This document shows positions 1 to 64,000 of a DNA stretch of 64,000 nucleotides, piece after piece. The translations under genes were made by a program, and so were the position numbers. This stretch comes from an uncultured Gammaproteobacteria bacterium (GTDB lineage Bacteria; Patescibacteriota; Microgenomatia; UBA10105; UBA927), in contig CAZSTG010000005.1 in assembly GCA_964609895.1 (NCBI GenBank), positions 6,998 through 70,997 on the forward strand, read 5' to 3'. Under the pieces are notes generated by a model. That model was not told where the DNA came from. It saw only the letters and a program-made list of their open reading frames with translations, and searched no databases. Positions within the stretch are counted from its first letter, which is position 1; each line of letters begins with the position of its first letter.

Positions 1-671
1 ATATCAACACCCTGAAAACCGGTTAATGTGCCCATATAGAGAATCTCATGGATGGTACAGTGCTCCCGCGGAATGATGATATCTCTGCGGAGTCTGATTC
101 CATTTGGAACAACAGTTTGATGTGCAAATGTTGTATGCCACTTTCTATTTCTCTTTTGTATCATGGAATCTGCATAATTCCATGTACAGCGTACATATCT
201 TGCGCATATTGCGTCCAACAGATGATACAGATAATTCAGCATTCTGTTGGAAAAACGGTTCTCCGCATAGTCTATAACGTAGTAAACTGACCGCACTGTT
301 CTACGACACCATTGCGACAGCAATCCTGCAAACGCGTTTATGTTGCCGGAACCGATACAAACATCAACCGGCCCCGTGGCTACTTTGAACAGCCAGAAAA
401 GCGAATAGAACAGGTCGATACCATACGCGCAGATCTCAGGTAAATGATGATCGATCGCCTCGTATTTTTTAACGAGTTTTCCGTTTACCCAATGTTCACA
501 ATAGGATTTTCTGATTGTATTGCTGCCCACATACCTATTTACATGTCCGATGAACAAAACTTCTTTTGCCTTTTGAGACAGAAGATAATCTCGTAGCTCA
601 TGAGGGGGACCGTAAATGAAGTCGTGACATATAACCGCAAATCTTCGCTTTTTGAAAAAATCCTGTGTCAT
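1..671 (-). CDS. Glycosyltransferase, GT-B fold (GT4/GT1-like). The 3' end is cut by the window edge (partial).
   Basis: Not in the ORF track because no stop falls in the window. Manual translation of the minus strand from ATG (rc of 669-671) gives MTQDFFKKRRFAVICHDFIYGPPHELRDYLLSQKAKEVLFIGHV...NAFAGLL...VYYVIDYAENRF...TVVPNGIRLRRDIIIPREH...ILYMGTLTGFQGVD, open to position 1. 'VVPNGI' and 'GTLTGFQGVD' are typical of the GT4 N-/C-domain junction. The start is 8 nt downstream of the stop at 680. Confidence 0.45.
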   Translation of the reverse strand, partial: MTQDFFKKRRFAVICHDFIYGPPHELRDYLLSQKAKEVLFIGHVNRYVGSNTIRKSYCEHWVNGKLVKKYEAIDHHLPEICAYGIDLFYSLFWLFKVATGPVDVCIGSGNINAFAGLLSQWCRRTVRSVYYVIDYAENRFSNRMLNYLYHLLDAICARYVRCTWNYADSMIQKRNRKWHTTFAHQTVVPNGIRLRRDIIIPREHCTIHEILYMGTLTGFQGVD

Positions 672-679
672 GCCATGTA

Positions 680-2410
680 CTATTGCCCGCTGCCGTTGTT
701 TGTAAGAAATAGTTGAATTTCCTTTGAAATATCCGTCAGTCTCTTAGAAGATCCGTCGTAGGAGAACCCTATCACCTGACCCGCGGAAAATTTTTTGTCA
801 TTGTAATCTTGCAAGAGCAACTCCTTGTCCCAATAATAGCCGAACCCCTTTCCTGAGGATTCTTCATACCATTGACTGCCAAAACCCCAGAGTCTTCTGC
901 TTACCGGCAGGAGACTATCTGGAACATTTCCCGATTTATAGTACCAAACCATCAAAATATAACCCGGATCGAGCTGCAACGGAACAGGATGATTCATGTA
1001 ATTATAGTAATTGGTATTTCCCGTCAGGTATATTACCGACTTACTGGGTAATGTCGGCAAAAGACGGGAAAATTCAGTCAATACTTGCTTGGTATCCTGA
1101 CCGTATATGACATTTAGATACACATCCCTGCGGATGAGAACCACTTGTTTATAAAAATACAACACACTTCCTGCGACTATAATTGCTGTTACCAGCAGTT
1201 TAGGAAGGGTTTTTGTAAATCTCTTGCGGAACGTATCCAAAATAATTGCCGTCATTATTCCAATCGGGATGATGCTGGCGTATACATATCTTGACTCAAC
1301 GTACGCAGTACCTCTCTGTGACAGATACACACTTATCGGAACAAAACTCAAAACGTAAAACAAAAGAGCTATAAGCAGCGTTTTTTGCTGTTTTTTATTC
1401 GTAGCATACGCAACACCGATTGTGATCGATAGGAAAAATGAGAAAACAACCGATAGAAAATCCGAAATGATGTTTTCTGATATAACACCGGCGCTATTTA
1501 TGTACGCTGCAATATTGGAATAATTAAAGTTTAAGAATCTCTCGGCCATGCGAAACATATACTTAGGAGGAATAAATGTCTGCGACAGCGATATGAATGG
1601 GTAAAAAACGGAGTTAAACAAAAATTTCAGCCAGAATGAACCGGTACTATCCGATGCCGTCAACACAATATTTTTCCCGTACATTGATATCATTCTATAG
1701 ACTCCAAGTGCAACCATCGGCAGTATCAATAGCAAATTGCTTTTCAGGATTTTTATGACACTTTGTCGGCCTTTTGAAATCAAATACTGAAAAACCGGCA
1801 AAAATATGAAAATATAGAAACTTGCATCCTTAAACAGAAAAGCCAAATAGCCGAATGCCCATGACAAAATATAATATCTTTTTTCTTCATTTTTCGAGTA
1901 CATCATCATGAACCATACGGACAACAATATGCATGTTGTTGATGTTGGCACCTGCGTAACGTTGGCTATCCATGTAAAAGCCTGATTTGCTATGCTTGCA
2001 GTCACAAAAAAGAGTCCGCTGAAAACGGCAATAAACGTATTCTTATTACATTTCTTAAGCAGGCCAAATACCAACAAACCGTTCACTATATGAAAAACAT
2101 AGGATGTTAATGCAAATGGAAGAAGATTAAATGGAAAATAATAATAGAATACATTAATAAGTAAACTCCCAAGCAATCTTCCCTTCCCCATCAGTAATTC
2201 GAAGACACTGAAATTAACAATCGTTGATTTCAAACCGTCGGTATAAATACCTGCCATAGAAAGCCATTCATCATTAAGATAATACAGCTGAGGCAATTTT
2301 TCATAGCTGTACAGCGTAATAAGGACAATGAGGACGAAATACAGAATAAAGATATATCTTTTCTTTAGATTCCCGATGAATCCGACACAAAAATCTTTAG
2401 GCTTTTTCAT
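680..2410 (-). CDS. Polytopic membrane protein with a C-terminal soluble domain, putative GT-C-type glycosyltransferase.
   Basis: 588-aa ORF (track 680..2446). The N-terminal ~400 aa are rich in hydrophobic helices ([20 protein letters not shown]...) and the C-terminal ~180 aa are hydrophilic. Start trimmed to M13 (cat at 2408-2410) to reduce overlap with fcl. Confidence 0.4.
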
Positions 2411-3359
2411 ACCCGCGGTGAACAAAGTTTTGAGTATACCAGTCAACAGTAGTTTTTAATCCTGTATCAAAGTCCGTTGTTGAGGCGAAATTAAATTCCC
2501 TTTTCGCCCGAGTGGTATCAAGCATTCTGCGCGGCTGGCCATCCGGCTTGGTTTTATCCCACACGATTTTGCCCTCATAACCGGTATACTTTTTAATCTT
2601 TTCAACCAAATCTTTTATGGATATTTCAAAACCTGCACCGATATTCACCGGATCGGATTTGTCATAGTACTCCAAAGAAAGCCTGATTGCTCTGGCAGCA
2701 TCTTCGACATACAAGAATTCACGTGTGGCTTTTCCCGTACCCCAGACGACAACCTCATTCATATGCTTTTCTTTTGCCTCTATCATACGACGGATAAGCG
2801 CGGGTATAACATGGGAAGATTCCGGATTGAAATTATCACCCGGTCCATATAAATTAACTGGCAATAAAAAGATGGAATTGAAATTATACTGCGCCCTGTA
2901 TGATTCGGATTGTACCAAAAGCATTTTTTTGGAAAGCCCATAGGGGGCATTTGTTTCCTCTGGATATCCATTCCATAAGTTTTCTTCCTTAAACGGAACT
3001 GGGGTGAATTTTGGATAACAGCAGATGGTTCCAAGAGCTACAAACTTTTCAACACCCGCCTTCCATGCTTCATGAATAAGTTGAACTCCCATCAGCAAAT
3101 TTTTGTAAAACATTTCCGCAGGATGTTCTCGATTATAGCCTATGCCGCCAACCATTGCGGCCAAATGAATAACACCATCAACTCCTTTTACCGCCTTTTT
3201 CACATCAGATAATCTGCAAAAGTTTAGCTCTTTTGAAGAAGGATAAAGCAGATGCTTTGCACCATGTTGTTGAAGCTCATGAATGACGTGCTTTCCTAAA
3301 AATCCGTTTCCTCCTGTAACAAGTATTGTCTTATTCCGTATGTCAAATGTTTTCTTCAT
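2397..3359 (-). CDS. fcl: GDP-L-fucose synthase (GDP-4-keto-6-deoxy-D-mannose 3,5-epimerase/4-reductase).
   Basis: [16 protein letters not shown] Rossmann motif plus [22 protein letters not shown] and PYGLSKK (YxxxK) follow the Fcl/GMER pattern. Start moved to the internal M (MKKTFDIR; cat 3357-3359), which is preceded by AAGAGGAG. Confidence 0.8.
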
Positions 3360-4374
3360 AATTTGTTTCTCCTCTTGATAGATACCAATAATAGTGCAGT
3401 GTAGGTTTTTTGAACACTCTAGACCATATTGTATCATCTGATACAGACCGAATATGTGTTTGTATATATCTCCGGTATCTAATAAGTGTCGGCAGCCGCC
3501 GTATATTCCACCATATGGCTCTTTGAATATTCCATGCCAGTTGATATTTCCCCTTAACCAATGAGGTCAGAAAAAACGCCTCACAGAATAGCAGATGGAT
3601 TGGCAGAATCTTTATCAACCAACCGCCGCTCAAGTTCTTTATATATGAGTGTATTCGGTTTTTAAATGAATGATATTGAATAAAGGCGTTATTCATCGAA
3701 CTGCTCGTTGCACCCATTTTATGATAGATAACGGATTTGTATGCGTACACAATCCTATACCCCGCCAGCCACACCCGATGACACATATCCGTTTCTTCAA
3801 AATACGCGAAATACGAAGGATCGAGGATATTTCCTTCAACTTCCACTTTTTTCAACACTGATTTTTTAAACATCATACACGCACCTTTTGCTGTGTAAAG
3901 GTCAATTTGTTTATCGTATTTCGGAGTATCTTTTGCGCCGAAACCGTAATGGTACAAAAATCCTGTCGGAGTTAAAAATGCCCCCACACTGTCATGTGTA
4001 TCAGGATGATCCATCAGAAGAATCTTACTTTGTGCTCCGCCGATTTTTTTGTCACTTCCCATTACTCTCACCAATTCTGTCAAAAACGTTTTTGTCACCC
4101 GTGTATCGTTATTTAAGAAAAGAATATACTCACCTTTTGCAACCTTGTACCCCACGTTATTCGCGTCAGAGAACCCAAGGTTTTCCTTATTGATGAGAAT
4201 TGTTGTTTTCGGATAGTTTTTCTTCACCCAAGATACTGATTCGTCTTTTGAAGCATTATCAACAAAGATAATTTCATAATTTTTATACTCTTGTTTGGAC
4301 AGACTATCAAAACAATCTGGTAGCCATCGAAGACCATTCCAATTAATAATAATGATTGACACTAGACCTTTCAT
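3343..4374 (-). CDS. Glycosyltransferase family 2.
   Basis: [24 protein letters not shown]...[13 protein letters not shown] is the GT2 N-terminal signature, with a DxD-like region later. There is a 4-nt ATGA overlap with the upstream gene. Confidence 0.8.
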
Positions 4375-5489
4375 GATAATCTTTCCGAATAAAACTTCTT
4401 AATAAATTTTGCGACATATGCTATCTGTTCCTGTGTGAGTTCCGGATACATCGGTAACGATACTAACTCTTCCGCATATTGTTCAGCATTTGGAAAATCT
4501 CCCTTTGTATAACCCAAATGTGAAAATGCACCGGTCAAATGAAGTGGAACGGGATAATGTATTAATGTCCCAACTCCATGATCTTTCAAATACTGCTGCA
4601 GTTCATCGCGATATTGAGCCCGAATTGCATAAATGTGAAACACACTTTGTCTGTCAGGAAGTAGCATCGGCATCACAATATCACTGCACCCATAAAGACA
4701 CTCATTATAATAGGAGGCGTTTTTTCTTCTTTGACTGTTCCATGCATCAAGATGTGACAATTTTTTACGAAGCACAGCAGCCTGAATCGAATCCAAACGG
4801 GAATTCACGCCGATAGATTCATGATGATATTTTGTTGTTTGCCCGTATTCCCTGAGCAAACGATACGTTTTGTCCAAATCATCATCATTTGTCGCAATGA
4901 CACCGCCATCCCCGTATGCACCAAGGTTCTTCCCCGGATAGAACGAAAATGCAGAAAATCTGCCGAAGGTACCTACTTTTTTGTTTTCATATACGGCGCC
5001 GTGTGCCTGACATGCGTCTTCTATAAGAAAAATTTCCTTGTTTTTTTCCTGAATCACCTGCTGAATACCTGATATATTTTCCGGTTGACCATAGAGGTGA
5101 ACTGCGATAATTGCTTTCGTTTTTTTGGTTATTTTTTTCCTAAGATCCGGCAGCGACATGCCGTAGTATTCGTCACTATCAACAAATACCGGACGAAGAT
5201 TATTACGCACTACCGCAACCGCGGTTGCATAAAACGTATTCACGGGAACGATAACCTCATCATCAGGTGACAAATGTAACGCTTCAATTCCCAAAATGAG
5301 CGCATCAGTACCTGAATTGACGGAAATGACATGTTTGACGCCTAAAAATGAAGCAAATTCTTCTTCAAAGGCGGCTACTTCCCTGCCTCCAATAAACTGC
5401 ATCTCATGAAAAATCCGACTGAATGATTCATTTACCTCAGACTGTATGGATACATATTGTTCCTGCAGATCCAGATACGGTACATTCAT
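4371..5489 (-). CDS. DegT/DnrJ/EryC1/StrS-family PLP-dependent sugar aminotransferase (FdtB-like).
   Basis: The N-terminus MNVPYLDLQEQY...EEEFASFLGVKHVISVNSGTDAL is characteristic of the DegT family. The length (372 aa) fits. Confidence 0.8.
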   Translation of the reverse strand: MNVPYLDLQEQYVSIQSEVNESFSRIFHEMQFIGGREVAAFEEEFASFLGVKHVISVNSGTDALILGIEALHLSPDDEVIVPVNTFYATAVAVVRNNLRPVFVDSDEYYGMSLPDLRKKITKKTKAIIAVHLYGQPENISGIQQVIQEKNKEIFLIEDACQAHGAVYENKKVGTFGRFSAFSFYPGKNLGAYGDGGVIATNDDDLDKTYRLLREYGQTTKYHHESIGVNSRLDSIQAAVLRKKLSHLDAWNSQRRKNASYYNECLYGCSDIVMPMLLPDRQSVFHIYAIRAQYRDELQQYLKDHGVGTLIHYPVPLHLTGAFSHLGYTKGDFPNAEQYAEELVSLPMYPELTQEQIAYVAKFIKKFYSERLS

Positions 5490-6016
5490 AGACTGTGCGT
5501 GTGGGCAATATCCTTTTTATGTTTTATAACACGGGCGGGGTTTCCGACAACCACCGCGTCATCCTCAACATCTTCGGTAACGACACTCCCTGCGCCGATA
5601 AGACAGTTTTTCCCGATATGAATGCCAGGCAGAATCGTCGCATTTGACCCGATGACAGTTCCGTCCCCCACAATAGCACCGCCTACTTCTTGGACGCATT
5701 TCGGACATGGCGGATACGGATCATCGGTAAACACAACATGGGGAGCGATAATAACGTTATTTCCGAGAGTAACCGATTCCAAAAAACACGATGTGTGAAT
5801 TTTTGTGTCATTGCCAATTTTATTACCCGGACCCAAATAGGAATTTACTCCCACCGAAACCCGATCACCGATCGTGTTCTGTTCCCGTATAACGGCATTA
5901 TGGCCGGTTACGAAACCGCTTCCATACACACTTCCGTCATAGATAACCGTCCCCGAGCGGACTATTGCATCTGGGTGCTGTTTTTTAAATGTCAGTTCAT
6001 CAATTATGTCTGCCAT
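5486..6016 (-). CDS. Hexapeptide-repeat (left-handed beta-helix) sugar N-acetyltransferase (FdtC/PglD-like).
   Basis: Repeated [LIV]G hexapeptides: VGVNSYLGPGNKIGNDTKIH...IGSNATILPGIHIGKNCLIGAGSVV. It lies between the aminotransferase and the cupin isomerase. Confidence 0.75.
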   Translation of the reverse strand: MADIIDELTFKKQHPDAIVRSGTVIYDGSVYGSGFVTGHNAVIREQNTIGDRVSVGVNSYLGPGNKIGNDTKIHTSCFLESVTLGNNVIIAPHVVFTDDPYPPCPKCVQEVGGAIVGDGTVIGSNATILPGIHIGKNCLIGAGSVVTEDVEDDAVVVGNPARVIKHKKDIAHTHSL

Positions 6017-6018
6017 AG

Positions 6019-6426
6019 CTACAGTAGTGAGTATGGAATAGTGTCCGGTGCGTCATGGTGATACGGTTTATCTGCATAATCAATCATCATTGCGGTTTCA
6101 GAAATGTTTTGAAATGCATGAGCAATATTTTTTCCTATAAATACCCGCTCGTATTCATCGTTATTCCCGTCTAAAACCCGTTCCATGCGTTCATGCGTCT
6201 TCATGTCCTCTGCAACAAGTTTCACTGTACCCGCAATCACGACAAACCACTCGTCTTTCGTCTTGTGATAATGATTTCCCCGTATGACGCCTCTTTGTTC
6301 AAAGGTCACAAAATATATCTGACCGAGTTTTTGATGGTCTTTCGACATTTCATCACCTTTAATAAAGTCAACGAGAAAACCCCGTTTATCTCTTCGTCTC
6401 ACTGCCTTATCAAAAACTATATTCAT
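6019..6426 (-). CDS. Small cupin, FdtA/WxcM-like sugar 3,4-ketoisomerase (putative).
   Basis: 135 aa with RGNHYHK...G...D motifs, resembling FdtA/QdtA-type dTDP-4-keto-6-deoxyglucose 3,4-isomerases. Sits next to an acetyltransferase and an aminotransferase, which is the fdtA-fdtC-fdtB arrangement. Confidence 0.55.
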   Translation of the reverse strand: MNIVFDKAVRRRDKRGFLVDFIKGDEMSKDHQKLGQIYFVTFEQRGVIRGNHYHKTKDEWFVVIAGTVKLVAEDMKTHERMERVLDGNNDEYERVFIGKNIAHAFQNISETAMMIDYADKPYHHDAPDTIPYSLL

Positions 6427-7418
6427 TATGTTTTCCTGTGAATCTTTTGTCTTCTTAAAATTGTAACACGCACCAGTTCAAATACCAAAGCTACGAAGGA
6501 AGCCATGGTCAACGGAAAATGATACAGCCATTCTTTCTTTCCCGTGATTATATATCCAACGACCGAAACACACAGAGGCAATACAAACAGTCCTGCATAT
6601 ATCGGCCATACCAGTTTTTTGAATTTTCTCATGGCTGAAAAATAGACGATTCTCTTTTTAATCCCGTATTCCGAGCCTAGCAGGTAATTGTCAAACGCCC
6701 ATCGCTGTTTTCTGAAATACTGAGACAATGAGGAGATGGTATGGTGTGCCACCTGAGCATGAGGGACATACGCAAGGTAATCCTTACGGGTAATCGCGTC
6801 CACAATGGGTAAAATATCGTCACCGGGATTAGCTCGTTCGTTTTCCTGTCTTCGTATCGTCGTTCCCTGCGCCAACGCAATCATCGGATAATCCACAGGC
6901 GAGAATTTATATATAATAGAATGTTCATTTTTCTGGATCGTTTGATAACATAATTCGAATGTTCTCGTATTTGACGCATTTCCATAGACAAAATGACTGA
7001 TCGGGTCGGTAAACATATTAATATATTTAGAGATCCAATAATCATTCTCTGTGCTCACCTGTATCGGATAGGTTATCATCACCCGTCCGTCCTTTTTAAA
7101 CGGGTATATGATATGAGTAATGAAGTCCGTACCGATAAGCTCGTTATCCGCAGCCAATATCGTCACGTACCGGCCGATTGCCTGTGACATACCCAGTGTT
7201 ACACCAAATTCGGCAAGTTTTTTGGGATTGTGAATGATCGTACAACCAAATTTTTTGCCTATCTCGATCGTCTGGTCTGTTGATCCGCCGTCACATAACA
7301 GAATTTCAATTTTTTCTTTCGGATACTGTTGTGCCTTGATGGAGGTAAGACAAAGCGGTAAATCCTGTTCACTATTGTATACCGGGATCACTATGGAAAG
7401 ATCAATTGATCGCGTCAT
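6426..7418 (-). CDS. Glycosyltransferase family 2 with C-terminal transmembrane helices.
   Basis: LSIVIPVYNSEQDLPLCLTSIKAQQY...LCDGGSTDQT is a GT2 signature. The C-terminus is hydrophobic (FVLPLCVSVVGYIITG). Start set at internal MTRSIDL (cat 7416-7418), directly after the upstream stop at 7420. Confidence 0.75.
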   Translation of the reverse strand: MTRSIDLSIVIPVYNSEQDLPLCLTSIKAQQYPKEKIEILLCDGGSTDQTIEIGKKFGCTIIHNPKKLAEFGVTLGMSQAIGRYVTILAADNELIGTDFITHIIYPFKKDGRVMITYPIQVSTENDYWISKYINMFTDPISHFVYGNASNTRTFELCYQTIQKNEHSIIYKFSPVDYPMIALAQGTTIRRQENERANPGDDILPIVDAITRKDYLAYVPHAQVAHHTISSLSQYFRKQRWAFDNYLLGSEYGIKKRIVYFSAMRKFKKLVWPIYAGLFVLPLCVSVVGYIITGKKEWLYHFPLTMASFVALVFELVRVTILRRQKIHRKT

Positions 7419-7419
7419 A

Positions 7420-8271
7420 TTATTTTTTACCAACATATGAGTAATATACCAACCCACAAAACCCCGCGGCAAATTCTGTGGTCTTCAAAAAAAGCATTCC
7501 TATACCCATAAAGGGATTGTGAAAAAGTTTCAGAGGATTTTTGAAAAAAAGCAGATACCGTGCAACGATGTTTGACTGTTTTCTGTAATACCCTCTGTTG
7601 GATACCTTTTGGGAATACATGTTCAGATTCTTTGCATAATAAAACTTTTTCCGCAGCGTTTTCCACAAAGACAGGCTTCCTTCATTATGCAGGATACACG
7701 ATGTAATTCTCCCGATTGCGTGTTCTCCCACCATATCATGTAAACGCTGCTGTATATCAAAGTCTTCCGGACCGGTCAACGATTCGTCATATCCGTGCAG
7801 TGCATTGAATGCTTCTTTTGCATAAAATCTGGCGGCTTCAATCCAATCAACGCCGACATAAAACGAACGTTCCAGCGCTTTGCAGTTGGCCCAAAATCCC
7901 GTTCCTATTGATATCTCCGGAATGACAAGTGCTGCCAACTTTACACCGCTTTTTTGTGACTTTATGATTTCATCGACGCATTTCTCAACGATGTCGTTTG
8001 CAAGCAGCATATCCGCATCCAAAAACAGAAGATACTCCCCTTTTGATTGCATTGCTCCAAAATTACGCTGGGCGGAACGTTCCGGCCCCTTGTCAACAAC
8101 CTGTATACCACAATTCTGAACAATTTCCCTTGTGTTATCTGAAGAATGATTGTCCACGACAATCACTTCCACATGCTTGTACGTCTGCTTGGTAATACTA
8201 TTAAGGCATGCGCCGATATGCAGCGCTTCATTTTTTGTCGTTATCACAATTGAAACAAGGGGAGTTTTCAT
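7420..8271 (-). CDS. Glycosyltransferase family 2.
   Basis: VSIVITTKNEALHIGACLNSITKQTY...VIVVDNHSSDNT, followed by LFLDADM (DxD). Confidence 0.75.
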   Translation of the reverse strand: MKTPLVSIVITTKNEALHIGACLNSITKQTYKHVEVIVVDNHSSDNTREIVQNCGIQVVDKGPERSAQRNFGAMQSKGEYLLFLDADMLLANDIVEKCVDEIIKSQKSGVKLAALVIPEISIGTGFWANCKALERSFYVGVDWIEAARFYAKEAFNALHGYDESLTGPEDFDIQQRLHDMVGEHAIGRITSCILHNEGSLSLWKTLRKKFYYAKNLNMYSQKVSNRGYYRKQSNIVARYLLFFKNPLKLFHNPFMGIGMLFLKTTEFAAGFCGLVYYSYVGKK

Positions 8272-8272
8272 A

Positions 8273-9610
8273 TCATTGTTCGTTATATCCGATCACCGTC
8301 CAAAGAGTCAGAAGTACGACAAACGCAAGAAGGAATCTATTGATCCATAGAAACGGCTTTTTCTTTGCAAGCTTCGGAAAAACCGCGGGCAATGCGCCAC
8401 ATGCCACCATGACAAGATATGTCCGAAAAACTGGATAAGAAAATCCGAATACTCTCCCCCAACTGCCGGCAAACATGGAAAGTCCAATAACAACAAATGA
8501 CAAGGCCGTCACAATATAATTTTTATTAACATATTCTTTGAAAAATACCGCAATGGCAATTGATAAAAACGGATAAAACGGATACCTGTACCATCCGTGC
8601 ATTGGTTCACTGGGGATGGCAAACACAAATACAGCAAAATACGCGAGGAATCCCAAAACAATAGGCAAATTCTTTTTCAGGTCTTTTGTGCTTAACCAGA
8701 TGATTGCAGCCCATCCAAAATAGATCCACCCATCAACAAGCAGCCTGTCTGCCGTAATCGGATCCCGAAACAAGACAAACAGACTGTCAAACGCCATATC
8801 GTAGCGCGCAAGCTGCAGTTTCCAGAGATTTCCAAACAATGCGGCATCCATGGAATATCCATATATGAGCCACCCGACAAGAAACAATACAGTTGCTCCT
8901 GCAACGATTCCGGCAGCCTTCCATTTTTTAGAAAAAAGAAACATGCAAATCACGGCAAGAGAAGCCGTGATCCACGGTATTTTTGCAAGCGGTAACAATC
9001 CGCAAAGCAGTGCTGTACCTGTCAAATATAACGTATTCAATCTTTTATTTTTCGGTTCGCTTTCAATATATCGATATGCAAAATAAAGTGCGAACAAAAA
9101 CAAAGGTATGAAAAAGTTTTCGTTTTGCACCAACCGTGATCCGATCACAACCGTTGGCAAAATAGCGTACACACAAGAAGCCAGTAAACCAACCACATTT
9201 CCATATACGGCATGTGCCAATACAAACACGGCAAATATGGAAATCACGCCCATCAGTAGTGCAAGCGGTCGCATTGTTGCAATAGTCACATCATCAAATG
9301 TACTTACTCCCCGAAGATTAGCGAATGTTCCTGCGACAATCCCAAATAATGGCGGATGTTCCAAGTACGGCTGTACAAGCGTGAAATGTGCACCCTGCGG
9401 ATTAAAGTATTCTGTTTTATTTGTATACACGGCATGGGGAGACCATGAAACAGGGACACCTGTATTGATGATGCTTACCCCCTGAAACGTCCATGCAAAT
9501 TCGTCAAATGTCGCCCCTTCCCTCGGCCACACACTCAAGTTATGATGACGAAGCAGACCCCCAACAAGAAGTATTGTTATGAATAGAATGGAAACAAGCC
9601 ATTTTTTCAT
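8273..9610 (-). CDS. GT-C membrane glycosyltransferase, ArnT/PMT (GT39/GT83)-like.
   Basis: 445 aa polytopic protein. The first loop, FDEFAWTFQG...LEHPPLFGIV, carries the D-E...hPPL motif typical of the PMT_2/ArnT family. Confidence 0.55.
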   Translation of the reverse strand: MKKWLVSILFITILLVGGLLRHHNLSVWPREGATFDEFAWTFQGVSIINTGVPVSWSPHAVYTNKTEYFNPQGAHFTLVQPYLEHPPLFGIVAGTFANLRGVSTFDDVTIATMRPLALLMGVISIFAVFVLAHAVYGNVVGLLASCVYAILPTVVIGSRLVQNENFFIPLFLFALYFAYRYIESEPKNKRLNTLYLTGTALLCGLLPLAKIPWITASLAVICMFLFSKKWKAAGIVAGATVLFLVGWLIYGYSMDAALFGNLWKLQLARYDMAFDSLFVLFRDPITADRLLVDGWIYFGWAAIIWLSTKDLKKNLPIVLGFLAYFAVFVFAIPSEPMHGWYRYPFYPFLSIAIAVFFKEYVNKNYIVTALSFVVIGLSMFAGSWGRVFGFSYPVFRTYLVMVACGALPAVFPKLAKKKPFLWINRFLLAFVVLLTLWTVIGYNEQ

Positions 9611-9611
9611 A

Positions 9612-10718
9612 CTATTTTTTAACCACGCTTGTCAGCAATGTCATACTTTGTTTCGCGACCGTATTCCAATGCAAGCTTTTTTCCCACGCCTTTCCATTTT
9701 TTTGAAACGCGGTGTATCTTTTTGTATCTTTATACAATTTGATTGCCTCGCGCGCCATGTCCTGCGGAGAATTATTCTGAATTACCACGCCGGTTTTTGC
9801 GTGTTGTACCACATCTTTCAGTCCTTCAACGTTATACACAACTGCAGGCGTTCCGACAGAGGCTGCTTCCAAGACTACCAGCCCCCATCCTTCTTTCACT
9901 GATGCATGAAGCAGTATATGTGCCCGCGACATGTATTCATATTTCTCAACTTCTGATACCGCTCCAATAAATGTCACGTTTTCTTTAATACCGTATTCTT
10001 CCACCATTTGCTCTAATTCATTCAAATATTTTTTTTCACCTTTGCCCACAATCCAAAGCTTTGCGTTCGTTTGCTCTCTTGTTATAAATGAAAACGCTTT
10101 TATCACCTCTTCTATTCCTTTCATACGCACAACGCGGGAAACAAAAATATACGTCGGCACAGACTCCTTTACTTCTTCAATTGCATGAATCCGTTTAATG
10201 ATAGGACACGGTATGGCAACACATTGTTCTTTCGGAATTCCCCATGAGGCGAGCTCATCAATCGTTGAGGGTGCATCCGTCCATATACGGCAGTGCCGGT
10301 ACCATCTGAATGCCCAACGTTCAAGAAGCTTCCCAATTGGTGCAATCGGCCACTTATACATATAGTCCCAAATCTCATCTGCTACTTCATGAATGAATGC
10401 AACCACAGGTGTGCGGGTAAACAATGGTGCAAAAAAAGGCAGTCCGTGTACTTCATCAACAATCACGTCATAATTTTTTCCTGCTGCCAAAACAAACAAA
10501 GGAGCTATCAAATGAATAGTGAGCATTCCACCAAAACGCAAAAACTCAACCCCTTCGATTGTCTCCTGACGGCTTTTTTGTTCATAATACCCGCCTGATA
10601 CCCACGTCACTGTATGCCCTGCCTTTGTCCACGCCTTTGTATGCTCAAACGTGACAATTTCAGCGCCTCCCGCGCTTGGATGCCATGGATCCCGCCAATT
10701 AAGAAGTAGTATGTTCAT
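9612..10718 (-). CDS. Glycosyltransferase family 4 (GT-B).
   Basis: MNILLLNWRDPWHPSAGGAEI at the N-terminus and the C-terminal E-x7-E region EGWGLVVLEAASVGTPAVV. Confidence 0.8.
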   Translation of the reverse strand: MNILLLNWRDPWHPSAGGAEIVTFEHTKAWTKAGHTVTWVSGGYYEQKSRQETIEGVEFLRFGGMLTIHLIAPLFVLAAGKNYDVIVDEVHGLPFFAPLFTRTPVVAFIHEVADEIWDYMYKWPIAPIGKLLERWAFRWYRHCRIWTDAPSTIDELASWGIPKEQCVAIPCPIIKRIHAIEEVKESVPTYIFVSRVVRMKGIEEVIKAFSFITREQTNAKLWIVGKGEKKYLNELEQMVEEYGIKENVTFIGAVSEVEKYEYMSRAHILLHASVKEGWGLVVLEAASVGTPAVVYNVEGLKDVVQHAKTGVVIQNNSPQDMAREAIKLYKDTKRYTAFQKNGKAWEKSLHWNTVAKQSMTLLTSVVKK

Positions 10719-10720
10719 AC

Positions 10721-11512
10721 TTATCCCACATTCACTCGAAAATTCAATTCCGGATCATAACGCCATTTTCGTTTGTTTGCATTGTCATAGTAATGACGAA
10801 TCCGAAGACGGTAAAACACAGCGAGCGTGTCCTTCATCATATTCCACACGGTCACTACTATTTTTTTCATGGTAATTGAGGAGGTGGCAACAGCAAAATT
10901 CAGTTCAACAGGCGCTTCATAAATTTTTGTATATCCTAAACGATTGGCAACAGCCAAAATTTCTATATCAAATGCAAATTGTTTGACAAGAAGGCGTGGC
11001 AATACATCTTCAAGCAATTTCCGCTTGTACAATTTCATTCCAACTTGCGAATCTCTGACGTGGATGCCAAACAATATATGTATTACTCGTTGATATCCCC
11101 AAGACAACACTCTCCGATACATTGGATATTCCACTTTCGAATCCGGATGACGTTTACTCCCAATCACTGCATCTGCATCCTGAAAATCAAACTGCGCAAG
11201 CATCGGCAAAAGCGCTTTTGCAGACAAATCGCCCCCTGCATCCATGAATCCGATCACATCCCCTTCCGCATGAGCACATCCATATCTGACTGCATACCCT
11301 TTTCCATGATTGGTCGCATACCCCACTAACTTCACCCGCTGATCCTTAATCTTTTGCACTTCCTCGCCGCTCTTGTCCAGATAGCCGTCAAGCACAGGAA
11401 TTATTTCAAAAGGAACAGTAATGGATTCGAGTACCTCCATAATCGCCCCGATATCACGTCTGATCGTTTTTTCTTGTTTATACACAGGAATAATGAGGCT
11501 GAATAATTTCAT
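10721..11512 (-). CDS. Glycosyltransferase family 2 (Dpm1-like).
   Basis: FSLIIPVYKQEKTI...VLDGYLDKSGEE followed by MDAGGD. Start corrected to MKLFSLII (cat 11510-11512), abutting the flippase stop. Confidence 0.75.
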   Translation of the reverse strand: MKLFSLIIPVYKQEKTIRRDIGAIMEVLESITVPFEIIPVLDGYLDKSGEEVQKIKDQRVKLVGYATNHGKGYAVRYGCAHAEGDVIGFMDAGGDLSAKALLPMLAQFDFQDADAVIGSKRHPDSKVEYPMYRRVLSWGYQRVIHILFGIHVRDSQVGMKLYKRKLLEDVLPRLLVKQFAFDIEILAVANRLGYTKIYEAPVELNFAVATSSITMKKIVVTVWNMMKDTLAVFYRLRIRHYYDNANKRKWRYDPELNFRVNVG

Positions 11513-12768
11513 ACATCCTTTCTTTTTACATACAGATAATACGCTCCAAGACCCAAAACAAGCAAGGCTGAAACGCCGATATTTATATAAATCACCTTCT
11601 GGATAGTCTGATGCCACATGGAAATACCGATAATTTGCAAAAGAGCACATACCACAGGGATAATCCATATCTTCGTTTTTCCCGTTGCCAAAAAAGTCGT
11701 AGTAAACATGTTACCTATGGAATACAGGACGAGAAACAAACCGAAGAGTCCCAAAAATGAGGATCCGCCAACATAGGATGAACCAAACAGTATGCTGATA
11801 ATGAAATTTGGAAACAAAAAGTACATCGCGGTAATTCCCAAAGAAATTGCAGTGACACTGAGAAGTCCAATACCTATGATCTGACCTGTTTTTTCCCCTT
11901 TTGCAGTACGTTCCGAAAGGATAGGATAAAACACCGTTGCAAGAATTGAGGATGCATAAAAAATAATTTTACCCAAAAGTGCCAGCGATGCGTAGACCCC
12001 CGCGTCAACAGCGGCAAAGTAATGACGAACCAAAATCATGTCCGTTGAATAAATAGAGGTCATACCAAGTGTCACCAAAAGTGTCGGAACCGCAAACAAA
12101 AACGCTTCCCGTTTCGTCAGATGCATTGGCGCTGGCTTTGCGGTAAACAAAAACCGAAGCGGCAAAAAATTCAACCCATACATAATTACAACTGATATCA
12201 GTGTCGCAACAAGCACGCCCATCACATAAAACTGCACCGCCGGGATACTGAGAAGCAGTTTTACGAGTACCGCGCTCGCACCCAATATACTTACCCAAAA
12301 AAACTTTTGGTATCCCTGCAGAACACTCGACATGATGACAGTCAGAAGCGAAAAAACAAAAATAAGATAGACGATTATAAACTTAATGGGAGACTGAATA
12401 TGTAAATATTTCGTGATGATGGGGGATGCCACAATAATGACCGGCAATAACGCCGTGCACATGATGATTGCAGCTTTTGTAACTCTGGTAAACAATGATT
12501 TTGTCTGACCAATCTCACCATGCGCTTTAAATCCTGATACAAATTTTATCAGCACGAGCGCGCCGACATTGAGTGGAACGGTAAATATATAAAAAATCGA
12601 CAAAAGTGACGACAATTCTCCGTATCCTGAGGGACCAATCCAACGCCCCATCAATAAGTGATATACATAGGAAGCAACATTTGCTCCCATAGAGCCCATG
12701 AACATGATCATGCTGTCTCTGGCAAGAGAATGAGATGCTATTTTTTGAATCAACGATTTTATCTTCAT
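11509..12768 (-). CDS. Wzx-like oligosaccharide flippase (MOP/polysaccharide biosynthesis protein family).
   Basis: 419 aa with ~12 predicted TM helices, a MATE/Wzx-like N-terminus (MIMFMGSMGANVASYVYHLLMGRWIGPSGYGE) and glycan-cluster context. Confidence 0.65.
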   Translation of the reverse strand: MKIKSLIQKIASHSLARDSMIMFMGSMGANVASYVYHLLMGRWIGPSGYGELSSLLSIFYIFTVPLNVGALVLIKFVSGFKAHGEIGQTKSLFTRVTKAAIIMCTALLPVIIVASPIITKYLHIQSPIKFIIVYLIFVFSLLTVIMSSVLQGYQKFFWVSILGASAVLVKLLLSIPAVQFYVMGVLVATLISVVIMYGLNFLPLRFLFTAKPAPMHLTKREAFLFAVPTLLVTLGMTSIYSTDMILVRHYFAAVDAGVYASLALLGKIIFYASSILATVFYPILSERTAKGEKTGQIIGIGLLSVTAISLGITAMYFLFPNFIISILFGSSYVGGSSFLGLFGLFLVLYSIGNMFTTTFLATGKTKIWIIPVVCALLQIIGISMWHQTIQKVIYINIGVSALLVLGLGAYYLYVKRKDV

Positions 12769-12769
12769 A

Positions 12770-13741
12770 TCATCTGTTTTTTGTGTGCAGGTGTATCTGT
12801 TTGTCTATCCACGTATAGGTCTGTCTCAGTCCTTCCTCAAGAGACACTCTTGGTTTCCACTGTAGCATACGTCTTGCTGCTTGGATATCAGCATTTCTCC
12901 CCCGTACACCCTGCGGCTTATATCTGTCGTGCGTGAGATGAATTTTTTTACCGGCAATGTCCGCAATAAGGAGTGCCATTTCATCAACGGATATCAATCT
13001 GTTAGAGCCTATGTTTACCGGCGTTCTCACCTCCGACCGCATCAATGCATCTATCCCTCTGATACAGTCATTTATATAGCAGTAAGATCGTGTTTGTTTC
13101 CCGTCCCCCCATACAGTAACAGTTCCGTTGTCCTCAGCTTCTGCGACTTTTCTGCAGAGAGCTGCGGGTGATTTTTCCCTGCCCCCTGTCCATGTTCCAA
13201 GCGGCCCATATACATTATGAAACCGCGCAATGCGCGTTTCCAACCCATAATCTTCATAATATGCAAGACACAACTGTTCCGCTGTCAGTTTCTCCCACCC
13301 ATATTTGGTATCAGGATCAGCAGGAAATGCATCGGATTCACGAAGTCCGCTATTTGCCATTCGCCGTTGCTTTTCCTTCGGATATACACATGCACTGGAA
13401 GAAAAAAAGAACCGATTCACCTTCTCGTTTTTTGCGCTCTCAAGCATGTTGATATTGATCAGCAGATTATCATGCATGATATCCGCATGCACCGAATCAA
13501 TAAATGCAACCCCTCCCATGTTTGCTGCAAAATTATATACTTCACTTACACCTCTCACAGCTTTCTTTGCATTTTTCGCGTCGCGAAGATCAAGCAGCAA
13601 ATATTCATCGGCAGCAGTTTTTTCAAACTCCGGTTTTTTGATATCTACACCACGAACACTATATCCCTTATCTTTCAAAAACTTCACCATGTGGTGACCG
13701 ATAAACCCGCCAGCTCCGGTAATAAGTGCTGTATGTTTCAT
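12770..13741 (-). CDS. NAD-dependent sugar-nucleotide epimerase resembling GDP-mannose 3,5-epimerase (GME).
   Basis: ITGAGGFIGHHMVKFLK...LLLDLRD...NFAANMGGVAFI...RFFFSSSACVYP matches the plant/bacterial GME pattern (GAGGFI...DLR...AADMGGMGFI...FFYASSACIYP) closely. Start set at MKHTALITG (cat 13739-13741). Confidence 0.55.
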   Translation of the reverse strand: MKHTALITGAGGFIGHHMVKFLKDKGYSVRGVDIKKPEFEKTAADEYLLLDLRDAKNAKKAVRGVSEVYNFAANMGGVAFIDSVHADIMHDNLLININMLESAKNEKVNRFFFSSSACVYPKEKQRRMANSGLRESDAFPADPDTKYGWEKLTAEQLCLAYYEDYGLETRIARFHNVYGPLGTWTGGREKSPAALCRKVAEAEDNGTVTVWGDGKQTRSYCYINDCIRGIDALMRSEVRTPVNIGSNRLISVDEMALLIADIAGKKIHLTHDRYKPQGVRGRNADIQAARRMLQWKPRVSLEEGLRQTYTWIDKQIHLHTKNR

Positions 13742-13746
13742 AACAT

Positions 13747-14430
13747 CTAAACAAAACGGTATTTCATAAGTGTCCAGAACGCCACCACTCCGTCTTTCCA
13801 TGTCAGTTTTTTTCCCTCGGAAAACTTCCTCCCAAAATATGAGATTGGAACCTCATAGATCTGGTGTCCTTTTTTCAGAATTTTCGCGGTTATTTCCGGT
13901 TCCATGTCAAACCGCTTTGACTCTATCCGCATTCCCGTAATCACAGCCTTCCGAAACACCTTGAATCCCGTCTCCATATCGGTAATATTGGCGTTGTACA
14001 ATATATTACACACAAGTGTCACAAATTTGTTTCCCTGCGCATACACAAACATGGTGGAAAGGTGTGGTCCGAGAAACCTTGACCCGTACACAACCTGCAC
14101 CTGTTTGTTGGTAAACGGTTCAAGAAGCACCGGATAGTCCTTCGGATCGTATTCCAGATCCGCATCCTGAAATAAAATAAAGTCTCCTGCTGCATGTTTT
14201 AGTCCAATAGTAACGGCACTTCCTTTTCCCTCATTTTTCTTTTTATATATCACTGTGACTTTTTTCTCCCATGCTTTCAATTTTTTCCTTGTCCCATCGG
14301 TTGACCCGTCATCCACGACAATAACCTGTTTGATCCAATGAGGAAGTACTGCGGCCGTGACACGACGTAAAATCTCGTCAATGGTGTGCACCTCATTGTA
14401 GACAGGGATAATAATGGATAATTTCTTCAT
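13747..14430 (-). CDS. Glycosyltransferase family 2 (Dpm1/GtrB-like, soluble).
   Basis: LSIIIPVYNEVHTIDEIL...VIVVDDGSTDGT followed by QDADLEY. Start corrected to MKKLSIII (cat 14428-14430), an ATGA overlap with the upstream gene. Confidence 0.75.
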   Translation of the reverse strand: MKKLSIIIPVYNEVHTIDEILRRVTAAVLPHWIKQVIVVDDGSTDGTRKKLKAWEKKVTVIYKKKNEGKGSAVTIGLKHAAGDFILFQDADLEYDPKDYPVLLEPFTNKQVQVVYGSRFLGPHLSTMFVYAQGNKFVTLVCNILYNANITDMETGFKVFRKAVITGMRIESKRFDMEPEITAKILKKGHQIYEVPISYFGRKFSEGKKLTWKDGVVAFWTLMKYRFV

Positions 14431-15539
14431 GCAATAAACCACCCGCGTAAAAAAAGAGCTGTAGCCATTATCTCGAAAACGGCGCTGACGGACAAGAGTG
14501 CTGTACGAACCTTCGCTGATTTGACGGCGCCGAGAATCATAAATAGCGGCACTGCTGCCAAAATATACCGAGGCATGGAAGAAAATGTGCCGGTAAGCGT
14601 AGGGATTGTGATAACCAACAGACAATACAAAAATGCCGCCAAGGAAATCTGTTTTCTTCCAAACCATAACACGATATACGAAACACCGGTCATCACAAAT
14701 TCAAGCACGGTCACAAGATAGGACATGATTGTCGGTTGCATATACGCAGTGACGATCATTTTCAGATATCGCCACACTACCTGTGGAGGAAAAATCAGTG
14801 TGCTCCCGCTTCTGTTTGCACCAAACGCAGACTGTACATGCATAAACAAAAACGGATCCTGTTGCGTTACATTCAAAAAATACATGTACCAAAACAATCC
14901 AACAGGCATCATACAGAATCCGATGAGGTCAATACCACGTATTTTTTTCGGCTTCCACTTTATATATTCAATCAATGCATATATAGCCAGACAAATACCG
15001 ACAATCCGAATTGCGCCGGCAACAGCTATCACAACGCCTGTCCACATGAACTGTTTCTTCGATACAAAATACATCACAAGAGCCACACACAGAAAAAACA
15101 GACCCTCAGTATACACCGCCCGAAAGAAAAAACTTGTCGGAAATGCAAGAATAAAAAGTATCGTAAACTTCGCATATTCGACTGATTTTTTTACCAGAAG
15201 CCGATATAAAACCATCAGTCCTATCAAAAATGAAACAAGTGAAATTCCTACACCTATATATTCGTACGATATCGGAACTATCTGATGAAACGCACGCAGT
15301 AGTAATGGATAGACAGGGAAAAATGCATGCGAATACTGATAATACCACGATTCAGCAATTTTTACGTAATGCACCCCGTCAAAATTTCCCCATGGAGAAA
15401 CACCAAAATAGCCGGTCCGTATCGGAATACTATCCGAAACCTTTTCTATCAGTTGCAAAAGTATCCCCCAAGCTGCAAACGCGAAGAAAACAAACTTATT
15501 TTTTTGCCAAAATTGTTTCATATACAGCAACGGTTTCAT
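14427..15539 (-). CDS. PIG-V/Gpi18 (GT76)-like mannosyltransferase-type GT-C membrane protein.
   Basis: FGVSPWGNFDGVHYVKIAESWYYQYSHAFFPVYPLL matches the conserved W-DG-hY-IAe-GY...AFFP-yP loop of the PIG-V family. 370 aa, polytopic. Confidence 0.5.
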   Translation of the reverse strand: MKPLLYMKQFWQKNKFVFFAFAAWGILLQLIEKVSDSIPIRTGYFGVSPWGNFDGVHYVKIAESWYYQYSHAFFPVYPLLLRAFHQIVPISYEYIGVGISLVSFLIGLMVLYRLLVKKSVEYAKFTILFILAFPTSFFFRAVYTEGLFFLCVALVMYFVSKKQFMWTGVVIAVAGAIRIVGICLAIYALIEYIKWKPKKIRGIDLIGFCMMPVGLFWYMYFLNVTQQDPFLFMHVQSAFGANRSGSTLIFPPQVVWRYLKMIVTAYMQPTIMSYLVTVLEFVMTGVSYIVLWFGRKQISLAAFLYCLLVITIPTLTGTFSSMPRYILAAVPLFMILGAVKSAKVRTALLSVSAVFEIMATALFLRGWFIA

Positions 15540-16551
15540 GAGCAGTTTTTTCCCAGCTGAATGTTTTTGCCCAAGCTATACTATCCATACACATCTTTTT
15601 TCTTGCCTGAGGCGATAATGAAAGCATAGTGAGTATTGTATCTGCCATATTTTCTACACTACTTGTATCCATCTTCAATGAAGGCCCTGCAATTTCAGAA
15701 AGGCTTGAATTGTCCCCTAAGACAACAGGACAGCCACATGCCATTGCCTCCAAAACAGGCAGTCCAAACCCTTCATATAATGAAGGCTCAACTAAACAAC
15801 ATGCCATGTTATATAAGACAGCTAAATCTTCCTGACTGACAAAACCCGTCATTGTGACATGATCTTCGAGATGCAAATCATGAATATTTTGTTCAATTTT
15901 TTGAGTCTCCGGTAATTCACTTTTTTTGAATGCCCCGCCAATCAGCACTAAGTGACTATTCTTCTTTTTTTGAAGAACTCGCAAAAAAGCCGATAACAGT
16001 CCAAGCACATTTTTATTCCAGTTTACGTCACCGACAAACAGCAAAAACTGCTCTGGCAATCGGTATTTTTCACCAATTGCCTGTTGCATTTGTTTATTCT
16101 GTTTGACGTCATAACCAGGAGTTGCTGCAGAATATACCACATGAATTTTGCTTTCCGGTATATGCACAATGCGTTCAACATCTTTTTTTGAACTTTTGGA
16201 AACCGTAATAATCCCATCTGCACGTTTTAAGGCAATTTTCTGCATGTTCCATTTTACTCTCCCCCGTATACCGGCAGGAAACTGTTCCGGAAACACCAAC
16301 GGGATCAGATCGTGAACCGTTACCACCGTAGGAATCGATTTTTCCCATGGTAATGTCAAAAAAAACGGATCGAAATAAGGATAATGCACTATTTCTGCTG
16401 TATCGGGTATTTTTTCACCTCGAGTAAAAAAACTATACGAATGCTTTGATTCATACCGCCGTAATGCATCAATAAGGTTTTTTGTATATACGCCCACTCC
16501 CCGCACGGCATGCCCAGAAGAAAGCGGAGTAATGTCTATTGCTATATTCAT
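15496..16551 (-). CDS. Glycosyltransferase family 4 (GT-B).
   Basis: MNIAIDITPLSSGHAVRGVGVYT...LYEGFGLPVLEAMACGCPVV (E-x7-E). Start corrected to M25 (cat 16549-16551), an ATGA overlap. Confidence 0.8.
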   Translation of the reverse strand: MNIAIDITPLSSGHAVRGVGVYTKNLIDALRRYESKHSYSFFTRGEKIPDTAEIVHYPYFDPFFLTLPWEKSIPTVVTVHDLIPLVFPEQFPAGIRGRVKWNMQKIALKRADGIITVSKSSKKDVERIVHIPESKIHVVYSAATPGYDVKQNKQMQQAIGEKYRLPEQFLLFVGDVNWNKNVLGLLSAFLRVLQKKKNSHLVLIGGAFKKSELPETQKIEQNIHDLHLEDHVTMTGFVSQEDLAVLYNMACCLVEPSLYEGFGLPVLEAMACGCPVVLGDNSSLSEIAGPSLKMDTSSVENMADTILTMLSLSPQARKKMCMDSIAWAKTFSWEKTAHETVAVYETILAKK

Positions 16552-18158
16552 ACATGTGCCCTTTTCCTGTATAAAAGTATACCTAATACAGCAAAAATCA
16601 CCAAACTCACCGCTGAAATCCAATCAGCCGCAAGACGGATACCCGTCTCCTCATATCGCAAATGGACGATGTGCGTTCCTTGGGGAACACGCACGTCGAG
16701 TGTACCTTCACGCTGATACGCAATCGGTGTCACTACCCCGTCAACAGAGGCAGTCCATCCCGGAAAATAAAGTATATGGAATCGGATGACCGTATCGCTA
16801 TCTAAGGTCACTGTATACCGACGATCAAGATATTTTTCACCCGACCCATCCACGATAATCGGGTTATTCTCCATATCCGTTGCAATTGTCAGCGACCGTG
16901 TTTCCTTCCAAGGTGTCCAGATGGTAGACAGGCTGTTGCCCATAGATGATGTGCCGTCGGTAAAATTCGGACGGGATGCGTAATATGCATCATTTCTTGG
17001 TTCATAGACCGCACCCCTCGTATATCCGAAAGAAAAAACCACAGACAGGAGCGCAAATACTATGATGAGCCATTTTTTCTTGATTACAGCGCCCACAACT
17101 GCCGCGATATAGGCAGTAACTGGAATAAGATACACAAGATATCGCCACGGATGCTGTATATATTGGATAACAGGCACTGTCTCCCAAAGACGTGCTGATG
17201 AGGGTAGTGTCATAAAAAGCGCCAACAGGAGTACTCCGGACAATCCAAAGAGTTCAGTCCTCTCCCTGCCTTTTATTTTCCTTGCCACAAGCAGAATGCC
17301 CGTAAGCATAATCCATATGATTGGTCCAATCCCTATCTGAAAAGACATTTTGCCTGTATTAACCCCAACTCCTGAAAAAGCAGTCCCCCATGACGGAATC
17401 AGAAGCTCGGCAATGCTTGCAAAGTGATCTCTGTAGTTGACTGTATTCAGCCCGACCATATATTTTGATTCAAAAATGGCCGGCAGCCAAAACCATGAAG
17501 CAAGACCGATACCAAGGAGCATATACCATACCCATTTCCAGTTTCGCCTCCAAAGAAGATATACCAGAAGAAACGGACCGAAAATAACCGTGAGAATGTT
17601 GTGACTGAGAATAATCCCCGCAATTGCTGCCGCAAACAGCATCGGTCTTTTTTCTTCCATGCTCCATAAAGCCATGAACATAAACGCAATTGCCCACACC
17701 TCTCCTATTGCCCCCCGTACATACAGTTCGACAAACCAATACGGCACATATGCGGATACGACCGTTCCGATAACTGCGGGAAACACACCGAACCGTTTCT
17801 TTAACCATAAAAAGCAAAAGACTGCTGCCGTGAGATATCCCAATGCGGAACTTATCTTGAAACTCTCAACAAATGCCACACCGATACTATGCAACAATGC
17901 TGAAACATAATTGGCAAATGGATACAAAAACTCAAATACGGGAAGACCGTATCCGCTGTTTATCGTCGGTGCCCATCGGGGAAACACATACCCAGCTTCG
18001 AGCATACGGAAAAACTCCATAAAACGGATAAAATGAAATTCGCCGTCATGCGTCGGCAGAAACCCTTTGCCAAAAAAGGGCAATACCGCGGCGACACAGC
18101 ACAAAAAAACAATGAATAATCCTAATATTGGCGCTGTCTTTTTATTTTTTGTGTTCAT
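16548..18158 (-). CDS. 'PTPS-related'-type large polytopic membrane protein (uncharacterised, probable GT-C glycosyltransferase). Paralog 1 of 4.
   Basis: N-terminal loop THDGEFHFIRFMEF...PRWAPTINSGYGLPVFEFLYP. About 13 TM helices, then a C-terminal extracytoplasmic ~130 aa (LYFPGWTASVDG...PQGTHIVHLRY) and a terminal TM. Paralogous to 21738..23396, 46589..48265 and 48267..49832. Confidence 0.6.
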   Translation of the reverse strand: MNTKNKKTAPILGLFIVFLCCVAAVLPFFGKGFLPTHDGEFHFIRFMEFFRMLEAGYVFPRWAPTINSGYGLPVFEFLYPFANYVSALLHSIGVAFVESFKISSALGYLTAAVFCFLWLKKRFGVFPAVIGTVVSAYVPYWFVELYVRGAIGEVWAIAFMFMALWSMEEKRPMLFAAAIAGIILSHNILTVIFGPFLLVYLLWRRNWKWVWYMLLGIGLASWFWLPAIFESKYMVGLNTVNYRDHFASIAELLIPSWGTAFSGVGVNTGKMSFQIGIGPIIWIMLTGILLVARKIKGRERTELFGLSGVLLLALFMTLPSSARLWETVPVIQYIQHPWRYLVYLIPVTAYIAAVVGAVIKKKWLIIVFALLSVVFSFGYTRGAVYEPRNDAYYASRPNFTDGTSSMGNSLSTIWTPWKETRSLTIATDMENNPIIVDGSGEKYLDRRYTVTLDSDTVIRFHILYFPGWTASVDGVVTPIAYQREGTLDVRVPQGTHIVHLRYEETGIRLAADWISAVSLVIFAVLGILLYRKRAHV

Positions 18159-19263
18159 GATATTTCCTCACGCCATATACAGCGACATATATACCAAGCG
18201 GAATAACCGTCAACAATGTCCGTGCCATTGGTCCGAATCCCCCATAGTAGCCCATGTATATATATGGAAGGTGCCGTAGTTCCAGCGCACATGACAGACA
18301 AAGTGTCCAACCGATAAGGAACGAGTGCTTCTTCATGTCAAAAAAAGCCGCAAAGACGATCAACCAGACGGCATACCACGGATACAATTCCTCACGGAGC
18401 GGGGCAAACACGAAAAACACAAAAGACATGAGGCTGTATGCATACAGAAGTATTCTGTCCCATGACACGTTTTTCAACACGAGAAGTGGTGCGAGCGCAA
18501 GCGTTGGTATCTTTGTCAACCATGAAAAAAGAAGAAAAAACAAACCAAACAGTTTCTTTTTTTGATGCCACAGATACAATCCGAGCATCGCAAACAGCAT
18601 CATCACGATATCATTGTGACCCGATACCAACACCTCTGTAAGAATGAGCGGATTGAATGCAAAAAACACCACATTTTTCTTTGACTTAGTGACATGATAG
18701 ATAAAATATACGAACAAAAGATATACGACTGCGTTTACCAACTTGAAAGAGATGATTGTTCTCCAGATATCTCCGCCACCGAGCATATGCGGCAAGGCGG
18801 TTATTCCAATCCATACGGGGCCATAGAGCGCAACTTTATTGGCAGCTCTCGTAAACGCAAGATACGGTTCATTTGGAATTTCAACGGGCATCACGATATA
18901 CGGATTCTCATGATGTGTGAACGCGACTTTTGCCGTCGTCATATAATTAAACAGATCATAACTTAATGCAGAAAAAGAACAAGCAAGTATCACTGTCGTC
19001 ATTCCTATCACAATCCATAGTTTTTTCCCTGAAACGAACAGTTTTTCTGAATGAAAAAGTGCATAGAGATACCAGCCTGTTAATCCCAAAAGAATCAAAC
19101 AACATATGAGTGCAGCCAGTGGTCGTTCGACATATACAATATGACGAAGTGGTTCAAACCATTGAAGAAGCATTGCGTTATTTGTGAGCGGAAGATTCAC
19201 ATCAATGAATCCATAAGAAAAAACGAAAAAAATAATCAGAATAGTCACATACAGTAATATCAT
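18142..19263 (-). CDS. Polytopic membrane protein, unknown GT-C-like family. Paralog of 51375..52562.
   Basis: 373 aa. Shares SYD(L/F)FNY..TAK....H.NPY(I/L)V.P and AFNPLI..E.LVS.HNDIVMM blocks with 51375..52562. ATGA overlap at 19260-19263. Confidence 0.5.
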   Translation of the reverse strand: MILLYVTILIIFFVFSYGFIDVNLPLTNNAMLLQWFEPLRHIVYVERPLAALICCLILLGLTGWYLYALFHSEKLFVSGKKLWIVIGMTTVILACSFSALSYDLFNYMTTAKVAFTHHENPYIVMPVEIPNEPYLAFTRAANKVALYGPVWIGITALPHMLGGGDIWRTIISFKLVNAVVYLLFVYFIYHVTKSKKNVVFFAFNPLILTEVLVSGHNDIVMMLFAMLGLYLWHQKKKLFGLFFLLFSWLTKIPTLALAPLLVLKNVSWDRILLYAYSLMSFVFFVFAPLREELYPWYAVWLIVFAAFFDMKKHSFLIGWTLCLSCALELRHLPYIYMGYYGGFGPMARTLLTVIPLGIYVAVYGVRKYHEHKK

Positions 19264-20405
19264 ATTCGTTTTCTACGATGCCTCTTCTGTATACCCGGTT
19301 TTGCAACCGAAAAAGCAGCCCATATCATCATGCTATAACAAATCGGTAGAAATGGAAGCAAATACCGTGCGTTCGCCTGACCTAACGACATAAAAACCGC
19401 ATATGTAATTATTGCGATCGCCGAAATTTGTAACGCAGGCTCAGTTTTTTTTATCATTGACCATACAGTATATATACTTGACACAATTCCAGAGCCTACG
19501 ACAACGGGCCAAGTCAATGACCAATGCGCATCTTTAATAACCGGAGAATTACCCCACCACACATACCATTTGTTCAAAAAAATGAGAGGCCAAATAGTGC
19601 CAAATCTATTCATTTTGCTATTATGATACCAATACAACCACTTCTGAACTTTCAATATCTCCATAACTGAATATTTATCAAACAAAAGACGTGAATACGC
19701 AGCCAACGTGCCAAAAAACAGAACAATGCCTCCAAAGATAATATATCCATAATATTTTGGTTTTTTTAATACTATATAGAGTGTTATAGCAACCATATAA
19801 ACAAACCCCATAACCCATACTTTCGTCATCATGGACGCGGTGAGGAATAAAAATGACAACACAATACACATTGGCTTTGATTTTTGTATGGCGTAAGAAG
19901 CAAAAATTATTGCATACAAAATAAATGTGATATGAAACATATCCAGCAAAGGAGTATACGTTAACTGATCCATAAATAATGGTTCGTGTAAGGCAACAAA
20001 TACCCCAAGAAGTGCAACGGGAGAATTCTTTGTCATCATCCAGATAAGTATATATATTCCAAAAAACAGCAGAGCAAAAAATACTGAAACAATAATATTC
20101 TCATTTCCGGTAAGAAAAATTGAAAGCCCGATAAGATATTTTCCGAGGGGCGGTTGAGTTGATTCCACCAATGTCGGATTTGCTCCTTTCAAATAGGCAC
20201 CGCCCGCATATGCATAAACGGTTTCATCAGGTAACCAGTATTTCCATTCCTTCATTGAATATTGCGAAGCCCCAAACATTTCCTTTAACGATTCATAACG
20301 TGTCCAATAGTCTAGAGCATATGTATCCTTATGCTGATAGAACATCCACCCGACACGAAAGCATATGAGGAACAAAAGAAGAATAGTAAAAACTTTTTTT
20401 ACCAT
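19260..20405 (-). CDS. Polytopic membrane protein, ArnT/PMT-like (hPPL motif). Putative.
   Basis: 381 aa. An extracytoplasmic loop ...TLVESTQPPLGKYLIGLSIFL follows TM1, as in PMT_2/ArnT-type GT-C proteins. Multiple TM helices. Confidence 0.4.
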   Translation of the reverse strand: MVKKVFTILLLFLICFRVGWMFYQHKDTYALDYWTRYESLKEMFGASQYSMKEWKYWLPDETVYAYAGGAYLKGANPTLVESTQPPLGKYLIGLSIFLTGNENIIVSVFFALLFFGIYILIWMMTKNSPVALLGVFVALHEPLFMDQLTYTPLLDMFHITFILYAIIFASYAIQKSKPMCIVLSFLFLTASMMTKVWVMGFVYMVAITLYIVLKKPKYYGYIIFGGIVLFFGTLAAYSRLLFDKYSVMEILKVQKWLYWYHNSKMNRFGTIWPLIFLNKWYVWWGNSPVIKDAHWSLTWPVVVGSGIVSSIYTVWSMIKKTEPALQISAIAIITYAVFMSLGQANARYLLPFLPICYSMMIWAAFSVAKPGIQKRHRRKRI

Positions 20406-20986
20406 GGAGCAACCGTTACATTTATATATGTATACTGTTGTTTGTTACCTTCCAACTCTCCAAGTAATGTGTGCCGTGTCTGCAGCGATGCATCAATAAG
20501 CGTGCCGATCGCCAAATCCGTAGCTTCTTCTTTTTCCGGTGTCCATTGAAATTCATCCGGCAGCCATTGTTTCATGTATGCGAGTGTCGATATATGCGTT
20601 TTCATAGCCTCAATGAGTATGGTCTTCTGACCACTCATGTCTTTTCCTTCACGTGTCCCCTGTTCCATAAGGGAGACGATGCCCGCAAGCGCTTCGTCGG
20701 ATCTTACAAGCGCATCTGTTGCAAGCAGATATTGTTTATATTCGAACAACGTTTTTGCTTCAACTAGATACTTATCCGACAGTCCGAGATGGTAGCGTAT
20801 CTGCGCAATTGTTCCCCAATGCCAATACCCTTTCAGGGTATCCGTAATTCGAGACACACGATACATTGTGTTCCCCGGCATAAAAGACGGGTATGGAAGA
20901 ACGTACTCGGCACGAACCAATGCCAAATGGCCAATGATAAATGATACATAAAAGAAAACGAGCAAATTAACAAAAAACCTTTTCAT
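20399..20986 (-). CDS. Hypothetical exported or membrane-anchored protein.
   Basis: 195 aa with an N-terminal signal/anchor MKRFFVNLLVFFYVSFIIGHLALVRA, then a hydrophilic, probably alpha-helical domain. I recognise no family motif. Confidence 0.45.
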   Translation of the reverse strand: MKRFFVNLLVFFYVSFIIGHLALVRAEYVLPYPSFMPGNTMYRVSRITDTLKGYWHWGTIAQIRYHLGLSDKYLVEAKTLFEYKQYLLATDALVRSDEALAGIVSLMEQGTREGKDMSGQKTILIEAMKTHISTLAYMKQWLPDEFQWTPEKEEATDLAIGTLIDASLQTRHTLLGELEGNKQQYTYINVTVAPW

Positions 20987-21741
20987 AGCATGTTTCTGTA
21001 TTTTTTATACGCAATCGGAAAGTGAAGCGCTGACCAATATGCAAACACCAGCCCATACCACCCGTCCATAAACCCTTTGTGCCTTACAAACAAAAGAAAA
21101 AACATTTTAACTGGTTGCCAAATCATATAAGAACACCATGTCCGGATATTCACGGGAATGTTTTTTTCCTTCATAAACATCGCAGTTAAACTCGTGTATG
21201 AATCGGCTTTTTTCCAATAATCCTCAGATGTTCTGTACGAATAATGCAGCATCGGCTCTTTGATATACCCGATAGCCCCGTCAACAGCAATTTGCTCATG
21301 GACATCTTTGCATGGCAGTTTTGCTTTCCCGTTTTTCACAAGACGAATCACGTAATCGGGATATTGCCCGCCTTTTTTCATGAAATGTCCCCAGAAATTA
21401 TTCCGTCTTGGAATATAATATCCGTTTATTTTTTCATCATTTTCATTCACAATCTGTAAAATTTCATCTTTTAACTCATCGGTAATCACTTCGTCAGCGT
21501 CCATCTGGAGAATCCATGTTCCTTTGCACGCATCCATAGCTTTTTGCTTGTTGATATGAAAAATAGCGGGATTACTCGCAGGAATAATGTGAGAAGTATA
21601 TTTTTTGGCAATAGTAACGGTCTTGTCTGTTGAGCCACCATCGACGACGACAATTTCATCCGTCCATGAAGCAACGGATGCAAGACATGCATCAAGATTT
21701 TTTTCTTCGTTATACACTGCAATCGCCACTGATAATTTCAT
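20983..21741 (-). CDS. Glycosyltransferase family 2 (WaaE/KdtX-like).
   Basis: KLSVAIAVYNEEKNLDACLASVASWTDEIVVVDGGSTDKT. Paralogous to 41855..42613 and 43514..44428. Start corrected to M11 (cat 21739-21741), overlapping the stop at 21738. Confidence 0.75.
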   Translation of the reverse strand: MKLSVAIAVYNEEKNLDACLASVASWTDEIVVVDGGSTDKTVTIAKKYTSHIIPASNPAIFHINKQKAMDACKGTWILQMDADEVITDELKDEILQIVNENDEKINGYYIPRRNNFWGHFMKKGGQYPDYVIRLVKNGKAKLPCKDVHEQIAVDGAIGYIKEPMLHYSYRTSEDYWKKADSYTSLTAMFMKEKNIPVNIRTWCSYMIWQPVKMFFLLFVRHKGFMDGWYGLVFAYWSALHFPIAYKKYRNML

Positions 21742-23396
21742 GCTCTTTTTTTCCATAGAAGTACTCCACATACTGTAATCAGCATAAGTCCAACTGTACT
21801 AAGTGTCACCATATCTGCAATATATCTGAGTTTCGTATCTTCAAAAACAATGTTGACCTCGTGTGTCCCTTCCGTCACCCGAAATGTGATGAGACCTCGA
21901 TATGTCGGATCCTGATATTGTACACCCGTCTGAACCCCATCAACATAGACCTTCCACCCTGGAAAATACAGCGTATTTTCCACAAGTCTTGCGGGCTCAC
22001 GTGCTTCCACGCGATATTCGCGCGTTGTCGTAGTCCTTTTCCCATGTGTGATGATCACTGCACCTTCTGCAATCTCTATGGGAGCCGTTGGTCGATGCTC
22101 CATGAACCGTACAGACCAAATCGGACTGCTTTCGCCTGTGTCGGTTGTTGATTCGTATACGCCACTATAAAAAGACTCCGATTTTTGACTGTACGCTTTT
22201 GGTTTCCACATAAAAACAGTTGATGCCACTGCAATAATGCAAAATATACTGACAATATAATTACCGACAAGCCGTTTATTCACTTTTCGTCGTTCAATAA
22301 TAGAGGCAATACTCACTCCTCCAAGAAGCGCAGATAAAAATACGGACACTGTGAGGAATCGCCATGGAAATTGGAACTTCTGAAGGAGCGAAATGTTCTG
22401 CCAAATAACATTTGATGCAGAAGTCATGATAAACAATGAACCAAAAAACAAGAGCGCGGCGCCAATAACAAATACACGGAGTGACCTCTCCTTCATTTTC
22501 CATACGACCAGCAGTGAGGCAAGCACGCCAATCCACTGGGCAACACCAACAGACTTCGTTATCTCATTCCCTTGTCCATAGTTCCATGGGGAATAAAAAA
22601 ACCATGAAAATGGAACAAATCTACTACCAAATTCATTTGCAGTTACGATGTCTCGAAGTGTATATTTTCCTTCAAAAAACGCTGGCACCCAAAAAAATGC
22701 GGCTATACTGAAACCCAATAAGAAAAAATATACAGACGGAATTAAAAAACGCAAAGATTTTTTACCTTGGGTGAAAAAAAGATATATCCAATATAGCCCA
22801 ATAATCGGCAAAAACATGATTGCTATGGCATTGTGAGACAAAATCAGTGCGCCAATGGACAACGTTAAACCAATGCCATGCATGAGCCGCCTGCCTTTTG
22901 AATAATCAGTGGTTTTTGACAATAAAAACAAAAAATAACAGATAAGCGGGGGAAACACAAATGCCATATGTTCACCAATTGCACCCCGTACATACAAGTC
23001 GACAAACCGGTACGGGGCAAACCCGTAGAGAATGGCTGCAATCATCCCTGCGCGTTTTCCGAACGCGGTCTTTATCCATACATACATGGCAAGAATGCTT
23101 GCGATAAACGCTGCGGCAAACACCATCTTGGTTGCATCAACATAGGAAAATCCGAACCAATGAAAGAATGAACCGACATAGGAAGACATCGGATACAAAA
23201 ACATAAGTATCGGATGTCCGTATCCCCAATTCAAATTACTCGCCCAACGTGGAACAATATTCCCTTCAGAAAGACTCGCAAAAAAACTTGCGATACGTGC
23301 GACATGATCCTGCCCATCATGTGTTATGGGCAGTCCCTGCGGAACAAGTCCTGTCAGAGGTGCAAGACTCACGATAAGAAGAATAATCCAGTTCAT
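21738..23396 (-). CDS. 'PTPS-related'-type polytopic membrane protein. Paralog 2 of 4.
   Basis: ITHDGQDHVARIASFFASLSEGNIVPRWASNLNWGYGHPILMFLYP. C-terminal LYFPGWKVYVDG...TEGTHEVNIVF plus a terminal TM. Confidence 0.6.
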   Translation of the reverse strand: MNWIILLIVSLAPLTGLVPQGLPITHDGQDHVARIASFFASLSEGNIVPRWASNLNWGYGHPILMFLYPMSSYVGSFFHWFGFSYVDATKMVFAAAFIASILAMYVWIKTAFGKRAGMIAAILYGFAPYRFVDLYVRGAIGEHMAFVFPPLICYFLFLLSKTTDYSKGRRLMHGIGLTLSIGALILSHNAIAIMFLPIIGLYWIYLFFTQGKKSLRFLIPSVYFFLLGFSIAAFFWVPAFFEGKYTLRDIVTANEFGSRFVPFSWFFYSPWNYGQGNEITKSVGVAQWIGVLASLLVVWKMKERSLRVFVIGAALLFFGSLFIMTSASNVIWQNISLLQKFQFPWRFLTVSVFLSALLGGVSIASIIERRKVNKRLVGNYIVSIFCIIAVASTVFMWKPKAYSQKSESFYSGVYESTTDTGESSPIWSVRFMEHRPTAPIEIAEGAVIITHGKRTTTTREYRVEAREPARLVENTLYFPGWKVYVDGVQTGVQYQDPTYRGLITFRVTEGTHEVNIVFEDTKLRYIADMVTLSTVGLMLITVCGVLLWKKRA

Positions 23397-23401
23397 ATTG
23401 T

Positions 23402-25021
23402 TTATTGTGCTATATGTATCGCAGCGCGTCCGTCCAGATATTTGATCACTCCTAAATTGGCATCGGGAATCTCGCTCGGAGTTCCGATATATAACGTCGT
23501 GCCGTCTTTTGTTTCGGTACTCCAGTTGATCGGCCTAAAATCATACACATCAAAATGGTTTTTCACTTCCCGAAATCCGCCGGACGCAGTACCACCTTCA
23601 AGCTGATATTTTTTTGGGTCGTATTTCGTATAGAACAAGAAAAACATATGCGGCTGTTCCAGCTTCGTCGAGACGACAATTTTTTTGTATTCACCCTTAT
23701 GTGCTTCTGCATACTCCACCGCTTGTTGATATCCATACTGCCAATAATCTGAGTACTCTTTATCCATGTGCACAAAATACATGTGCAGATAATACACAAC
23801 GTTAAACAACGCAAAAAATAAAATAACAGGCAGTGTTGTTTTTCTCCAATTTCTTCCATTCTTCATCCACACGATATACTCATATATTCCAAATGCCGTA
23901 AAAATCTGGAACACCGGCAAAAATACCAATGTACGGATTGCATGCGGAAGTCCTGTGGTTACAGAGGCAGGAATCGGTGCGAGAAACATCCAAACAAACA
24001 AAAACACAGCGAGTTTTCCGCCACGTTTTGCGATACTCACAATTCCCCAAAAAAGAAACGGAAGCTCAACAAGGTACAACAACCCCATGTCCGGTGCGTG
24101 ATGACGCGGAAGATCACCCTGCAAGAATAACCATTTGAATGAAAAGTGTGAAAGGTATCCGTCAACAACAGTTTTTACCCATACGATCCGCCGGTTATCA
24201 AACAACATACCGAAGGTATCGTTTCGTGCAATATCATCCTCAAGAAGCTTCACACTCGACGACAACAGTGCTGTCTGATCTGACAGGGAACTTGTCCCTT
24301 TAAGACGCATCAAAGTCGTCGGATTCGTAAACATGACAATCATCGGAATAACGGTTACAAGTCCGACTGCGACGGCTGCATACACTGTTTTTTTGTTCAA
24401 CCAAACTTCTTTCCAGTCAAGAACGGTTAAAAGCAGCAAAAACATCGGTGCGAATATCCGCTCGCTGTGATATGCATACAGAGACAGACCAAACAAAAGT
24501 GCACTCACCCACAATGTCTTTTTGTTTCTTAAAAAGAAATACGCAGCCCAGATATTGAGTGTCACACCGGTATTTGCCTCAAATGCGATGCGCGAAAACT
24601 GAATATGCCACGGAGAAACAGCAAGCAGGAATGCGGCAATAAGCGGAACACTTCCAATAATCTTTTTGTCTTTGCCCCATTTGAAAAGCAGTTCCCTGAC
24701 AAAAAAGAACGTACCGATAACGGCAAGTATTCCCATCAATGCTGATGGCAATCGAGTTGACCACACAGATAAACCAAATATCGCAACCGATGGGATGGTC
24801 ATATACATATATAATGGTGGCTTGTAATCATCAAATGACCGAAGGGACAAAGGAAATGCGGTGCCGTATTCATCTCTTCCCGTAAGCAAAACCGAATAGG
24901 CATTGTATCCGAGTGCCGCCTCATCCCAGTCGGGACTTGGCGGGGTCGCACCAAGATTCCACAACCTCACCATGGCCGCTACAAAGACAATCACTATCAA
25001 TACTATCCATGTTCGTTTCAT
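23402..25021 (-). CDS. GT-C glycosyltransferase, ArnT/PMT (GT39/83)-like. Tandem paralog A.
   Basis: WDEAALGYNAYSVLLTGRDEYGTAFPLSLRSFDDYKPPLYMYMT carries the DE...hPPL loop. Start corrected to MKRTWIVLIV (cat 25019-25021). Confidence 0.65.
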   Translation of the reverse strand: MKRTWIVLIVIVFVAAMVRLWNLGATPPSPDWDEAALGYNAYSVLLTGRDEYGTAFPLSLRSFDDYKPPLYMYMTIPSVAIFGLSVWSTRLPSALMGILAVIGTFFFVRELLFKWGKDKKIIGSVPLIAAFLLAVSPWHIQFSRIAFEANTGVTLNIWAAYFFLRNKKTLWVSALLFGLSLYAYHSERIFAPMFLLLLTVLDWKEVWLNKKTVYAAVAVGLVTVIPMIVMFTNPTTLMRLKGTSSLSDQTALLSSSVKLLEDDIARNDTFGMLFDNRRIVWVKTVVDGYLSHFSFKWLFLQGDLPRHHAPDMGLLYLVELPFLFWGIVSIAKRGGKLAVFLFVWMFLAPIPASVTTGLPHAIRTLVFLPVFQIFTAFGIYEYIVWMKNGRNWRKTTLPVILFFALFNVVYYLHMYFVHMDKEYSDYWQYGYQQAVEYAEAHKGEYKKIVVSTKLEQPHMFFLFYTKYDPKKYQLEGGTASGGFREVKNHFDVYDFRPINWSTETKDGTTLYIGTPSEIPDANLGVIKYLDGRAAIHIAQ

Positions 25022-25022
25022 A

Positions 25023-26681
25023 TTATTTCGCATCAAACAATACCAATCTGTCACTTCCGTCCAAAAGCGTGATTTTTTGAACGATGTGTGCGCCGTCGGG
25101 CACCCAACCCGCATCTCCTATATACAAAGCATTCTTTTCCAACGCCCCTGACGGCATGGCATCAATAAAGCGATATTTTCCAAACCCATACACATGATAA
25201 AAACCGGCCGTGTCAAATGTGGCATCCTTCAATTTCAAATATTCCGTCGGATCAAACACTGTATAAAACAACGTGTACATATATGGTCTGCCGATCGTTG
25301 ATGAAATATAAATTTTGTCGTAATTCGCTTCTATTTTTTGAGCTGCTTCAATTGCAGGTTTGTATCCATACTGCCATTCACCGGAATAGACTCCGGCATA
25401 ATGAGCGTAATAATTATGTACATAATATCCAATACTAAACGCATAGATACACACAAACACACTTCCAATTCCTATTGCTGCAGTTTTTTTGTACTTCCCG
25501 AATGTTTTTGCTACCCATCCGAAAATCACTGTTATTCCATATGCAACCAGTATCTGCCATACAGGAAGAGAGTTGAGAATCCGCAGTGCATGCGGTGTTT
25601 CACGGGCAGTTGCAGCAGGAACAATCGCAAGTAAAATCCAAACGAGCAATACCCATGCAATCTGCGGAGCTGTCACAAATAAGGTAATCAAACCGATTGC
25701 AAGAAGAGGAGCTTCTATCATATACATCTGTCCAACTACTTGCGTAGAAAACTTCGGATTCCCATCACCTTTTACAAATAGAAATGACGGCTGAAGATTG
25801 TCCGCAAAATGCCTGAGATAGGACAATGCATATCCGACACGACGGTTATGCAGTATTTTCCCAATCATCGAATTACCATCATATGCCATCCGTTCGTTTG
25901 AAGTTACGACTACAGAGGCATCTGTAAATATATTCACTTCTTCAAAGCGTAGTCGTGCTTCAGGTGATACAAGGTGCGGCACAATAGGTATCATCATAAA
26001 CGTTGCAATCACTGCACCCACAAGAAATTGTTTCCAACATGCAATAATTGATTTCCAAAATAGTACACAAAGAACTAATCCAAATAGTGGGACGAAATAT
26101 CGAGCACTATTAAATGTATAGACAGAAGATACAAACGGAAGCCATGCGACAATCCATACGTTGGGTTTACCAACCGCATTAAGAATCAGGTAAACACCAA
26201 GAACGACAAAAAATAATGCGATGTTTGCCTCAAATCCCGCTCTTGAGAGATTCACATGCCATGGGGAAACAGCAAGTACAGTGGATGAAAGAAGTGCAAT
26301 TTGTTGAATGGTGGCTTTTCCCAGTTTCGATAGGTAAAACAATCTCGTCACTAAAAAGAATGTGAGGAGCACGGTCAACGTACCGAACAACGCGGAAGGA
26401 AACCTGACGGCAAAATCAGTCAGTCCGAATATCCAAACAGACGGCACCGTGAGATATATGGCGAGGGGCGGTTTATAATCCCCATATGCTACGAATGTGT
26501 CTACAGGGAAAAATTTCCCATGCTCATCTTTTCCAATTTTCAAAATAGAATAGGCATTGTATCCGATAGACACTTCATCCCATGATAATGCAGGAGGTAT
26601 GGAAGCGACCTTGTTTATCCGCAAAAAGAATGCCCCCAGTGTAATACAGACAAGTGCGATAATTGTTCCTGCTTTTTTCAT
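25023..26681 (-). CDS. GT-C glycosyltransferase, ArnT/PMT-like. Tandem paralog B.
   Basis: WDEVSIGYNAYSILKIGKDEHGKFFPVDTFVAYGDYKPPLAIYLT is co-linear with 23402..25021. Confidence 0.65.
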   Translation of the reverse strand: MKKAGTIIALVCITLGAFFLRINKVASIPPALSWDEVSIGYNAYSILKIGKDEHGKFFPVDTFVAYGDYKPPLAIYLTVPSVWIFGLTDFAVRFPSALFGTLTVLLTFFLVTRLFYLSKLGKATIQQIALLSSTVLAVSPWHVNLSRAGFEANIALFFVVLGVYLILNAVGKPNVWIVAWLPFVSSVYTFNSARYFVPLFGLVLCVLFWKSIIACWKQFLVGAVIATFMMIPIVPHLVSPEARLRFEEVNIFTDASVVVTSNERMAYDGNSMIGKILHNRRVGYALSYLRHFADNLQPSFLFVKGDGNPKFSTQVVGQMYMIEAPLLAIGLITLFVTAPQIAWVLLVWILLAIVPAATARETPHALRILNSLPVWQILVAYGITVIFGWVAKTFGKYKKTAAIGIGSVFVCIYAFSIGYYVHNYYAHYAGVYSGEWQYGYKPAIEAAQKIEANYDKIYISSTIGRPYMYTLFYTVFDPTEYLKLKDATFDTAGFYHVYGFGKYRFIDAMPSGALEKNALYIGDAGWVPDGAHIVQKITLLDGSDRLVLFDAK

Positions 26682-27964
26682 ACAGAAAACGTTTTTTCCT
26701 CATCCAACAACTTCAAAATACCAATCATAAAAAGCGTTGCGATATATGCCACATGGCTGTTATTAAAATACCGACTTGTATACCAAAATAAAAACAGTGT
26801 GATTGCATGGATAACAAAAATAAATCCAATGGACTGATATTTCTTTAGCATTGTAACGCCGGCGATAAGCCCAGGGATCCCTATACCCAATTGCCACGCC
26901 ATAAACGGATAAAATGCGTGCGTATCACTGATTACGCGAAAACCAATAAGAAGCATGCCCAATCCATACCCTGATATCGGATAACTGTTTGGACTATTAC
27001 CTGACAGATAAAAAATCACACTGTCTAAAAATGCTTTCGCGTCCCACAAAAGAAATGGGGTAACAAATAGTGCGCCAACCACTCCACCGACGATGATATA
27101 CCCAAAAAACTGTTTCCATGACACTTTAGAAACCAATATGAGATACCCCAATACAACAGGCACGGCAAACCACGCGGTCTGTTTGGTAAGCGCAGCAAGT
27201 GCGACCATCATCGCACTCCACACATACTGTTTCTTACTGATTAAAAATACAGCGAGTACAAACCACCATAACACGAGCATGTCACTTCTTCCTTCAATTA
27301 AATATCCAATTGACGCAGGATTTAGTCCAATTGCCATAATTGCAAGACGAGCAATGTCTTTGTTTGAAAGCCACAAATATAACACAACCAAAAGTCCAAT
27401 TGTAGCTGCAAGAAGTGGCATCCTTCCGTCAAAATACCCAACAGTTCGCATGGACATAAAATAAAACGGATACGCGGACAGCAAATACCATGGTGGCATC
27501 ACAAAATGATATAAGGCAGGGTTTACCGCATCTTTATCACCTTCTCCGTATGTCCACTGCTCCATCGGCGTACCAAAATATGTTTCTTTATACGGATTTT
27601 TTCCGTCACCCAAATACCTGAGAGCCGCCTCAAGCTGCAAAATAATGTCATGTGTTTTATAATTCTGCCCCGGTGCAATGCGCCCACGATCCACAATAGC
27701 TGTGCCGATGCTTCCAACTAGCACAATAAGCACAATAGCCCATGTAAGTATGGTTTTTATGAGCTCAATCTTTTTTGCATTCCCTGATGCAAGCAACGAA
27801 TACAAAATATTGACGATATTGAGAAGAAAATAGAAAAGAAACAATACGTATGATGTACCCTCTCCAGGAGATATTTTATATCCCATGACCACCGGAACTG
27901 TAACAATAAAAAGAAGTGATGCCACGAACGCCGAAAAAAGATTTTTGCCTCCGAAGGTCTTCAT
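26678..27964 (-). CDS. Polytopic membrane protein of unknown family.
   Basis: 428 aa with at least 10 hydrophobic helices. ATGA overlap at 26678-26681. No diagnostic motif recognised. Confidence 0.45.
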   Translation of the reverse strand: MKTFGGKNLFSAFVASLLFIVTVPVVMGYKISPGEGTSYVLFLFYFLLNIVNILYSLLASGNAKKIELIKTILTWAIVLIVLVGSIGTAIVDRGRIAPGQNYKTHDIILQLEAALRYLGDGKNPYKETYFGTPMEQWTYGEGDKDAVNPALYHFVMPPWYLLSAYPFYFMSMRTVGYFDGRMPLLAATIGLLVVLYLWLSNKDIARLAIMAIGLNPASIGYLIEGRSDMLVLWWFVLAVFLISKKQYVWSAMMVALAALTKQTAWFAVPVVLGYLILVSKVSWKQFFGYIIVGGVVGALFVTPFLLWDAKAFLDSVIFYLSGNSPNSYPISGYGLGMLLIGFRVISDTHAFYPFMAWQLGIGIPGLIAGVTMLKKYQSIGFIFVIHAITLFLFWYTSRYFNNSHVAYIATLFMIGILKLLDEEKTFSV

Positions 27965-28004
27965 ACGATATATCTCATTGTATCATGGAAGAACGGCTTT
28001 TTCC

Positions 28005-29477
28005 TCACCGCGAGTAAAGAAATAACACTGAATTTCCTACGTGTTCTGCTTTCTCATACTTCCACTTGTCAAACGGTACATTCGGTGTATCAAGCGGACA
28101 AATTTCCGACCAACACATGATGCTCAGCTTTCCTGCTGGCGGTGCTTCCGGACATGCGTTCTCACAAATAATAAAGAGCCTTTTATTATCGACTTCATCG
28201 ATGGATACAGATGATAATCCATACAATTTGAAAAAATACCTGATATGTAAATCATTAAATGAACGGGAATTCATTACCGTGAATGCAAACGGCTGGCCAT
28301 CTGCAAGCAATGCAATTTTTTCGGTTATTGCCGTAATTCTCGGCAGGTCAGCATCAATGATCTTGTATGGGTGTATTGCTGTCCAAGAGATACAGCCTGC
28401 GCATATGGCCGCACCAATACTCACGACAATAATCATTCGTGTATGCACACTTGAAAGTGCGCCAGCCAGAAGCAAAAAAACAACAGGAATCAGCTGATAT
28501 GCATATTGCGGTTGTATCGTATCTTTATAGAACGCCAACACGCATACTCCAAAACAAAACCATACCACAAACAGCAATGATTCCCTGCTTCGTTTTATTC
28601 CATTCACAAGCAAAACAACACAAGCAATGCCGATAAGTGCACCTTTGTGTTCAAGAGCAATAACATATTTCCATAACGCTATGACGATCTCTCCCGCATT
28701 CATAATGTATGCCCGTTTTGAAAATAATGTATCCTTGTAGGACATCGTCGCGAAACTCCTCGTAATATCTATAAATCCGCGATTTGCCTCATACACGAGA
28801 AACGGATACAACAATGCACCTCCTACAATCACTGCTCCGGCTATCCATAACCATATTGATTTCTTTGTATCATTTTTTACCCGATGTATCACAATGGCGA
28901 TACAAACAATGCCCGTCGGAATCAGAGAAATAGCATTCACATAATGCAGTTGTATAAGTGCTGTCGCCGCAACAGCCATAGGGAGAAACCCCCAATATTT
29001 TTTCTTCTTTCCCACCAAAGATAAGGAAACAACTAGTAACAGTACAAAAAACGGAATGGGCGTCGGGTTCCACAATCGCCTGTCCTGCATAATAAGTATT
29101 GGCGAACATGCCATAAGCCAACTCACGATGTATGCCACCTGAAATCCGAACAGTGATGAGGCAACATATAAAAACAGCAGAATCGCCACGACGCTCAGTA
29201 CACACATTGCAATCGCGGGCACAACCGGATTAAATCCAAACAGCAAAAACGCAGGAGCAATAAGATAGTAATAGAATGGTCCTGTATACTGACCGGCACC
29301 GACAGTCGGACCGACGACAGGTACTGTCCGTTGCTCTACTGCTTTGTAAATTGCCAGTCCGTCTCTTCCCTGATCGCCCAAAAACTCCGTCGTGTCACCG
29401 ATTTTATACAATCTCAAACACAATGCCGCTGCAACAAGAAAACATATAAGGATGATGCGTCTGATGTTTTTCTGCAT
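28005..29477 (-). CDS. GT-C membrane glycosyltransferase, ArnT-like. Paralog of 53332..54873.
   Basis: LRLYKIGDTTEFLGDQGRDGLAIYKAV... aligns with the 53332 protein (LRLYKINEYMTFLGDEGRDVLVVKRM...). 490 aa, polytopic. Confidence 0.55.
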   Translation of the reverse strand: MQKNIRRIILICFLVAAALCLRLYKIGDTTEFLGDQGRDGLAIYKAVEQRTVPVVGPTVGAGQYTGPFYYYLIAPAFLLFGFNPVVPAIAMCVLSVVAILLFLYVASSLFGFQVAYIVSWLMACSPILIMQDRRLWNPTPIPFFVLLLVVSLSLVGKKKKYWGFLPMAVAATALIQLHYVNAISLIPTGIVCIAIVIHRVKNDTKKSIWLWIAGAVIVGGALLYPFLVYEANRGFIDITRSFATMSYKDTLFSKRAYIMNAGEIVIALWKYVIALEHKGALIGIACVVLLVNGIKRSRESLLFVVWFCFGVCVLAFYKDTIQPQYAYQLIPVVFLLLAGALSSVHTRMIIVVSIGAAICAGCISWTAIHPYKIIDADLPRITAITEKIALLADGQPFAFTVMNSRSFNDLHIRYFFKLYGLSSVSIDEVDNKRLFIICENACPEAPPAGKLSIMCWSEICPLDTPNVPFDKWKYEKAEHVGNSVLFLYSR

Positions 29478-29527
29478 ACGCCCTATGGCAAATGTAGGAA
29501 TATATATAGTATATAATAGATACGCAT
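29478..29527. promoter_or_regulatory. AT-rich divergent intergenic region, putative bidirectional promoter.
   Basis: 50 nt between divergent starts (cat 29475-29477, atg 29528-29530). TATAAT lies at 29513-29518, only about 9 nt upstream of the + strand ATG, which suggests a leaderless or short-leader transcript. The opposite strand has TATATT-like boxes. Confidence 0.35.
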
Positions 29528-31930
29528 ATGGTGCGTCGTCATAAGAAGATACTGATCGCCATTCTTTTTTTCCTCATGCTTGTCGGAGGGTTGTTTTATA
29601 AAACTGCCATCCACGGACATATTCCTTTTCCGGCAGACCTTTTACTTTCAGAATACGCCCCATTTCGACACACGGAATATTTCGGCTATGCATCGGGCGC
29701 TATCCCAAGTAAAGGACAATACTTTGACGTTGTTCGGGAACTGTACCCATGGAAAACTCTTGTCATCGACGCCATACGACAAAAAACACTGCCTTTATGG
29801 AATCCGTACAGTTTTTCGGGGACACCCCTTCTTGCAAATTACCAGTCGCAGGCGTTGTATCCACTTAGCTTCCTCTATCTTATTCTGCCGCAACACATTG
29901 CATGGACTATTATGATGATGCTTCAGCTGTTTCTAGGACTTGTGTTTATGTACCTGTTTGCACGCGTGATCGGCTTATCTGCACCGGCAGGTATACTTGC
30001 TGCAGTTGCATTTAACTTATCGAGTTTTTCCGTTGTCTGGACGGAATTCAACACGGTGTGGCATACCATTCTTTGGCTTCCCCTGCTCTTATATATTGTG
30101 GAAAGGGGAATAGCTCAGAAACAATTATCCGTTAAGCAGCAGTTGGTTTTTCTTTTTGCACTTTTTTCCAGCATCACAGCGGGACATCCGCAGGACTTTA
30201 TAAACGTATTCCTGTTTTTTGGCATATACACTTTTTTCCGAGTGATCACTTGTTCCTCATGGAATTCTAAGGAAAAAGTTTCATTTCTTATAAAAACGAT
30301 CGTTCCGATTGTGTGTATTGCTTTTTTGCTTGCTTCCATACAATTATTGCCGACCATCGAGCTGTTTACACTCTCTTCGCGCGTTCCGCATGATGTAGGA
30401 CATATTCTCTCAACTATGCTTGTACAACTCTGGCAACTGCCCATGCTTGTGTATCAGGATTTCTTCGGAAACCCCGCAACAAAGACGTACACCACGCCCG
30501 ATACCTACGTCGGTAAAACTATCTCCATCGGTGTTGTTGGCTTTTTGCTTGTCCTATGGTCGCTTCTTTCCAAGATACGAAATTGGCACAAAACGTTTTT
30601 TTCCTTGGTACTTGTATGTATGCTGTGCATATCCATCAGTTCTCCGATCACATACATCCTCTACCAGTTCCCTGTTCCCATTCTTTCCACGGGAACACCG
30701 ACAAGGAATTTGTTCATTCTTATGTTTGCCTTAGCGCTGCTTGCAGGCTTTGGTCTTGAAATGGTTCGCACAAAAAAATATTCAATCAGAAAAAATTGCA
30801 TTGTCACCTGCATAACCATTGCCCTTGTCTGGACAGTGGCATATATATTGCCGTCCGCTTTTCCATTTCTTCTTCCCTCTGTTCTCAAAAAAAGTGCAGT
30901 CATCATCACCGCACTCATGGGATGTTCCCTGTGTATACTCATCGCGGCAAAACAAAAATCCGTCTTTGCCTACGCTTTTATAGCGCTTGTCTCCATAGAA
31001 CTGGGATACGGATTCATAAAATTCAACCCCTTTGTTCCGGCAGATTTTCTCTATCCGGAGAATGAAACAATCACATATCTGCAAAAAAATTCCGGCATCA
31101 ACCGCTTCTGGGGGTATGGTACCGCACGGTTTGAGTCCAATCTCAATGTACAGTATCGCCTGTTTTCCACCGACGGCACGGATCCGCTGAATATCAAATG
31201 GTACAACCAGTTTATGCAGGCATCCAAAAACGGGAAACTTACACGCGTGTTTACCAGATCAACCCGTTCTGACTCGGGACTTGCCGAAGGATACGGTCCG
31301 CGTGATCTGCCTGATAACAGATACCGGTTGCGCATCATGGATCTGACCGGCGTCAAATATGTGCTGGACAGGCCGGAAAATCCAAAAGACAATTTCACAT
31401 TTGACGCTTCCCGTTTCATGCCGGTCACGACACTCAAAAACAACTATACAGTTTTTGAAAACAAACTTGTCTATCCGCGAGCATTTTTGGTGTCGACATA
31501 CAAAACATATGCATCCTTAGAATCCTTTGAAGAACAGTTTTTTGCGGATTCGTTTAATCCGAGAACGACGCTTCTCCTGCCGGAAAAAACAGCACCGATT
31601 CCAATACGAAGTGCAGATCATGCCACGGCCATAATCAGTTCCTATAAACCGGAGGAGGTTATTATTCAGACAGAAAGTGACGCACCGCAGCTTTTGTTTC
31701 TCTCGGACGCGTATGCACCGGGATGGATTGCCACGGTTGACAACCGGAGGACGGAAGTGCTGCGTGCCGACTATGCATTCCGCGCCGTTGCTGTGCCTGA
31801 AGGATCACACACCATTCGGTTCATCTACAGACCCACCAGCGTAACATCGGGGTTCATCGGAACGTGCGTCGGTATTATTCTTCTTGGAATCTTTCTCGAA
31901 GTTGGCATCATAAAGAAAAAAAAGAAATAA
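29528..31930 (+). CDS. YfhO-family membrane protein (GT-C glycosyltransferase). Paralog 1 of 3.
   Basis: 800 aa. ELYPWKTLVIDAIRQKTLPLWNPYSFSGTPLLANYQSQALYPLSFLYLILP is the hallmark N-terminal YfhO loop. Many TM helices, a large C-terminal outside domain and a terminal TM plus KKKKK tail. Confidence 0.75.
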   Translation: MVRRHKKILIAILFFLMLVGGLFYKTAIHGHIPFPADLLLSEYAPFRHTEYFGYASGAIPSKGQYFDVVRELYPWKTLVIDAIRQKTLPLWNPYSFSGTPLLANYQSQALYPLSFLYLILPQHIAWTIMMMLQLFLGLVFMYLFARVIGLSAPAGILAAVAFNLSSFSVVWTEFNTVWHTILWLPLLLYIVERGIAQKQLSVKQQLVFLFALFSSITAGHPQDFINVFLFFGIYTFFRVITCSSWNSKEKVSFLIKTIVPIVCIAFLLASIQLLPTIELFTLSSRVPHDVGHILSTMLVQLWQLPMLVYQDFFGNPATKTYTTPDTYVGKTISIGVVGFLLVLWSLLSKIRNWHKTFFSLVLVCMLCISISSPITYILYQFPVPILSTGTPTRNLFILMFALALLAGFGLEMVRTKKYSIRKNCIVTCITIALVWTVAYILPSAFPFLLPSVLKKSAVIITALMGCSLCILIAAKQKSVFAYAFIALVSIELGYGFIKFNPFVPADFLYPENETITYLQKNSGINRFWGYGTARFESNLNVQYRLFSTDGTDPLNIKWYNQFMQASKNGKLTRVFTRSTRSDSGLAEGYGPRDLPDNRYRLRIMDLTGVKYVLDRPENPKDNFTFDASRFMPVTTLKNNYTVFENKLVYPRAFLVSTYKTYASLESFEEQFFADSFNPRTTLLLPEKTAPIPIRSADHATAIISSYKPEEVIIQTESDAPQLLFLSDAYAPGWIATVDNRRTEVLRADYAFRAVAVPEGSHTIRFIYRPTSVTSGFIGTCVGIILLGIFLEVGIIKKKKK

Positions 31931-31969
31931 TATCCCGACATACAGGATACTCTTTTTCCCCGCCTCTTT

Positions 31970-33523
31970 TTATGGAACTGTATACCCGTATGTTTTTATT
32001 CCTGCAGATACCTCATCCGTTATTCTCTGCATTATTGATTTTTTGACGTATATACAGGATGGCTTGTTGGAATTAAGCAGTTGTACATACAGATCCTTGA
32101 CATCTGCAGACAGATAACCGGATTCGACATCACCGTTTCTGCATGCACCGGCATAAAATGTCGGCGGGTACATCTGAAACATCTCGTTTCGCGCCTGCCG
32201 ATATATCGAAAATTCCGGCATAATTGATGTATACCATGAGTATTTGTACGCAGTCGGCACGCCTGCGACAAAATAAATTGGATCTTCCCACATCTCGACA
32301 AACATGGTGTCACCGGGTGCTGAAAGCAGACGTATCACTTCCCCTTTGGCAAAATAATTTCCGTACCCGTTGTTAAATTCCGTTTGGGTATCTATACGTT
32401 CATGAATATATGATGAGGGAGAAAGTATCACATACACAGTGAAAAGACCCCATACACCAAACAAAATAAAACGGATTATACGTTCTGTTTTCCCTTTGTT
32501 TGACGCAAAAACACACATCATGGTTACGGCAAGAAAAATTCCATACCAAGGGATAAGATGAAAGGCATCGTAATACAGACTTCCGACCGGAACGACACGC
32601 AAATTTGCAGCTGCAAGCAGAATACATACCGTGCCCACAAGCATAAACCGTTTGTTTCGCACCGTCTCGTAGAGGATAAATGCAAGAAACAATATTGACA
32701 GTATAAACAGAACATTCTGAAAGACATTTCCCAACCCGCTGACAACCGCAAATAACGGATACGCGATAATTTGTGCCGCTGTATCAATCGTCCATGCCTG
32801 CACTCCGACTTCCATCTGAAAATTCACGGCAATCACATTAAAAAAATATTCTTTCAACGGAAGTACCGCAAGGGTCATAGCATGCAGCAATGCAAATATC
32901 AGAATCCCTCGTATACAATCTTGATTTTTGGCCTTCCATGAAAACATCATCAATAAAGTATATGCAACGATTGCCCATGGCATAAACGGCTCACGCATCC
33001 AAAAAATAAACCACGCGCATACAGCTGCAAGCACATACTCCCAATGATACAATTCCTTTTTGTACAAAAGTGAAACAATGAGCATGGTACTGTACATCAT
33101 CGGATAGACAATCAGTCCTTCCGCAAGAAATCTGTCACCGAAAATGTAAAATTTTGTTGTTTCAAAAACTACAAGCGACGCCCATGCGGGAACGCCAAAC
33201 CGGAGAATAAGAAAAACTCCGCATATGTCTGCAAACACGAGCGCGGCAATCCGGTGAAATTTCACCAGCTCAAACAGTGTTGCGGGATCGGTACTATACT
33301 GAACAGCCGCACTTATATACGCCATGAACGGCTGATGGTTAAAAAATATCTGACTGTAGAGCTGTTTTCCCTGAAGTATAAAATCCCCTGCGCCGAAATT
33401 AAAACAGTCATCAAAACAGCCGAATGCGCCGACGCGTTTCAGGAGAAAAAATGAGATACCGGCAAAAATAATCTGATAACAGAGTATCAGAAAAATTCTT
33501 GCCGCAGGTATTTTACCTCTCAT
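31970..33523 (-). CDS. Polytopic membrane protein of unknown family.
   Basis: 517 aa with a hydrophobic N-terminal two-thirds and a C-terminal hydrophilic region. Convergent with the YfhO gene upstream. Confidence 0.45.
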   Translation of the reverse strand: MRGKIPAARIFLILCYQIIFAGISFFLLKRVGAFGCFDDCFNFGAGDFILQGKQLYSQIFFNHQPFMAYISAAVQYSTDPATLFELVKFHRIAALVFADICGVFLILRFGVPAWASLVVFETTKFYIFGDRFLAEGLIVYPMMYSTMLIVSLLYKKELYHWEYVLAAVCAWFIFWMREPFMPWAIVAYTLLMMFSWKAKNQDCIRGILIFALLHAMTLAVLPLKEYFFNVIAVNFQMEVGVQAWTIDTAAQIIAYPLFAVVSGLGNVFQNVLFILSILFLAFILYETVRNKRFMLVGTVCILLAAANLRVVPVGSLYYDAFHLIPWYGIFLAVTMMCVFASNKGKTERIIRFILFGVWGLFTVYVILSPSSYIHERIDTQTEFNNGYGNYFAKGEVIRLLSAPGDTMFVEMWEDPIYFVAGVPTAYKYSWYTSIMPEFSIYRQARNEMFQMYPPTFYAGACRNGDVESGYLSADVKDLYVQLLNSNKPSCIYVKKSIMQRITDEVSAGIKTYGYTVP

Positions 33524-33579
33524 AGTTGTCTTCTTGACCGACTGCTTCTATCATAATACATAGCGCTGTTATTTAATAT

Positions 33580-35325
33580 ATGAACCGGCTTTCGAAAAAT
33601 TCCGTCTTTCTCTTTCATCTTCTCACCATTCTCATTGTTGCGGTTCTGTGTCGTTTTCTTTTTCTGGATACCATACCGACCGGTATCACGAATGATGAGC
33701 TGGACTACGTACTCAACGCAAAATCCCTATGGATGACAGGAAAAGACATGAGTCAGCGTTGGTCGCCTTACTTTTTGACACCTCCGACAGGGACGTTCCC
33801 GATGGCGGAACTTCCTTCTGTTTTAATGGCGCCTTTTGTCGGCCCATTGCCGTTATCACTGTTTACCGCCAGATTCGGATATGCATGTATCGGTTCATTA
33901 CTGTCCATACTCCTGTATTTTCTATCCTACCGTTTATTCCGTTCACAAAAAATCAGCTTTATTGTCGGATTATGCGTTGCCGTAAATCCATGGTGTATAT
34001 TTTTCAGCAGAACGGGATTGGATGCACCTGTCGCAGTATTTTTTTATTATCTGTTCTTCTTTTTTGCTTTGTCAAAAAATTCGTTCGCATACATCCTGTC
34101 ATTCCTTTCATTTTCTGTCGCATTTTTTTCTTATATCGGCACAAAACTTATCGCTATCCCGCTTTCAGCGCTGCCTCTGATTCTGCTTCAAAGCAGGAAA
34201 AATGGCGACAAACGAAAGGCAGGACTACTTATCCTCCTCAGTGTAGGATTAACCGTATTTTTTATATACAACGCCGAGCATGCAGCGACAAAGACACGCA
34301 TGGGTGAACTCTTTTTTCCGACGAACGCGATTGTGACATCCGACGTTGATGGCGAAAGGAAGTTAAGCATACCGAGCCCAGCCACTCATCTTTTTGTAAA
34401 CAAGGTCACTTCCTATGTAAGTATTTCACTATCCAAATACCTCAACGCATTTTCTCCAAATATATTGTTTCTGAACGGAGATACCAGATCCGCATTTTCT
34501 GTGTGGACGCACGGATATTTTTATATCATTGATATATTTTTTCTCCTGTTCGGATTTGCGGTCATGTTTCACGCACACAAGAAACAACTGCTGTTTCTCC
34601 TCGGAATCATACTTCTGTCTCCGATACCGACTGTATTAAGCACAGTGGGAGTCAGCTATCCGATACGTTCATCGCTGTTGTTTCCGGCGCTCCTTCTTAT
34701 CATTGGCTATGGAATCAGTGCCTGTACCGATTACCTGAAAACTAAAAAGGTTTTCTTCCCTGTCACATTCCTTATTGTATTGGTGTACCTCTTTTCTGTT
34801 GCTCATTTTCTGTTTATCTATATCTTTAGAAATCCGGTAGCCAATTCAGAAGGCTTTGATTTCAGTTCACGGATTGTTTCCTCTTATCTATTACGAAGCG
34901 GCGCAAAAACTCCAATTACGGTATTTACAGGTTCACCAAAAACACTGTACAAACAGTATATTTTTTATGCAAACATCTATGATGCAGACACAATCTCCTC
35001 TTTGGCAGACGCTTCAAACGATACTGTTTTTTCAAGTACCACGGTGACATTCAAGGCCTGTACCCAATTTGACAGGAAAGATATATCCGGCACATATATC
35101 GTGGAGCCATCGCTTGCCTGTGAAAGCATACCAAGAAAGGATATAAAAATTGAGATTGCCCAACTCGCCGATGCCGGTACTATCTACAGAATTTATAACG
35201 ATCGACTCTGCAACGCATCACAACGTCTTCCCTATCCAAAACTGAATTCCTTACATGATGTATCTGTTGAAACATTGACAGACAGCGAATTCTGCAGCCT
35301 CTATATCACAGGAGAAAAAGAATAG
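33580..35325 (+). CDS. GT-C-like polytopic membrane protein with a C-terminal soluble domain.
   Basis: 581 aa. The first loop TNDELDYVLNAKSLWMTGKDMSQ...PFVGPLPLSLF resembles ArnT/PMT loop 1 (D-E/D...PL). About 11 TM helices, then roughly 170 aa hydrophilic. Confidence 0.45.
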   Translation: MNRLSKNSVFLFHLLTILIVAVLCRFLFLDTIPTGITNDELDYVLNAKSLWMTGKDMSQRWSPYFLTPPTGTFPMAELPSVLMAPFVGPLPLSLFTARFGYACIGSLLSILLYFLSYRLFRSQKISFIVGLCVAVNPWCIFFSRTGLDAPVAVFFYYLFFFFALSKNSFAYILSFLSFSVAFFSYIGTKLIAIPLSALPLILLQSRKNGDKRKAGLLILLSVGLTVFFIYNAEHAATKTRMGELFFPTNAIVTSDVDGERKLSIPSPATHLFVNKVTSYVSISLSKYLNAFSPNILFLNGDTRSAFSVWTHGYFYIIDIFFLLFGFAVMFHAHKKQLLFLLGIILLSPIPTVLSTVGVSYPIRSSLLFPALLLIIGYGISACTDYLKTKKVFFPVTFLIVLVYLFSVAHFLFIYIFRNPVANSEGFDFSSRIVSSYLLRSGAKTPITVFTGSPKTLYKQYIFYANIYDADTISSLADASNDTVFSSTTVTFKACTQFDRKDISGTYIVEPSLACESIPRKDIKIEIAQLADAGTIYRIYNDRLCNASQRLPYPKLNSLHDVSVETLTDSEFCSLYITGEKE

Positions 35326-35334
35326 AAAAAGTAT

Positions 35335-36243
35335 TTACAAGATCCTGTCTGACATGTTCCACAGTTTCGATTGCGTTTGACGTTTTATAACGATCAGAGG
35401 ATAACGAAGTATAGCCGACATATATCCCTGTATAAACGCCAGATCTCCCCGCAAAAGTGCCTGCAGAAGCCGTATCGGTGTCCAAAACATGTGAGATGCA
35501 AAAATGGAAAAATCGCTGAGGTTTTTCCAGATAAACGTAAACTGATTTCTGTAGGAAATCCGTAAGACATCGCGAGACGTATATTTACTTTTAATGACTC
35601 CTGACTCATGATAATGTCCGACAACGCTTTTGGGTTCAAATACAATCTTCCATCCTGCTTTCCTCGCCCTATACGACAAGTCGATATCTTCCCAATAAAA
35701 TGGGGAAAACAATGCATCCATTCCTCCGAGCATATTCCACATAGTTCTTCTGAACGCACCACTTCCTCCTGATACCCATGCCGTGTCCGTCTTATCAACT
35801 TCTCCGCGTTCATGAATATAATACCCTTTGTTCCATTTTGCTGTACCTCTTCCCCGAAGAACTGTTTTTCCATGCTCCAGACTTTTCTCAAGACACCCGA
35901 CTGCGAACACATCGCCTTCCTTAAAATGTTCAAGGAGTGGCTCCAGATATCCTTTTTCCGGTTCAACATCGGTATTTAATAGCACCACGATATCACCTGT
36001 TGCGTGTTTTACTCCGCTGTTGACGTTCACCGCAAATCCGCCCTGTTTTTTGTTGGCAACCACAATGACATCAGGAAAATTCTTTTTTATGTATTCTACT
36101 GATCCGTCAGACGACGCATCATCACACACGATAATCTCCGCCCCGTTGGATGCATCAATGGTACGGCGCAGATGTTTTTCCATGAGATACACACCATTCC
36201 AGTTTGGAATAACGACTGAAACAGTTGGTGATTTTTCACTCAT
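35335..36243 (-). CDS. Glycosyltransferase family 2.
   Basis: VSVVIPNWNGVYLMEKHL...IIVCDDASSDGS followed by LLNTDVEP. Start corrected to MSEKSPTVSVV (cat 36241-36243). Confidence 0.75.
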   Translation of the reverse strand: MSEKSPTVSVVIPNWNGVYLMEKHLRRTIDASNGAEIIVCDDASSDGSVEYIKKNFPDVIVVANKKQGGFAVNVNSGVKHATGDIVVLLNTDVEPEKGYLEPLLEHFKEGDVFAVGCLEKSLEHGKTVLRGRGTAKWNKGYYIHERGEVDKTDTAWVSGGSGAFRRTMWNMLGGMDALFSPFYWEDIDLSYRARKAGWKIVFEPKSVVGHYHESGVIKSKYTSRDVLRISYRNQFTFIWKNLSDFSIFASHMFWTPIRLLQALLRGDLAFIQGYMSAILRYPLIVIKRQTQSKLWNMSDRIL

Positions 36244-36247
36244 AGGT

Positions 36248-38506
36248 TTATCTATATTGTACCCTAACCTCATGCGTTCCGTCAGGAACAATACATCCGA
36301 AGAATATATAGTTTACCCTGACAATGTCCGTTTTTCTTTTATCGATAAACACTTCCCAGTGTGGATCCATCATGTTCCCAATGACCAAGAACCTCGCATT
36401 CTTCGATGCTGTTTGAAGTATCATTCTGTCACCTTCATAGGAGGTAATATCAACGGTATCATCAGCAAATTCTTCCCCGACGATGAACCCTTCATCTTCA
36501 AGCACTGCACTTTTCCCCGGAATAAACTCTTTTGAATACAGTCTTTTCATCACATCTTCTTTTGATTTTTCAAAAAAGAATTGTTCTGCAAAATAGACCC
36601 TTGGCACTTTGGTAACAACCGAATACAATTTTGTTGTTCCCTCTTCCCGTAAAAGCCTGACTAGTGGCGAGTTGATCGTATCCATAGAAAGAATATAATG
36701 CACGTTTAACAAAGCAAACAGTGGTGAGGTGATTGTTTTTGGCGAAATGATGCGGTTAAATCCGAACGGCGGCTTGATATTTGGTTCCCCTCGCTCCATC
36801 GCAGCGATATATTCCTCATACCGGCTTTGGTACATCGGGTCATATCCCGCGACAGATTCAATATCGTAATAACTTAAGACATTGGGAGGAATAAGTCTGT
36901 CATCTGTTGCAAGCACACGGAACGGTTTTTTTATCTGTTGCAGTTGTTCGATAATTTCGGTTTTCGGGAAAAAATATGACGTATCTGTAAATGGAGTAAA
37001 CTTCCATCCAAATCGGAGGAGCTCAAATGATAACAATAAAACTACTCCAATACACACGAACGTCCGCGCAGTTTTCCATGATGATTTCATCCATACAAGA
37101 ATGATAGAAACACAAAATATTACTCCATACAGTGCAGTCGGAAGAATAAGATTATTTTTAGCAACACTGATATTTGCAACTGGAATATATGGTTTGAGTA
37201 CGCTCAGCCAAGCTCCAAAAAGCACGATACCAACCCCAATAACTACCGTCATGCATTGCCTTTTCTTTGAGCCTTTTTGTAATTCTGAAATACCATAAGC
37301 TGCCAATATGGAAAGACTAAAATCAACAATGCTTAATAATCTTGTAGGCTGTAAGGATGAAAGAAATGGAACATGAAACACATAGGGCAACCGCGCAACA
37401 GGAGAATCTACCGCAAACAATAAACAGAGAGCAACGATTGCTCCCCAAAATACAGTTGTCTTTGATAGACCAACAATGGCAAGGATAAGACCAATAACCC
37501 CTATGTAGCCGACCAGTTCACCATAATTCCATGTTCCCCAGTAATTTAATGTTGTTGGATTTCCAAAAAAATCAGGTACTATAAACTGGATAAGATGCCG
37601 AAGTGGTATAAAAAATCCTTCAGCTTGCCACACAGCACCAATGCTTCTTGCACTTGTAAGATATAAAGAAATAAACCGAGCCCAGACAGGAAACGTTATG
37701 GCAATAATAAGAAGAGGAGTAAGAATATGCATAAGATATATCCTTTTTATGTTCATCCCCCGATGTGTCCATAACGCATAAAGACAAAAGAGCACCATGC
37801 TGTAAAAAAACACCTGTATGTGTCCTGCAAAAAATGACGAGACAACGGAGAAAATAAAAAGAAGCCTCCATAGTCCTTTTCTTTTGCCTTCATGTATTTT
37901 TTCAAACGAAAGAAGCAGAAGCGGCAGCCACAATAGTGTTGAACCAATAGTTCCCCACGTAAGCCAGGAAATTGAAAATCCTGAGAATGAAAAACACACG
38001 GCTCCTGTTACTGCGCCAAGTGACGAAACTTTTTTGTGCCGTAAAAACAGATACAGAAATATCCCTGCAAGAAGCGGTTGACTAATAATGAGAATAGTCC
38101 AAGCAACTTCAAACGGAAATACAAAAAACAAAACGTTTAAAGGATACAGTGCGCCTGATTGAATGTTTCCTAATAGTGGAACCCCGGAAAATGATGTAGC
38201 ATCCCAGAGCGGCATATGACCCGCCTTCAATGCTTCAATAACCTGTTTTCTCCATGGAATCTGCTGTCTAATTGGGTCAGTGATCAAAAAATTCTTATAC
38301 GGTACGCCGTTTTGAAACGTATGCGCATATGCGTCCCGCCATGGATGATACAGACCCACAAGATCATCAGAAGGAATGGGCAACTTTGCAAAACACACTG
38401 TTTTATAAAAAAACACAAAAACAAGAATCGCAAAACACCCAATTGTTAGAATGTCCTGATAGCGTTTGAGAAAGGATCGTACTTTGTCAATAAATGTTAC
38501 TTGCAT
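36248..38506 (-). CDS. YfhO-family membrane protein. Paralog 2 of 3.
   Basis: IRQQIPWRKQVIEALKAGHMPLWDATSFSGVPLLGNIQSGALYPLNVLFFVFP. 752 aa. The C-terminal DPHWEVFIDKRKT...PDGTHEVRVQYR module has no terminal TM. Confidence 0.7.
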   Translation of the reverse strand: MQVTFIDKVRSFLKRYQDILTIGCFAILVFVFFYKTVCFAKLPIPSDDLVGLYHPWRDAYAHTFQNGVPYKNFLITDPIRQQIPWRKQVIEALKAGHMPLWDATSFSGVPLLGNIQSGALYPLNVLFFVFPFEVAWTILIISQPLLAGIFLYLFLRHKKVSSLGAVTGAVCFSFSGFSISWLTWGTIGSTLLWLPLLLLSFEKIHEGKRKGLWRLLFIFSVVSSFFAGHIQVFFYSMVLFCLYALWTHRGMNIKRIYLMHILTPLLIIAITFPVWARFISLYLTSARSIGAVWQAEGFFIPLRHLIQFIVPDFFGNPTTLNYWGTWNYGELVGYIGVIGLILAIVGLSKTTVFWGAIVALCLLFAVDSPVARLPYVFHVPFLSSLQPTRLLSIVDFSLSILAAYGISELQKGSKKRQCMTVVIGVGIVLFGAWLSVLKPYIPVANISVAKNNLILPTALYGVIFCVSIILVWMKSSWKTARTFVCIGVVLLLSFELLRFGWKFTPFTDTSYFFPKTEIIEQLQQIKKPFRVLATDDRLIPPNVLSYYDIESVAGYDPMYQSRYEEYIAAMERGEPNIKPPFGFNRIISPKTITSPLFALLNVHYILSMDTINSPLVRLLREEGTTKLYSVVTKVPRVYFAEQFFFEKSKEDVMKRLYSKEFIPGKSAVLEDEGFIVGEEFADDTVDITSYEGDRMILQTASKNARFLVIGNMMDPHWEVFIDKRKTDIVRVNYIFFGCIVPDGTHEVRVQYR

Positions 38507-39567
38507 AAAGACTGCAAAAGCAAATCATACTGTTTATTGAATGTATCCGTCGAAAACCGTGACACTTCCTTCTTCGCTTCCGCAATGATTTTTTTGTTTG
38601 CCGAAGTTGGTTTCATCGCTTCATACGTTGCGCGCTCAAGCTCTTTTGTTGTATTCCACACATACCCAGTCTTTTTATGTATCACTATTTCCGGCTGTCC
38701 TCCTCCGTTATACACAACGGGTATACACCCACTTGCCATTGCCTCAACGGTGGTAATACCAAAGTGTTCCATATTTTTTGGATCGGTTTCCCCGAATCCT
38801 GCCGCATGCCAGTATATGGATGCATGACCATACAGTGTTTGTAATTCCCTGTAGGAACAATTCACGAAAAATTCAATGTCATATCCTTTTGCCATATTCT
38901 TTAATGATGCAACATACGCTGTATCTGTCGGAAGGCATCCGCCTGCAAGAATAAGCTTCCAACCTGTCATTTCTTTCGCCTTTTTCATTTCTATAAAAGT
39001 CTTAATCAATACATCCTGCTTTTTTGCGCTGTAGAGTGCATTAAATCTTCCAACACTCACAATAGTCTTTGTTTTTGCCTTGTTTTCAAACCCTTCAATC
39101 CCAACCGGCGGATATATGACGGACACTGGGATGGTGATACTTTTATCGAGATTGTTTTTAGTGAACTCTGAATTTACTACAACTTGCTGATAATGCGTCG
39201 CTTTCCATGGATGCATGGCAATACGGGAAAACGGCACCTGAAAATGAATAATGTTATGTCTGGCAAGTGTTGTCGGTACACTGCCGTCGCTTAGGAAAAA
39301 AATGAGGTCATACAATGACGATTCAATGAGTTTCCGAACGAGCCTACGGCTTCCAAATATGTTTGGAACCACATGCACAGTACGGACATCTAATCCAAAT
39401 CTATCAATTGCCTGCGTAATAATTGTTTTGTCATCCCAAAAAAGAGAAACATCGTGTGTTTTTGACCAGTGCTCAGCCAGTGTCAATACATACCGTTCCC
39501 CACCACCAAGAGAATCAAAATACGGGTTATAGATTCCTATCTTTAGCTTTTTCGTTTTTTTGTCCAT
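38497..39567 (-). CDS. Glycosyltransferase family 4.
   Basis: KIGIYNPYFDSLGGGERYVL at the N-terminus and GFGITTVEAMASGCIPVV (E-x7-E) at the C-terminus. Start uncertain (M1 at 39579 or M5 at 39567). Both overlap the upstream stop. Confidence 0.7.
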   Translation of the reverse strand: MDKKTKKLKIGIYNPYFDSLGGGERYVLTLAEHWSKTHDVSLFWDDKTIITQAIDRFGLDVRTVHVVPNIFGSRRLVRKLIESSLYDLIFFLSDGSVPTTLARHNIIHFQVPFSRIAMHPWKATHYQQVVVNSEFTKNNLDKSITIPVSVIYPPVGIEGFENKAKTKTIVSVGRFNALYSAKKQDVLIKTFIEMKKAKEMTGWKLILAGGCLPTDTAYVASLKNMAKGYDIEFFVNCSYRELQTLYGHASIYWHAAGFGETDPKNMEHFGITTVEAMASGCIPVVYNGGGQPEIVIHKKTGYVWNTTKELERATYEAMKPTSANKKIIAEAKKEVSRFSTDTFNKQYDLLLQSLCK

Positions 39568-41858
39568 AAAGCAATACAAACAATAACGCCACTACTTACC
39601 AATGATACTATCACCCCTACTCGAAAACCAATGGGATGATATCTATATTCTACTATGTGTTCTCCTTTTGGGACTGCTACTGCTCTAAAATCATAATCAG
39701 CTCGATACACTTTTGTTTTTTTGCCATCAATTGTTGCTTCCCACCCTGCATCATAGACATCAGACAAAAACAACAGTTTCGGCGATTCGCTTGTTGTTTT
39801 CAGCATTACTTGATTCGGGGTATATTCCGTAATCTGCACTTCGCCCGATCCGGATGTAGGCTCGATATCGGGTGTTGTTTCCAATATGAGTGAATTTCTT
39901 CTGTCAAAATCGGGAGCAAACAACCTGTCAATGATTTTTTGATCATCAGTTATTACCTCATAGGAAGATGCAAAAAAAGCTCTTGGGAAACTTTTTGTAT
40001 AGACATAGACTTCATACTGTCCGTCTTCATAGGTCTTCTGCATATCTCCATTTTCATATTGCCACACGGGAAATGCCCAGACATTCCTTCCGTCACTGAC
40101 CCGTTGCAGGATATACCGGACGCCCAAAAGTTGTAATGTCTGATCTTTGTATCTTCCATGTTTGTCAAACATCACAACAGATCTGTCACCAGAAGCTACA
40201 ATACCGCTTGATGCAGCGTTCAGAAATTCCGCGTACCGTCCCTGATACATCGCGTCATACCCTTCAATAAGCGGCAGTCGGGATGTCATACCCACTTCTC
40301 CTCCGATGTTTCCGAAAACCCTATACGTACCGATTTCCCGTTTGAGGTGTGTCAACACATTCATCTCCGGATAGACATATTTTTTCTCATCAAACGGCAT
40401 CCATTTGGACGAGAACCGGTACATATCAAACATAGTAACAACAATAAGTACAAAAACAGGGATCATATACCATTTCATTTTCTTCAAAAACCCAAGCCCC
40501 ATGGACACGAGTGCCACACTGAGAAGTGCTGTCGGCAACAGCAGATTTCTTTTTGCAATACTGTTTGCGTCATTCGTAAATGGCTCAATCACAAACATGA
40601 CAAACCATACTCCTACCAATATAAGCGCTGTTCCTGCAGCAAACAGGTAAAAACCAGACGGTTTTTTGGTTTTCCATGAGGCTATAAGCGCATCCAAACC
40701 AAATCCTGCAAGAACGGCAAGCGAACAACTGCACAGGATAATGATGCGGGAAGCGGCGCTTGTTGAAACAACCGGAAGTTTTAATGCAAACAGCAGATCA
40801 TTCAGCGGCGTCGGATAGGCAAGAAAAAGCGAAAACAACGCAAGAACCGAAAAAAACCGGATATATCCTTTCAGATTCCTGACCATTGCAAAACAGGCAA
40901 GGAGTAATGGAATAACCCCCACATAGCTTGCCCATTCAGCGTAATGCCCGAACCAGTCATTCCGTGTTACCGGATTTCCGTAGAAATCCGGAGAAAACAA
41001 GGTCACAATATATTGCCAAGGGATAACTTCTCCTTTTATAAAACTGGTGCTCCTTGTGGAGGACAGATATGATTGCAGTGTCAATATAATCTGCGGTGCC
41101 ACGACTGATATTCCAAACACAGACACGAGACCAAGAGCTATTCCTCGGGCAAAATTTCTTGTTGACAGTGTTACAAACAAGATATAAAGAAGTATTCCAC
41201 CAGCAACATACAGTGATATTTGAAAATGCCCAGACACAAAAGAAAGCGCAAGACTTGCCGCCAATAGTATGAGATACCGCCAGTTCCCTTTCTTTATGTA
41301 AACCGTCACTGCCCACAACGCGTACGGCAAACATAATGCTGCATAACCGAGAGTTCCATACGCCATCCATGTCGTCATAAATCCGCAAAACATAAACGAA
41401 ATAGCACTCAATAGAGCAGCACTCTTGGATCTTTCTAAAGACCGCATAAACACGTACATGCCCACACCTGCAAGGAGAGGTTGAAGTAAGACTAAAACAC
41501 TCCATGCATCAATAAATGAAAACAGGAAAAAAAGCACATTAAACGGCGAAAACACTGCAGATTGATAGTTGGCAGCATGCGGGGTACCCGCAAAACTATA
41601 CGGATTCCATAATGGAATTTGTGCAATTTTGAAGCTATCTATTGTAATATTTTTCCATGGAAAAATCTGGCTAATAACATCCGGCATCGCGTTGTTTTTC
41701 ACGGGCATGCCGTATGACGTATTCCATGGAGGAAAAAACGTCGCCAGATAACTGGAAGGAAACGGAACAAGACCTTTTCCAAAATACGGAAAACAGAACG
41801 CAATCCACAAGAGAACAATTGCAAAAATAGGAATAATCAAAAGCAGTTTCTTTTTCAT
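39543..41858 (-). CDS. YfhO-family membrane protein. Paralog 3 of 3.
   Basis: ISQIFPWKNITIDSFKIAQIPLWNPYSFAGTPHAANYQSAVFSPFNVLFF. C-terminal LSDVYDAGWEATIDGKKTKVYRADYDFRAVAVPKGEH plus a terminal TM. Start corrected to MKKKLLLII (cat 41856-41858). Confidence 0.7.
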   Translation of the reverse strand: MKKKLLLIIPIFAIVLLWIAFCFPYFGKGLVPFPSSYLATFFPPWNTSYGMPVKNNAMPDVISQIFPWKNITIDSFKIAQIPLWNPYSFAGTPHAANYQSAVFSPFNVLFFLFSFIDAWSVLVLLQPLLAGVGMYVFMRSLERSKSAALLSAISFMFCGFMTTWMAYGTLGYAALCLPYALWAVTVYIKKGNWRYLILLAASLALSFVSGHFQISLYVAGGILLYILFVTLSTRNFARGIALGLVSVFGISVVAPQIILTLQSYLSSTRSTSFIKGEVIPWQYIVTLFSPDFYGNPVTRNDWFGHYAEWASYVGVIPLLLACFAMVRNLKGYIRFFSVLALFSLFLAYPTPLNDLLFALKLPVVSTSAASRIIILCSCSLAVLAGFGLDALIASWKTKKPSGFYLFAAGTALILVGVWFVMFVIEPFTNDANSIAKRNLLLPTALLSVALVSMGLGFLKKMKWYMIPVFVLIVVTMFDMYRFSSKWMPFDEKKYVYPEMNVLTHLKREIGTYRVFGNIGGEVGMTSRLPLIEGYDAMYQGRYAEFLNAASSGIVASGDRSVVMFDKHGRYKDQTLQLLGVRYILQRVSDGRNVWAFPVWQYENGDMQKTYEDGQYEVYVYTKSFPRAFFASSYEVITDDQKIIDRLFAPDFDRRNSLILETTPDIEPTSGSGEVQITEYTPNQVMLKTTSESPKLLFLSDVYDAGWEATIDGKKTKVYRADYDFRAVAVPKGEHIVEYRYHPIGFRVGVIVSLVSSGVIVCIALWTKKRKS

Positions 41859-42613
41859 TTTTTTAGTTGTTTTGCTTCCTGCTTTTCCCACAGTTTTGCG
41901 TACGTAATAAACATGCTGAATGCCTGATACATACTTTCAATCCATCCAGCTGCTCCGGCCTTCCATCCGCCTTGACTAAAAAATGAATTGGTAAATGCAG
42001 TTCCCATAACACGAATAAAACGCCACCAGGACATTTTGGGGTGCCCAGCAGAGAGGCGTAATTCTGCCTCAATATCAGACCATTCATTTGTTTTTTTAAC
42101 CATTTCTACAATAGTTCTATGGGTGTTATGTTCCAAAGGCTCCTTCAATGTTCCAATTGCTCCTTGAATAACTGCATGTTCATGCAATTTTCCCTCCCAA
42201 GATACCAATGCGCTTTTTTTAATCAGCCGCACCATTTTGTCTTTTGTAGGCCAACGATGCCCTAGGTAATAATTTGTGCGCAAAATATAATACGCTGCCG
42301 CTTCACCATCTCGTATTTTCTCCACAATTTCTTTTTGTAGCGCATCTGTTATTATTTCGTCCGCATCAACATATAAAAGCCACTCACCAGTTGCTGCCTT
42401 TGCTCCAGCATCACGAAGTGCTGAAAAATATGCCCCTGGTTTTTCAACAACAACTGCATTTGCCTTTTTAGCACGTTGTACAGTCTCATCCGTTGAGCCA
42501 TTATCAACAACGATAATCTCATAAGCAAACCTGACGTGTTCAATACATGCAAGAATTCGAGCTGCTTCATTTTTGGCAATAATGATGACACTACACGTGT
42601 TTTGTTGGTTCAT
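41855..42613 (-). CDS. Glycosyltransferase family 2 (WaaE/KdtX-like).
   Basis: CSVIIIAKNEAARILACIEHVRFAYEIIVVDNGSTDET. Paralog of 20983 and 43514. Confidence 0.75.
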   Translation of the reverse strand: MNQQNTCSVIIIAKNEAARILACIEHVRFAYEIIVVDNGSTDETVQRAKKANAVVVEKPGAYFSALRDAGAKAATGEWLLYVDADEIITDALQKEIVEKIRDGEAAAYYILRTNYYLGHRWPTKDKMVRLIKKSALVSWEGKLHEHAVIQGAIGTLKEPLEHNTHRTIVEMVKKTNEWSDIEAELRLSAGHPKMSWWRFIRVMGTAFTNSFFSQGGWKAGAAGWIESMYQAFSMFITYAKLWEKQEAKQLKK

Positions 42614-43517
42614 ATTGTTTTCCAAAACGATTACACATCCAATCCATTACTGCTTTTTTCCGTATCGCCGAAGCTGTAAACAGAAAACGTATTGCTTCCC
42701 GTACAAGCGCGCATTTTGTCCTGAGGGGTGCATATCGCATACCGAGAAGTAGTCTGTTCCGAGTAAAATAGTATTCATGAATCGGGTTTCCCGGCCTGCC
42801 GGAAGATCCTGCATTTACATGCCAGACTACGGATGTCGGTGTGTACACTATTTTCCATCCCGCCCGCTTCATGCGGAGATTCCAATCCAGATCTTCAAGG
42901 TACAGAAAAAAACGGTCATCAAGCATCCCGACACGCCTGACCACCTCCGACCGTACAACCAATGAGCATCCTGTAATAAAAGGTGTTTCTTCCGCCACAT
43001 CGTATTGTCCGTGATCCACTTCGTCCACCCCCCGATGAGATGCATACATATTCTTCCAATCAACAAGACCGCCCGCATACCAAAACACCCTGCCACGTTC
43101 AGCGTCCGTATACCTGTCATGATGATATTCATGATTCGGAGCAAAATATATTTTCGATCCGGTTGCACCGACAGTCGGGTCGTCAAATGCCGAAACGAAT
43201 GACAATACGTTCGTGTCAACTATCGTATCGTTGTTCAGAAGCCAGATAAGATCGACCTTCTCCCGTAATGCGTAGCTCATACCAATATTATTCCCGCCAG
43301 TAAATCCTGCATTTGTCTTGTTTTCGATAAGTGTTATATGGGGAAATTTCTTTTTGATGATGCGCACCGAATCATTTGTTGATCCATTATCAACAACAAC
43401 GGGAAGGAGCGTGTTCCCGCCCAGCGTTACTCTGGATAGTGATTCTACACACGCTACGGTGTCGTCTTTCCCGTTCCAATTTACGATGATAACCGCAATG
43501 GTATACTTCTTTTTCAT
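42591..43517 (-). CDS. Glycosyltransferase family 2 (rhamnosyltransferase/WbbL-like).
   Basis: YTIAVIIVNWNGKDDTVACVESL...VVVDNGSTNDS...NAGFTGGNN. Start corrected to MKKKYTIAV (cat 43515-43517). Confidence 0.75.
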   Translation of the reverse strand: MKKKYTIAVIIVNWNGKDDTVACVESLSRVTLGGNTLLPVVVDNGSTNDSVRIIKKKFPHITLIENKTNAGFTGGNNIGMSYALREKVDLIWLLNNDTIVDTNVLSFVSAFDDPTVGATGSKIYFAPNHEYHHDRYTDAERGRVFWYAGGLVDWKNMYASHRGVDEVDHGQYDVAEETPFITGCSLVVRSEVVRRVGMLDDRFFLYLEDLDWNLRMKRAGWKIVYTPTSVVWHVNAGSSGRPGNPIHEYYFTRNRLLLGMRYAPLRTKCALVREAIRFLFTASAIRKKAVMDWMCNRFGKQYEPTKHV

Positions 43518-44428
43518 GTTCTCAGTGTCAGACTTTTTCTCCGTATCTTTTTGATAATGTTGGAAACGACATTCTTTGAATCCCGCATTGATGCAGTTAA
43601 TGTCCAATACGAAATTTCCTTTGCCCGTTCACGTAACTCGCCGGATACGGCATCAAGCTGAATATTGCGCTCTTCACATTTGTCCATTTCCCATTTTTTT
43701 GCAAAGGTACAAAAGGAATAGAATGCCTGAAAAAGCGCAAGCACCAACCCATGCAGTCCATCCTTAAATCCGCCCTCCGCAAAATAAATCTTAATAAAAT
43801 CAGAAATGGGAAACCGGAGCGCATCATACCAAGCAAGTTGATAGTTGCTTTCAGTTAAGGTTATTGCTTCACTTGTTGACGCTCTATCAATTTTTGCCAG
43901 ATACTGCGAAACGGACTCATAATTATAGTGAACGTACGGCTCCTCCAACTCAGCGGTTTTCCCCTCAACTTCTATATATTCGTGAATATGAACGCAGGGG
44001 AATTTCCCCTTGTTGTTCCTGAACAGCCGAAGTTGTTTGTCTGGCCACCATAATCCGTGCTGTATCCATTTTCCAAAGGAATAATTTTTTCTTTTGATCC
44101 AGAAGCCGTTTTCCTCAGGATTGGACGCAATAACTTTTTTTATTTCTCTTGCCAATTCCGTTGGTATGACCTCATCATCATCCAGATTCAATATCCAGTC
44201 CCCTGTCGCTTTGGAAAAACCAAAGTTCTTATTGGTATTGAGCATCAGTTGGTTTGGTTTGATAAATACGAGCTTGGTAAACTTTTTTGCAACTGCTGCC
44301 GTGTTGTCCGTTGACGTGTTGTCCACGACGACAATTTCATCTGCGATACCCTTCAGCGATGTTAAACACCGTTCAAGCGATACAGCCTTGTTATAAACGG
44401 AAATAACGACACTCAGTGTATGTTTCAT
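43514..44428 (-). CDS. Glycosyltransferase family 2 (WaaE/KdtX-like).
   Basis: LSVVISVYNKAVSLERCLTSLKGIADEIVVVDNTSTDNT. Start corrected to MKHTLSVV (cat 44426-44428). Confidence 0.75.
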   Translation of the reverse strand: MKHTLSVVISVYNKAVSLERCLTSLKGIADEIVVVDNTSTDNTAAVAKKFTKLVFIKPNQLMLNTNKNFGFSKATGDWILNLDDDEVIPTELAREIKKVIASNPEENGFWIKRKNYSFGKWIQHGLWWPDKQLRLFRNNKGKFPCVHIHEYIEVEGKTAELEEPYVHYNYESVSQYLAKIDRASTSEAITLTESNYQLAWYDALRFPISDFIKIYFAEGGFKDGLHGLVLALFQAFYSFCTFAKKWEMDKCEERNIQLDAVSGELRERAKEISYWTLTASMRDSKNVVSNIIKKIRRKSLTLRT

Positions 44429-44429
44429 A

Positions 44430-45875
44430 CTATTTCTCCTTTGCAACATGGACAACATCCATAATTCTTCTTTTTTCCGTCAGCCACAGAATTGCTGCAT
44501 ATAGCACAATACCTACAGCACCGATGATGATCAAACGCATCCATGTATACGGCGCAGAAGGCACCGTGACAAGATACCATCCCGATTGCACGAGGGCAGC
44601 AAAAAACGGCCATTTTACGCTGCTCATGAACGAAAAATCTGCGATCTTTTTTCCCAGCCAAACAACCAATCCCAGAGTGGAGGTCAGCAAGACCAAACTC
44701 ATTGACACCCCGTTAAACCCGAAGAAATGCACCATTGTTATTGTCAGAATCCACGTGCCTATAGTCCAAAACACCATCAAATAGAGTGTTGTCCTAATTT
44801 TGCCGACAGCGTTTAACGCATTGGTGAGTGGTGTGGAAAATCCTGCAAGAATCGATGCGACGACAAACAAAGCAAACGAAAATAGGGCAGGCTCCCATTT
44901 ACCGTATTTGGGAATCAGGGAAACGGCAGGTCCGATAAAGAACAGCAACGCCACGGAAATCGGAAACATGGTTGTAGCAAGTCCAAACAAAATTTTTTCT
45001 ATCGCGTGACCCAAATGAACTTTTGATTCCTGAAGCCGTGAGAACGCGGGGAACGTCACACGGATAACACTGTCCATAATAAGCCGTAATGGCACCTCAG
45101 CCCATTTTTTTGCCCAACCGATATACCCAACTTCTGTAAATGTTAAAATCTTACCCAGAAAAACAGTCATCAAATCGTCTTTCAGAAGCGACAAAAACGA
45201 ATTGAATTGAAACGGTACACCGAATTTGAGTAGTCGTTTTGCGACGGGCTTTGCGATACCGAAACGGATACGCCATGGAGAAACGATATACATGAGAACA
45301 AGGCCGATCAAAGCTCTTGTCAACACAGCATACGTGAAACTGGTTATGCCGAACCCCTTCCACGCCAACAACACAGCAACCGCATAAAATCCGACAGTCT
45401 CGGCAATCTGCGGAATAATCAGTGTATTAAAATTCAATTTTCTTTCCAAAAGAATGGAGGGAATGGTTTTCAGCGAAGAGAAGAAAAAAGAAACAATAAG
45501 TGCGCGGAGCAGCAGAATGCCTGCCGCATCCAGTCCATAAAATCCGGCAATATAGGGCGCGGCAATGAAAACAATGGTGCTGAGAGGCAGCACAAGCATC
45601 TGCTGAATGGTAAAGGTTGTAGACAGATCATCTTCAGACAGCTGTTCTTTTTTTTGAATCAACGCAGCCGCCAATCCCACGTCAGAGAAATACGAAAGAA
45701 ACGAAATGATTGCAGAAACCACATAATAGATACCGAATGTTGCGGGGTTCAGAAAAATCGTCAAAAGAAATGTCGAAGCAAATGCTATAATCTGCAGCAA
45801 AAACGTTCTTGAGGTCAACGCAAGAATCCCCGTCAAAGACTTTTTCTTGATGGTGGCAATATCAATTTCTTCCAT
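44430..45875 (-). CDS. Wzx-like oligosaccharide flippase (MOP superfamily).
   Basis: About 480 aa with at least 12 TM helices. ...ALIQKKEQLSEDDLSTTFTIQ is typical of Wzx N-terminal regions. Start uncertain (M29 at 45875; the track extends to 45959). Confidence 0.65.
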   Translation of the reverse strand: MEEIDIATIKKKSLTGILALTSRTFLLQIIAFASTFLLTIFLNPATFGIYYVVSAIISFLSYFSDVGLAAALIQKKEQLSEDDLSTTFTIQQMLVLPLSTIVFIAAPYIAGFYGLDAAGILLLRALIVSFFFSSLKTIPSILLERKLNFNTLIIPQIAETVGFYAVAVLLAWKGFGITSFTYAVLTRALIGLVLMYIVSPWRIRFGIAKPVAKRLLKFGVPFQFNSFLSLLKDDLMTVFLGKILTFTEVGYIGWAKKWAEVPLRLIMDSVIRVTFPAFSRLQESKVHLGHAIEKILFGLATTMFPISVALLFFIGPAVSLIPKYGKWEPALFSFALFVVASILAGFSTPLTNALNAVGKIRTTLYLMVFWTIGTWILTITMVHFFGFNGVSMSLVLLTSTLGLVVWLGKKIADFSFMSSVKWPFFAALVQSGWYLVTVPSAPYTWMRLIIIGAVGIVLYAAILWLTEKRRIMDVVHVAKEK

Positions 45876-46611
45876 ACCGTTTCGGTAGTTTTTTCCATGG
45901 TTTTGCGGTAAAAAGCCGCTGTAGCCCTTCCAGATCTCCCTGAGCTGTTTTGATAACACGAACCGTTGAGCCCGGATTATCTATCCACGTCACCGGTTCC
46001 TCATAGATACGATATCCCAATTTTTCCGCAAGAATGAGCAGTTCCGAATCAAAAAACCATGCGTTGTCAACGACGTGCGGAAGCAGCATTTTTGCGGCTT
46101 CATCAGTAATGGCTTTAAATCCGCATTGCGCATCACCAAATTTCACGAAAAACACCATTTTTATCAATAAAATATACATTTTTGACGTAAACGTGCGCAG
46201 CATGCTTCTCCCGTACACGCGGGACGCAAACGAATTCCTTGTACCGATGGCAATGTCATATCCCCGCATGAGAGACCGCACGAGCGGAGGCAAATGCTTT
46301 AAATCAGTCGACAAATCGACATCCATGTAACAATGAAGATCCGCATTTGTTTCCAGCCATGCCTTTTTTACCGCTCTTCCTCTTCCTTTTTCCTCAAGTC
46401 TGAGTACACGGACAGCTGCATATTTTTTTGCAAGCTTTTTGGATATTGCAGGAGTAGTATCGGTTGATGCGTTATCTGCAATGGTAATGGACCAACTCAC
46501 ATCAGAAAGATACGACGTCAGAAACGTGATAAGTGTTTCCGTATGCGCTTCTAGTTCGGCTTCCTCGTTATAGACAGGAATAACAATATCAAGTGTTGGC
46601 TTTTTTTCCAT
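45862..46611 (-). CDS. Glycosyltransferase family 2, Dpm1/GtrB-like polyprenyl-phosphate sugar synthase (putative).
   Basis: LDIVIPVYNEEAELEAH...ITIADNASTDTT...DVDLSTD. About 250 aa, soluble. Directly follows a PTPS-related GT-C gene. Confidence 0.7.
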   Translation of the reverse strand: MEKKPTLDIVIPVYNEEAELEAHTETLITFLTSYLSDVSWSITIADNASTDTTPAISKKLAKKYAAVRVLRLEEKGRGRAVKKAWLETNADLHCYMDVDLSTDLKHLPPLVRSLMRGYDIAIGTRNSFASRVYGRSMLRTFTSKMYILLIKMVFFVKFGDAQCGFKAITDEAAKMLLPHVVDNAWFFDSELLILAEKLGYRIYEEPVTWIDNPGSTVRVIKTAQGDLEGLQRLFTAKPWKKLPKRYGRN

Positions 46612-48265
46612 AAATATATATCGCACCGATGGCAAGCAGTCCCACTATGCTCATCCAGTTTCCGAGCATCCGAACCGGCGTGTCACGAAAGCGCAATTCT
46701 ATTATACTCATTCCCTCCTGTATATTCACGGAAGTAAGACCGTATGTAATCTTGGGATATACTTGTTTCCCGTTGACCGTCATCTGCCAACCTGGAAACC
46801 ACGCCTTACGTATCGTAATCTTCTGTGCTGTATCGCTTTTGATTTCCGCAAGAAAAAAAGTACTTGATTCGATAAGCTTCGTCACGGAAAACGTACTTTC
46901 CCCAACAACGGTGACTTTAGCCACTTCGCCTACCGCGGTAGGTCGTACGATGTCGGATGGAAGATACTCATCGGAAATTTTTGACTTGTAAAACCGTAAT
47001 TCCTCAAAACTTTCAAACGCGCTGCTGTCACGCACGTATTGCGTCTGCGGAACAAACAGCTTGACGTTTACCAGCATGGTAGAAACGATGATACCACTCG
47101 CCAACAGTATTCTGACGAAAGGTATACGGAAAACGGAAACAACATATGCTGCGCCTACAGCAATCCCCATCATACCGAATGCCAATAACCTCCACGGATA
47201 CTGGATAAATGCTGTATACGGGATCATGCGCCAAAGAGGTGCCGACTGTGCAAGCATACCGGCTGAACACAACAACACAAACACGGTCGCCACCTTCATA
47301 TATGCATTTTTTTCCTGCACCTTTCTGTTCTTTCTCATATACAGCAGCAGAGAGACGGCGGCCGCAAAAAACACAACATGCAGTCTCCCAAATTTGAATG
47401 ACATACCGTCCACACAGCCTGAAGCTGAACCGGCAAATCCCCATGGCGAATTCCACAACTGCGAAATACAGACGAAATGGTCAAAAAATGTTGTACCTGC
47501 AGACTGTACCATTGCGGTTACCGACGTCGCATACATCTCAAGGAGCGCGGGAAGCCAAAAAAATCCGGAAAGCAAAAGTCCCAGAATAGCAACACCGACG
47601 GGAACCATAATATCCTTTTTTGTCAGTCTATGCCTTACCAGCTTCACTGCCCAGAATATACATATTCCCAAAAGCAGCATCGCACACGTCAAAAAACCAA
47701 AAATGGTGTGCGCGGTAATGACACCCGCAAGGGCAAGTCCCGCGCATGCCGTTTGTGCCACAAAATGTTTTTCCTTCAGTGCACGAATCAATCCCGACAG
47801 GACAAGCGGAACCAGAGCAATCGCCCAGTATTCCCCTACTGATCCGCGAACGTATATCTGTACGGCATGATAGGGAGCAAAAAGAAACACGATGGCACCT
47901 GCAAGCGCAGCTATTGTACCGAATGCAGGCAACAACAATGCATATAATGTTATAGGCGCAAGCACCGCACCGATGCCAAACATGATTTTTGTTGCAATAA
48001 CACTGTCTAGTCCGACTGCATACAGAAATCCGCCGACATAATACGGCAACGGTCCATAAAAATTAAACACCGGATATCCCAAACCGAATCCGAGATCAGA
48101 AACCATACGGACGGGAAATTGCCCGTCCCGAAGTGCACGTCCCATAACAACAACCCTGGCAACCTGTGTGTCATCATGCATGGGAAAATATCCGGCAGAA
48201 AACAACGGCTTGATGGAAAAAAATGACAATAGGATAATGCACAGCAACCCAAAATACTTTTTCAT
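46589..48265 (-). CDS. 'PTPS-related'-type polytopic membrane protein. Paralog 3 of 4.
   Basis: YFPMHDDTQVARVVVMGRALRDGQFPVRMVSDLGFGLGYPVFNFYGP. C-terminal AWFPGWQMTVNG...QEGMSIIELRF plus a terminal TM. Start corrected to MKKYFGLL (cat 48263-48265). Confidence 0.6.
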   Translation of the reverse strand: MKKYFGLLCIILLSFFSIKPLFSAGYFPMHDDTQVARVVVMGRALRDGQFPVRMVSDLGFGLGYPVFNFYGPLPYYVGGFLYAVGLDSVIATKIMFGIGAVLAPITLYALLLPAFGTIAALAGAIVFLFAPYHAVQIYVRGSVGEYWAIALVPLVLSGLIRALKEKHFVAQTACAGLALAGVITAHTIFGFLTCAMLLLGICIFWAVKLVRHRLTKKDIMVPVGVAILGLLLSGFFWLPALLEMYATSVTAMVQSAGTTFFDHFVCISQLWNSPWGFAGSASGCVDGMSFKFGRLHVVFFAAAVSLLLYMRKNRKVQEKNAYMKVATVFVLLCSAGMLAQSAPLWRMIPYTAFIQYPWRLLAFGMMGIAVGAAYVVSVFRIPFVRILLASGIIVSTMLVNVKLFVPQTQYVRDSSAFESFEELRFYKSKISDEYLPSDIVRPTAVGEVAKVTVVGESTFSVTKLIESSTFFLAEIKSDTAQKITIRKAWFPGWQMTVNGKQVYPKITYGLTSVNIQEGMSIIELRFRDTPVRMLGNWMSIVGLLAIGAIYIYGKKANT

Positions 48266-48266
48266 G

Positions 48267-49832
48267 TTATTTTTTTCTAGTTTTTTTGTGCGACGCTGTC
48301 GTTTTGGCAACCGCAAACCAGATACAGGAAACGACATATACTATACCGAATACCGCGCTTGCCACATCGGCAAGAAATCGTCCTGGTGTTTCGCGGAATT
48401 CCATATACAGATGATGCTTCCCTTCAGGAACCGCAATGCGCATAAACCCGTAAGGGTTATCTGACAGTATTTTTACCGGTGCGTCGTCAAGCATCGCTCC
48501 CCATCCCGGATAATACACAGTGTTTATCTGTAATTCACTCTTGGATTCCGCATCAATCACAACATCTATTCGCTGTGTGGTAATTATTTTTTCTTCTATC
48601 TTTCCGTTGCCCGTAAAGAATTCTACCTTTTTTGTAACGCGCGTCGACATTTGTTTTGCCGCCCAGCGCGGCATATACTCGTCATGCACGGTCGTAGTCG
48701 ATTCGTTCGTCGTAAAATATCCTTCAGGATGTATGACACTTTCCGCCTGTATGTATTGAGTACCCCACACTGCCACCAAAAACATAATCAGACAAACGGC
48801 ATATAAAATCGCCCCTTTTTTTGCCTTATGCAGCGCGGCTCCGATCATCCACGGGCCGACAATAACCATATAGGATAGCCACCGGAATGGAAATTGGATA
48901 ACCTTGACAAAATCCGCTATGCGCCAGAAAAAGGCGCTCGCCCGTGAAGCAAAATAAACACTGACTGCAAAAAACGCAAGAAAAAATACCGTTTCCCTTT
49001 TCTGCTGCATCGGCCGCTTGAATGCCATATATAATGCGGCGATAAAAAACGGAAAGCTTGCGAGCATCAGAGAATTGCTTATGGAAAAATAGGCGCCGGG
49101 ATTGGAAATAACCGTTGTGTCAAAATTGACAAACCGCCGTTCAAACAACGCAGGAAGCCAAAAAAATGAAGACATACCGATGCCAACAATGAACTGCGGC
49201 ATAAGACTCCACTGTTTTTTCAGCATGATGTACAACAGGATCAGAGGAATAAAAAATGCCGCAAGGGTGTTATGACTTATGGCCGTTACCGCAATCACTG
49301 GTGCAAGCAGCCATGTCTTTTTTGACTCCACGATATACATCGCACACGGCAAAAGCCCCAGCACAAGAACCTCCCCCACTGATCCCCTTTTGAACATATC
49401 AAACAGCAGATAGGGCATCAACAGATATGACAACGCGCCTGTTATGCTCGCAATTCCTGAAAATGAACGGCGTAGCCACAAAAACATTCCTATCACCCCG
49501 ATTGCCACTGATCCGACAAGGATTACCTCTACGGATGTCTGAAACGGTACTCCGGCTGCGTGCAGGATGCTTCCGATATACATAAAACCGGGATATAAAA
49601 AGTTCGCGACAGGATACCCATAACTCTGGTTCAACCTGCCTAAAAATCTGACTGGAAACTGACCTTCACGAAAACTTTGGTAAAATGCGGACAAACGGAT
49701 TACCATCCAATTCCCGTCGTCCGTCACCAGCATACCTTCACGAAAAACGGGAAATAACACGACAAAAGCTGCAACGAGCAAGGCACAAATACTGAGCAGC
49801 ACATATATTTTTTTATTCATACGAAGGAACAC
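48267..49832 (-). CDS. 'PTPS-related'-type polytopic membrane protein. Paralog 4 of 4 (divergent motif).
   Basis: MLVTDDGNWMVIRLSAFYQSFREGQFPVRFLGRLNQSYGYPVANFLYP, with TDDG in place of HDG/HDD. C-terminal VYYPGWGAMLDD...PEGKHHLYMEF plus a terminal TM. Confidence 0.6.
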   Translation of the reverse strand: MFLRMNKKIYVLLSICALLVAAFVVLFPVFREGMLVTDDGNWMVIRLSAFYQSFREGQFPVRFLGRLNQSYGYPVANFLYPGFMYIGSILHAAGVPFQTSVEVILVGSVAIGVIGMFLWLRRSFSGIASITGALSYLLMPYLLFDMFKRGSVGEVLVLGLLPCAMYIVESKKTWLLAPVIAVTAISHNTLAAFFIPLILLYIMLKKQWSLMPQFIVGIGMSSFFWLPALFERRFVNFDTTVISNPGAYFSISNSLMLASFPFFIAALYMAFKRPMQQKRETVFFLAFFAVSVYFASRASAFFWRIADFVKVIQFPFRWLSYMVIVGPWMIGAALHKAKKGAILYAVCLIMFLVAVWGTQYIQAESVIHPEGYFTTNESTTTVHDEYMPRWAAKQMSTRVTKKVEFFTGNGKIEEKIITTQRIDVVIDAESKSELQINTVYYPGWGAMLDDAPVKILSDNPYGFMRIAVPEGKHHLYMEFRETPGRFLADVASAVFGIVYVVSCIWFAVAKTTASHKKTRKK

Positions 49833-49833
49833 A

Positions 49834-51357
49834 TTACAGCTTCTTCGGAAGCTCTATTTTGTATAAAAAAGTATATACGTTTTTGCTATTCCCTTTTTGA
49901 TATTTCGAAACCAATGTCATCGGCCATCTGTACGCATTTGCATCCTGTTTTTGATACACAACATAATAGGTATCTTTTTCTTCGGCGGATCGCAGAATCT
50001 CGGATGGTATTATTTCCGGAGGCGGCCATATACCGTGTATTTCAATATTGGCATTCTTCCAAAGGTATATTTCGAGTGCAAACGGATATAAACCGAATGT
50101 TCCCTCCGTATACACCGCTATGGGTTTTCTTTGTGCCTGCGTTTCCAGTATGGCCACAATTTCGTTGGTTCCCCATCCCGACGGCCAGTCATCAATGTAT
50201 TGACCGATGTCGGATTTGGGAATCGGGGCGTGTTGAATATCCGTCACAATCTGTACGGACAATTTGATTGCGGAAAAACATACAAGTCCGACCAGTACCA
50301 TACTCAATAATTTCGGACGGATCTTCTGCAACAGAACATCAAACGTGTACGCGGCAAGGACAAGCAGCGGCATGGACATAAACAGCACATACCGCGGATA
50401 CAGGACTTTCCCGAACAGGGCAAGAGCAAAAAACGGGGCAAACCACCATCCTACCAGCACCAGTTTTTCCATGGGTTTTTTCCAGAACACCACCAGTGAT
50501 GCAAGCGCCGCAATAAAAACGGGCGGAGTCAGATATCTAATCATCCAGTCAAATTCCCCATGCAGATTTCCTCTCCAGAACCGGAACGGGTGTGTCATCC
50601 ATTCGCTGAAAGTATAGATAAATGTCGTATCTTTCTGCGCAATAATGTAAAAATACGGAGACAACCGCAAAATGCTGTAGATTGCCTGAGACAACACGAC
50701 GACAATGAGTGCCAGCCCTCCCCATGTAGCCAATCTTTTCATGACACGCTTCTCTTTATAGTTAAAAAGGAGCAGTGACAGAGGCAACAGATAGAGACTG
50801 AAGTTCGCCGATGTCTTATTGAGCATACCGACACCGATCGACAACCCTAAAATAAGTGCGACATCAAGCCGCAATCGGCGGGCAAGTAATACACTAATAT
50901 AGGAGTTCCAGATAAAAAACGCTGCAACCCACGCGTCATACAGTGCCATACGGTCATACATAACGGTAAACGGACAAATAAGATACAAAAAAGCCGCAAT
51001 GACGCCGATACGCTTGTTTTTAAATAACTCGAAACCCAGCGCATACATACCCCACATTCCTATAAAACCCGCAACAACTGACACCATCCTCCCTGCTTGA
51101 AGCGGATCCGCAATCAGCCGCATAGCAGCCATAACAAACCATGTGAATAAAGGCTGTTTACCATCCGTCAGGGAAATAAACCTCCAAGATGCGTCATTTC
51201 CCCCTATCTGACTCCAGCGAAGATAGATCGCTTCATCTGTGAATATGGGCAATGCGGTAAGATTGGTCAGCCTCGAAATGACGTAAAGAATGGATATGCC
51301 GATCAGCCACGTTATTGGGCTTTTGAGAAGCCGTTTGAGTAATCCCATACTCTCCAT
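49834..51357 (-). CDS. GT-C glycosyltransferase, PMT_2/ArnT (GT39/83)-like.
   Basis: PIFTDEAIYLRWSQIGGNDASWRFISLTDGKQPLFTWFVMA carries the DE...PL loop. Polytopic. Start corrected to MESMGLLKRL (cat 51355-51357). The track's 53-aa N-terminal extension overlaps the upstream gene. Confidence 0.65.
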   Translation of the reverse strand: MESMGLLKRLLKSPITWLIGISILYVISRLTNLTALPIFTDEAIYLRWSQIGGNDASWRFISLTDGKQPLFTWFVMAAMRLIADPLQAGRMVSVVAGFIGMWGMYALGFELFKNKRIGVIAAFLYLICPFTVMYDRMALYDAWVAAFFIWNSYISVLLARRLRLDVALILGLSIGVGMLNKTSANFSLYLLPLSLLLFNYKEKRVMKRLATWGGLALIVVVLSQAIYSILRLSPYFYIIAQKDTTFIYTFSEWMTHPFRFWRGNLHGEFDWMIRYLTPPVFIAALASLVVFWKKPMEKLVLVGWWFAPFFALALFGKVLYPRYVLFMSMPLLVLAAYTFDVLLQKIRPKLLSMVLVGLVCFSAIKLSVQIVTDIQHAPIPKSDIGQYIDDWPSGWGTNEIVAILETQAQRKPIAVYTEGTFGLYPFALEIYLWKNANIEIHGIWPPPEIIPSEILRSAEEKDTYYVVYQKQDANAYRWPMTLVSKYQKGNSKNVYTFLYKIELPKKL

Positions 51358-51374
51358 TATAACGGAATAAACAG

Positions 51375-52562
51375 CTATCTTACAAATACCTCCCCTTGCT
51401 GCTTTTTCGCATGCATCCGCTTCTTTCTTCCTTCTCCTATGATTGCAATTAGGACACTCAACACAATCGGTACCCATGTCACCCAGAGTTTTATCAGCGG
51501 CACCGGTGCATTCCAATTGCCAAAATACAAAAACGGAGCATACTGAAGCAAAAATCCGAGAGATACACCTGCACTGACAATCAACACTGCAGTCAAATCA
51601 GGCACCAGCGCGACAAACGGAACAATCCACACCCAATACCATGATAGTGCTTCACGCTGCGTTAATACGGCCAAAAAACCGATGACCATACAACTGAGGG
51701 TTATGCGACGCTTCCAACCAGTAAAAAATGCCGGAATCAAAAAAATCGTCATCAACTTCATGGCGACGGATCCGGACAGAAGCAGCCATGACAACCATTT
51801 TCTGTTTTTCCTATAGAGAATAATGGCCCATATGGCCAGAGCCATCATAACGATATCATTGTGCGGACTCACCAGACATTCAATAATTATTAAGGGGTTA
51901 AACGCAAATACCGCAATGCCGAACACAGCTCTCTCGGCATCTTCATGCTCCAGAATTTTTCCAATTCCCATTGCCACAGCAATATACGCCAACGCTATGA
52001 GCAGTTTTAGATTCCAGATAAGTGGAAGAAAATATCCGAATCCGAAAAAAAACGGCACCAGGGTCACCATAATCCATAACGGTGTGTATGCACTTGCAAG
52101 ATGTGTCCAATGCATGAAGGAAAGCCATGAATCAAATCCCGCAAACTGAAGCGGAGTCACAAGATATGGATTTTTATGATAGATAAGCACGGTTTTGGCG
52201 GTAAACAGGTAATTAAAAAAATCATACGAAAATGCGGGATACGAAAACACCGTTGCCAAAACAAGCACGGCAATAATAGTCCATACTTCTCTGCCATGCA
52301 GTTTTTGGTTTTTCACCATCTTCAATACGAAGGCATACAATACAAACAACGAAAGTATGAGTCCGACGAACATGCCTGTTGACAGTGGACGATCAAAATA
52401 TCCGATATGTTGAAACCACGTCTGAATGGAACGCCATATACTGACATTCGTAAGCGTCAACGCCAGATCCACCTGTGTATATGAATACGCAAAAAGCAGT
52501 ACGCCAACAAGCGCATATGCGGCAACAAAAATCCAGCCAAGGGGCGAAATGTGTTTTTTCAT
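51375..52562 (-). CDS. Polytopic membrane protein, unknown GT-C-like family. Paralog of 18142..19263.
   Basis: Shares SYDFFNYLFTAKTVLIYHKNPYLVTPL and AFNPLIIIECLVSPHNDIVMM blocks with 18142..19263. Start corrected to MKKHISPL (cat 52560-52562). Confidence 0.5.
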   Translation of the reverse strand: MKKHISPLGWIFVAAYALVGVLLFAYSYTQVDLALTLTNVSIWRSIQTWFQHIGYFDRPLSTGMFVGLILSLFVLYAFVLKMVKNQKLHGREVWTIIAVLVLATVFSYPAFSYDFFNYLFTAKTVLIYHKNPYLVTPLQFAGFDSWLSFMHWTHLASAYTPLWIMVTLVPFFFGFGYFLPLIWNLKLLIALAYIAVAMGIGKILEHEDAERAVFGIAVFAFNPLIIIECLVSPHNDIVMMALAIWAIILYRKNRKWLSWLLLSGSVAMKLMTIFLIPAFFTGWKRRITLSCMVIGFLAVLTQREALSWYWVWIVPFVALVPDLTAVLIVSAGVSLGFLLQYAPFLYFGNWNAPVPLIKLWVTWVPIVLSVLIAIIGEGRKKRMHAKKQQGEVFVR

Positions 52563-52569
52563 GAATATG

Positions 52570-53328
52570 TTACTGTTTCCGGTAAATGCCTTTCCATGCA
52601 TTGATCCGGATATGCAGTATATCAAGAAGTCCTTCCCATGAATCCTTCAGAGGATTGACCCGCCGTGTTTCCACATAGTGCCACTCAACGGGAATTTCCC
52701 TGATTTTATATCCGAGTGTTTTTGCTAGAAACAACACTTCTATATCAAATCCGGCCGTCACCATGGCGCCCGTTACTGTTTTTTGTTTCCCGTACAAGGA
52801 TAAATGACGGAAAATATCCTGTGCGACTTCACGTTTAAATGCCTTAAAACCGCACTGTGTGTCGGAAATCCCCTTCAGTCCAAGAATCACCGTCCGAAGC
52901 AGCATAAATCCGCGTGCCATTATCCGACGCAACAATGGTGCTCCCTCTCTTTTGCTTTTCCGTGATCCGATGACTACATCAAATCCTTTTTCAAACCATG
53001 GAAGCAGTTTTTCAACCTCAGGAAGCGGCGTTGCCTGATCCAAATCACTGAAAAGCACCATCTTTCCCTTTGCTGCAAAAATGCCTGTCATCACTGTTGC
53101 AGCCTTGCCTTGATGCGGATTCCGGATAATCCTGACGCGGGAATGCTTACCGATACACTCCTCCGTAAGGTTTACCGTGTTATCCGACGAACCGTCATCC
53201 ACCACAATAAGTTCCCATGCGTATGTTCTTGCCTCAAGATACCGAAGCACTTTGTCAAAAGCGCCGAGGCGAATATTTGTTTCTTCGTTATATGCGGGGA
53301 TGACAACCGATAAAAAAGGTATTTCCAT
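52570..53328 (-). CDS. Glycosyltransferase family 2, Dpm1/GtrB-like polyprenyl-phosphate sugar synthase.
   Basis: LSVVIPAYNEETNI...LIVVDDGSSDNT...FSDLDQATP...VVIGSR. About 250 aa with no TM, a classic DPM1-type architecture. Confidence 0.8.
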   Translation of the reverse strand: MEIPFLSVVIPAYNEETNIRLGAFDKVLRYLEARTYAWELIVVDDGSSDNTVNLTEECIGKHSRVRIIRNPHQGKAATVMTGIFAAKGKMVLFSDLDQATPLPEVEKLLPWFEKGFDVVIGSRKSKREGAPLLRRIMARGFMLLRTVILGLKGISDTQCGFKAFKREVAQDIFRHLSLYGKQKTVTGAMVTAGFDIEVLFLAKTLGYKIREIPVEWHYVETRRVNPLKDSWEGLLDILHIRINAWKGIYRKQ

Positions 53329-53331
53329 ATA

Positions 53332-54873
53332 CTACTCTCTATAATGAACGAGTTTATATATTTTAACAACTGACACATCCCATACGCCAGCAATCTCCGC
53401 TCTCCCAAAGCCTGCGACTTCCCAAAGTGAATTCCCGAGGGGCTGACAGAAAATATCTTCGCACACAATCAAAAGCTGCTCCGTCACTGTATTCCGCTGG
53501 GGATCGTTTTCTGCATTTTCAATTACAACGGGCTTGTGATTCCATATCTCAAAAAAATACCGATATGCATGATCGGAATTGCCGGTTGTGATGAGCGCAA
53601 AATTAAATGGCTTGCCGTCTGTATGGCTGACGATTTCTTTTGCAATGTTTTCCACCTGTGACAACTGGTTATTTGGCGCAAACACAAACGGTCGCCCCTG
53701 CCAGTTGAAAGCAAGAAGTGCGGCAATACACAGGCCTCCTGCAATTTTCCCGATTCCTCGGATATGGAACACATCAACCAAAAAAAGCGCCGTCAGAAAA
53801 AACGGCAGCGGATACATGATGCCGAAGTAATAATCATATATGTTTTTCTTATATACCCCAAAGAAAAATAGCGGAACGATAAGCCATGCAAGCATCATGA
53901 AAAATGTATGCATATCTTTTTCGCTCTTGTTTTTTCTCGATCTGATATAGTGAGTCAGAAGCGCACATAACCCGCCGAGTGCAAGCAACACTTCTCCTAA
54001 AATCCACATGTTTTTCATGGGTTGTTTAATTCCTCCCAATGTTCCCGCTTCAGGAATGCGGAGAAGAAATCTCCCAAACAGACGCAAGAACACATCCTGC
54101 ATGTTTCCCATAAAATGTGACAGGACAAACCCCGTGTCCTTACCGGCGAAAATAAACTCAAGAATGGCGCGCGTGTTTAAAAATCCGTGACGTACCTCAA
54201 ACGCCAAAAAAGGCGAAAATCCGACGACGACACCGAGCATGCCCAAAAGAATATCGCGAATCTTCACACGTTGTATGGAAAAAAGAACAATAACCACCTC
54301 GGCAACGATAAGAAACAGATACGTGTAATGCAGCTGTATCCCGATGCCTGCACACAGACCGACCCAAAACAGCAATGAGAAGTTTCGCTTCTCCCGTGCT
54401 AACCAGAGAAGATACAAAGAAAGCAAGGCAAAAAACGGTACGATGTTCGGATTCCACGAGGATCTAGAAAAGGAAATGACAATAGGCGACACTGCATACA
54501 GCGCGGCAGCTAGAAGTCCAACAGGTTTGGAAAACCATTTGGTTCCAACAAGATATGTCAAACAGACTGTCGCAATCCCAAACAAGGCAACCATGACTGC
54601 AGGACCCACGGGATTTAGTTTCCATGCCCACAGAAACGGTGCCATGAAATAATAATACACAGGTCCCATAAAAAATCCGCCGACAGATGCGGTCGGACCA
54701 AGCAGGGTAAATTTTCCGTCAACGATCATCCGTTTGACCACCAGTACGTCACGACCTTCATCGCCGAGAAACGTCATGTATTCATTGATTTTATACAGCC
54801 GAAGATACGCAGCTACAGCAAGAATAACAAGAAGCGGAATCCACTGAATAGCACGCCTGACAACATGTTTCAT
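53332..54873 (-). CDS. GT-C membrane glycosyltransferase, ArnT-like. Paralog of 28005..29477.
   Basis: LRLYKINEYMTFLGDEGRDVLVVKRMIVDGKFTLLGPTASVGGFFMGPVYYYF. 513 aa, polytopic. Confidence 0.55.
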   Translation of the reverse strand: MKHVVRRAIQWIPLLVILAVAAYLRLYKINEYMTFLGDEGRDVLVVKRMIVDGKFTLLGPTASVGGFFMGPVYYYFMAPFLWAWKLNPVGPAVMVALFGIATVCLTYLVGTKWFSKPVGLLAAALYAVSPIVISFSRSSWNPNIVPFFALLSLYLLWLAREKRNFSLLFWVGLCAGIGIQLHYTYLFLIVAEVVIVLFSIQRVKIRDILLGMLGVVVGFSPFLAFEVRHGFLNTRAILEFIFAGKDTGFVLSHFMGNMQDVFLRLFGRFLLRIPEAGTLGGIKQPMKNMWILGEVLLALGGLCALLTHYIRSRKNKSEKDMHTFFMMLAWLIVPLFFFGVYKKNIYDYYFGIMYPLPFFLTALFLVDVFHIRGIGKIAGGLCIAALLAFNWQGRPFVFAPNNQLSQVENIAKEIVSHTDGKPFNFALITTGNSDHAYRYFFEIWNHKPVVIENAENDPQRNTVTEQLLIVCEDIFCQPLGNSLWEVAGFGRAEIAGVWDVSVVKIYKLVHYRE

Positions 54874-54879
54874 AAATAA

Positions 54880-56004
54880 TTACGTCCGTTTTTTCCAGAT
54901 AACGCGGGAATACATACCGTAATTCCACAGCATCAATAGCGATGTACCGATTAAAAAGTATAGGAAATATAATGATTCTCCGAACAGACGTGTTCCCAAT
55001 TCTATTGTTCCCGTCTGAATGAAAATTACCCCGAACAGTGATGTTCCGTAAAACTGCACCAACTTCAACACATACGATTGAACCGATGTGATTTTCTGTT
55101 CCTTGAACGTCCACACGTTGTTAAGGTTAAAATTAGAAAATATTGCGGCCGCCGCGCCAATAAGGTTGGCAATTGATGCTGTCAGTCCGACCCATTCACG
55201 AAATATGACAAGAAGAACGGCATTCAGAATAAATCCGATGCCTCCGACAACCAGAAATTTTCCAAATGCTCCGTATCGGATGTCATGAACAAGTGACGAT
55301 GCCACATACAATAATACGTTTTTTATATATTCCCCCGGTGCAATTTTGGAATGTCCGTATTTCCTGTCTGTAAAATGAATCGGCACTTCTACAATCTTGG
55401 CGCCGTGGGCAATTGCCTTATGCAAAAATGCTATCTGGAATACATACCCGCTGTATGCTTTCATTTCACCGGCAAATTGCTCATAATATTTTTTCCTGTA
55501 TGCACGAAATCCGCCTGTCCAATCGTGTGTTTTGGGAAACCGTAACCCGAATCTGACAATCGCATTGCCGACAATGCTGAAAATTTTCCGGTGCAGTCCC
55601 CAGTTTTCCGGTATTGATCCGTTTTTGATATACCGGCTTCCCACAACAAAATCCGCCCCGTCATCGATGGCCTGCATAAACAAGGGGATTCGCGTAGGAT
55701 CATGGGATAAATCACAATCCATTTGTATAATAATCTCTGCCTGCAGATGCTCCACTGCATACGCCATTCCGCGAAGTAGTGCCCTTCCTAATCCTTCCTT
55801 TTTTCCTGTGATGATATGCGTATCTTTATGTGTTTTCATGTACGCATGCACAACGTCTCCGGTACCATCAGGAGACAAGTCGTCCACGACCAGAAACGCC
55901 ATCACATGATTCTTTATCCTGCCGGCCTGCTCATGAAGTGCGTCAAGCAGCGTGATAATATTTTCACGTTCATTGTACGTTGGGAGGATAATGACCGTCT
56001 TCAT
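54880..56004 (-). CDS. GT2 Dpm1/GtrB-like synthase fused to a C-terminal GtrA-like 4-TM domain.
   Basis: MKTVIILPTYNERENI...LVVDDLSPDGT...QMDCDLSHDP...VVGSRY, then GKFLVVGGIGFILNAVLLVIFREWVGLT...FSNFNLNNVWTFK, which is a GtrA-family signature. Start corrected to M44 (cat 56002-56004). Confidence 0.75.
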   Translation of the reverse strand: MKTVIILPTYNERENIITLLDALHEQAGRIKNHVMAFLVVDDLSPDGTGDVVHAYMKTHKDTHIITGKKEGLGRALLRGMAYAVEHLQAEIIIQMDCDLSHDPTRIPLFMQAIDDGADFVVGSRYIKNGSIPENWGLHRKIFSIVGNAIVRFGLRFPKTHDWTGGFRAYRKKYYEQFAGEMKAYSGYVFQIAFLHKAIAHGAKIVEVPIHFTDRKYGHSKIAPGEYIKNVLLYVASSLVHDIRYGAFGKFLVVGGIGFILNAVLLVIFREWVGLTASIANLIGAAAAIFSNFNLNNVWTFKEQKITSVQSYVLKLVQFYGTSLFGVIFIQTGTIELGTRLFGESLYFLYFLIGTSLLMLWNYGMYSRVIWKKRT

Positions 56005-56029
56005 ACAGTTTTCCGGTCCGTTTGACAGG

Positions 56030-56989
56030 TTAGACCCGTTCTCGCCAATAGTTGAGAAGGTCTTCCATTGTTTTTTCAAATGGGATTTCCGGCTTCCATC
56101 CTGTTTTTGCCACAAATTTACTATTGTCGCCAATAAGAACCGGAACTTCAGACGGACGCATACGTGCTGGATCCTGTCTGATCTCCACTTTCACTTTACT
56201 CATGCCGATAAGCATATTGAGCATGTCTTTGATCACGACTGCGTTCCCTGTACAGATATTATATACGTCTCCCGCATCGCATTTTTCAACTGCAAGCAGG
56301 TATCCTCGCACCATATCACGGACATCCGTCCAGTCCCGTTGCGCTTCAAGATTACCGACATGGATCACCGGTTCCAGTTTGCCTTTTTCTATCATCGCAA
56401 TCTGTTTTGCAAAATTGGATGTTACAAATGTCTCACCGCGTCTCGGACCGGTGTGATTGAATCCTCTTGTTCGGATAATGTTCATGCCATAGGAGCAAAA
56501 ATATTGATATCCGAGATAGTCCATGGCAACTTTTGAAACGCCGTATGGGCTCTGTGGCCGAAGCGGATTTGTCTCCTTAATCGGCACTTCATCCGGATGA
56601 ACCAACCCATATTCTTCACTTGAACATGCAATCTGGATGGCAGGATTGATTTTCGCCTGACGAACCGCTTCAAAAAGGTTTGCTGATCCGATAATGTTGA
56701 CTTCCAGTGTTACAGACGGTGATACCCATGATGTTGGAACGAAGGACTGGGCTGCAAGATGAAAAATATAATCAGGACGAATCCTTGAAATGGTTCCGTA
56801 TAAACTATGGGAATCTAAAATATCAGCATCTTCCAAATGGAGTTGTGGTTTAATGCCTTCAATAAGATCCATGCGGGATCGAGGCCTGCTTAATCCATAG
56901 ACTTCAAAACCTTTGGAAAGCAAAAGTTCCGCCATGTGGCTTCCTACGAAACCACCGATTCCTGTTATAAGTGCTTTTTTAGCTGCCAT
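56030..56989 (-). CDS. GDP-4-keto-6-deoxy-D-mannose reductase (Rmd)-like short-chain dehydrogenase.
   Basis: KKALITGIGGFVGSHMAELL...PYGVSKVAMD (YxxxK)...DPARMRPSEV...KTGWKPEI parallels Rmd (DPARMRRAE...TGWKPEI). 319 aa. AGGAGG lies 10 nt upstream. Confidence 0.6.
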   Translation of the reverse strand: MAAKKALITGIGGFVGSHMAELLLSKGFEVYGLSRPRSRMDLIEGIKPQLHLEDADILDSHSLYGTISRIRPDYIFHLAAQSFVPTSWVSPSVTLEVNIIGSANLFEAVRQAKINPAIQIACSSEEYGLVHPDEVPIKETNPLRPQSPYGVSKVAMDYLGYQYFCSYGMNIIRTRGFNHTGPRRGETFVTSNFAKQIAMIEKGKLEPVIHVGNLEAQRDWTDVRDMVRGYLLAVEKCDAGDVYNICTGNAVVIKDMLNMLIGMSKVKVEIRQDPARMRPSEVPVLIGDNSKFVAKTGWKPEIPFEKTMEDLLNYWRERV

Positions 56990-57055
56990 ACAGATGTTCC
57001 TCCTTACCTTTCTAGAATGTAGGTATATTATACCGTAAACTTTTATAAAACGATA
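56990..57055 (-). promoter_or_regulatory. Putative internal sigma70-type promoter plus RBS for the rmd-like gene.
   Basis: On the minus strand: ...TTTACGGTATAATATACC...AAGGAGGAACATCTGATG. TATAAT is the rc of 57027-57032 and AGGAGG is the rc of about 57008-57013. This is one of the very few gaps over 60 nt in the window. Confidence 0.4.
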
Positions 57056-58354
57056 TTACATTCTGCCAACGCCGAAATATCTATACCCCAGATCTTTCAT
57101 TGTCTGCGGATCATACATGTTTCTTCCGTCAAACAACACTCTGTCTTTTAAACCTTTTGCAAGTCGAACCATATCAAGCTGTTTAAATTCATTCCATTCA
57201 GTTACGACAACAACTGCATCAGCACCATTTGCCGCTTCATATGCCGACGTTGCGTACGTTACACCATCAGGCAACACCTTCTTTGCATTCTCCATAGCAA
57301 CTGGATCATAGGCTTTGACTATGGCACCGTCTTTTATAAGCGCTGAAATAATAGTAATGGATGGAGCAAACCGCATATCATCCGTATCCGGTTTGAACGA
57401 TAGCCCCAACACACCAATTGTTTTTCCTTTCACATGGTCATTAAAGTGCTTCTTGATCTTGTCAATAAAATGCACCCGAGCTTCATCATTAATCTCATCT
57501 GTTGCCTTCAGCAATGTAAAGTCGTACTCATAGTTTCTTGCAATGGCTATGAGTGCTTTGACATCTTTTGGAAAACAGCTCCCCCCGTAACCAACACCGG
57601 GATATAAAAAGTTTCGTCCGATTCGGCTGTCAAGTCCAACGCCTTCGAGCACCTTTTCAACATCCGCCCCGACTTTTTCCGATAAAAATGCCATTGCGTT
57701 TGCAAATGAAATTTTCACAGATAACATGGAGTTGGCTGCATATTTGATAAGCTCTGCTGTTTCCACATTACATAACACAAGTTTGGTATCAATGGGTTTG
57801 TGGAGATCAATCATCATTTTCTGCGCTCTGTCGGATGTTGTTCCAATAACTACCCGTTGCGGATGTTGGGTATCACCAACCGCCTGTCCTTGACGCAAAA
57901 ATTCCGGACAGGAGCAAATGGCAAAGGAAGAACCTGCGGGTTTGACCTCGTCAAGTATCTCGCCAACCTTTTTGTTTGTTCCAGGCGGCACCGTGCTCTT
58001 CACAGACACAACCTTATATCCTGTCAGGTTCTTACCAATTTCCCGAGCCGCATTAAATACTTCAGTAAGATCGGCATCTCCTGTTGGTTTTGGCGGTGTA
58101 CCAACTGCTATGAAAATAATTTCTGACGGCACAACAGCTTCTTTATATTCAAGGGTAAAAATAAGCCGTCCCGCATTAACGTTTCTCTTTACAATCTCTG
58201 AAAGTCCCGGTTCATAGAATGTTGCTATACCCTGTTTCAGTTTTTCAATTTTTTCCTTATTCCGTCCGACAACCCATACTGTATTACCGAGATCGGCAAA
58301 TATTGCCGCCGTCACCAACCCGACATATCCGTGACCGATAAACGCAACTGTCAT
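57056..58354 (-). CDS. ugd: UDP-glucose 6-dehydrogenase.
   Basis: MTVAFIGHGYVGLVTAAIFADLGNTV...IFIAVGTP... and ...GGSCFPKDV (catalytic Cys). 432 aa. AGGAGG upstream. Confidence 0.85.
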   Translation of the reverse strand: MTVAFIGHGYVGLVTAAIFADLGNTVWVVGRNKEKIEKLKQGIATFYEPGLSEIVKRNVNAGRLIFTLEYKEAVVPSEIIFIAVGTPPKPTGDADLTEVFNAAREIGKNLTGYKVVSVKSTVPPGTNKKVGEILDEVKPAGSSFAICSCPEFLRQGQAVGDTQHPQRVVIGTTSDRAQKMMIDLHKPIDTKLVLCNVETAELIKYAANSMLSVKISFANAMAFLSEKVGADVEKVLEGVGLDSRIGRNFLYPGVGYGGSCFPKDVKALIAIARNYEYDFTLLKATDEINDEARVHFIDKIKKHFNDHVKGKTIGVLGLSFKPDTDDMRFAPSITIISALIKDGAIVKAYDPVAMENAKKVLPDGVTYATSAYEAANGADAVVVVTEWNEFKQLDMVRLAKGLKDRVLFDGRNMYDPQTMKDLGYRYFGVGRM

Positions 58355-58375
58355 AATACATTCCTCCTAAAAAAT

Positions 58376-59260
58376 TTATACTGCTTCCTGCTTTTTTACT
58401 TCCTCAAGTCCCTCTTGTACCGTATGAAGATGTACGCCTAATGCGTCAATCCTGTCATGCCGGAGCGCCGCTTTTTTCGGAATTGCCGCCCTTCCTTTAA
58501 AAAACTCCGCATATGTCGTTTTTCCGACCAGCTGCACATCAAGACCGAACGTACGTGCGATAAGCACCATCATGTCATAAGGAGCAATCGGCTGTTCACT
58601 CGGTACATGAAAAATACCGCTCCCATTCTCTCGGACAATTGCGTCGACTGCAACTGCCAAATCGTCGATAAATGTGCATGTGAAAATCTGATCGGTCGGA
58701 GCGGCGACAGAAAGATTATCAGCCAGCCTGTTTCTTATCCGATGGACAAAATCCAACTTTGTTTTTTCGTTCATCCCTTTCGGATAGGCACGATACGGAT
58801 TTCCGATGCGGACGATCACACCCATCGCGCCCAGCTCCTTTACAGCCTCTTCTCCGTGAAATTTTGTCTCCGTATAAAAACTTAAAGGATTCGGTGTATC
58901 GTTTTCATTATATGCATCCTTCGTTCCGTCAAACACATAATCGGTTGATATATACAGCAGATGTTTTCCGAATTTCCTACACAGCGAAACGATTGATTTT
59001 GTTGCATCAACATTCACTTTCCATGCAACACTGTGTTCCCGCAAGTCTTTTTCTTTTTCAGCACCCTGTACATCTGTATATGCTGCAAAATGAAATACCC
59101 ATGGCGCATCAGATGCTGCAAACCGTTTCTCAAGTGCCGCGGCGTCCGTAATGTCAATGCCTGTCTCAAGACTCAAATTCTCAAAAGCATATGCCGACGA
59201 TAAAAGATCGACAACTCTTGATCCGACCATGCCGGTCAGTCCGGTTCCTAGAATATTCAT
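58376..59260 (-). CDS. rmlD: dTDP-4-dehydrorhamnose reductase.
   Basis: MNILGTGLTGMVGSRV...YISTDYVFDG...PLSFYTETK. 294 aa. 4-nt overlap with rmlB. Confidence 0.8.
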   Translation of the reverse strand: MNILGTGLTGMVGSRVVDLLSSAYAFENLSLETGIDITDAAALEKRFAASDAPWVFHFAAYTDVQGAEKEKDLREHSVAWKVNVDATKSIVSLCRKFGKHLLYISTDYVFDGTKDAYNENDTPNPLSFYTETKFHGEEAVKELGAMGVIVRIGNPYRAYPKGMNEKTKLDFVHRIRNRLADNLSVAAPTDQIFTCTFIDDLAVAVDAIVRENGSGIFHVPSEQPIAPYDMMVLIARTFGLDVQLVGKTTYAEFFKGRAAIPKKAALRHDRIDALGVHLHTVQEGLEEVKKQEAV

Positions 59261-60276
59261 TGCCGCTGCTCCCCATATTGTTTCTCATAATATGACTGGT
59301 ATGCACCGGTTTTTATATTTTTCCACCATTCTGTATGTTCCTGATACCAGACGACGGTTTTTTCCAGCCATGCATCAAATCCGTATTGCGGTTTCCATCC
59401 CAGTTCTTTGTTTATTTTTGTCCAGTCAATCGCATATCGTCTGTCGTGTCCGAGTCTGTCTTTGACAAACTCAATCAGCGATTCGTCGCGACCCATAATT
59501 TTCAATATCTTTTTTACTACATCAAGATTAGAAATATCTTCCGTCACGCCGCCGACACAATACGTTTCTCCGATCTTCCCACGGTTCAATACCGCATCAA
59601 TTGCCCGACAGTGATCCTCAACATACAGCCAGTCCCTGACGTTTAATCCGTCACCGTACACAGGAATAGTTTTTCCTTCCAGAATATTGGTAATTGTCAG
59701 TGGAATGAATTTCTCAGGAAATTGCAGCGGTCCATAGTTATTGGAACAATTGGTGATCGTGACGGGCAATCCGTATGTGTCATGATATGCCCGAACAATA
59801 TGGTCGGAACCTGCTTTGCTTGCCGAGTAGGGGCTATGCGGATCGTATTTCGTCAATTCATCAAATTTATTGGAACTACCCAAATCCAACGATCCGAAGA
59901 CCTCATCCGTTGAGACATGATGAAAACGTTTCACAGACAACTGTACCGCTGCTTCCAACAACACCTGTGTTCCCAGCACGTTTGTTTTCACAAAAGGGGA
60001 TGCATCAAGAATGGAGCGATCCACATGACTTTCCGCAGCAAAATGCACCACTGTATCACATCCTGTCATCGCAGCTGTTACTTCAGGAGCAATACAGATG
60101 TCGCCTTTGATAAACTGATACCGGTTGCTTTGTTCTATGCTTTTCAGGTTTTCCAGATTCCCCGCATAGGTGAGTGCATCAAAATTCACCACTGTATCAT
60201 CAGGATGCTCGCGCAACCAATAAAGGATGAAGTTTGATCCAATAAATCCTGCACCGCCTGTAACAAATAGCTTCAT
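59257..60276 (-). CDS. rmlB: dTDP-glucose 4,6-dehydratase.
   Basis: MKLFVTGGAGFIGSNF...HFAAESHVDRS...PYSASKAGSDHIVRAYHDTYGLPVTITNCSNNYGP. Start corrected to M17 (cat 60274-60276). Confidence 0.9.
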   Translation of the reverse strand: MKLFVTGGAGFIGSNFILYWLREHPDDTVVNFDALTYAGNLENLKSIEQSNRYQFIKGDICIAPEVTAAMTGCDTVVHFAAESHVDRSILDASPFVKTNVLGTQVLLEAAVQLSVKRFHHVSTDEVFGSLDLGSSNKFDELTKYDPHSPYSASKAGSDHIVRAYHDTYGLPVTITNCSNNYGPLQFPEKFIPLTITNILEGKTIPVYGDGLNVRDWLYVEDHCRAIDAVLNRGKIGETYCVGGVTEDISNLDVVKKILKIMGRDESLIEFVKDRLGHDRRYAIDWTKINKELGWKPQYGFDAWLEKTVVWYQEHTEWWKNIKTGAYQSYYEKQYGEQRQ

Positions 60277-60281
60277 ATGTT

Positions 60282-60755
60282 TTATGTTATTTTTGTATTG
60301 GTGATCGGTTTTCCCTGCACCCAATCATACCCAATCGTCTTGTCGTCATATTGAATCCGTCCTTCTTCTTTCGGATCGTATGTTTTACTTGTGGCATAAA
60401 CAAAATCACATGGACCTTCAAGAACCTTCATGCCGTGCGCGACACCTGCAGGAATTTTCAACACAATATTATCCGGTTCTTCCCCCAGTATATATTCCAT
60501 TGTTTCCCCTTTTGTCAAAGACCCCTCGCGGGTATCATAGAGTGCTGCTTTGATCTTACCTTTTACACAAAACCACCAGTCAATCTGTGTGGTGTGGACG
60601 TGCCACGCCTTGACCACGCCTTCCACCATAAATGAATGGGAAAGTTGTCCGAATCCTTCGGAAAAAAATTCATCCGTATTTCTGATAATTTCTTCAAAAT
60701 ATCCCCGTTCGTCAGGATGTCGTACCAATTTCTTAATCATCACACCGTCAATCAT
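60282..60755 (-). CDS. rmlC: dTDP-4-dehydrorhamnose 3,5-epimerase.
   Basis: RGYFEEIIRNTD...AWHVHTTQIDWWFCVKGKIKAALYDTR. 157 aa cupin. Confidence 0.85.
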   Translation of the reverse strand: MIDGVMIKKLVRHPDERGYFEEIIRNTDEFFSEGFGQLSHSFMVEGVVKAWHVHTTQIDWWFCVKGKIKAALYDTREGSLTKGETMEYILGEEPDNIVLKIPAGVAHGMKVLEGPCDFVYATSKTYDPKEEGRIQYDDKTIGYDWVQGKPITNTKIT

Positions 60756-61489
60756 ATGGTTCCTTTCTTCATTTTTTCCGCTACCTGATTGTTTGCGCGC
60801 AAAAGCTCATCATACGACGTTCCCGCATCCACCCACCAGTCAATGATCTCACAAGTCAATTTTCCGTCACGAAGATACATGTTATTCAGATCCGTCACTT
60901 CCAGTTCACCCCGTGCAGAAGGCGATAGCTGCTTGATGTAGTCAAACACTTTATTGTCGTACATGTAAATACCGGTTTGCGCAATATCGGATTTCGGCGC
61001 AGACGGTTTTTCTTCTATGGACAACACGTTTCCTTTATCATCCACTTCAATAACACCATATTGTTTTGCATCCATGTGCATATGGATACCAAACACTTTT
61101 GCGCCTGTTTTTTGCTTTTCAAACGCCTCGACCGCCGGACGGAGATTATAGTCAAATATGTTATCGCCGAGAATAACCATAAGCGGCTCATCATGGGTAA
61201 ACTCTTCAGCAAGCGCAATCGCGTCGGCGATTCCCCCTTTAGGGTTATTCTGCACGCCGTAATACAGACGCATGCCGAATTCTTCACCGGATGTCAGGAG
61301 ATTGGCAAACTGTGCGATCGATTCCCCGCCTGTAGTAAGCAGTACTTCTTTCACACCTGCCCGTTGCATGGCTTCTATCGGATAGTAAATCATCGGTTTG
61401 TTATATACCGGCAACAAATGCTTGTTTGTCACAAGCGTCAACGGACGAAGTCGGGTTGCCAAACCTCCAGCTAATATTAATCCCTGCAT
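60752..61489 (-). CDS. rmlA: Glucose-1-phosphate thymidylyltransferase (short form).
   Basis: MQGLILAGGLATRLRPLTLVTNKHLLPVYNKPMIYYPIE...ILGDNIF. AAGGAG RBS upstream. Confidence 0.85.
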   Translation of the reverse strand: MQGLILAGGLATRLRPLTLVTNKHLLPVYNKPMIYYPIEAMQRAGVKEVLLTTGGESIAQFANLLTSGEEFGMRLYYGVQNNPKGGIADAIALAEEFTHDEPLMVILGDNIFDYNLRPAVEAFEKQKTGAKVFGIHMHMDAKQYGVIEVDDKGNVLSIEEKPSAPKSDIAQTGIYMYDNKVFDYIKQLSPSARGELEVTDLNNMYLRDGKLTCEIIDWWVDAGTSYDELLRANNQVAEKMKKGTI

Positions 61490-61531
61490 ATGTACCGCTC
61501 CTTTCCCTCTAATGAAATACTGTTGTTTGTA

Positions 61532-61780
61532 TTACGTCCACAATATTGTCAGTAGCAATACCACTGCGATTGCACCGACAAGACAATATTCTATCACAAC
61601 TTTCGGATGGAGATCTTCTTCGAGACTATGATAGATAATTCCCCAAATGACGTATGAGACTGCCGTAGCGACACCGATATACATCTGCATCACCTTATCG
61701 TTTGCGGCTCCCCAAAACGTCCACACGCCTGTTATCAGAATAATCAAAAGCACTATGTAATTGACATGCGTTAATTTCAT
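61532..61780 (-). CDS. Small membrane protein (2-3 TM), unknown.
   Basis: 82 aa, hydrophobic (IVLLIILITGVWTFWGA...LVGAIAVVLLLTILW). ATGA overlap with the upstream CAP gene. Confidence 0.4.
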   Translation of the reverse strand: MKLTHVNYIVLLIILITGVWTFWGAANDKVMQMYIGVATAVSYVIWGIIYHSLEEDLHPKVVIEYCLVGAIAVVLLLTILWT

Positions 61781-62751
61781 AACAATACTCCGCGTCTTAC
61801 AATGGTAAGCGCGATAAAAAAGGCCGTGAAAAACAGGATGTGCGCCATATTGTGTCCTGCAACACGGGCAATTCTTTTTTTGGAAACAATGATGCCATCG
61901 ATGACGAGAATTCCAATCAAGAGACCCATAAATAAAAATGCCACGTCGCGGGTCAGTGTGGGAATGTTGATCATCGGCTTTTCCGACACGCTGGAAAACA
62001 TGGTGGACAACACATCAAGAACCGGTGTCGGCTTCGCGGCGGATACAGGAACAATACTTACAGGTGGAACAACCTGCTCTTCAATCTCTCTTTTGGTCTG
62101 TTCTCCAAGCTGTGTGGATTCCGGAGCAACTTCCACAACTGCGGCCTGTTCTGGTACCACCGTTTTCGCAGGCTCACGGAGCGCCAGAGCTTCGCTCGCC
62201 CCGAACATCTGCACAACTAGCGTCGTTTCTTCCCCGTTTAAGACACCATTCACGATGGCAAATCCTATATCCTGATATGCGGGTTTTATAATATTGTCCC
62301 GATGCGTCGGTGAAGCCATCCATGCATCAATAACTCCCTGACTTGTGGAAAAATTTTTCGCCAGATTTTCTCCTGCTACCGTGTAGGTATATCCCGCCTG
62401 CTGGATAAACGTCCATGGCGTTTTCCCTTCAGGACTGTTATGAGCCCAATAGTCGTTGGCGAACATATCCTGTGCTTTCAGCGCCGCTGCTTGAGACAGC
62501 GTTACATTATACGTCAAGGGAGATAATCCCAACTCTTGCCTTTTGGCATTTGTTCCGCCGAGCAGCTGGTCAACCCGAATGTCTGTCGCATAACCAAGCA
62601 CGTTTGGAAATTCCCGATGCATAATACGGACGCCAAAATTGAAAATTGCAAAAATAAGGACATAACAGAGCATGGAATCAAGGTGTAATGCTTTTGCCCT
62701 GTGATTATTGGAAAGATACGGAACAAAAAAATGACGCAGGAAACGCTCCAT
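61777..62751 (-). CDS. CAP/SCP/PR-1-domain protein with an N-terminal TM and a C-terminal TM anchor.
   Basis: NAKRQELGLSPLTYNVTLSQAAALKAQDM...YWAHNSPEG...GENLAKN...AWMASPTHRDNI is a CAP-domain signature. It is followed by an E/P/V-rich linker and a TM (FLFMGLLIGILVIDGIIV). Confidence 0.6.
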   Translation of the reverse strand: MERFLRHFFVPYLSNNHRAKALHLDSMLCYVLIFAIFNFGVRIMHREFPNVLGYATDIRVDQLLGGTNAKRQELGLSPLTYNVTLSQAAALKAQDMFANDYWAHNSPEGKTPWTFIQQAGYTYTVAGENLAKNFSTSQGVIDAWMASPTHRDNIIKPAYQDIGFAIVNGVLNGEETTLVVQMFGASEALALREPAKTVVPEQAAVVEVAPESTQLGEQTKREIEEQVVPPVSIVPVSAAKPTPVLDVLSTMFSSVSEKPMINIPTLTRDVAFLFMGLLIGILVIDGIIVSKKRIARVAGHNMAHILFFTAFFIALTIVRRGVLL

Positions 62752-62803
62752 ATAAATATCATACCTATTTACCCATAAAAATACCAGACATGAAGGCTGT
62801 CAT

Positions 62804-63139
62804 CTACTTCCATTTGTCTTCTTCGTAGGGGATTTCAAGAGATTCGTCTGCAAAAGTGCCGTTCACCGGAATATTAAGCAGATACCCGAGTGTTTTTGCT
62901 ATTGCAACACCGACACGCCGGCCGGTAAATGAGCCATGATCCACGAGCACGGTAATATCCTGTATGTCCGAAAGTGTAACGTCATGCTTTTTGAGCGCTT
63001 CCGCTATATATGGAAGGATTACCTGAGAATGGGAAGTCTTTTCTTCATTTGCAAGCGTTTCCGTGAATCCGTTTCCCGCAATTGTCACCGTAGTTTTTTT
63101 TGTTTCCCGCGGATCAATCGTCAGATGTACTGTTTTCAT
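62804..63139 (-). CDS. tsaB: Short TsaB/YeaZ-like protein (N-terminal domain only).
   Basis: MKTVHLTIDPRE...HGSFTGRRVGVAIAKTLGY matches the TsaB GSFTGLRVG motif. Only about 111 aa from MKTVHL (cat 63137-63139); the track M1 gives 138 aa. Confidence 0.55.
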   Translation of the reverse strand: MKTVHLTIDPRETKKTTVTIAGNGFTETLANEEKTSHSQVILPYIAEALKKHDVTLSDIQDITVLVDHGSFTGRRVGVAIAKTLGYLLNIPVNGTFADESLEIPYEEDKWK

Positions 63140-63720
63140 AGCAAAACCGCTCCTTGACGGATAATACGATAGGGCGACACAGTACAATCCACAACTGTTG
63201 AAACCTTGCCGACAGGACACACCCCCGGCACAACAAAATCAACCTTGCTTGTCAATTCTGGATTCAAATCCTCCAAACGATATGGGGTAGCCTCCCCATG
63301 CATATTCGCGGATGGTCCGACTATGGGCACTTCCACACCGAAAAGAATCTGTTGCAGCACCTCATGCTTTGGGTGGCGTAAGCCGACAGTTTTACCGCCG
63401 CCGCGGATGGGGGAGTAGATTAATTCTGTTCGGCATGCATCCACAATCGTTAACGCTCCCGGCCAATATGTTTTCATAAGACGTCGTACAATATCTGATG
63501 GTTGCAGATACAAGGGGAGTGCTCTATCCATACCGCCGACCAATACAGGTAGTGCCTGTGTCACGGGTCGTTTCCGAACAGCAAACACCCGATCTACCGC
63601 GTCGGGTTTATCAATACGACAACCAATTCCGAATGCCGTATCCGTCGGAAAAATTATTATTCCGCCGGAATTCAACACGGAAATTGCTCTCTGAATGTAT
63701 TCTGTCTTGTTTTCAGACAT
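63136..63720 (-). CDS. tsaC: L-threonylcarbamoyladenylate synthase (YrdC/Sua5 domain).
   Basis: GGIIIFPTDTAFGIGC...YWPGALTIV...LRHPKHEV...PIVGPSANMHGEATP are YrdC-fold motifs. 194 aa. Confidence 0.8.
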   Translation of the reverse strand: MSENKTEYIQRAISVLNSGGIIIFPTDTAFGIGCRIDKPDAVDRVFAVRKRPVTQALPVLVGGMDRALPLYLQPSDIVRRLMKTYWPGALTIVDACRTELIYSPIRGGGKTVGLRHPKHEVLQQILFGVEVPIVGPSANMHGEATPYRLEDLNPELTSKVDFVVPGVCPVGKVSTVVDCTVSPYRIIRQGAVLL

Positions 63721-64000
63721 ATGTTATTTCTATCCTCCGTTCCTGATCAGCCTTTCCACAGGAAAACCGTATATCCACCCGTTTCTTTGGCAGTAAACTC
63801 CCCAGACGCTCAGCCCATTCGATAAGGACAATATTGCGGCTGTCATCAAAAATTTCCTGCACACCCACATCCTCAATACTTTGCTGCGTATTTATCCGGT
63901 ACAGATCAAGATGGTACAAAAACCGGTCGACAGCTTTCAGCCGATGACGTCGTACAATAATAAAAGTGGGAGAGAGCAGGCGAGAGGTAATACCTAATCC
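63713..64000 (-). CDS. tsaE: tRNA t6A ATPase TsaE/YjeE, C-terminal part. The N-terminus runs off the window end.
   Basis: MYHLDLYRINTQQSIEDVGVQE...NIVLIEWAERL resembles the H(F/L)DLYR(L/I)...EW motifs of TsaE. The P-loop would lie beyond 64000. Overlaps the tsaC start by 8 nt. Confidence 0.5.
   Translation of the reverse strand, partial: GLGITSRLLSPTFIIVRRHRLKAVDRFLYHLDLYRINTQQSIEDVGVQEIFDDSRNIVLIEWAERLGSLLPKKRVDIRFSCGKADQERRIEITYV

Follow-up and report, generated by a model that had tools for sequence, protein, structure and literature searches.

A C-terminal beta-sandwich with membrane anchor shared by YfhO-like and PTPS_related-like GT-C proteins of a glycan-biosynthesis island is probably ancestral to both families

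Results

Seven GT-C genes with a common C-terminal module

The 64,000-nucleotide stretch of DNA that was analysed (the window) contains a homologous C-terminal module of about 75-80 aa in exactly seven ORFs, four coding for PTPS_related-like and three for YfhO-like GT-C proteins (Table 1). A six-frame scan of the window with a profile of the module matched these seven ORFs and nothing more at E ≤ 10. All seven were present where the original prediction had placed them, except for the start of Y39543: the longest ORF begins with a GTG at 41891, and the position given earlier, 41858, is an internal ATG. The true start of P46589 is probably the internal Met at MKKYF. The predicted ending of module, single TM helix and basic tail applies to six of the seven proteins, all of which finish with a hydrophobic helix and a tail rich in K/R, and does not apply to Y36248, which ends straight after the module. 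That this copy keeps the module without the helix had been recognized before and agrees with a hydropathy scan, in which no terminal TM was found; its orthologue in a syntenic relative (L001) has the same ending.

Table 1. Genes, modules and terminal segments of the seven GT-C proteins in the window.
Feature	Coordinates	Strand	Basis
P16548, PTPS_related-like GT-C, 536 aa	16548..18158	-	ORF call
P16548 beta-sandwich module	16635..16853	-	module profile alignment; Pfam YfhO positions 768-830
P16548 linker, terminal TM helix, basic tail YRKRAHV	16551..16634	-	hydrophobic segment from residue 511 of 536
P21738, PTPS_related-like GT-C, 552 aa	21738..23396	-	
P21738 beta-sandwich module	21825..22055	-	profile alignment; eight strands, residues 440-518 in model
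P21738 terminal TM helix, basic tail	21741..21824	-	helix 522-551 in model
Y29528, YfhO-like GT-C, 800 aa	29528..31930	+	PF09586 E 2.2e-28, 99.6 bits
Y29528 beta-sandwich module	31622..31846	+	Pfam, module profile
Y29528 terminal TM helix, KKKKK tail	31847..31927	+	ORF translation, hydropathy
Y36248, YfhO-like GT-C, 752 aa, variant without TM anchor	36248..38506	-	PF09586 E 6.5e-21, 74.9 bits
Y36248 beta-sandwich module, protein end	36251..36460	-	Pfam, module profile
Y39543, YfhO-like GT-C, 782 aa from GTG	39543..41891	-	PF09586 E 1.2e-29, 103.7 bits
Y39543 beta-sandwich module	39621..39845	-	Pfam, module profile
Y39543 terminal TM helix, KKRKS tail	39546..39620	-	ORF translation, hydropathy
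P46589, PTPS_related-like GT-C, 582 aa	46589..48337	-	PF10131 positions 1-320, 31.5 bits, above gathering score
P46589 beta-sandwich module, most divergent copy (VNG, EGMS)	46670..46888	-	alignment, Pfam, module profile
P46589 terminal TM helix, tail	46592..46669	-	ORF translation, hydropathy
P48267, PTPS_related-like GT-C, 521 aa	48267..49832	-	hhalign to P21738 E 1.4e-30
P48267 beta-sandwich module	48378..48605	-	Pfam, module profile
P48267 terminal TM helix, long basic tail	48270..48377	-	ORF translation, hydropathy

The three YfhO-like proteins matched the Pfam YfhO model (PF09586) above its gathering score over both core and C-terminal end. The C-terminal ends of the NCBIfam models PgfM1 and PgfM2 matched residues 686-779 of Y39543, and the hydropathy scan of Y29528 and Y39543 revealed a gap of about 280-300 aa ahead of the last TM helix, corresponding to the large extracytoplasmic region of YfhO-type proteins. 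The four PTPS_related-like proteins did not match PF09586 over the TM core and were matched only at model positions ~755-835; for P16548, which hhalign aligned with P21738 at E = 2e-44, this was the sole Pfam match and passed the threshold on the module alone (31 versus 28.5 bits). With PF10131 (gathering score 26.4), P46589 reached its score at positions 1-320 only and the other three paralogues gave no match, while homologues of P21738 carry precomputed PF10131 matches; for the second half of the model (~320-621), neither the window proteins nor related representatives were matched beyond position ~346.

Sequence homology of the modules

As predicted, a multiple alignment of the last ~100-130 aa showed columns consistently conserved over about 75 residues ahead of the TM helix. 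The motif is common to both families, but its earlier description as identical was slightly overstated, because only the W of PGW and the G of PxGxH are strictly invariant in all seven modules, the other positions being kept in four to six (P and G of PGW, D of VDG and H of PxGxH, six each; P of PxG, five; G of VDG, four). An HMM built from the three YfhO-type modules only recovered every one of the four PTPS-type modules (17.6-31.3 bits), while none of 2,000 composition-matched shuffles scored above 9.4 bits, and the reciprocal HMM of the PTPS-type modules recovered the YfhO-type modules at 18.8-40.2 bits, versus a shuffled best of 11.2. Judged by these shuffle controls (17.6-40.2 bits against at most 11.2), the similarity between the families is not compositional. 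The C-terminal end of PF09586 (positions ~755-835 of 835) also matched all seven modules (E = 7.7e-17 to 1.2e-3). At the level of sequence, real homology of the two families' modules is confirmed.

Relation between the two families

An hhalign comparison of the two family profiles gave a single collinear block (P21738 60-552 versus Y39543 102-780, 467 columns, E = 1e-25), in which the YfhO branch carries insertions. In core-only comparisons, for which the GT39-type GT-Cs of the same genome served as comparison family, the PTPS_related-like (P) and YfhO-like (Y) cores matched each other at E = 2e-17, versus 7e-9 for P and GT39 and 3e-5 for Y and GT39; the TM core superposes on solved GT-C enzymes. 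Within the first extracytoplasmic loop (EL1), the P family has an invariant D27 and a nearly invariant D30, the Y family has a nearly invariant D71, and hhalign pairs D30 with D71.

Module subtype agreed with core type in 95 of 98 units, and the core class of the nearest-neighbour module was identical 100 times out of 105 (permuted mean 58, maximum 74). The three discordant units and five nearest-neighbour exceptions were rejected as cases of real mixing: there is no overlap between the two classification methods, and since the exceptions differ from one method to the other they were treated as noise. In single-sequence comparisons the module was the only region detectably similar between the families and is therefore regarded as more conserved than the cores. 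This observation counts against vertical inheritance; strong constraint would explain the higher conservation, and a later transfer would explain it too.

Predicted structure of the module

As the original prediction had suggested, the module is predicted by AlphaFold2 to be a separately folding beta-sandwich (eight strands, pLDDT 95; 95.3 for the module-only model of P21738), which is joined directly to the last TM helix as its anchor. Among solved structures, the closest folds are accessory beta-sandwiches of carbohydrate-active enzymes and a region of AftD. PDB sequence searches with the full-length proteins returned no match; no YfhO-type structure has been solved. When the module profile was run against the PDB, nothing beyond filamin repeats and a marginal 89-aa kinase-associated domain came up. 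Alignment and model place the conserved positions in the turns of hairpins and on the same face as hydrophobic residues, a pattern that fits determinants of the fold better than a ligand site. The predicted models support an extracytoplasmic beta-sandwich with TM anchor as a feature common to proteins that Pfam splits between PF09586 and PF10131. The module most likely acts as a structural juxtamembrane clasp, with acceptor contact possible.

Distribution of the module in databases

The module profile matched 65,774 protein cluster representatives, 24,052 of them at E ≤ 1e-10. Architectures were inspected for the best 150 of the 65,774 matches, a sample biased towards query-like sequences. In these, 21-46 aa separate the end of the module from the C-terminus or, in fusions of two to four units, from the next unit, and a hydrophobic helix follows the module; none of the full-length proteins has an unrelated N-terminal core, all being P-type, Y-type or divergent YfhO. 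Other core types may occur among the weaker matches. Tandem duplicated modules are present in P0227, P0187 and P0279 and, together with the anchor-less Y36248, represent some domain-level plasticity, which speaks against a vertical view. Stand-alone occurrence of the module had also been raised, and the search for it yielded no true copy: all six candidates (P0001, P0015, P0016, P0025, P0034 and P0192) proved to be artefacts, traced to an in-frame stop, genes split by frameshifts, a gap in the scaffold or the ends of contigs. The 35 hits of the module profile in a word-indexed protein search were all short fragments, too little for a survey of architectures.

Comparison with known systems

Members of PF09586 include B. 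subtilis YfhO, L. monocytogenes Lmo1079, S. mutans PgfM1/PgfM2 and streptococcal PgtC2. Y29528, Y36248 and Y39543 resemble them in matching core and C-terminal end, the last ~80 positions of the model being the module, and in the published layout of multi-TM core, large extracytoplasmic region and last TM helix (PMC5836110), but they are distant CPR paralogues (74.9-103.7 bits versus 566 bits for a canonical member), and one of them, Y36248, has no terminal anchor. In B. subtilis YfhO, a large extracellular loop lies between the last two TM helices (Rismondo 2018, PMC5836110), and YfhO-type transfer of sugars, with a polyprenyl-phosphate donor and, outside the membrane, teichoic acid or protein as acceptor, is known only from Firmicutes genetics (PMC5836110, PMC11092751). 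A simple scan of hydropathy detected no TM helices at the C-terminal ends of the island's GT2 genes, and for this reason no GtrB/CsbB-type polyprenyl-phosphate sugar synthase was identified here.

PF10131 (PTPS_related) belongs to the GT-C clan CL0111 (PMC7801869). The TM cores of P46589 and of the P21738 homologues match this model from position 1 to ~320, whereas its second half is unmatched, the C-terminus is a YfhO-type module instead, and three of the four window paralogues fall below the Pfam threshold on their own. That the second half is never matched counts against vertical inheritance of the module. 'Component 27', a group of bacterial TM proteins (median 665 aa) annotated 'YfhO' and structurally distinct from YfhO, was assigned to the STT3/PglB/YfhO superfamily, with the C-terminal module not singled out (Durairaj et al. 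2023, PMC10584680); likened to it by description, the PTPS-like proteins of the window share this mis-annotation pattern, which the C-terminal module causes. The C-terminal accessory beta-sandwiches of GH36, GH38, GH66, PL8 and PelA are alike in fold only (sequence identity 7-16%), and they are soluble with no TM helix after them, whereas six of the window modules have one.

Discussion

We consider it likely that the seven paralogues represent two sister branches within a single GT-C lineage, and that the module is ancestral and was inherited with the core; we infer for it the role of a clasp. One branch would be YfhO-like and the other shorter, with a PF10131-like TM core. The ancestral layout would consist of a multi-TM catalytic core at the N-terminus, whose EL1 bears a conserved Asp, an extracytoplasmic region (~50 aa long in the shorter branch; in the YfhO branch ~250-300 aa, accompanied by two additional TM helices), the eight-strand beta-sandwich of ~80 aa, three residues, the last TM helix and then a basic cytoplasmic tail; both branches appear to keep this layout, and the module would therefore have been inherited vertically with the core. 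Its multiplication would have occurred by gene duplication within the glycan-biosynthesis island, with no shuffling between unrelated enzymes. The sandwich may lie on the outer membrane face, with the last helix stapling the extracytoplasmic part back onto the TM core; this would resemble the mycobacterial GT-C arabinofuranosyltransferase AftD (PDB 6W98/6WBX), in which, according to the AftD paper, a structural beta-sandwich is followed by re-entry of TM12. Stapling of this kind would keep the acceptor-side architecture in place above the active site, and direct contact with the glycan acceptor is possible.

A chance or compositional similarity of short beta-rich C-termini might be argued from the fact that just two columns are strictly invariant among the seven modules, but shuffle controls scoring no higher than 11.2 bits, detection of all seven modules by an independent Pfam model and the 24,052 strong database matches leave it practically no probability, and on the sequence comparisons it is already refuted. 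It is also improbable that beta-sandwich and anchor form an independent cassette moved by recombination between distinct GT-C families. The module is indeed the best-conserved segment between the families, tandem duplications and anchor loss do occur, and the nearest-neighbour exceptions are few (5/105); against this, the homology is collinear over the full length, the P and Y cores are mutually closest among the families tested, module and core co-segregate (95/98; 100/105), foreign cores are absent among the best 150 of the 65,774 matches, the stand-alone candidates were artefacts in 6/6 cases, and the exceptions, differing between two classification methods, look like noise. On these points the original prediction of a mobile accessory domain on distinct GT-C cores is not supported. 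We likewise regard as very doubtful an autonomous acceptor- or partner-binding unit of sandwich and anchor that passed at least one time, long ago, from one GT-C lineage to another and can still be duplicated or lose its anchor. If this were true, the exceptional conservation across more than 65,000 clusters would mark a specificity-determining or partner-docking element of a huge uncharacterised surface-glycan transferase family.

Unlikely, though deserving some weight, is a CBM-like domain that would mainly bind a glycopolymer or glycoprotein acceptor, present it to the active site and possibly set the spacing. By fold comparison, the predicted module is similar to CAZyme accessory sandwiches, but its conserved residues lie at turns or alternate with hydrophobic core positions, and one motif recurs in paralogues whose acceptors presumably differ. 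We also count against this reading that in GH enzymes the C-terminal beta-sandwiches mostly have a structural role and do not bind sugar.

Inherited with the core, as we prefer to read it, the module is ordinary biology without a new mechanism and is already covered by the Pfam YfhO model. The value of the finding lies mostly in annotation: the last ~80 positions of PF09586 are a separable domain of beta-sandwich and anchor, which is conserved more strongly than any other part of a very large GT-C lineage. The module alone can lift non-YfhO enzymes over the YfhO threshold, P16548 being the case here, and so produce 'YfhO' cross-annotation; a separate domain model would clean up family assignments. 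It also offers a defined target for deletion or swapping in YfhO or PgfM enzymes that are tractable, and it brings under one architecture two kinds of enzyme, YfhO-like and PTPS-like, that are multiplied in the surface-glycan islands of CPR bacteria.

The module in seven glycosyltransferases

As originally predicted, seven large membrane-protein ORFs lie between 16.5 and 49.8 kb of the window, and a six-frame scan found the module, a C-terminal beta-sandwich of about 75-80 residues, in exactly these seven: three YfhO-like proteins (Y branch) and four PTPS_related-like paralogues (P branch), each named by its lower coordinate (Table). The source names of near-identical proteins suggest that the window comes from a CPR genome of Microgenomates/Gottesmanbacteria type. 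The P paralogues are mutually related (hhalign E 2e-44 to 4e-24), and only P46589 reached the PTPS_related (PF10131) threshold, over model positions 1-320 only; PF10131 is also annotated on homologues of P21738, some of which carry PF09586 as well. When the longest ORFs are taken, P46589 and P48267 overlap by 71 nt (48267-48337); the first 24 residues of the 46589-48337 ORF appear non-native, and translation probably begins at the Met of 'MKKYFGLL'. Between 14427 and 52625, GT-C-type membrane glycosyltransferases are packed unusually densely for a CPR genome; seven of them bear the module, and genes for soluble GT2 and GT4 enzymes and for a flippase lie in between. Nearly all window genes lie on the minus strand, and GC skew is negative in all 2-kb bins (-0.07 to -0.20), with no switch within the window.

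Table. Membrane-protein ORFs of the array (window coordinates)
ORF	Coordinates	Strand	Assignment
P16548	16548-18158	-	Second paralogous set
P21738	21738-23396	-	Second paralogous set
P46589	46589-48337	-	Second paralogous set; PF10131 above threshold
P48267	48267-49832	-	Second paralogous set
Y29528	29528-31930	+	Pfam YfhO (PF09586), core and C-end
Y36248	36248-38506	-	Pfam YfhO (PF09586), core and C-end
Y39543	39543-41891	-	Pfam YfhO (PF09586), core and C-end
	19260-20405		PMT_2/GT39-like
	23402-25114		PMT_2/GT39-like
	25023-26681		PMT_2/GT39-like
	28005-29477		PMT_2/GT39-like
	49834-51516		PMT_2/GT39-like
	26678-27964		GT87-like
	14427-15539		Multi-TM, no Pfam match
	18142-19263		Multi-TM, no Pfam match
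	31970-33523		Multi-TM, no Pfam match
	33580-35325		Multi-TM, no Pfam match
	51375-52625		Multi-TM, no Pfam match
	44430-45959		Polysacc_synt flippase

Alignment of the last 100-130 residues of all seven proteins gave consistent columns across about 75 residues before the terminal helix. The motif described as identical between the families was only partly so: the W of 'PGW' and the G of 'PxGxH' are invariant, while the remaining positions are kept in four to six of the seven. An HMM built from the three YfhO-type modules only matched all four PTPS-type modules (17.6-31.3 bits, against 9.4 for the best of 2,000 shuffles), and the reverse comparison gave 18.8-40.2 bits (best shuffle 11.2); with these scores well above the shuffles and the columns consistent, a compositional or low-complexity origin of the similarity was ruled out. 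Independently of the window-built HMMs, 7/7 modules were matched by the final ~80 positions of Pfam's YfhO model (E 7.7e-17 to 1.2e-3); in the Pfam copy searched, the module has no model of its own. In six of the seven proteins it is followed by a terminal hydrophobic helix and basic tail, the exception being, as already recognised, Y36248. The shared C-terminal module is thus confirmed as real and statistically solid.

In the AlphaFold2 model of P21738 (pLDDT 88.4, pTM 0.91), the helical TM core extends to about residue 391 and is followed, after a short linker, by eight beta-strands (440-518) and then by a long helix (522-551); the module modelled alone was also confident (pLDDT 95.3). Sequence and profile searches of the PDB found no YfhO-type structure. 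Chain 9k1u_D (89 aa, 'Serine/threonine protein kinase') was a weak match for the profile's second half (E 0.0064), in a hairpin-turn-hairpin pattern, 'PGxxVxLDGK...G.a.L.L.PG.Y.L.I', that recalls PEGA-type domains and may reflect distant relationship or convergence.

Probable inheritance rather than mobility

The module had been proposed to be a mobile accessory domain reused by distinct GT-C cores, and single-sequence comparisons indeed detect similarity between the P and Y families in the module only. This implies that the module evolves more slowly than the core, for which strong constraint is a sufficient explanation, and collinearity, core closeness, co-segregation, architectures and the lack of true stand-alone copies among six candidates traced all argue against transfer. 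Profile-profile comparison gave a single alignment of P21738 (60-552) with Y39543 (102-780) over 467 columns (E 1e-25), running from the EL1 region through the TM core and module into the last helix, with two TM helices and ~200 extracytoplasmic residues extra in the YfhO branch. With the module removed, the P and Y cores still matched each other (E 2e-17), ahead of this genome's GT39/PMT_2-type GT-C proteins (P-core 7e-9, Y-core 3e-5); by these profiles they are each other's closest relatives among the families tested. Among the best 150 of 65,774 database matches, module subtype corresponded to the type of the immediately preceding core for 95 of 98 units, in 100 of 105 cases the nearest-neighbour module sat on a core of the same class (permuted mean 58, maximum 74), and mean module identity was higher within the families (0.31 for P, 0.35 for Y) than between them (0.23). 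In this same set, all full-length matches had a P-type, Y-type or divergent YfhO core, and the module was always separated by 21-46 residues from the C-terminus, or from the next unit in 2-4-unit fusions, and was followed by a hydrophobic helix. Sequence comparison therefore does not support a mobile accessory domain; it indicates that the YfhO/PTPS-like GT-C lineage inherited the module from its ancestor as an integral C-terminal domain, which paralogy has multiplied here.

All six short stand-alone candidates traced to contigs were artefacts: a Y39543 orthologue cut by an in-frame stop, a protein from a genome full of fragmented genes, a piece of a frameshift-split gene, fragments adjoining other pieces, a contig-end artefact and a scaffold-gap artefact. 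The Y39543 orthologue lies at 3138-5306 of L001 (JGI 3300037810, contig Ga0376277_0000162), a metagenome contig syntenic with 35.3-46 kb of the window; its stop, which marks a pseudogene or is a sequencing error, replaces a Tyr of the window ('FGSS*EVITD' vs 'FASSYEVITD'), so that the gene was called as 582-aa and 101-aa pieces.

Some database proteins are natural fusions in which two to four complete GT-C units follow one another, each ending in a module and TM helix of its own (P0156, 3329 aa; P0157, P0159 and others); P0156 is unlikely to be an assembly artefact because it is located on a 258-kb contig. Tandem module pairs within one unit occur in P0227 (565-635 and 687-759), P0187 and P0279, with a TM helix after the second copy only.

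Predicted topology and role

The basic tail predicts a cytoplasmic C-terminus with the sandwich outside, and since only three residues link sandwich and last helix, the sandwich would have to lie on the membrane surface. Of the conserved motif, PGW-x-A-x-V-DG maps to the beta5-beta6 hairpin and P-x-G-x-H-x-V-x-h-x-Y to the beta7-beta8 hairpin; residues with conserved side chains alternate, in register, with hydrophobic ones, a pattern typical of fold determinants. We therefore favour a structural 'clasp' that would fasten the extracytoplasmic region back onto the TM core, similar to the layout published for AftD, over contact with the acceptor, a secondary possibility. The anchor-less variant is conserved: Y36248 (C-terminal end at 36248-36460) and its L001 orthologue (6334-8550) both end directly after the beta-sandwich, indicating that the terminal helix is dispensable in some contexts.

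Relation to known families

The topology of YfhO, in which a large loop separates the two final TM helices, has been in the literature since 2018 (PMC5836110). Among functional enzymes of the YfhO type are B. subtilis YfhO, Listeria Lmo1079 and streptococcal PgtC2, PgfM1 and PgfM2; the C-ends of PgfM1 and PgfM2 match Y39543. PF10131, a family of unknown function, is recognised as belonging to the GT-C clan (PMC7801869). The seven proteins are further members of known families, and their novelty is low. A large family that carries the annotation 'YfhO' yet differs from YfhO in structure was reported by Durairaj et al. 2023 (PMC10584680); the C-terminal module is a plausible cause of this cross-annotation, as in P16548, which scores 31 bits to the YfhO model from the module alone. 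The main value of the finding is as a useful annotation point.

Follow-up and report, generated by a model that had tools for sequence, protein, structure and literature searches.

YfhO-family GT-C proteins in a conserved, glycosyltransferase-rich locus of Microgenomates bacteria: a putative surface-glycan assembly system

YfhO-family genes and their host lineage

The window, i.e., the whole 64-kb stretch of DNA analysed here, contains three genes of YfhO-family GT-C proteins, all of which had been recognized at these coordinates in an earlier, sequence-only reading: YfhO1 (29528–31930, plus strand, 800 aa), YfhO2 (36248–38506, minus strand, 752 aa), and YfhO3 (39543–41858, minus strand, 771 aa), the latter two being genes 11 and 9 of a core operon. 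Their assignment to the YfhO family is borne out by a Pfam scan of the 52 window ORFs of at least 150 aa, in which YfhO1, YfhO2, and YfhO3 score 99.6, 74.9, and 103.7 bits against PF09586 (gathering score, 28.5 bits); likewise, their orthologues are named "YfhO family protein" by NCBI and JGI. The mechanical ORF of YfhO3 begins at a GTG at 41891; judging from the orthologues, however, the ATG at 41858 that was chosen earlier is the right start, because the 771-aa product has the same length as the orthologues and is recorded so. The count of three holds for these genes but falls short for the family, as four shorter YfhO-related proteins are encoded besides (16548–18158, 21738–23396, 46589–48337, and 48267–49832), all having the YfhO C-terminal domain and anchor in common. 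Including about 12 others of the PMT_2 and GT87 types, the GT-C-like proteins of the window total about 19.

The three paralogues are only 28–30% identical to one another (YfhO2 and YfhO3, 30% over their full length), whereas within each orthogroup the identity across the class is about 45–75%; YfhO1–3 would thus be non-redundant, and the suggestion that each copy has a distinct role fits their age. YfhO3 orthologues of 44–76% identity occur in 80 Microgenomates genomes, and YfhO2 lies two genes past YfhO3 in 59 of 64 loci. YfhO1, as previously remarked, has no adjacent GT2; it is a lone plus-strand gene among minus-strand genes and diverges from a run of PMT_2/GT87 genes. By sequence comparison it, too, is a conserved orthogroup, with orthologues of 45–75% identity that share large contigs with those of YfhO3, and its position and orientation are kept in three related loci (L003, L083, and L084). 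The close homologues of the YfhO genes all come from Microgenomates/Patescibacteria MAGs (Gottesman-, Woese-, and Levybacteria); on this evidence the window is DNA of the Microgenomates (Patescibacteria/CPR, ultra-small bacteria), not of a Firmicute, and the Firmicutes frame in which the genes had initially been placed is not supported.

The three YfhO proteins contain 9–14 hydrophobic segments. In YfhO3, about 13 TM segments are followed by a beta-rich C-terminal domain and, at the very end, a TM anchor, and the AF2 model of this protein, the only one of the three that was modelled (pLDDT 87, pTM 0.88), is laid out accordingly, with helices at residues 2–486, the beta-rich domain at 513–740, and a terminal helix at 743–770. 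YfhO2 has no such anchor, its sequence ending in VRVQYR with no terminal helix. In a Foldseek comparison of the YfhO3 model with the PDB, the best 26 matches are all GT-C enzymes, among them AftD (the top match), ArnT, STT3, AglB, PglB, Emb, and DPY19; as modelled, YfhO3 has the GT-C fold. Residues D60, H211, R269, the D291-F-x-G-N-P motif, R371, K485, and D535 (YfhO3 numbering) are invariant in the three paralogues and 29 orthologues, from which YfhO1–3 are predicted to be catalytically intact. D60 sits where the helix after TM1 begins and D291 in the DFxGNP loop; neither forms a literal DXD, YfhO3 reading D-V-I at D60. In PgtC2/PgfM1, a DXD motif or conserved acidic catalytic residue is reported in an extracytoplasmic loop (PMC12041528), and D60, which opens the first extracytoplasmic helix, may act in catalysis here. 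The NCBIfam equivalog models of PgfM1 and PgfM2 match YfhO3 over the C-terminal 80 or so residues only (about 31 bits), which suggests that these proteins are distant family members relative to YfhO3.

The core operon and its glycosyltransferases

The core operon comprises 12 minus-strand genes from 51516 to 35335 that overlap or are separated by gaps of at most 4 nt, and its order is kept across Gottesman-, Woese-, and Levybacteria in about 60–70 species-level genomes, down to 40–45% identity. It starts with a PMT_2 GT-C of conserved synteny (49834–51516; PF13231, 52.9 bits), followed by two of the short YfhO-related GT-Cs. The first (48267–49832), recognized by its similarity to the YfhO-related paralogues, is 24–25% identical over its full length to the proteins starting at 16548, 21738, and 46589, and its C-terminal domain is 24–26% identical to that of YfhO1/3. 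The second (46589–48337) is of the PTPS_related type (PF10131, 31.5 bits), with a weak YfhO C-terminal match and a C-terminal domain and anchor in common with YfhO1/3. Next come GT2e (45862–46635) and a Wzx-type MOP flippase (44430–45959; Polysacc_synt_3, 178 bits; about 13 TM segments) with partial NCBIfam matches to MOP flippase and O-glycosylation flippase models. The cytoplasmic enzymes GT2d (43514–44458; PF00535) and GT2c (42591–43607; Glyco_tranf_2_3), both of conserved synteny, precede GT2b (41855–42613); GT2c is rhamnosyl-/galactofuranosyl-transferase-like, with partial NCBIfam matches to rhamnosyltransferase and GlfT1. Between YfhO3 and YfhO2 lies a GT4 (38497–39579; Glycos_transf_1 and Glyco_transf_4) that adjoins YfhO3 in 71 of 76 loci; its true start is probably near 39564, and the orthologue in L001 has 355 aa. 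GT2a (35335–36243) closes the operon. Beyond it, a variable segment (31970–35325) extends towards YfhO1 and holds two ORFs with no Pfam match, a polytopic one of 517 aa (31970–33523, minus strand) and a PMT_2-related one of 581 aa (33580–35325, plus strand; 23–24% identical to the PMT_2 proteins at 23402 and 25023); its content differs among the relatives L001/L083, L003, and L084. Nucleotide-sugar genes in the window include rmlABCD, a UDP-glucose dehydrogenase, and SDR enzymes.

The adjacency of a GT2 gene to two of the YfhO genes, on which the sequence-only reading had built two-step CsbB/YfhO-type modules, is confirmed: GT2a (302 aa) lies 4 nt past the stop of YfhO2, GT2b (252 aa) overlaps the start of YfhO3 by 4 nt, and both belong to PF00535. 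In such modules, the adjacent GT2 would make the polyprenyl-P-sugar for its YfhO neighbour, acting as a soluble, DPM1-style enzyme bound either to the GT-C or, by amphipathic helices at its C terminus, to the membrane. The pairings do last, as GT2b immediately precedes YfhO3 in at least 68 of 78 loci and stays beside it even in the rearranged loci L066, L072, and L082, and GT2a follows YfhO2 in 59 of 60; moreover, the two long Trp-rich helices at the end of GT2b (196–251) could lie on the membrane, and a GT2b paralogue at 20983–21771 adjoins the YfhO-related gene at 21738–23396. However, lasting adjacency is accounted for by conservation of the whole operon, and adjacency alone weighs nothing, because with 19 GT-C and 13 GT2 genes among about 52, the probability that a GT2 has at least one GT-C neighbour is about 0.6; another GT2b paralogue, GT2d (31% identity over the full length), adjoins no GT-C.

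The enzymes themselves speak against such modules as well. No TM segments are found in GT2a or GT2b (the highest 19-residue Kyte–Doolittle hydropathy average of GT2a is 1.50), so that neither carries the C-terminal TM helices that characterize CsbB/GtrB-type enzymes. The top NCBIfam matches of GT2a are MftF, EpsD, and PgaC; among PDB sequences it matches diverse, unrelated GT2s best, with DPMS and ArnC behind them as weak matches over the shared N-terminal GT-A core only. GT2b matches GmaR and SunS best, and DPMS, ArnC, and GtrB are absent from its PDB sequence matches, whereas three other GT2s of the window have these enzymes on top. The AF2 model of GT2b (pLDDT 92) is nearest to SunS/ThuS in Foldseek (E = 2e-14), followed by TarS/RmlT, with GtrB ranking 20th and DPMS outside the top 50. 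Within the window, both cluster with other, non-DPM1 subgroups, GT2a having its paralogues at 42591–43607 and 3343–4374. GT2a and GT2b, as TM-less enzymes of other affinities, and YfhO1, with no GT2 neighbour, thus depart from the CsbB/GtcA/YfhO arrangement. From sequence and, for GT2b, also from the model, the two GT2s do not appear to be the lipid-sugar donor synthases of their YfhO neighbours, and the two-step modules are judged unlikely.

Better candidates for donor synthesis are encoded elsewhere in the same locus by three predicted polyprenyl-phosphate glycosyltransferases, all on the minus strand. GT2e is a DPM1/GtrB/ArnC-like GT2 whose PDB sequence matches are all (7/7) DPMS, ArnC, or GtrB, and whose top NCBIfam matches are PgfS, ArnC, and dolichyl-P-hexose transferase. 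A DPM1-like GT2 precedes YfhO3 in 64 of 67 loci, and GT2e, the best-conserved gene of the operon (87–90% identity in L001 and L003), is likely the polyprenyl-phosphate-sugar synthase of the core operon; because it has no TM helix, unlike CsbB/GtrB, its lipid-phosphate activity is predicted from similarity only. A further DPM1/GtrB/ArnC-like GT2 (52570–53328) has DPMS, ArnC, and GtrB as the top seven of its 16 PDB matches, and PgfS, dolichyl-P-hexose transferase, and ArnC as its top NCBIfam matches. In the third (54880–56133; PF00535 and PF04138), a DPMS-like GT2 that matches P. furiosus DPMS (5mlz) over residues 42–370 (E = 2.4e-36) is fused to a GtrA_DPMS_TM domain (PF04138, 53 bits), giving a predicted polyprenyl-P-sugar synthase with a built-in candidate flippase. 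This domain is the sole GtrA/GtcA-like element, and no free-standing GtrA gene is present, among the window ORFs of at least 150 aa.

A predicted extracytoplasmic assembly route

With somewhat more confidence than doubt, YfhO1–3 are regarded as three anciently diverged, catalytically intact YfhO-family GT-Cs in one large, conserved Microgenomates surface-glycan assembly locus, and not as three self-contained CsbB/YfhO modules. Most likely, they are extracytoplasmic transferases by which a surface glycan or glycoprotein, specific to the lineage and exported by Wzx, is completed with sugars carried on polyprenyl phosphate. The donors, the acceptor, and the order of steps that we infer are as follows: the soluble GT2/GT4 enzymes, including GT2a and GT2b, would assemble a lipid-linked oligosaccharide on the cytoplasmic face, which the Wzx of the core operon would export; the enzymes at 45862–46635, 52570–53328, and 54880–56133 (the last GtrA-fused) would load polyprenyl phosphate with single sugars; and outside the membrane, YfhO1–3 and the other GT-Cs would each pass a sugar from these lipid donors to the exported glycan or a surface protein.

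YfhO-family enzymes move sugars from Und-P-sugars to LTA, WTA, or Ser/Thr-rich regions of proteins (PMC8035078, PMC5836110, PMC12041528). As protein O-glycosylation is thus within the reach of the family (PMC12041528, PMC8035078), the earlier expectation of a non-teichoic acceptor is reasonable. A Ser/Thr-rich acceptor protein or adhesin gene was not found in the window, and neither of the two non-enzyme ORFs inspected there is Ser/Thr-rich. A more far-reaching version, put forward tentatively and with considerable doubt, is that Microgenomates do not just decorate but build, outside the membrane, an envelope coat of glycopolymer or glycoprotein that is specific to the lineage and probably essential, with about 20 GT-Cs, of which the seven of the YfhO superfamily would do most of the chain building from polyprenyl-P-sugars. 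If so, the locus would be a CPR counterpart of arabinogalactan/LAM assembly in mycobacteria that replaces teichoic acids, and the YfhO family would gain polymerizing or ligating roles not yet known for its enzymes.

Alternatively, at least one YfhO-type GT-C could work on the undecaprenyl-diphosphate oligosaccharide that Wzx exports, standing in for a missing Wzy, WaaL, or PglB as polymerase, ligase, or oligosaccharyltransferase, with no single-sugar transfer from polyprenyl-P-sugars. The core operon indeed combines Wzx and five cytoplasmic GTs with no recognizable Wzy, WaaL/PglL, or STT3-type gene (no Wzy_C or STT3 Pfam match), and has five GT-Cs per single DPM1-like GT2; the best NCBIfam match of Wzx is the O-glycosylation flippase model, far below its cut-off, and the YfhO3 model aligns with STT3, AglB, and PglB at a probability of 1.0. 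This alignment, however, reflects the shared GT-C fold, because ArnT and AftD match at least as well (TM ≤ 0.47 for the oligosaccharyltransferases), and no WWDXG-type motif of these enzymes is visible in the YfhO1–3 sequences. Furthermore, the characterized enzymes of the family all use Und-P-monosaccharides (PMC8035078, PMC12041528), and the rank of a DPM1-like GT2 as the best-conserved operon gene argues for P-linked monosaccharide donors, leaving this alternative improbable. In the core operon, the Pfam scan detected neither a phosphoglycosyltransferase for priming nor a Wzy or ligase. The route outlined above therefore has gaps, and a different role is possible for one or more of the GT-Cs; the unassigned polytopic ORFs at 14427–15539 and 31970–33523 could be divergent polymerases.

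Ordinary teichoic-acid glycosylation as in Bacillus, Staphylococcus, and Listeria, with LTA/WTA acceptors and backbone genes outside the window, is the function from which the family was first known (PMC5836110, PMC8035078) but is very unlikely here, given that no backbone gene (tagB/D/F, ltaS) is in the window, as the sequence-only reading had observed, and no TagB/D/F- or LtaS-type Pfam domain occurs among the 52 ORFs of this 64 kb of dedicated envelope-glycan genes, that the organism is a CPR bacterium for which a literature search found no link to YfhO/GT-C, and that the context is Wzx with several cytoplasmic GTs, not csbB-gtcA.

Comparison with known systems

CsbB-GtcA-YfhO is the three-component system of LTA/WTA glycosylation in B. 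subtilis, S. aureus, and L. monocytogenes (PMC5836110, PMC8035078). The present proteins share its Pfam family (PF09586) and a polytopic N-terminal part with a large extracytoplasmic C-terminal domain, and the locus also encodes a DPMS/GtrB-like GT2 and a GtrA-type domain. In contrast, the host is a CPR bacterium, the YfhO-adjacent GT2s are soluble enzymes of another type than CsbB, and the GtrA element forms part of a GT2 protein encoded about 13 kb away. Furthermore, seven YfhO-superfamily genes are present instead of one, and YfhO genes lie within an operon of Wzx and multiple GTs with no teichoic-acid backbone genes nearby.

Closer in its non-teichoic acceptor is streptococcal protein O-glycosylation by GtrB/PgtC2 and PgfS/PgfM1/PgfM2 (PMC12041528), which has two YfhO paralogues in one cluster (PgfM1/PgfM2). 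PgfS is the best NCBIfam match of GT2e, and PgfM1/PgfM2 are the only ones of YfhO3; these matches, however, are weak and partial (about 31–44 bits versus cut-offs of 500–1500). The locus also differs by the missing literal DXD, the lack of a Ser/Thr-rich acceptor or adhesin gene in the window, and the many extra cytoplasmic GTs and Wzx.

In the ArnC/ArnT system of aminoarabinose modification of lipid A (PDB 5f15 and 9bhc), undecaprenyl phosphate is charged by a GT2, and a GT-C then passes the sugar on at the outer side of the membrane. A similar logic is seen in the row Ugd–SDR–GT2(GtrA)–PMT_2 from 58354 to 53332, but this module includes a PMT_2 protein and none of the YfhO genes, and no formyltransferase or deformylase is seen; lipid A is not expected in the CPR lineage.

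Finally, in mycobacteria and corynebacteria, the envelope GT-Cs (EmbA/B/C, AftA–D, MptA/B of GT87, and PimE) are fed polyprenyl-P-sugars by a Ppm1-type GT2. Unlike that network, the present one is dominated by YfhO and PTPS_related proteins, belongs to an unrelated phylum, and shows no arabinose or decaprenyl pathway genes in the window. The two nevertheless share varied, clustered GT-Cs (PMT_2, GT87/MptA_B-like, and large ones with C-terminal carbohydrate-binding-like domains) alongside a TM-less DPM1-like GT2, and the best structural match of YfhO3 is a member of the mycobacterial set, AftD.

Family, fold and conserved residues of the YfhO proteins

Three YfhO-like genes had been proposed from the sequence alone, and a search with the Pfam family PF09586 (YfhO; gathering score 28.5) bears out all three: YfhO1 (29528-31930, + strand, 800 aa), YfhO2 (36248-38506, - strand, 752 aa) and YfhO3 (39543-41858, - strand, 771 aa) score 99.6, 74.9 and 103.7 bits, respectively. 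For YfhO3 the longest open reading frame is 39543-41891 (-); the ATG at 41858 is nevertheless the correct start, since the 771-aa product is identical to a protein on record and has the same length as its orthologues. These orthologues are already named 'YfhO family protein' by automated pipelines, and the family assignment is therefore not new. YfhO1 is a single + strand gene flanked by - strand genes, as expected of the gene described as following a strand switch without a GT2 partner. Full-length comparison of the three proteins gives 28–30% identity between them, and each is kept across relatives; they thus represent orthogroups of great age, each conserved in its own right in a reduced genome, which argues for non-redundant functions. 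YfhO2 stops straight after the beta-domain, without the C-terminal transmembrane (TM) anchor found in YfhO1, YfhO3 and four short paralogues; because its orthologue in L001, one of the fetched loci of relatives, has 754 aa, the missing anchor is conserved and not an artefact.

In an alignment of the three paralogues with 29 orthologues, a set of acidic and basic residues is intact, and D60 (in 'MPDVISQIFPW'), H211, R269, the D291-F-x-G-N-P loop, R371, K485 and D535 (YfhO3 numbering) are invariant. In the AF2 model of YfhO3 (pLDDT 87.3, pTM 0.88), D60 opens the first helix that follows TM1, where GT-C enzymes usually have their catalytic Asp. When this model is compared with the PDB using Foldseek, the first 26 places are all taken by GT-C enzymes, including AftD (top, E 4e-7), ArnT, yeast and human OST STT3, AglB, PglB, EmbC and DPY19, none with a TM-score above 0.47; the fold of YfhO3 is hence that of a GT-C enzyme without a close solved relative, and a PDB sequence search with YfhO3 likewise returns no homologue. 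Against NCBIfam, YfhO3 gives only weak C-terminal matches, to the streptococcal proteins PgfM1/PgfM2, which are, as judged by sequence, distant members of one family with it.

Gene content of the locus and conservation of its core operon

The window lies almost wholly on the - strand, and all of its 64 kb is a glycan-assembly super-locus, corresponding to ~6% of a genome sized like the 1.02-Mb contig of the closest named genome (JBAQFJ010000001.1, 75% amino-acid identity). It encodes ~19 GT-C-like polytopic proteins, recognized either from a Pfam match (YfhO, PTPS_related, PMT_2, GT87) or as paralogues of proteins with one, together with two further polytopic ORFs without assignment, 13 GT2 genes, three GT4 genes, two Wzx-type flippases and nucleotide-sugar genes comprising rmlABCD, UDP-glucose dehydrogenase, several SDR enzymes, a DegT aminotransferase and a hexapeptide acetyltransferase. 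Among the GT-C-like proteins, four shorter YfhO-related ones of 521–582 aa (16548-18158, 21738-23396, 46589-48337 and 48267-49832, all -) are 24–29% identical to one another and have a C-terminal beta-rich domain and terminal TM anchor in common with YfhO1 and YfhO3; they carry a 'THDG/HD' motif after TM1, and two of them sit in the conserved core operon.

Four consecutive genes at 53332-58354 (-) encode a UDP-glucose dehydrogenase, an SDR dehydratase/decarboxylase-like protein, a GtrA-fused DPMS-like GT2 (the sole GtrA-type element seen in the window) and a PMT_2 GT-C, and resemble a compact module for glycosylation of the Arn-like or three-component kind. A second Wzx-type cluster at 680-21771 (-) contains a Wzx-like gene (11509-12768), a 10-TM ORF without assignment that is a candidate Wzy (14427-15539), two more DPM1-like GT2s (10721-11668 and 13747-14667), GT4/GT2 genes, the DegT aminotransferase, the hexapeptide acetyltransferase and GDP-fucose-synthase-like SDRs. 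The RmlC (dTDP-4-dehydrorhamnose 3,5-epimerase) ORF at 60282-60755 (-) has an unexpected and probably spurious Pfam match to Polysacc_synt_C (E 4e-7, residues 13-110). At the edge of the locus, adjoining rmlA, 61777-62751 (-) encodes a membrane-anchored CAP/YkwD-domain protein with one N-terminal and two C-terminal TM segments and a Pro/Val/Glu-rich linker; when Ser/Thr-rich acceptor proteins were sought in this and one other non-enzyme ORF (20399-20986), neither proved Ser/Thr-rich. A tRNA scan of the window found none, and a scan of 27800-43800 was uninformative, with promoter-like sites rarer than in shuffles and terminator-like sites not clearly enriched.

Exact look-ups of the window's YfhO proteins gave no match, and the affiliation is read from homologues. 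The Firmicutes frame of the sequence-only reading does not hold, as all close homologues of YfhO3, YfhO1 and GT2b belong to Microgenomates-type Patescibacteria (CPR), with named records that include Candidatus Gottesmanbacteria, Woesebacteria, Levybacteria, 'Microgenomates group' and 'Patescibacteria group'. Many of the relatives' GTDB records with the operon (L005, L006, L008 and many others) bear the title 'uncultured Gammaproteobacteria bacterium', while that of L062 reads 'Candidatus Pacearchaeota archaeon'; both seem to be placeholders or labels that stem from mis-binning. When all window proteins are compared by tblastn with 82 fetched loci, a 12-gene core on a single strand and in a single order emerges: PMT_2 (49834), short YfhO-like (48267), PTPS_related (46589), GT2e (45862), Wzx (44430), GT2d (43514), GT2c (42591), GT2b (41855), YfhO3, GT4 (38497), YfhO2 and GT2a (35335). 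Across the class this core, which includes YfhO2 and YfhO3, retains its order, and its genes overlap or lie at most 4 nt apart in the window, which makes it one operon. Counting only loci that cover the respective position relative to YfhO3, GT2b is immediately upstream in 68/78 and GT4 next downstream in 71/76; YfhO2 lies two genes downstream in 59 of 64 loci and is followed by GT2a in 59 of 60, and a DPM1-like GT2 is found upstream in 64/67. In the window the DPM1-like GT2 of the operon, GT2e, is the best-conserved gene of the core operon (87–90% identity in L001 and L003).

The variable part is the segment between GT2a and YfhO1 only, which can carry additional YfhO paralogues (767 and 834 aa); at 29528-35325 and in L001, L003, L083 and L084 it shows differing GT-C genes and strand flips. 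An invertible segment was considered as the source of these flips and rejected, given that inverted repeats are only short and at chance level and that the arrangement is common to relatives. YfhO1 had at first seemed strain-variable, with a clear orthologue within +/-10 kb only in L003; it is instead a conserved orthogroup located just past 10 kb in most genomes, with orthologues of 45–75% identity on the same large contigs, and in L083 and L084 its place is unchanged: it again stands alone on the opposite strand and points away from a PMT_2/GT87 run.

GT2 enzymes and the proposed route of glycan assembly

The two GT2 genes said to adjoin YfhO2 and YfhO3 are where they were placed and match PF00535: GT2a (35335-36243) lies 4 nt past the YfhO2 stop, and GT2b (41855-42613) overlaps the YfhO3 start by 4 nt. 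The further claim that each pair forms a CsbB/YfhO-type two-step module is unsupported, since the adjacent GT2s are not of CsbB type by four independent tests, namely TM helices, sequence matches, clustering and structure. C-terminal TM helices are typical of CsbB/GtrB/ArnC/DPMS-type enzymes; none is found in GT2a or GT2b, whose peak 19-residue Kyte-Doolittle averages are 1.50 and 1.36, against 2.26–2.68 for 6426-7472 and 54880-56133. The best NCBIfam matches of GT2a are MftF, EpsD and PgaC, and its PDB matches are mixed, with an archaeal mannosyltransferase and chondroitin synthase first and DPMS/ArnC matched weakly in the N-terminal core only. GT2b best matches GmaR (E 2e-13) and SunS among PDB sequences, with no DPMS, ArnC or GtrB at E <=1e-3. 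Within the window, GT2b clusters with the genes at 43514 and 20983 and GT2a with those at 42591 and 3343, apart from the DPM1-like group (45862, 52570, 54880, 10721 and 13747). The AF2 model of GT2b (pLDDT 92.4) comes nearest to SunS/ThuS, which are soluble S-glycosyltransferases (E 2e-14, TMq 0.64); TarS, RmlT, TarP and polysaccharide synthases follow, GtrB takes 20th place and DPMS falls outside the top 50.

GT2b and its paralogues 43514-44458 and 20983-21771 (all -) are soluble GT2s that have in common a C-terminal helical motif rich in Trp and Gly, GGWKxGxxGW...Y.F..Y.K; the closest sequence relative of GT2b, GmaR, is a flagellin glycosyltransferase, SunS/ThuS are peptide S-glycosyltransferases, and one JGI orthologue is named '(heptosyl)LPS beta-1,4-glucosyltransferase'.

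A partnership in which GT2a and GT2b act as TM-less synthases for their neighbours is accordingly improbable, even though the adjacency of GT2b and YfhO3 persists in rearranged loci. With 19 GT-C genes among ~52, the probability that at least one neighbour of a gene is a GT-C is ~0.6; adjacency of this kind is expected by chance here and is not evidence in itself. An annotation shortcut is thereby corrected: the presence of a GT2 gene beside a GT-C gene is no sufficient sign of a CsbB/YfhO module.

Three other GT2s look like polyprenyl-phosphate glycosyltransferases. The protein at 54880-56133 matches Pyrococcus DPMS (5mlz) at E 2.4e-36, membrane part included, and ends in a GtrA_DPMS_TM domain; all significant PDB matches of GT2e (45862-46635), which shares its operon with YfhO2 and YfhO3, are DPMS, ArnC or GtrB; and DPMS, ArnC and GtrB occupy the top seven PDB places for 52570-53328. 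In NCBIfam, GT2e and 52570-53328 both match PgfS, ArnC and dolichyl-P-hexose transferase best.

The core operon comprises Wzx, five soluble GTs, one DPM1-like GT2 and five GT-Cs, and the explanation that we favour with moderate confidence takes its steps from known multi-component transmembrane glycosylation systems (PMC8035078, PMC5836110, PMC12041528). Soluble GT2/GT4 enzymes, including GT2a and GT2b, would build a lipid-linked oligosaccharide that Wzx would carry out; DPM1-like GT2s would supply polyprenyl-P-monosaccharides; and, outside the membrane, YfhO1–3 and the other GT-Cs would each transfer a sugar, with the exported glycan or a surface protein as acceptor. That some YfhO-type GT-Cs act instead as a ligase, polymerase or oligosaccharyltransferase would fit a core without recognisable Wzy, WaaL or STT3, and is about as doubtful as the partnership of adjacent genes. 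That the enzymes simply glycosylate teichoic acids, as in the known cases, and that the backbone genes lie outside the window is very improbable; as had been noted from the sequence, such genes are absent from the window, where 52 ORFs of at least 150 aa contain no TagF-, LtaS- or TagD-type domain.

Significance and comparison with known systems

CPR/Patescibacteria are ultra-small, mostly uncultured bacteria, and to our knowledge their cell-surface chemistry is essentially unexplored. With ~19 GT-C enzymes in 64 kb and a class-wide order of 12 core genes, the locus is conserved and probably of importance in determining the cell surface of Microgenomates, and it may have a role in attachment to hosts or in phage recognition. 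An essential CPR envelope polymer assembled extracytoplasmically by YfhO-type enzymes is a speculative extension and rather unlikely. A limited literature search found no paper tying YfhO or GT-C to Patescibacteria, CPR, Microgenomates or Gottesmanbacteria; on that footing, which is not proof, the conserved operon appears undescribed so far. Its components all come from known families, and conceptual novelty is therefore limited unless new acceptors or a polymerising activity emerge; a conserved GT-C-rich locus in an uncultured lineage is still a worthwhile and concrete target for heterologous expression.

On the evidence of its genes, the locus would work like CsbB-GtcA-YfhO and GtrB-PgtC2 / PgfS-PgfM, with which it has three functions in common: a predicted lipid-P-sugar synthase, a GtrA-type element, here fused to a GT2, and a YfhO-family GT-C. 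Unlike CsbB-GtcA-YfhO, it has no adjacent CsbB-type GT2, and, compared with all of these systems, it belongs to another taxon, is part of a Wzx-type pathway and has a different number of GT-C paralogues. The many different GT-C families grouped here with a TM-less DPM1-like GT2 most closely recall the GT-C network of the mycobacterial envelope; AftD, a member of that network, is also the top structural match of YfhO3.

Follow-up and report, generated by a model that had tools for sequence, protein, structure and literature searches.

A conserved Microgenomates operon of polyprenyl-phosphate-sugar synthase-like proteins and GT-C glycosyltransferases

Organization of the locus

The region described here lies in a 64 kb window (the whole stretch of DNA that was analysed) from an uncultured ultra-small CPR bacterium of the Microgenomates/Gottesmanbacteria type, and represents the central part of a conserved Microgenomates (Gottesmanbacteria-type) operon (Table 1; genes are referred to by their first coordinate). 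All six ORFs named in an earlier note on this DNA are present on the - strand at the coordinates given there, those of the two modules being spaced 1–17 nt apart, and the quoted motifs are real; chance is not a concern because the features rest on homology. The note had described two modules in series, but the real unit contains three GT2 synthases of the Dpm1/GtrB/ArnC class (54880, 52570, and 45862) interleaved with five GT-C enzymes in a row: PMT_2, MptA_B, PMT_2, and two YfhO/PTPS-related-like proteins. Every synthase and GT-C of the operon falls into an already catalogued family.

The unit has rmlACBD, ugd, the gene of an Rmd/Gmd-like reductase, and a Wzx flippase gene on its flanks. The best PDB match of the reductase, 2pk3, is a GDP-6-deoxy-D-lyxo-4-hexulose reductase, and the ArnA model matches it at only 1.5e-8. 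The Wzx protein matches the NCBIfam O-glycosylation flippase and MOP flippase models below their cutoffs.

Table 1. Genes and features of the operon and related loci in the window.
Coordinates	Strand	Feature	Length	Basis
18142..19263	-	Paralogue of MptA_B-like GT-C	373 aa	30% identity to 51375 (over 382 columns), E 6e-41
19260..20405	-	PMT_2-like GT-C paired with 18142 paralogue		PF13231 28.6 bits
44430..45875	-	Wzx/MOP-family flippase	~481 aa	PF13440 3e-52
45862..46611	-	Third Dpm1-like soluble GT2 (GT2c)	249 aa	PF00535
46589..48265	-	PTPS_related/YfhO-like GT-C	558 aa (gene call on identical contig)	PF10131 31.5 bits (cutoff 26.4)
48267..49832	-	GT-C glycosyltransferase without Pfam match	~517-521 aa	Fold
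49834..51357	-	Second PMT_2/ArnT-like GT-C, conserved partner of MptA_B gene	507 aa	PF13231 53 bits
51375..52562	-	MptA_B_family/GT87-like GT-C glycosyltransferase	395 aa	~9 hydrophobic segments
52570..53328	-	Soluble or peripheral Dpm1/ArnC/GtrB-class GT2 (GT2b)	252 aa	PF00535 2e-28
53332..54873	-	PMT_2/ArnT-like GT-C, partner of fused synthase	513 aa	PF13231 46 bits (cutoff 26.1); PF02366
54880..56004	-	GT2 polyprenyl-phosphate sugar synthase with C-terminal 4-TM GtrA/DPMS-type domain	374 aa	PF00535 4e-26; PF04138 3e-14
56030..61489	-	Nucleotide-sugar supply: rmlA, rmlC, rmlB, rmlD, ugd, SDR		Pfam, NCBIfam
56030..56989	-	Rmd/Gmd-like SDR	319 aa	Best PDB match 2pk3, 5e-90
57056..58354	-	ugd		Pfam, NCBIfam

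The GT2-GtrA fusion and the soluble synthases

Pfam and PDB matches bear out the proposed composition of module 1, a polyprenyl-phosphate-sugar-synthase-type GT2 carrying a GtrA-like 4-TM domain, with an ArnT/PMT_2-like GT-C encoded by the next gene. In the 54880 protein, which contains FSNFNLNNVWTFK, the GT2 domain spans residues 5-176 and the GtrA_DPMS_TM domain residues 249-370. Both domains are kept in 120/120 of the best homologues and the fusion is found at every syntenic locus; it is therefore genuine and no assembly artefact. It is not a new packing, as this is the known architecture of the solved Pyrococcus furiosus type-III DPMS, a relationship also reflected in the name of the Pfam domain, GtrA/DPMS.

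The 54880 protein matches this enzyme (PfDPMS, PDB 5MLZ; Gandini et al. 2017 PMC5526996; 2026 PMC12992685) with an E-value of 1e-35 as a single sequence and 5e-51 over its full length as a profile. In each, one polypeptide of ~374 aa combines a GT-A catalytic domain and interface helices with a C-terminal 4-TM GtrA-like domain, and SRY, R131, S135, N248, and N277 are conserved between them. The invariant residues N261, N291, and N361 of the 54880 TM domain correspond in the alignment to PfDPMS N248, N277, and R341; the position matching 341 is thus Asn, as it is in the non-Thermococcales members (PMC12992685). Among the differences, V stands in place of K178 and M/L in place of F338, and the donor-binding motif reads D(A/C)DLSHDP instead of DADxQHPP. 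With this motif and without a conserved K178, the sugar need not be mannose. Strict type-III DPMSs have been restricted to hyperthermophilic archaea (PMC12992685), whereas the 54880 protein comes from a bacterium (CPR) and is presumably mesophilic, and its expected lipid is polyprenyl phosphate rather than dolichyl phosphate.

GT2b was correctly described as Dpm1-like, its best PDB matches being PfDPMS (2.5e-17), ArnC (5e-16), and GtrB sll0501 (1e-14); no hydrophobic segment was found in it (maximum KD19 1.46). GT2c, which the earlier note overlooked, has PfDPMS as its best PDB match (1.9e-14), followed by ArnC and GtrB, and likewise has no hydrophobic segment. Beyond the domain fused in 54880, the 64 kb window has no GtrA-like domain.

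The MptA_B/GT87-like protein and the other GT-C enzymes

The 51375 protein, which carries SYDFFNY...HKNPY and FAFNPLIIIECLVSPHNDIVMM, had been taken as a member of an unknown family and a candidate novel translocase or transferase. However, PF26314 (MptA_B_family) is the precomputed assignment of an identical protein (P0001) and of its relatives, PF09594 (GT87) is found in 29 of 30 relatives (best E 4e-9), and relatives have already been named "glycosyltransferase family 87" by NCBI; the family includes ~7,400 cluster representatives. No PDB relatives were found by sequence profile. Foldseek analysis of an AF2 model (pLDDT 86.6, pTM 0.88) places PimE as the top PDB match with a probability of 0.96, albeit with a weak E-value of 0.15 and TM 0.33-0.41, and further GT-Cs also stand out by probability. 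By family and fold, the 51375 protein is a GT-C glycosyltransferase of the MptA_B_family/GT87 and not a likely flippase. Module 2 is therefore not the complete three-component module that had been claimed, consisting instead of a GT2 and two GT-Cs without a flippase candidate.

D114, E228, and H234-N235-D236 are invariant in an alignment of the 51375 protein with its relatives (A1). D114 sits in the loop that follows TM3 and has Y/H at +4; the counterpart positions are D58/Y62 in PimE and the motif reported between TMH3 and TMH4 in MptA (PMC12041525, PMC3229680), marking D114 as a candidate catalytic residue.

The reported paralogy of the 18142 protein to 51375 is upheld (Table 1), and the paralogue has all of the invariant residues of alignment A1. 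Its gene overlaps that of the PMT_2-like protein 19260 by 4 nt, and protein P0189 is a natural fusion of the same two types, MptA_B and PMT_2, linking these GT-C types. A third GT87-type protein in the window, absent from the earlier note, is encoded at 26678..27964.

Two further GT-C genes, 48267 and 46589, which lie directly downstream of 49834, had also been overlooked. The 48267 protein has a membrane domain, a C-terminal beta-sandwich, and a terminal TM helix, and is paralogous to the 46589, 16548, and 21738 proteins. All of the top 28 Foldseek PDB matches of its AF2 model (pLDDT 89.3) are GT-Cs, STT3, PglB, AftD, and ArnT among them, with E-values down to 2e-5, and the protein thus has a GT-C fold. 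The YfhO-like proteins here form a divergent clade of ~520-560 aa, mostly without Pfam matches.

Gene order among relatives

In 73/73 testable loci (genome_contigs) the GT2b gene is the direct upstream neighbour of the MptA_B gene, and in relatives the two genes overlap by about 25-35 nt. In 72 of the 73, a 49834-type PMT_2 gene is located no more than two genes downstream of the MptA_B gene. The presence of module 1 beside module 2 is variable; nine of the 73 loci are without module 1, and in nine distant loci the triad GT2(250 aa)-MptA_B-PMT_2 stands alone at the operon start. This triad is the conserved core. Of 63 testable loci, 54 have a 53332-type PMT_2 gene next to the GT2-GtrA gene, and the order ugd-SDR-GT2/GtrA is conserved across loci. 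All of the syntenic loci belong to one lineage, and part of the conservation could thus be inheritance rather than selection. Gene order and co-occurrence, together with the family and fold assignments and the conservation of the fusion, are the direct results of this analysis.

Relationships to known systems

The function proposed below is closer to mycobacterial lipomannan assembly (LM/LAM) than to phage Gtr. In the Ppm1-PimE-MptB-MptA-MptC system (PMC3229680, PMC12041525) a Dpm1-like synthase supplies several outside-acting GT-Cs with one polyprenyl-P-sugar, and the same is proposed here. The 51375 protein shares its family with the mycobacterial/corynebacterial LM/LAM set and has PimE as its best structural match; like PimE and MptA it has an invariant Asp in the post-TM3 loop with an aromatic residue or His at +4, and like MptA it lacks a large C-terminal extracytoplasmic domain. 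In Micrococcus luteus, MptA/MptB homologues cluster with another GT-C (PMC3229680). However, 51375 is only ~14% identical to PimE, without a sequence-level PDB match, and here the genes form one tight operon, synthase included, in a CPR host without a mycolate envelope; a PIM-anchored lipoglycan cannot be assumed as acceptor.

The GtrA-GtrB-GtrC O-antigen glucosylation of Shigella, Salmonella, and their phages follows the same logic, with a GT2 making polyprenyl-P-hexose, a 4-TM GtrA implicated in flipping, and a GT-C acting outside. It differs in that GtrA here is a fused DPMS-type domain, the two C-terminal TM helices of phage GtrB are absent, the GT-Cs are of the PMT_2, MptA_B, and YfhO-like families and outnumber the synthases, there is no prophage, and O-antigen is not expected.

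The Gram-positive CsbB/GtlA-GtcA-YfhO/GtlB teichoic-acid glycosylation systems and the streptococcal GacI/J/K/L and Pgf systems (PMC5836110, PMC7389260, PMC8035078) also combine a cytoplasmic GT2 with YfhO-type or other GT-Cs glycosylating wall polymers, and the GacI-L systems share the rhamnose-polysaccharide context, but a separate GtcA, GacJ, or GacK equivalent is absent beside modules 2 and 3. The arrangement of ugd, SDR, GT2 synthase, and ArnT-like PMT_2 resembles ugd/arnA/arnC/arnT of the lipid A aminoarabinose pathway, and ArnC is the second-best PDB match for all three GT2s; however, the SDR is Rmd/Gmd-like and not ArnA-like, ArnB/ArnD are not adjacent, ArnE/F are absent, and lipid A is not expected in CPR bacteria.

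Proposed function and alternatives

We propose, with a probability of roughly 0.7, that the operon assembles or decorates a cell-surface glycan outside the membrane with polyprenyl-phosphate monosaccharides as donors; within this mechanism we infer the lipid carrier, sugars, flipping, acceptor, and reaction order. The three GT2s are predicted to act at the cytoplasmic face, loading a sugar from a nucleotide sugar onto polyprenyl phosphate. The fused DPMS-type domain of 54880, with its invariant polar-pocket asparagines, may flip that synthase's own product, a flippase role being hypothetical for DPMS-type TM domains in general, and the 52570 and 45862 synthases would be peripheral proteins without a dedicated flippase nearby. 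The five GT-C-fold transferases would then consume the flipped lipid-linked sugars, several perhaps sharing one donor, as PimE, MptB, MptA, and MptC do with mycobacterial Ppm1, rather than each sugar having its own phage-type Gtr module. As acceptor, a rhamnose-containing wall polysaccharide is most plausible, presumably the product of the flanking rml genes together with Wzx and the cytoplasmic GT2/GT4 genes; surface proteins are the alternative.

The model of the earlier note, in which independent Gtr/CsbB-GtcA-YfhO-type modules each make one lipid-linked sugar and attach it as one side-chain residue to an existing polymer, parallel to O-antigen or teichoic-acid glycosylation, seems to us unlikely. 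All three synthase genes adjoin GT-C genes, YfhO-like GT-Cs are the transferases of Gram-positive three-component systems (PMC5836110, PMC8035078), and the variable presence of module 1 does suggest modularity; but there are five GT-Cs to three synthases, the conserved core has one GT2 with at least two GT-Cs, a single GtrA-like domain is present in 64 kb, prophage context is absent, and the known MptA_B enzymes are polymerising mannosyltransferases (PMC3229680). It is highly improbable that the 51375 and 18142 proteins are not transferases but lipid-linked-sugar translocases and/or membrane anchors and activators of the TM-less GT2b, as Ppm2 is for Ppm1, DPM3 for DPM1, and GacJ for GacI. Such a role would fit the absence of a TM segment in GT2b, the constant adjacency and overlap of the two genes, the absence of GtrA near module 2, and the nine loci where the triad has no nearby flippase gene. 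However, homology and fold indicate GT-C enzymes, the invariant acidic and His/Asn/Asp loop residues are as a catalytic site would show, and the 18142 paralogue does not adjoin a Dpm1-like GT2; transferase and anchoring roles are in any case compatible with each other.

Quite unlikely, too, is protein O-glycosylation, modelled on the actinobacterial Ppm1/Pmt and streptococcal Pgf/GtrB systems, in which PMT_2-type GT-Cs would modify secreted or S-layer/pilin proteins from polyprenyl-P-sugars. The 53332 protein matches both PF13231 and PF02366 (PMT), and there are weak NCBIfam PgfS-like matches of the GT2s in addition to the O-glycosylation flippase match of Wzx, but these NCBIfam matches all score far below curated cutoffs. 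Nearby, no candidate for a Ser/Thr-rich substrate was seen; the CAP-domain protein encoded at 61777..62751 has no Ser/Thr-rich stretch. A polysaccharide is what the rml genes, Wzx, and the many cytoplasmic GTs suggest.

Organization of the operon

The open reading frames named in the earlier note are all present on the minus strand with the peptide motifs quoted for them. Gaps of only 1-17 nt divide the genes of the cluster from one another, which fits a single operon. The order of the synthase core is GT2/GtrA - PMT_2 - GT2b - MptA_B - PMT_2 - YfhO-like - PTPS_related - GT2c - Wzx, with rmlA-rmlC-rmlB-rmlD-ugd-SDR (Rmd/Gmd-like) before it and GT2-GT2-GT2-YfhO... after it (see table). Both PMT_2 proteins of the core exceed the PF13231 gathering score, as expected of PMT_2/ArnT-like GT-C enzymes. 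The TM-less synthases GT2b and GT2c (the third GT2) contain no hydrophobic segments, and the closest solved relatives of both, as well as the best PDB matches of all three GT2s, are PfDPMS, ArnC and GtrB (sll0501). By sequence, the three GT2s are thus presumably GtrB-class enzymes of the polyprenyl-P-hexose synthase type.

The earlier note had described two complete three-component modules in series, the first formed by the fused synthase and its PMT_2 neighbour and the second by GT2b, the MptA_B protein and the next PMT_2 gene. The genes are as described, but the second module is not complete, as only the 54880 protein carries a GtrA-like domain; when all six-frame ORFs of 70 aa or more in the window were searched with an HMM built from the fused TM domain, this protein was the sole match, and the runner-up had an E-value of 0.27. 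The unit comprises three synthases and five GT-Cs.

Features of the operon and the surrounding island
Coordinates	Strand	Length (aa)	Feature	Matches
54880..56004	-	374	GT2-GtrA fusion	Pfam Glycos_transf_2, residues 5-176, E 4e-26; GtrA_DPMS_TM, 249-370, E 3e-14
53332..54873	-	513	PMT_2 GT-C	Pfam PMT_2 PF13231, 46.0 bits (cutoff 26.1); PMT also matches
52570..53328	-	252	GT2b	Pfam Glycos_transf_2, E 2e-28
51375..52562	-	395	MptA_B protein	Pfam scan: sub-threshold GT87 only, 16.5 bits, E 0.0075 (cutoff 25 bits)
49834..51357	-	507	PMT_2 GT-C	PMT_2 PF13231, 53.1 bits (cutoff 26.1)
48267..49832		521	YfhO/PTPS-related-like	no Pfam match
46589			PTPS_related	PF10131, 31.5 bits (cutoff 26.4)
45862..46611			GT2c
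56030..58354			ugd and 319-aa SDR
18142..19263	-		MptA_B-like paralogue	no direct Pfam match
19260..20405			PMT_2 gene
20399..20986		195	N-terminal signal/TM-like segment	weak DUF5667, E 0.0024
26678..27964		428	GT87-type protein	GT87, 26.2 bits (gathering 25 bits)
680, 8273, 19260, 23402, 25023, 28005, 33580+, 49834, 53332			PMT_2-like (nine)
29528+, 36248, 39543			Long YfhO (three)
16548, 21738, 46589, 48267		about 520-580	YfhO/PTPS-related-like (four)
18142, 26678, 51375			GT87/MptA_B-like (three)
14427, 31970			GT-C-like without family assignment (two)
61777..62751			CAP/SCP-domain protein, membrane-anchored
63136..63720			Sua5/YciO/YrdC (TsaC-like)

Where translation of the MptA_B gene starts (within 51375..52625) is ambiguous. 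With an ATG at 52562 (MKKHIS..., as in the closest homologues) the gene begins 7 nt beyond the GT2b stop, and the public gene call of the identical contig uses an ATG at 52601 with a 32-nt overlap; in relatives the called start overlaps the GT2b stop by about 25-35 nt. Scanning for promoters and terminators at the operon boundaries returned promoter-like sites below the shuffle expectation and terminator-like matches inside T-rich membrane-protein genes, and a tRNA scan of the window returned zero tRNAs. Within the operon, conservation is highest (66-95% identity between loci) for the ugd and SDR genes, which directly precede the fused synthase. The best match of the SDR is GDP-6-deoxy-D-lyxo-4-hexulose reductase (2pk3, 5e-90), yet it scores well under the NCBIfam gmd cutoff.

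Conservation of gene order

The same gene order recurs on five contigs located via the protein collection, with identities of 52-100%. A scan of one genome per species gave 80 loci, which we annotated by BLASTP against the proteins of the window; all of the credibly named taxa are Gottesmanbacteria, Woesebacteria, Levybacteria or Microgenomates. A GT2b orthologue lies immediately upstream of the MptA_B gene at 73/73 testable loci, a 49834-type PMT_2 gene follows within two genes at 72/73, and the GT2/GtrA-PMT_2 pair is upstream at 54/63, although part of this synteny may be inherited, as all loci come from one lineage. At the nine loci without module 1, where MptA_B identity is 36-43%, GT2b is the first gene of the operon and is preceded by housekeeping genes, and the conserved core is therefore GT2b, MptA_B and PMT_2, a single synthase with at least two GT-Cs.

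Many of the GTDB-representative records in this set (loci L006-L082) are titled 'uncultured Gammaproteobacteria bacterium'. These titles look like placeholders or mislabels, because both the genes they carry and their nearest named relatives indicate Gottesmanbacteria/Microgenomates.

A fused synthase related to type-III DPMS

The joining of a GT2 and a GtrA-like four-TM tail in one gene, proposed from the sequence alone, is borne out. The best 120 database homologues (60-88% identity, about 366-393 residues), from Gottesmanbacteria, Microgenomates and Patescibacteria and named 'dolichol-phosphate mannosyltransferase' by JGI, all retain both Pfam domains (120/120), which rules out a spurious fusion from assembly. 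However, the packing itself is not new, as it is a known architecture with a solved archaeal counterpart. The 54880 protein matches the Pyrococcus furiosus dolichyl-phosphate mannose synthase 5MLZ (PfDPMS, also 374 residues) with an E-value of 1e-35 as a single sequence, and a 22-sequence profile of its family aligns over the whole length and all four TM helices (5mlz chain residues 23-373) at 5e-51.

We used the definition of type-III DPMS of Gandini et al. 2026 (PMC12992685), in which the enzymes transfer mannose from GDP-mannose to dolichyl or polyprenyl phosphate and strict members are confined to hyperthermophilic archaea. The GT-A catalytic domain and the C-terminal 4-TMH GtrA-like domain are both present (PF00535 and PF04138), but the motifs agree only in part. 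The PfDPMS motif 89-DADxQHPP-96, which binds metal and the donor diphosphate (PMC12992685), is replaced by D96-C-D-L-S-H-D-P103 in the window protein and by DADLSHDP in the family consensus, with S100 and D102 invariant in the 22 sequences; because the donor motif is altered the sugar need not be mannose. Among the residues that bind the Dol-P phosphate in PfDPMS, SRY(116-118), R131, S135 and K178 (PMC12992685), the first five correspond to the invariant S123-R124-Y125, R139 and S143, but K178 aligns with V188 within an invariant YVFQ, so that the set is incomplete. In the TM domain of PfDPMS, N248 and N277 form a polar pocket with F338 as a gate, and position 341 is Asn outside of Thermococcales (PMC12992685). 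Both pocket residues align with invariant asparagines (N261 and N291) and R341 with the invariant N361, that reported variant, but the gate aligns with M358 (consensus L) and is not conserved. Flipping of the DPMS product by the TM domain has been proposed as a hypothesis only (PMC12992685), with which the conserved Asn triad is compatible. Judged by these alignments, the fused protein is a bacterial variant of type III rather than a strict member.

The MptA_B-like proteins

The 51375 protein had been singled out as an unknown family and a candidate novel translocase or transferase. This is the part of the earlier reading that fails: the observations stand and the interpretation does so in part, but the protein belongs to a catalogued GT-C family, PF26314/GT87, with Pfam and NCBI names. 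A homologue search returned 640 proteins, and precomputed PF26314 (MptA_B_family in contig annotations) is assigned to database protein P0001, identical to the window protein, and to all listed relatives, many of which also carry PF09594. Relatives are named 'glycosyltransferase family 87 protein' or 'DUF2029 domain-containing protein' by NCBI and 'Gpi18-like mannosyltransferase' by JGI, and the GT87 HMM matches 29/30 aligned family members scanned singly (best E 4e-9). The family is large: an exhaustive profile search gave 7,404 representatives of clusters at E<=1e-3, of which 3,065 reach E<=1e-10. No non-glycosylation family was matched and nothing pointed toward a transporter family; matches to lmo0954 (E 0.0034 over 45 residues) and to AZOBR_p60025 (E 8e-5, far below its own cutoff, and itself a 'cell surface glycopolymer formation' family) were judged too weak.

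A confident AlphaFold2 model built on the family alignment (pLDDT 86.6, pTM 0.88) has a GT-C(A) fold. Its top Foldseek match in the PDB is the mycobacterial GT87 mannosyltransferase PimE (9dm7_A, probability 0.96), and beyond it the probability is raised for other GT-C enzymes alone (Gpi14, ALG6, ALG9, STT3, ArnT); the E-values of these matches are weak, at 0.15 and above. Searching PDB sequences with the alignment profile gave zero matches even at an E-value of 10. Invariant residues in the alignment, which includes the 18142 paralogue, are R58, D114 (in SYDFFNY), N117, K186, E228, H234-N235-D236, K269 and W308-Y309. D114 starts a short helix (113-126) in a low-charge loop after TM3 with Y/H118 at +4, where local pLDDT is about 59. 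In PimE the catalytic base, D58, is found at the JM1 tip and forms a hydrogen bond with Y62 (PMC12041525); MptA, which has no large C-terminal loop, is reported to carry a conserved acidic motif ('DXD') between TMH3 and TMH4 (PMC3229680). In the model D114 is a candidate counterpart of these acidic residues.

The 18142 protein is a true paralogue of 51375, as had been claimed (30% identity over 382 columns, E 6e-41), and is placed in the family by this homology. Its gene overlaps the PMT_2 gene 19260..20405 by 4 nt, and in a natural fusion protein of 747 aa from the representative search (P0189) an MptA_B-like domain of 18142 type (38% identity) is joined to a PMT_2 domain of 19260 type (32% identity), in an order opposite to that of the two genes. 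The overlap and the fusion support a functional MptA_B-PMT_2 pairing. A 195-aa gene lies between a GT2 gene and this pair in the second cluster.

BLASTP detects no significant similarity between the third GT87-type protein, 26678, and 51375 or 18142, and a search of PDB sequences with 26678 gave zero matches; on that lack of similarity to the pair, the island holds a second GT87 lineage in 26678, which is not a close paralogue of the other two.

An unannotated GT-C family

The family in this operon that is actually unannotated is that of the 48267 protein, not that of 51375. Its paralogues in the window are 46589 (E 1e-31), 16548 and 21738, and its homologues (n=1,109 at E <= 1e-5) nearly all lack a Pfam assignment and are named 'hypothetical protein'. 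The top 28 PDB matches of its AlphaFold2 model (pLDDT 89.3) are all GT-C enzymes with a probability of 1.00 and E-values down to 2e-5, and include STT3, PglB, AglB, AftD, ArnT and AftA; the model confidently predicts a GT-C fold, to which a beta-sandwich is added at the C-terminal end, followed by a last TM helix. D39 is invariant in the family and D38 nearly so, just after TM1. Membership of both operon proteins among YfhO/PTPS_related GT-Cs follows from the HMM score of 46589 and from the paralogy and model of 48267.

Proposed function

As a class of process, we favor the building or decoration of a surface glycan outside the membrane from lipid-P-sugars (probability about 0.7). Up to three polyprenyl-phosphate monosaccharides would be made at the cytoplasmic face, and translocated, the first possibly by the fused DPMS-type domain and the others by some other route; outside, five GT-C enzymes would use the flipped sugars to build or decorate the glycan. 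The acceptor is most plausibly a rhamnose-containing polymer specified by the flanking genes, or alternatively proteins; we infer the donor sugars, lipid carrier, acceptor and reaction order.

The independent single-sugar decoration modules envisaged in the earlier note seem unlikely, since a Gtr system has a small 4-TM GtrA-family flippase and one GT-C per module, acts on O-antigen and is often carried by prophage; here there are five GT-Cs for three synthases, and a survey of the window found no phage genes. The mycobacterial Ppm1/PimE/MptB/MptA/MptC system is nearer than phage Gtr in its GT-C:synthase ratio, MptA_B membership and conserved triad. Protein O-glycosylation, in which proteins would take the place of the polymer, is distinctly unlikely; a Ser/Thr-rich acceptor was sought nearby, including the CAP-domain and 195-aa proteins, and none was found.

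Translocation admits further variants. The whole-window search with the fused-TM-domain HMM gave no dedicated flippase candidate for modules 2 and 3 (the latter that of GT2c). It is a long shot that the fused four-TM domain (invariant N261/N291/N361) is a genuine polyprenyl-P-sugar flippase and that, in addition, GT2b is recruited by a translationally coupled MptA_B-like GT-C that provides its membrane route. If true, the operon would hold two different answers to the long-open question of how polyprenyl- and dolichyl-phosphate monosaccharides are flipped, and would offer a compact bacterial flipping system suited to heterologous expression. That the MptA_B-like protein acts as a flippase or anchor is highly improbable, and such a role would be compatible with that of a transferase.

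Under the favored reading of surface-glycan synthesis, an ultra-small CPR lineage with genomes of about 1 Mb would give a large and strictly conserved operon to extra-membrane glycosylation from lipid-linked monosaccharides. The best-known examples of such chemistry are the mycobacterial lipoglycans, the decoration of teichoic acids and the eukaryotic or archaeal Dol-P-Man pathways. All parts come from catalogued families, and for the fused synthase an archaeal counterpart has been solved. Mildly new are the strictly conserved Microgenomates operon, which combines three synthases with five GT-Cs, the occurrence in bacteria of a type-III-like DPMS whose polar pocket is invariant, and the density of GT-C paralogues, about 20 per 64 kb, in a CPR bacterium with a small genome. 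As a bacterial relative of archaeal type-III DPMS that keeps the asparagines of the proposed flipping pocket invariant, the fused synthase could help to test the proposed synthase-flippase moonlighting. A literature search on Gottesmanbacteria glycosyltransferases found nothing relevant.

The surrounding island

Nearly the whole 64 kb (680..61489) is one glycan-biosynthesis island on the minus strand with about 20 GT-C-like polytopic proteins, together with many GT2/GT4 genes, two Wzx genes, a DegT gene and an acetyltransferase gene. Complete contigs of relatives are about 1.0-1.2 Mb. The island ends near 61.5 kb and is followed by the CAP/SCP-domain and Sua5/YciO/YrdC genes.
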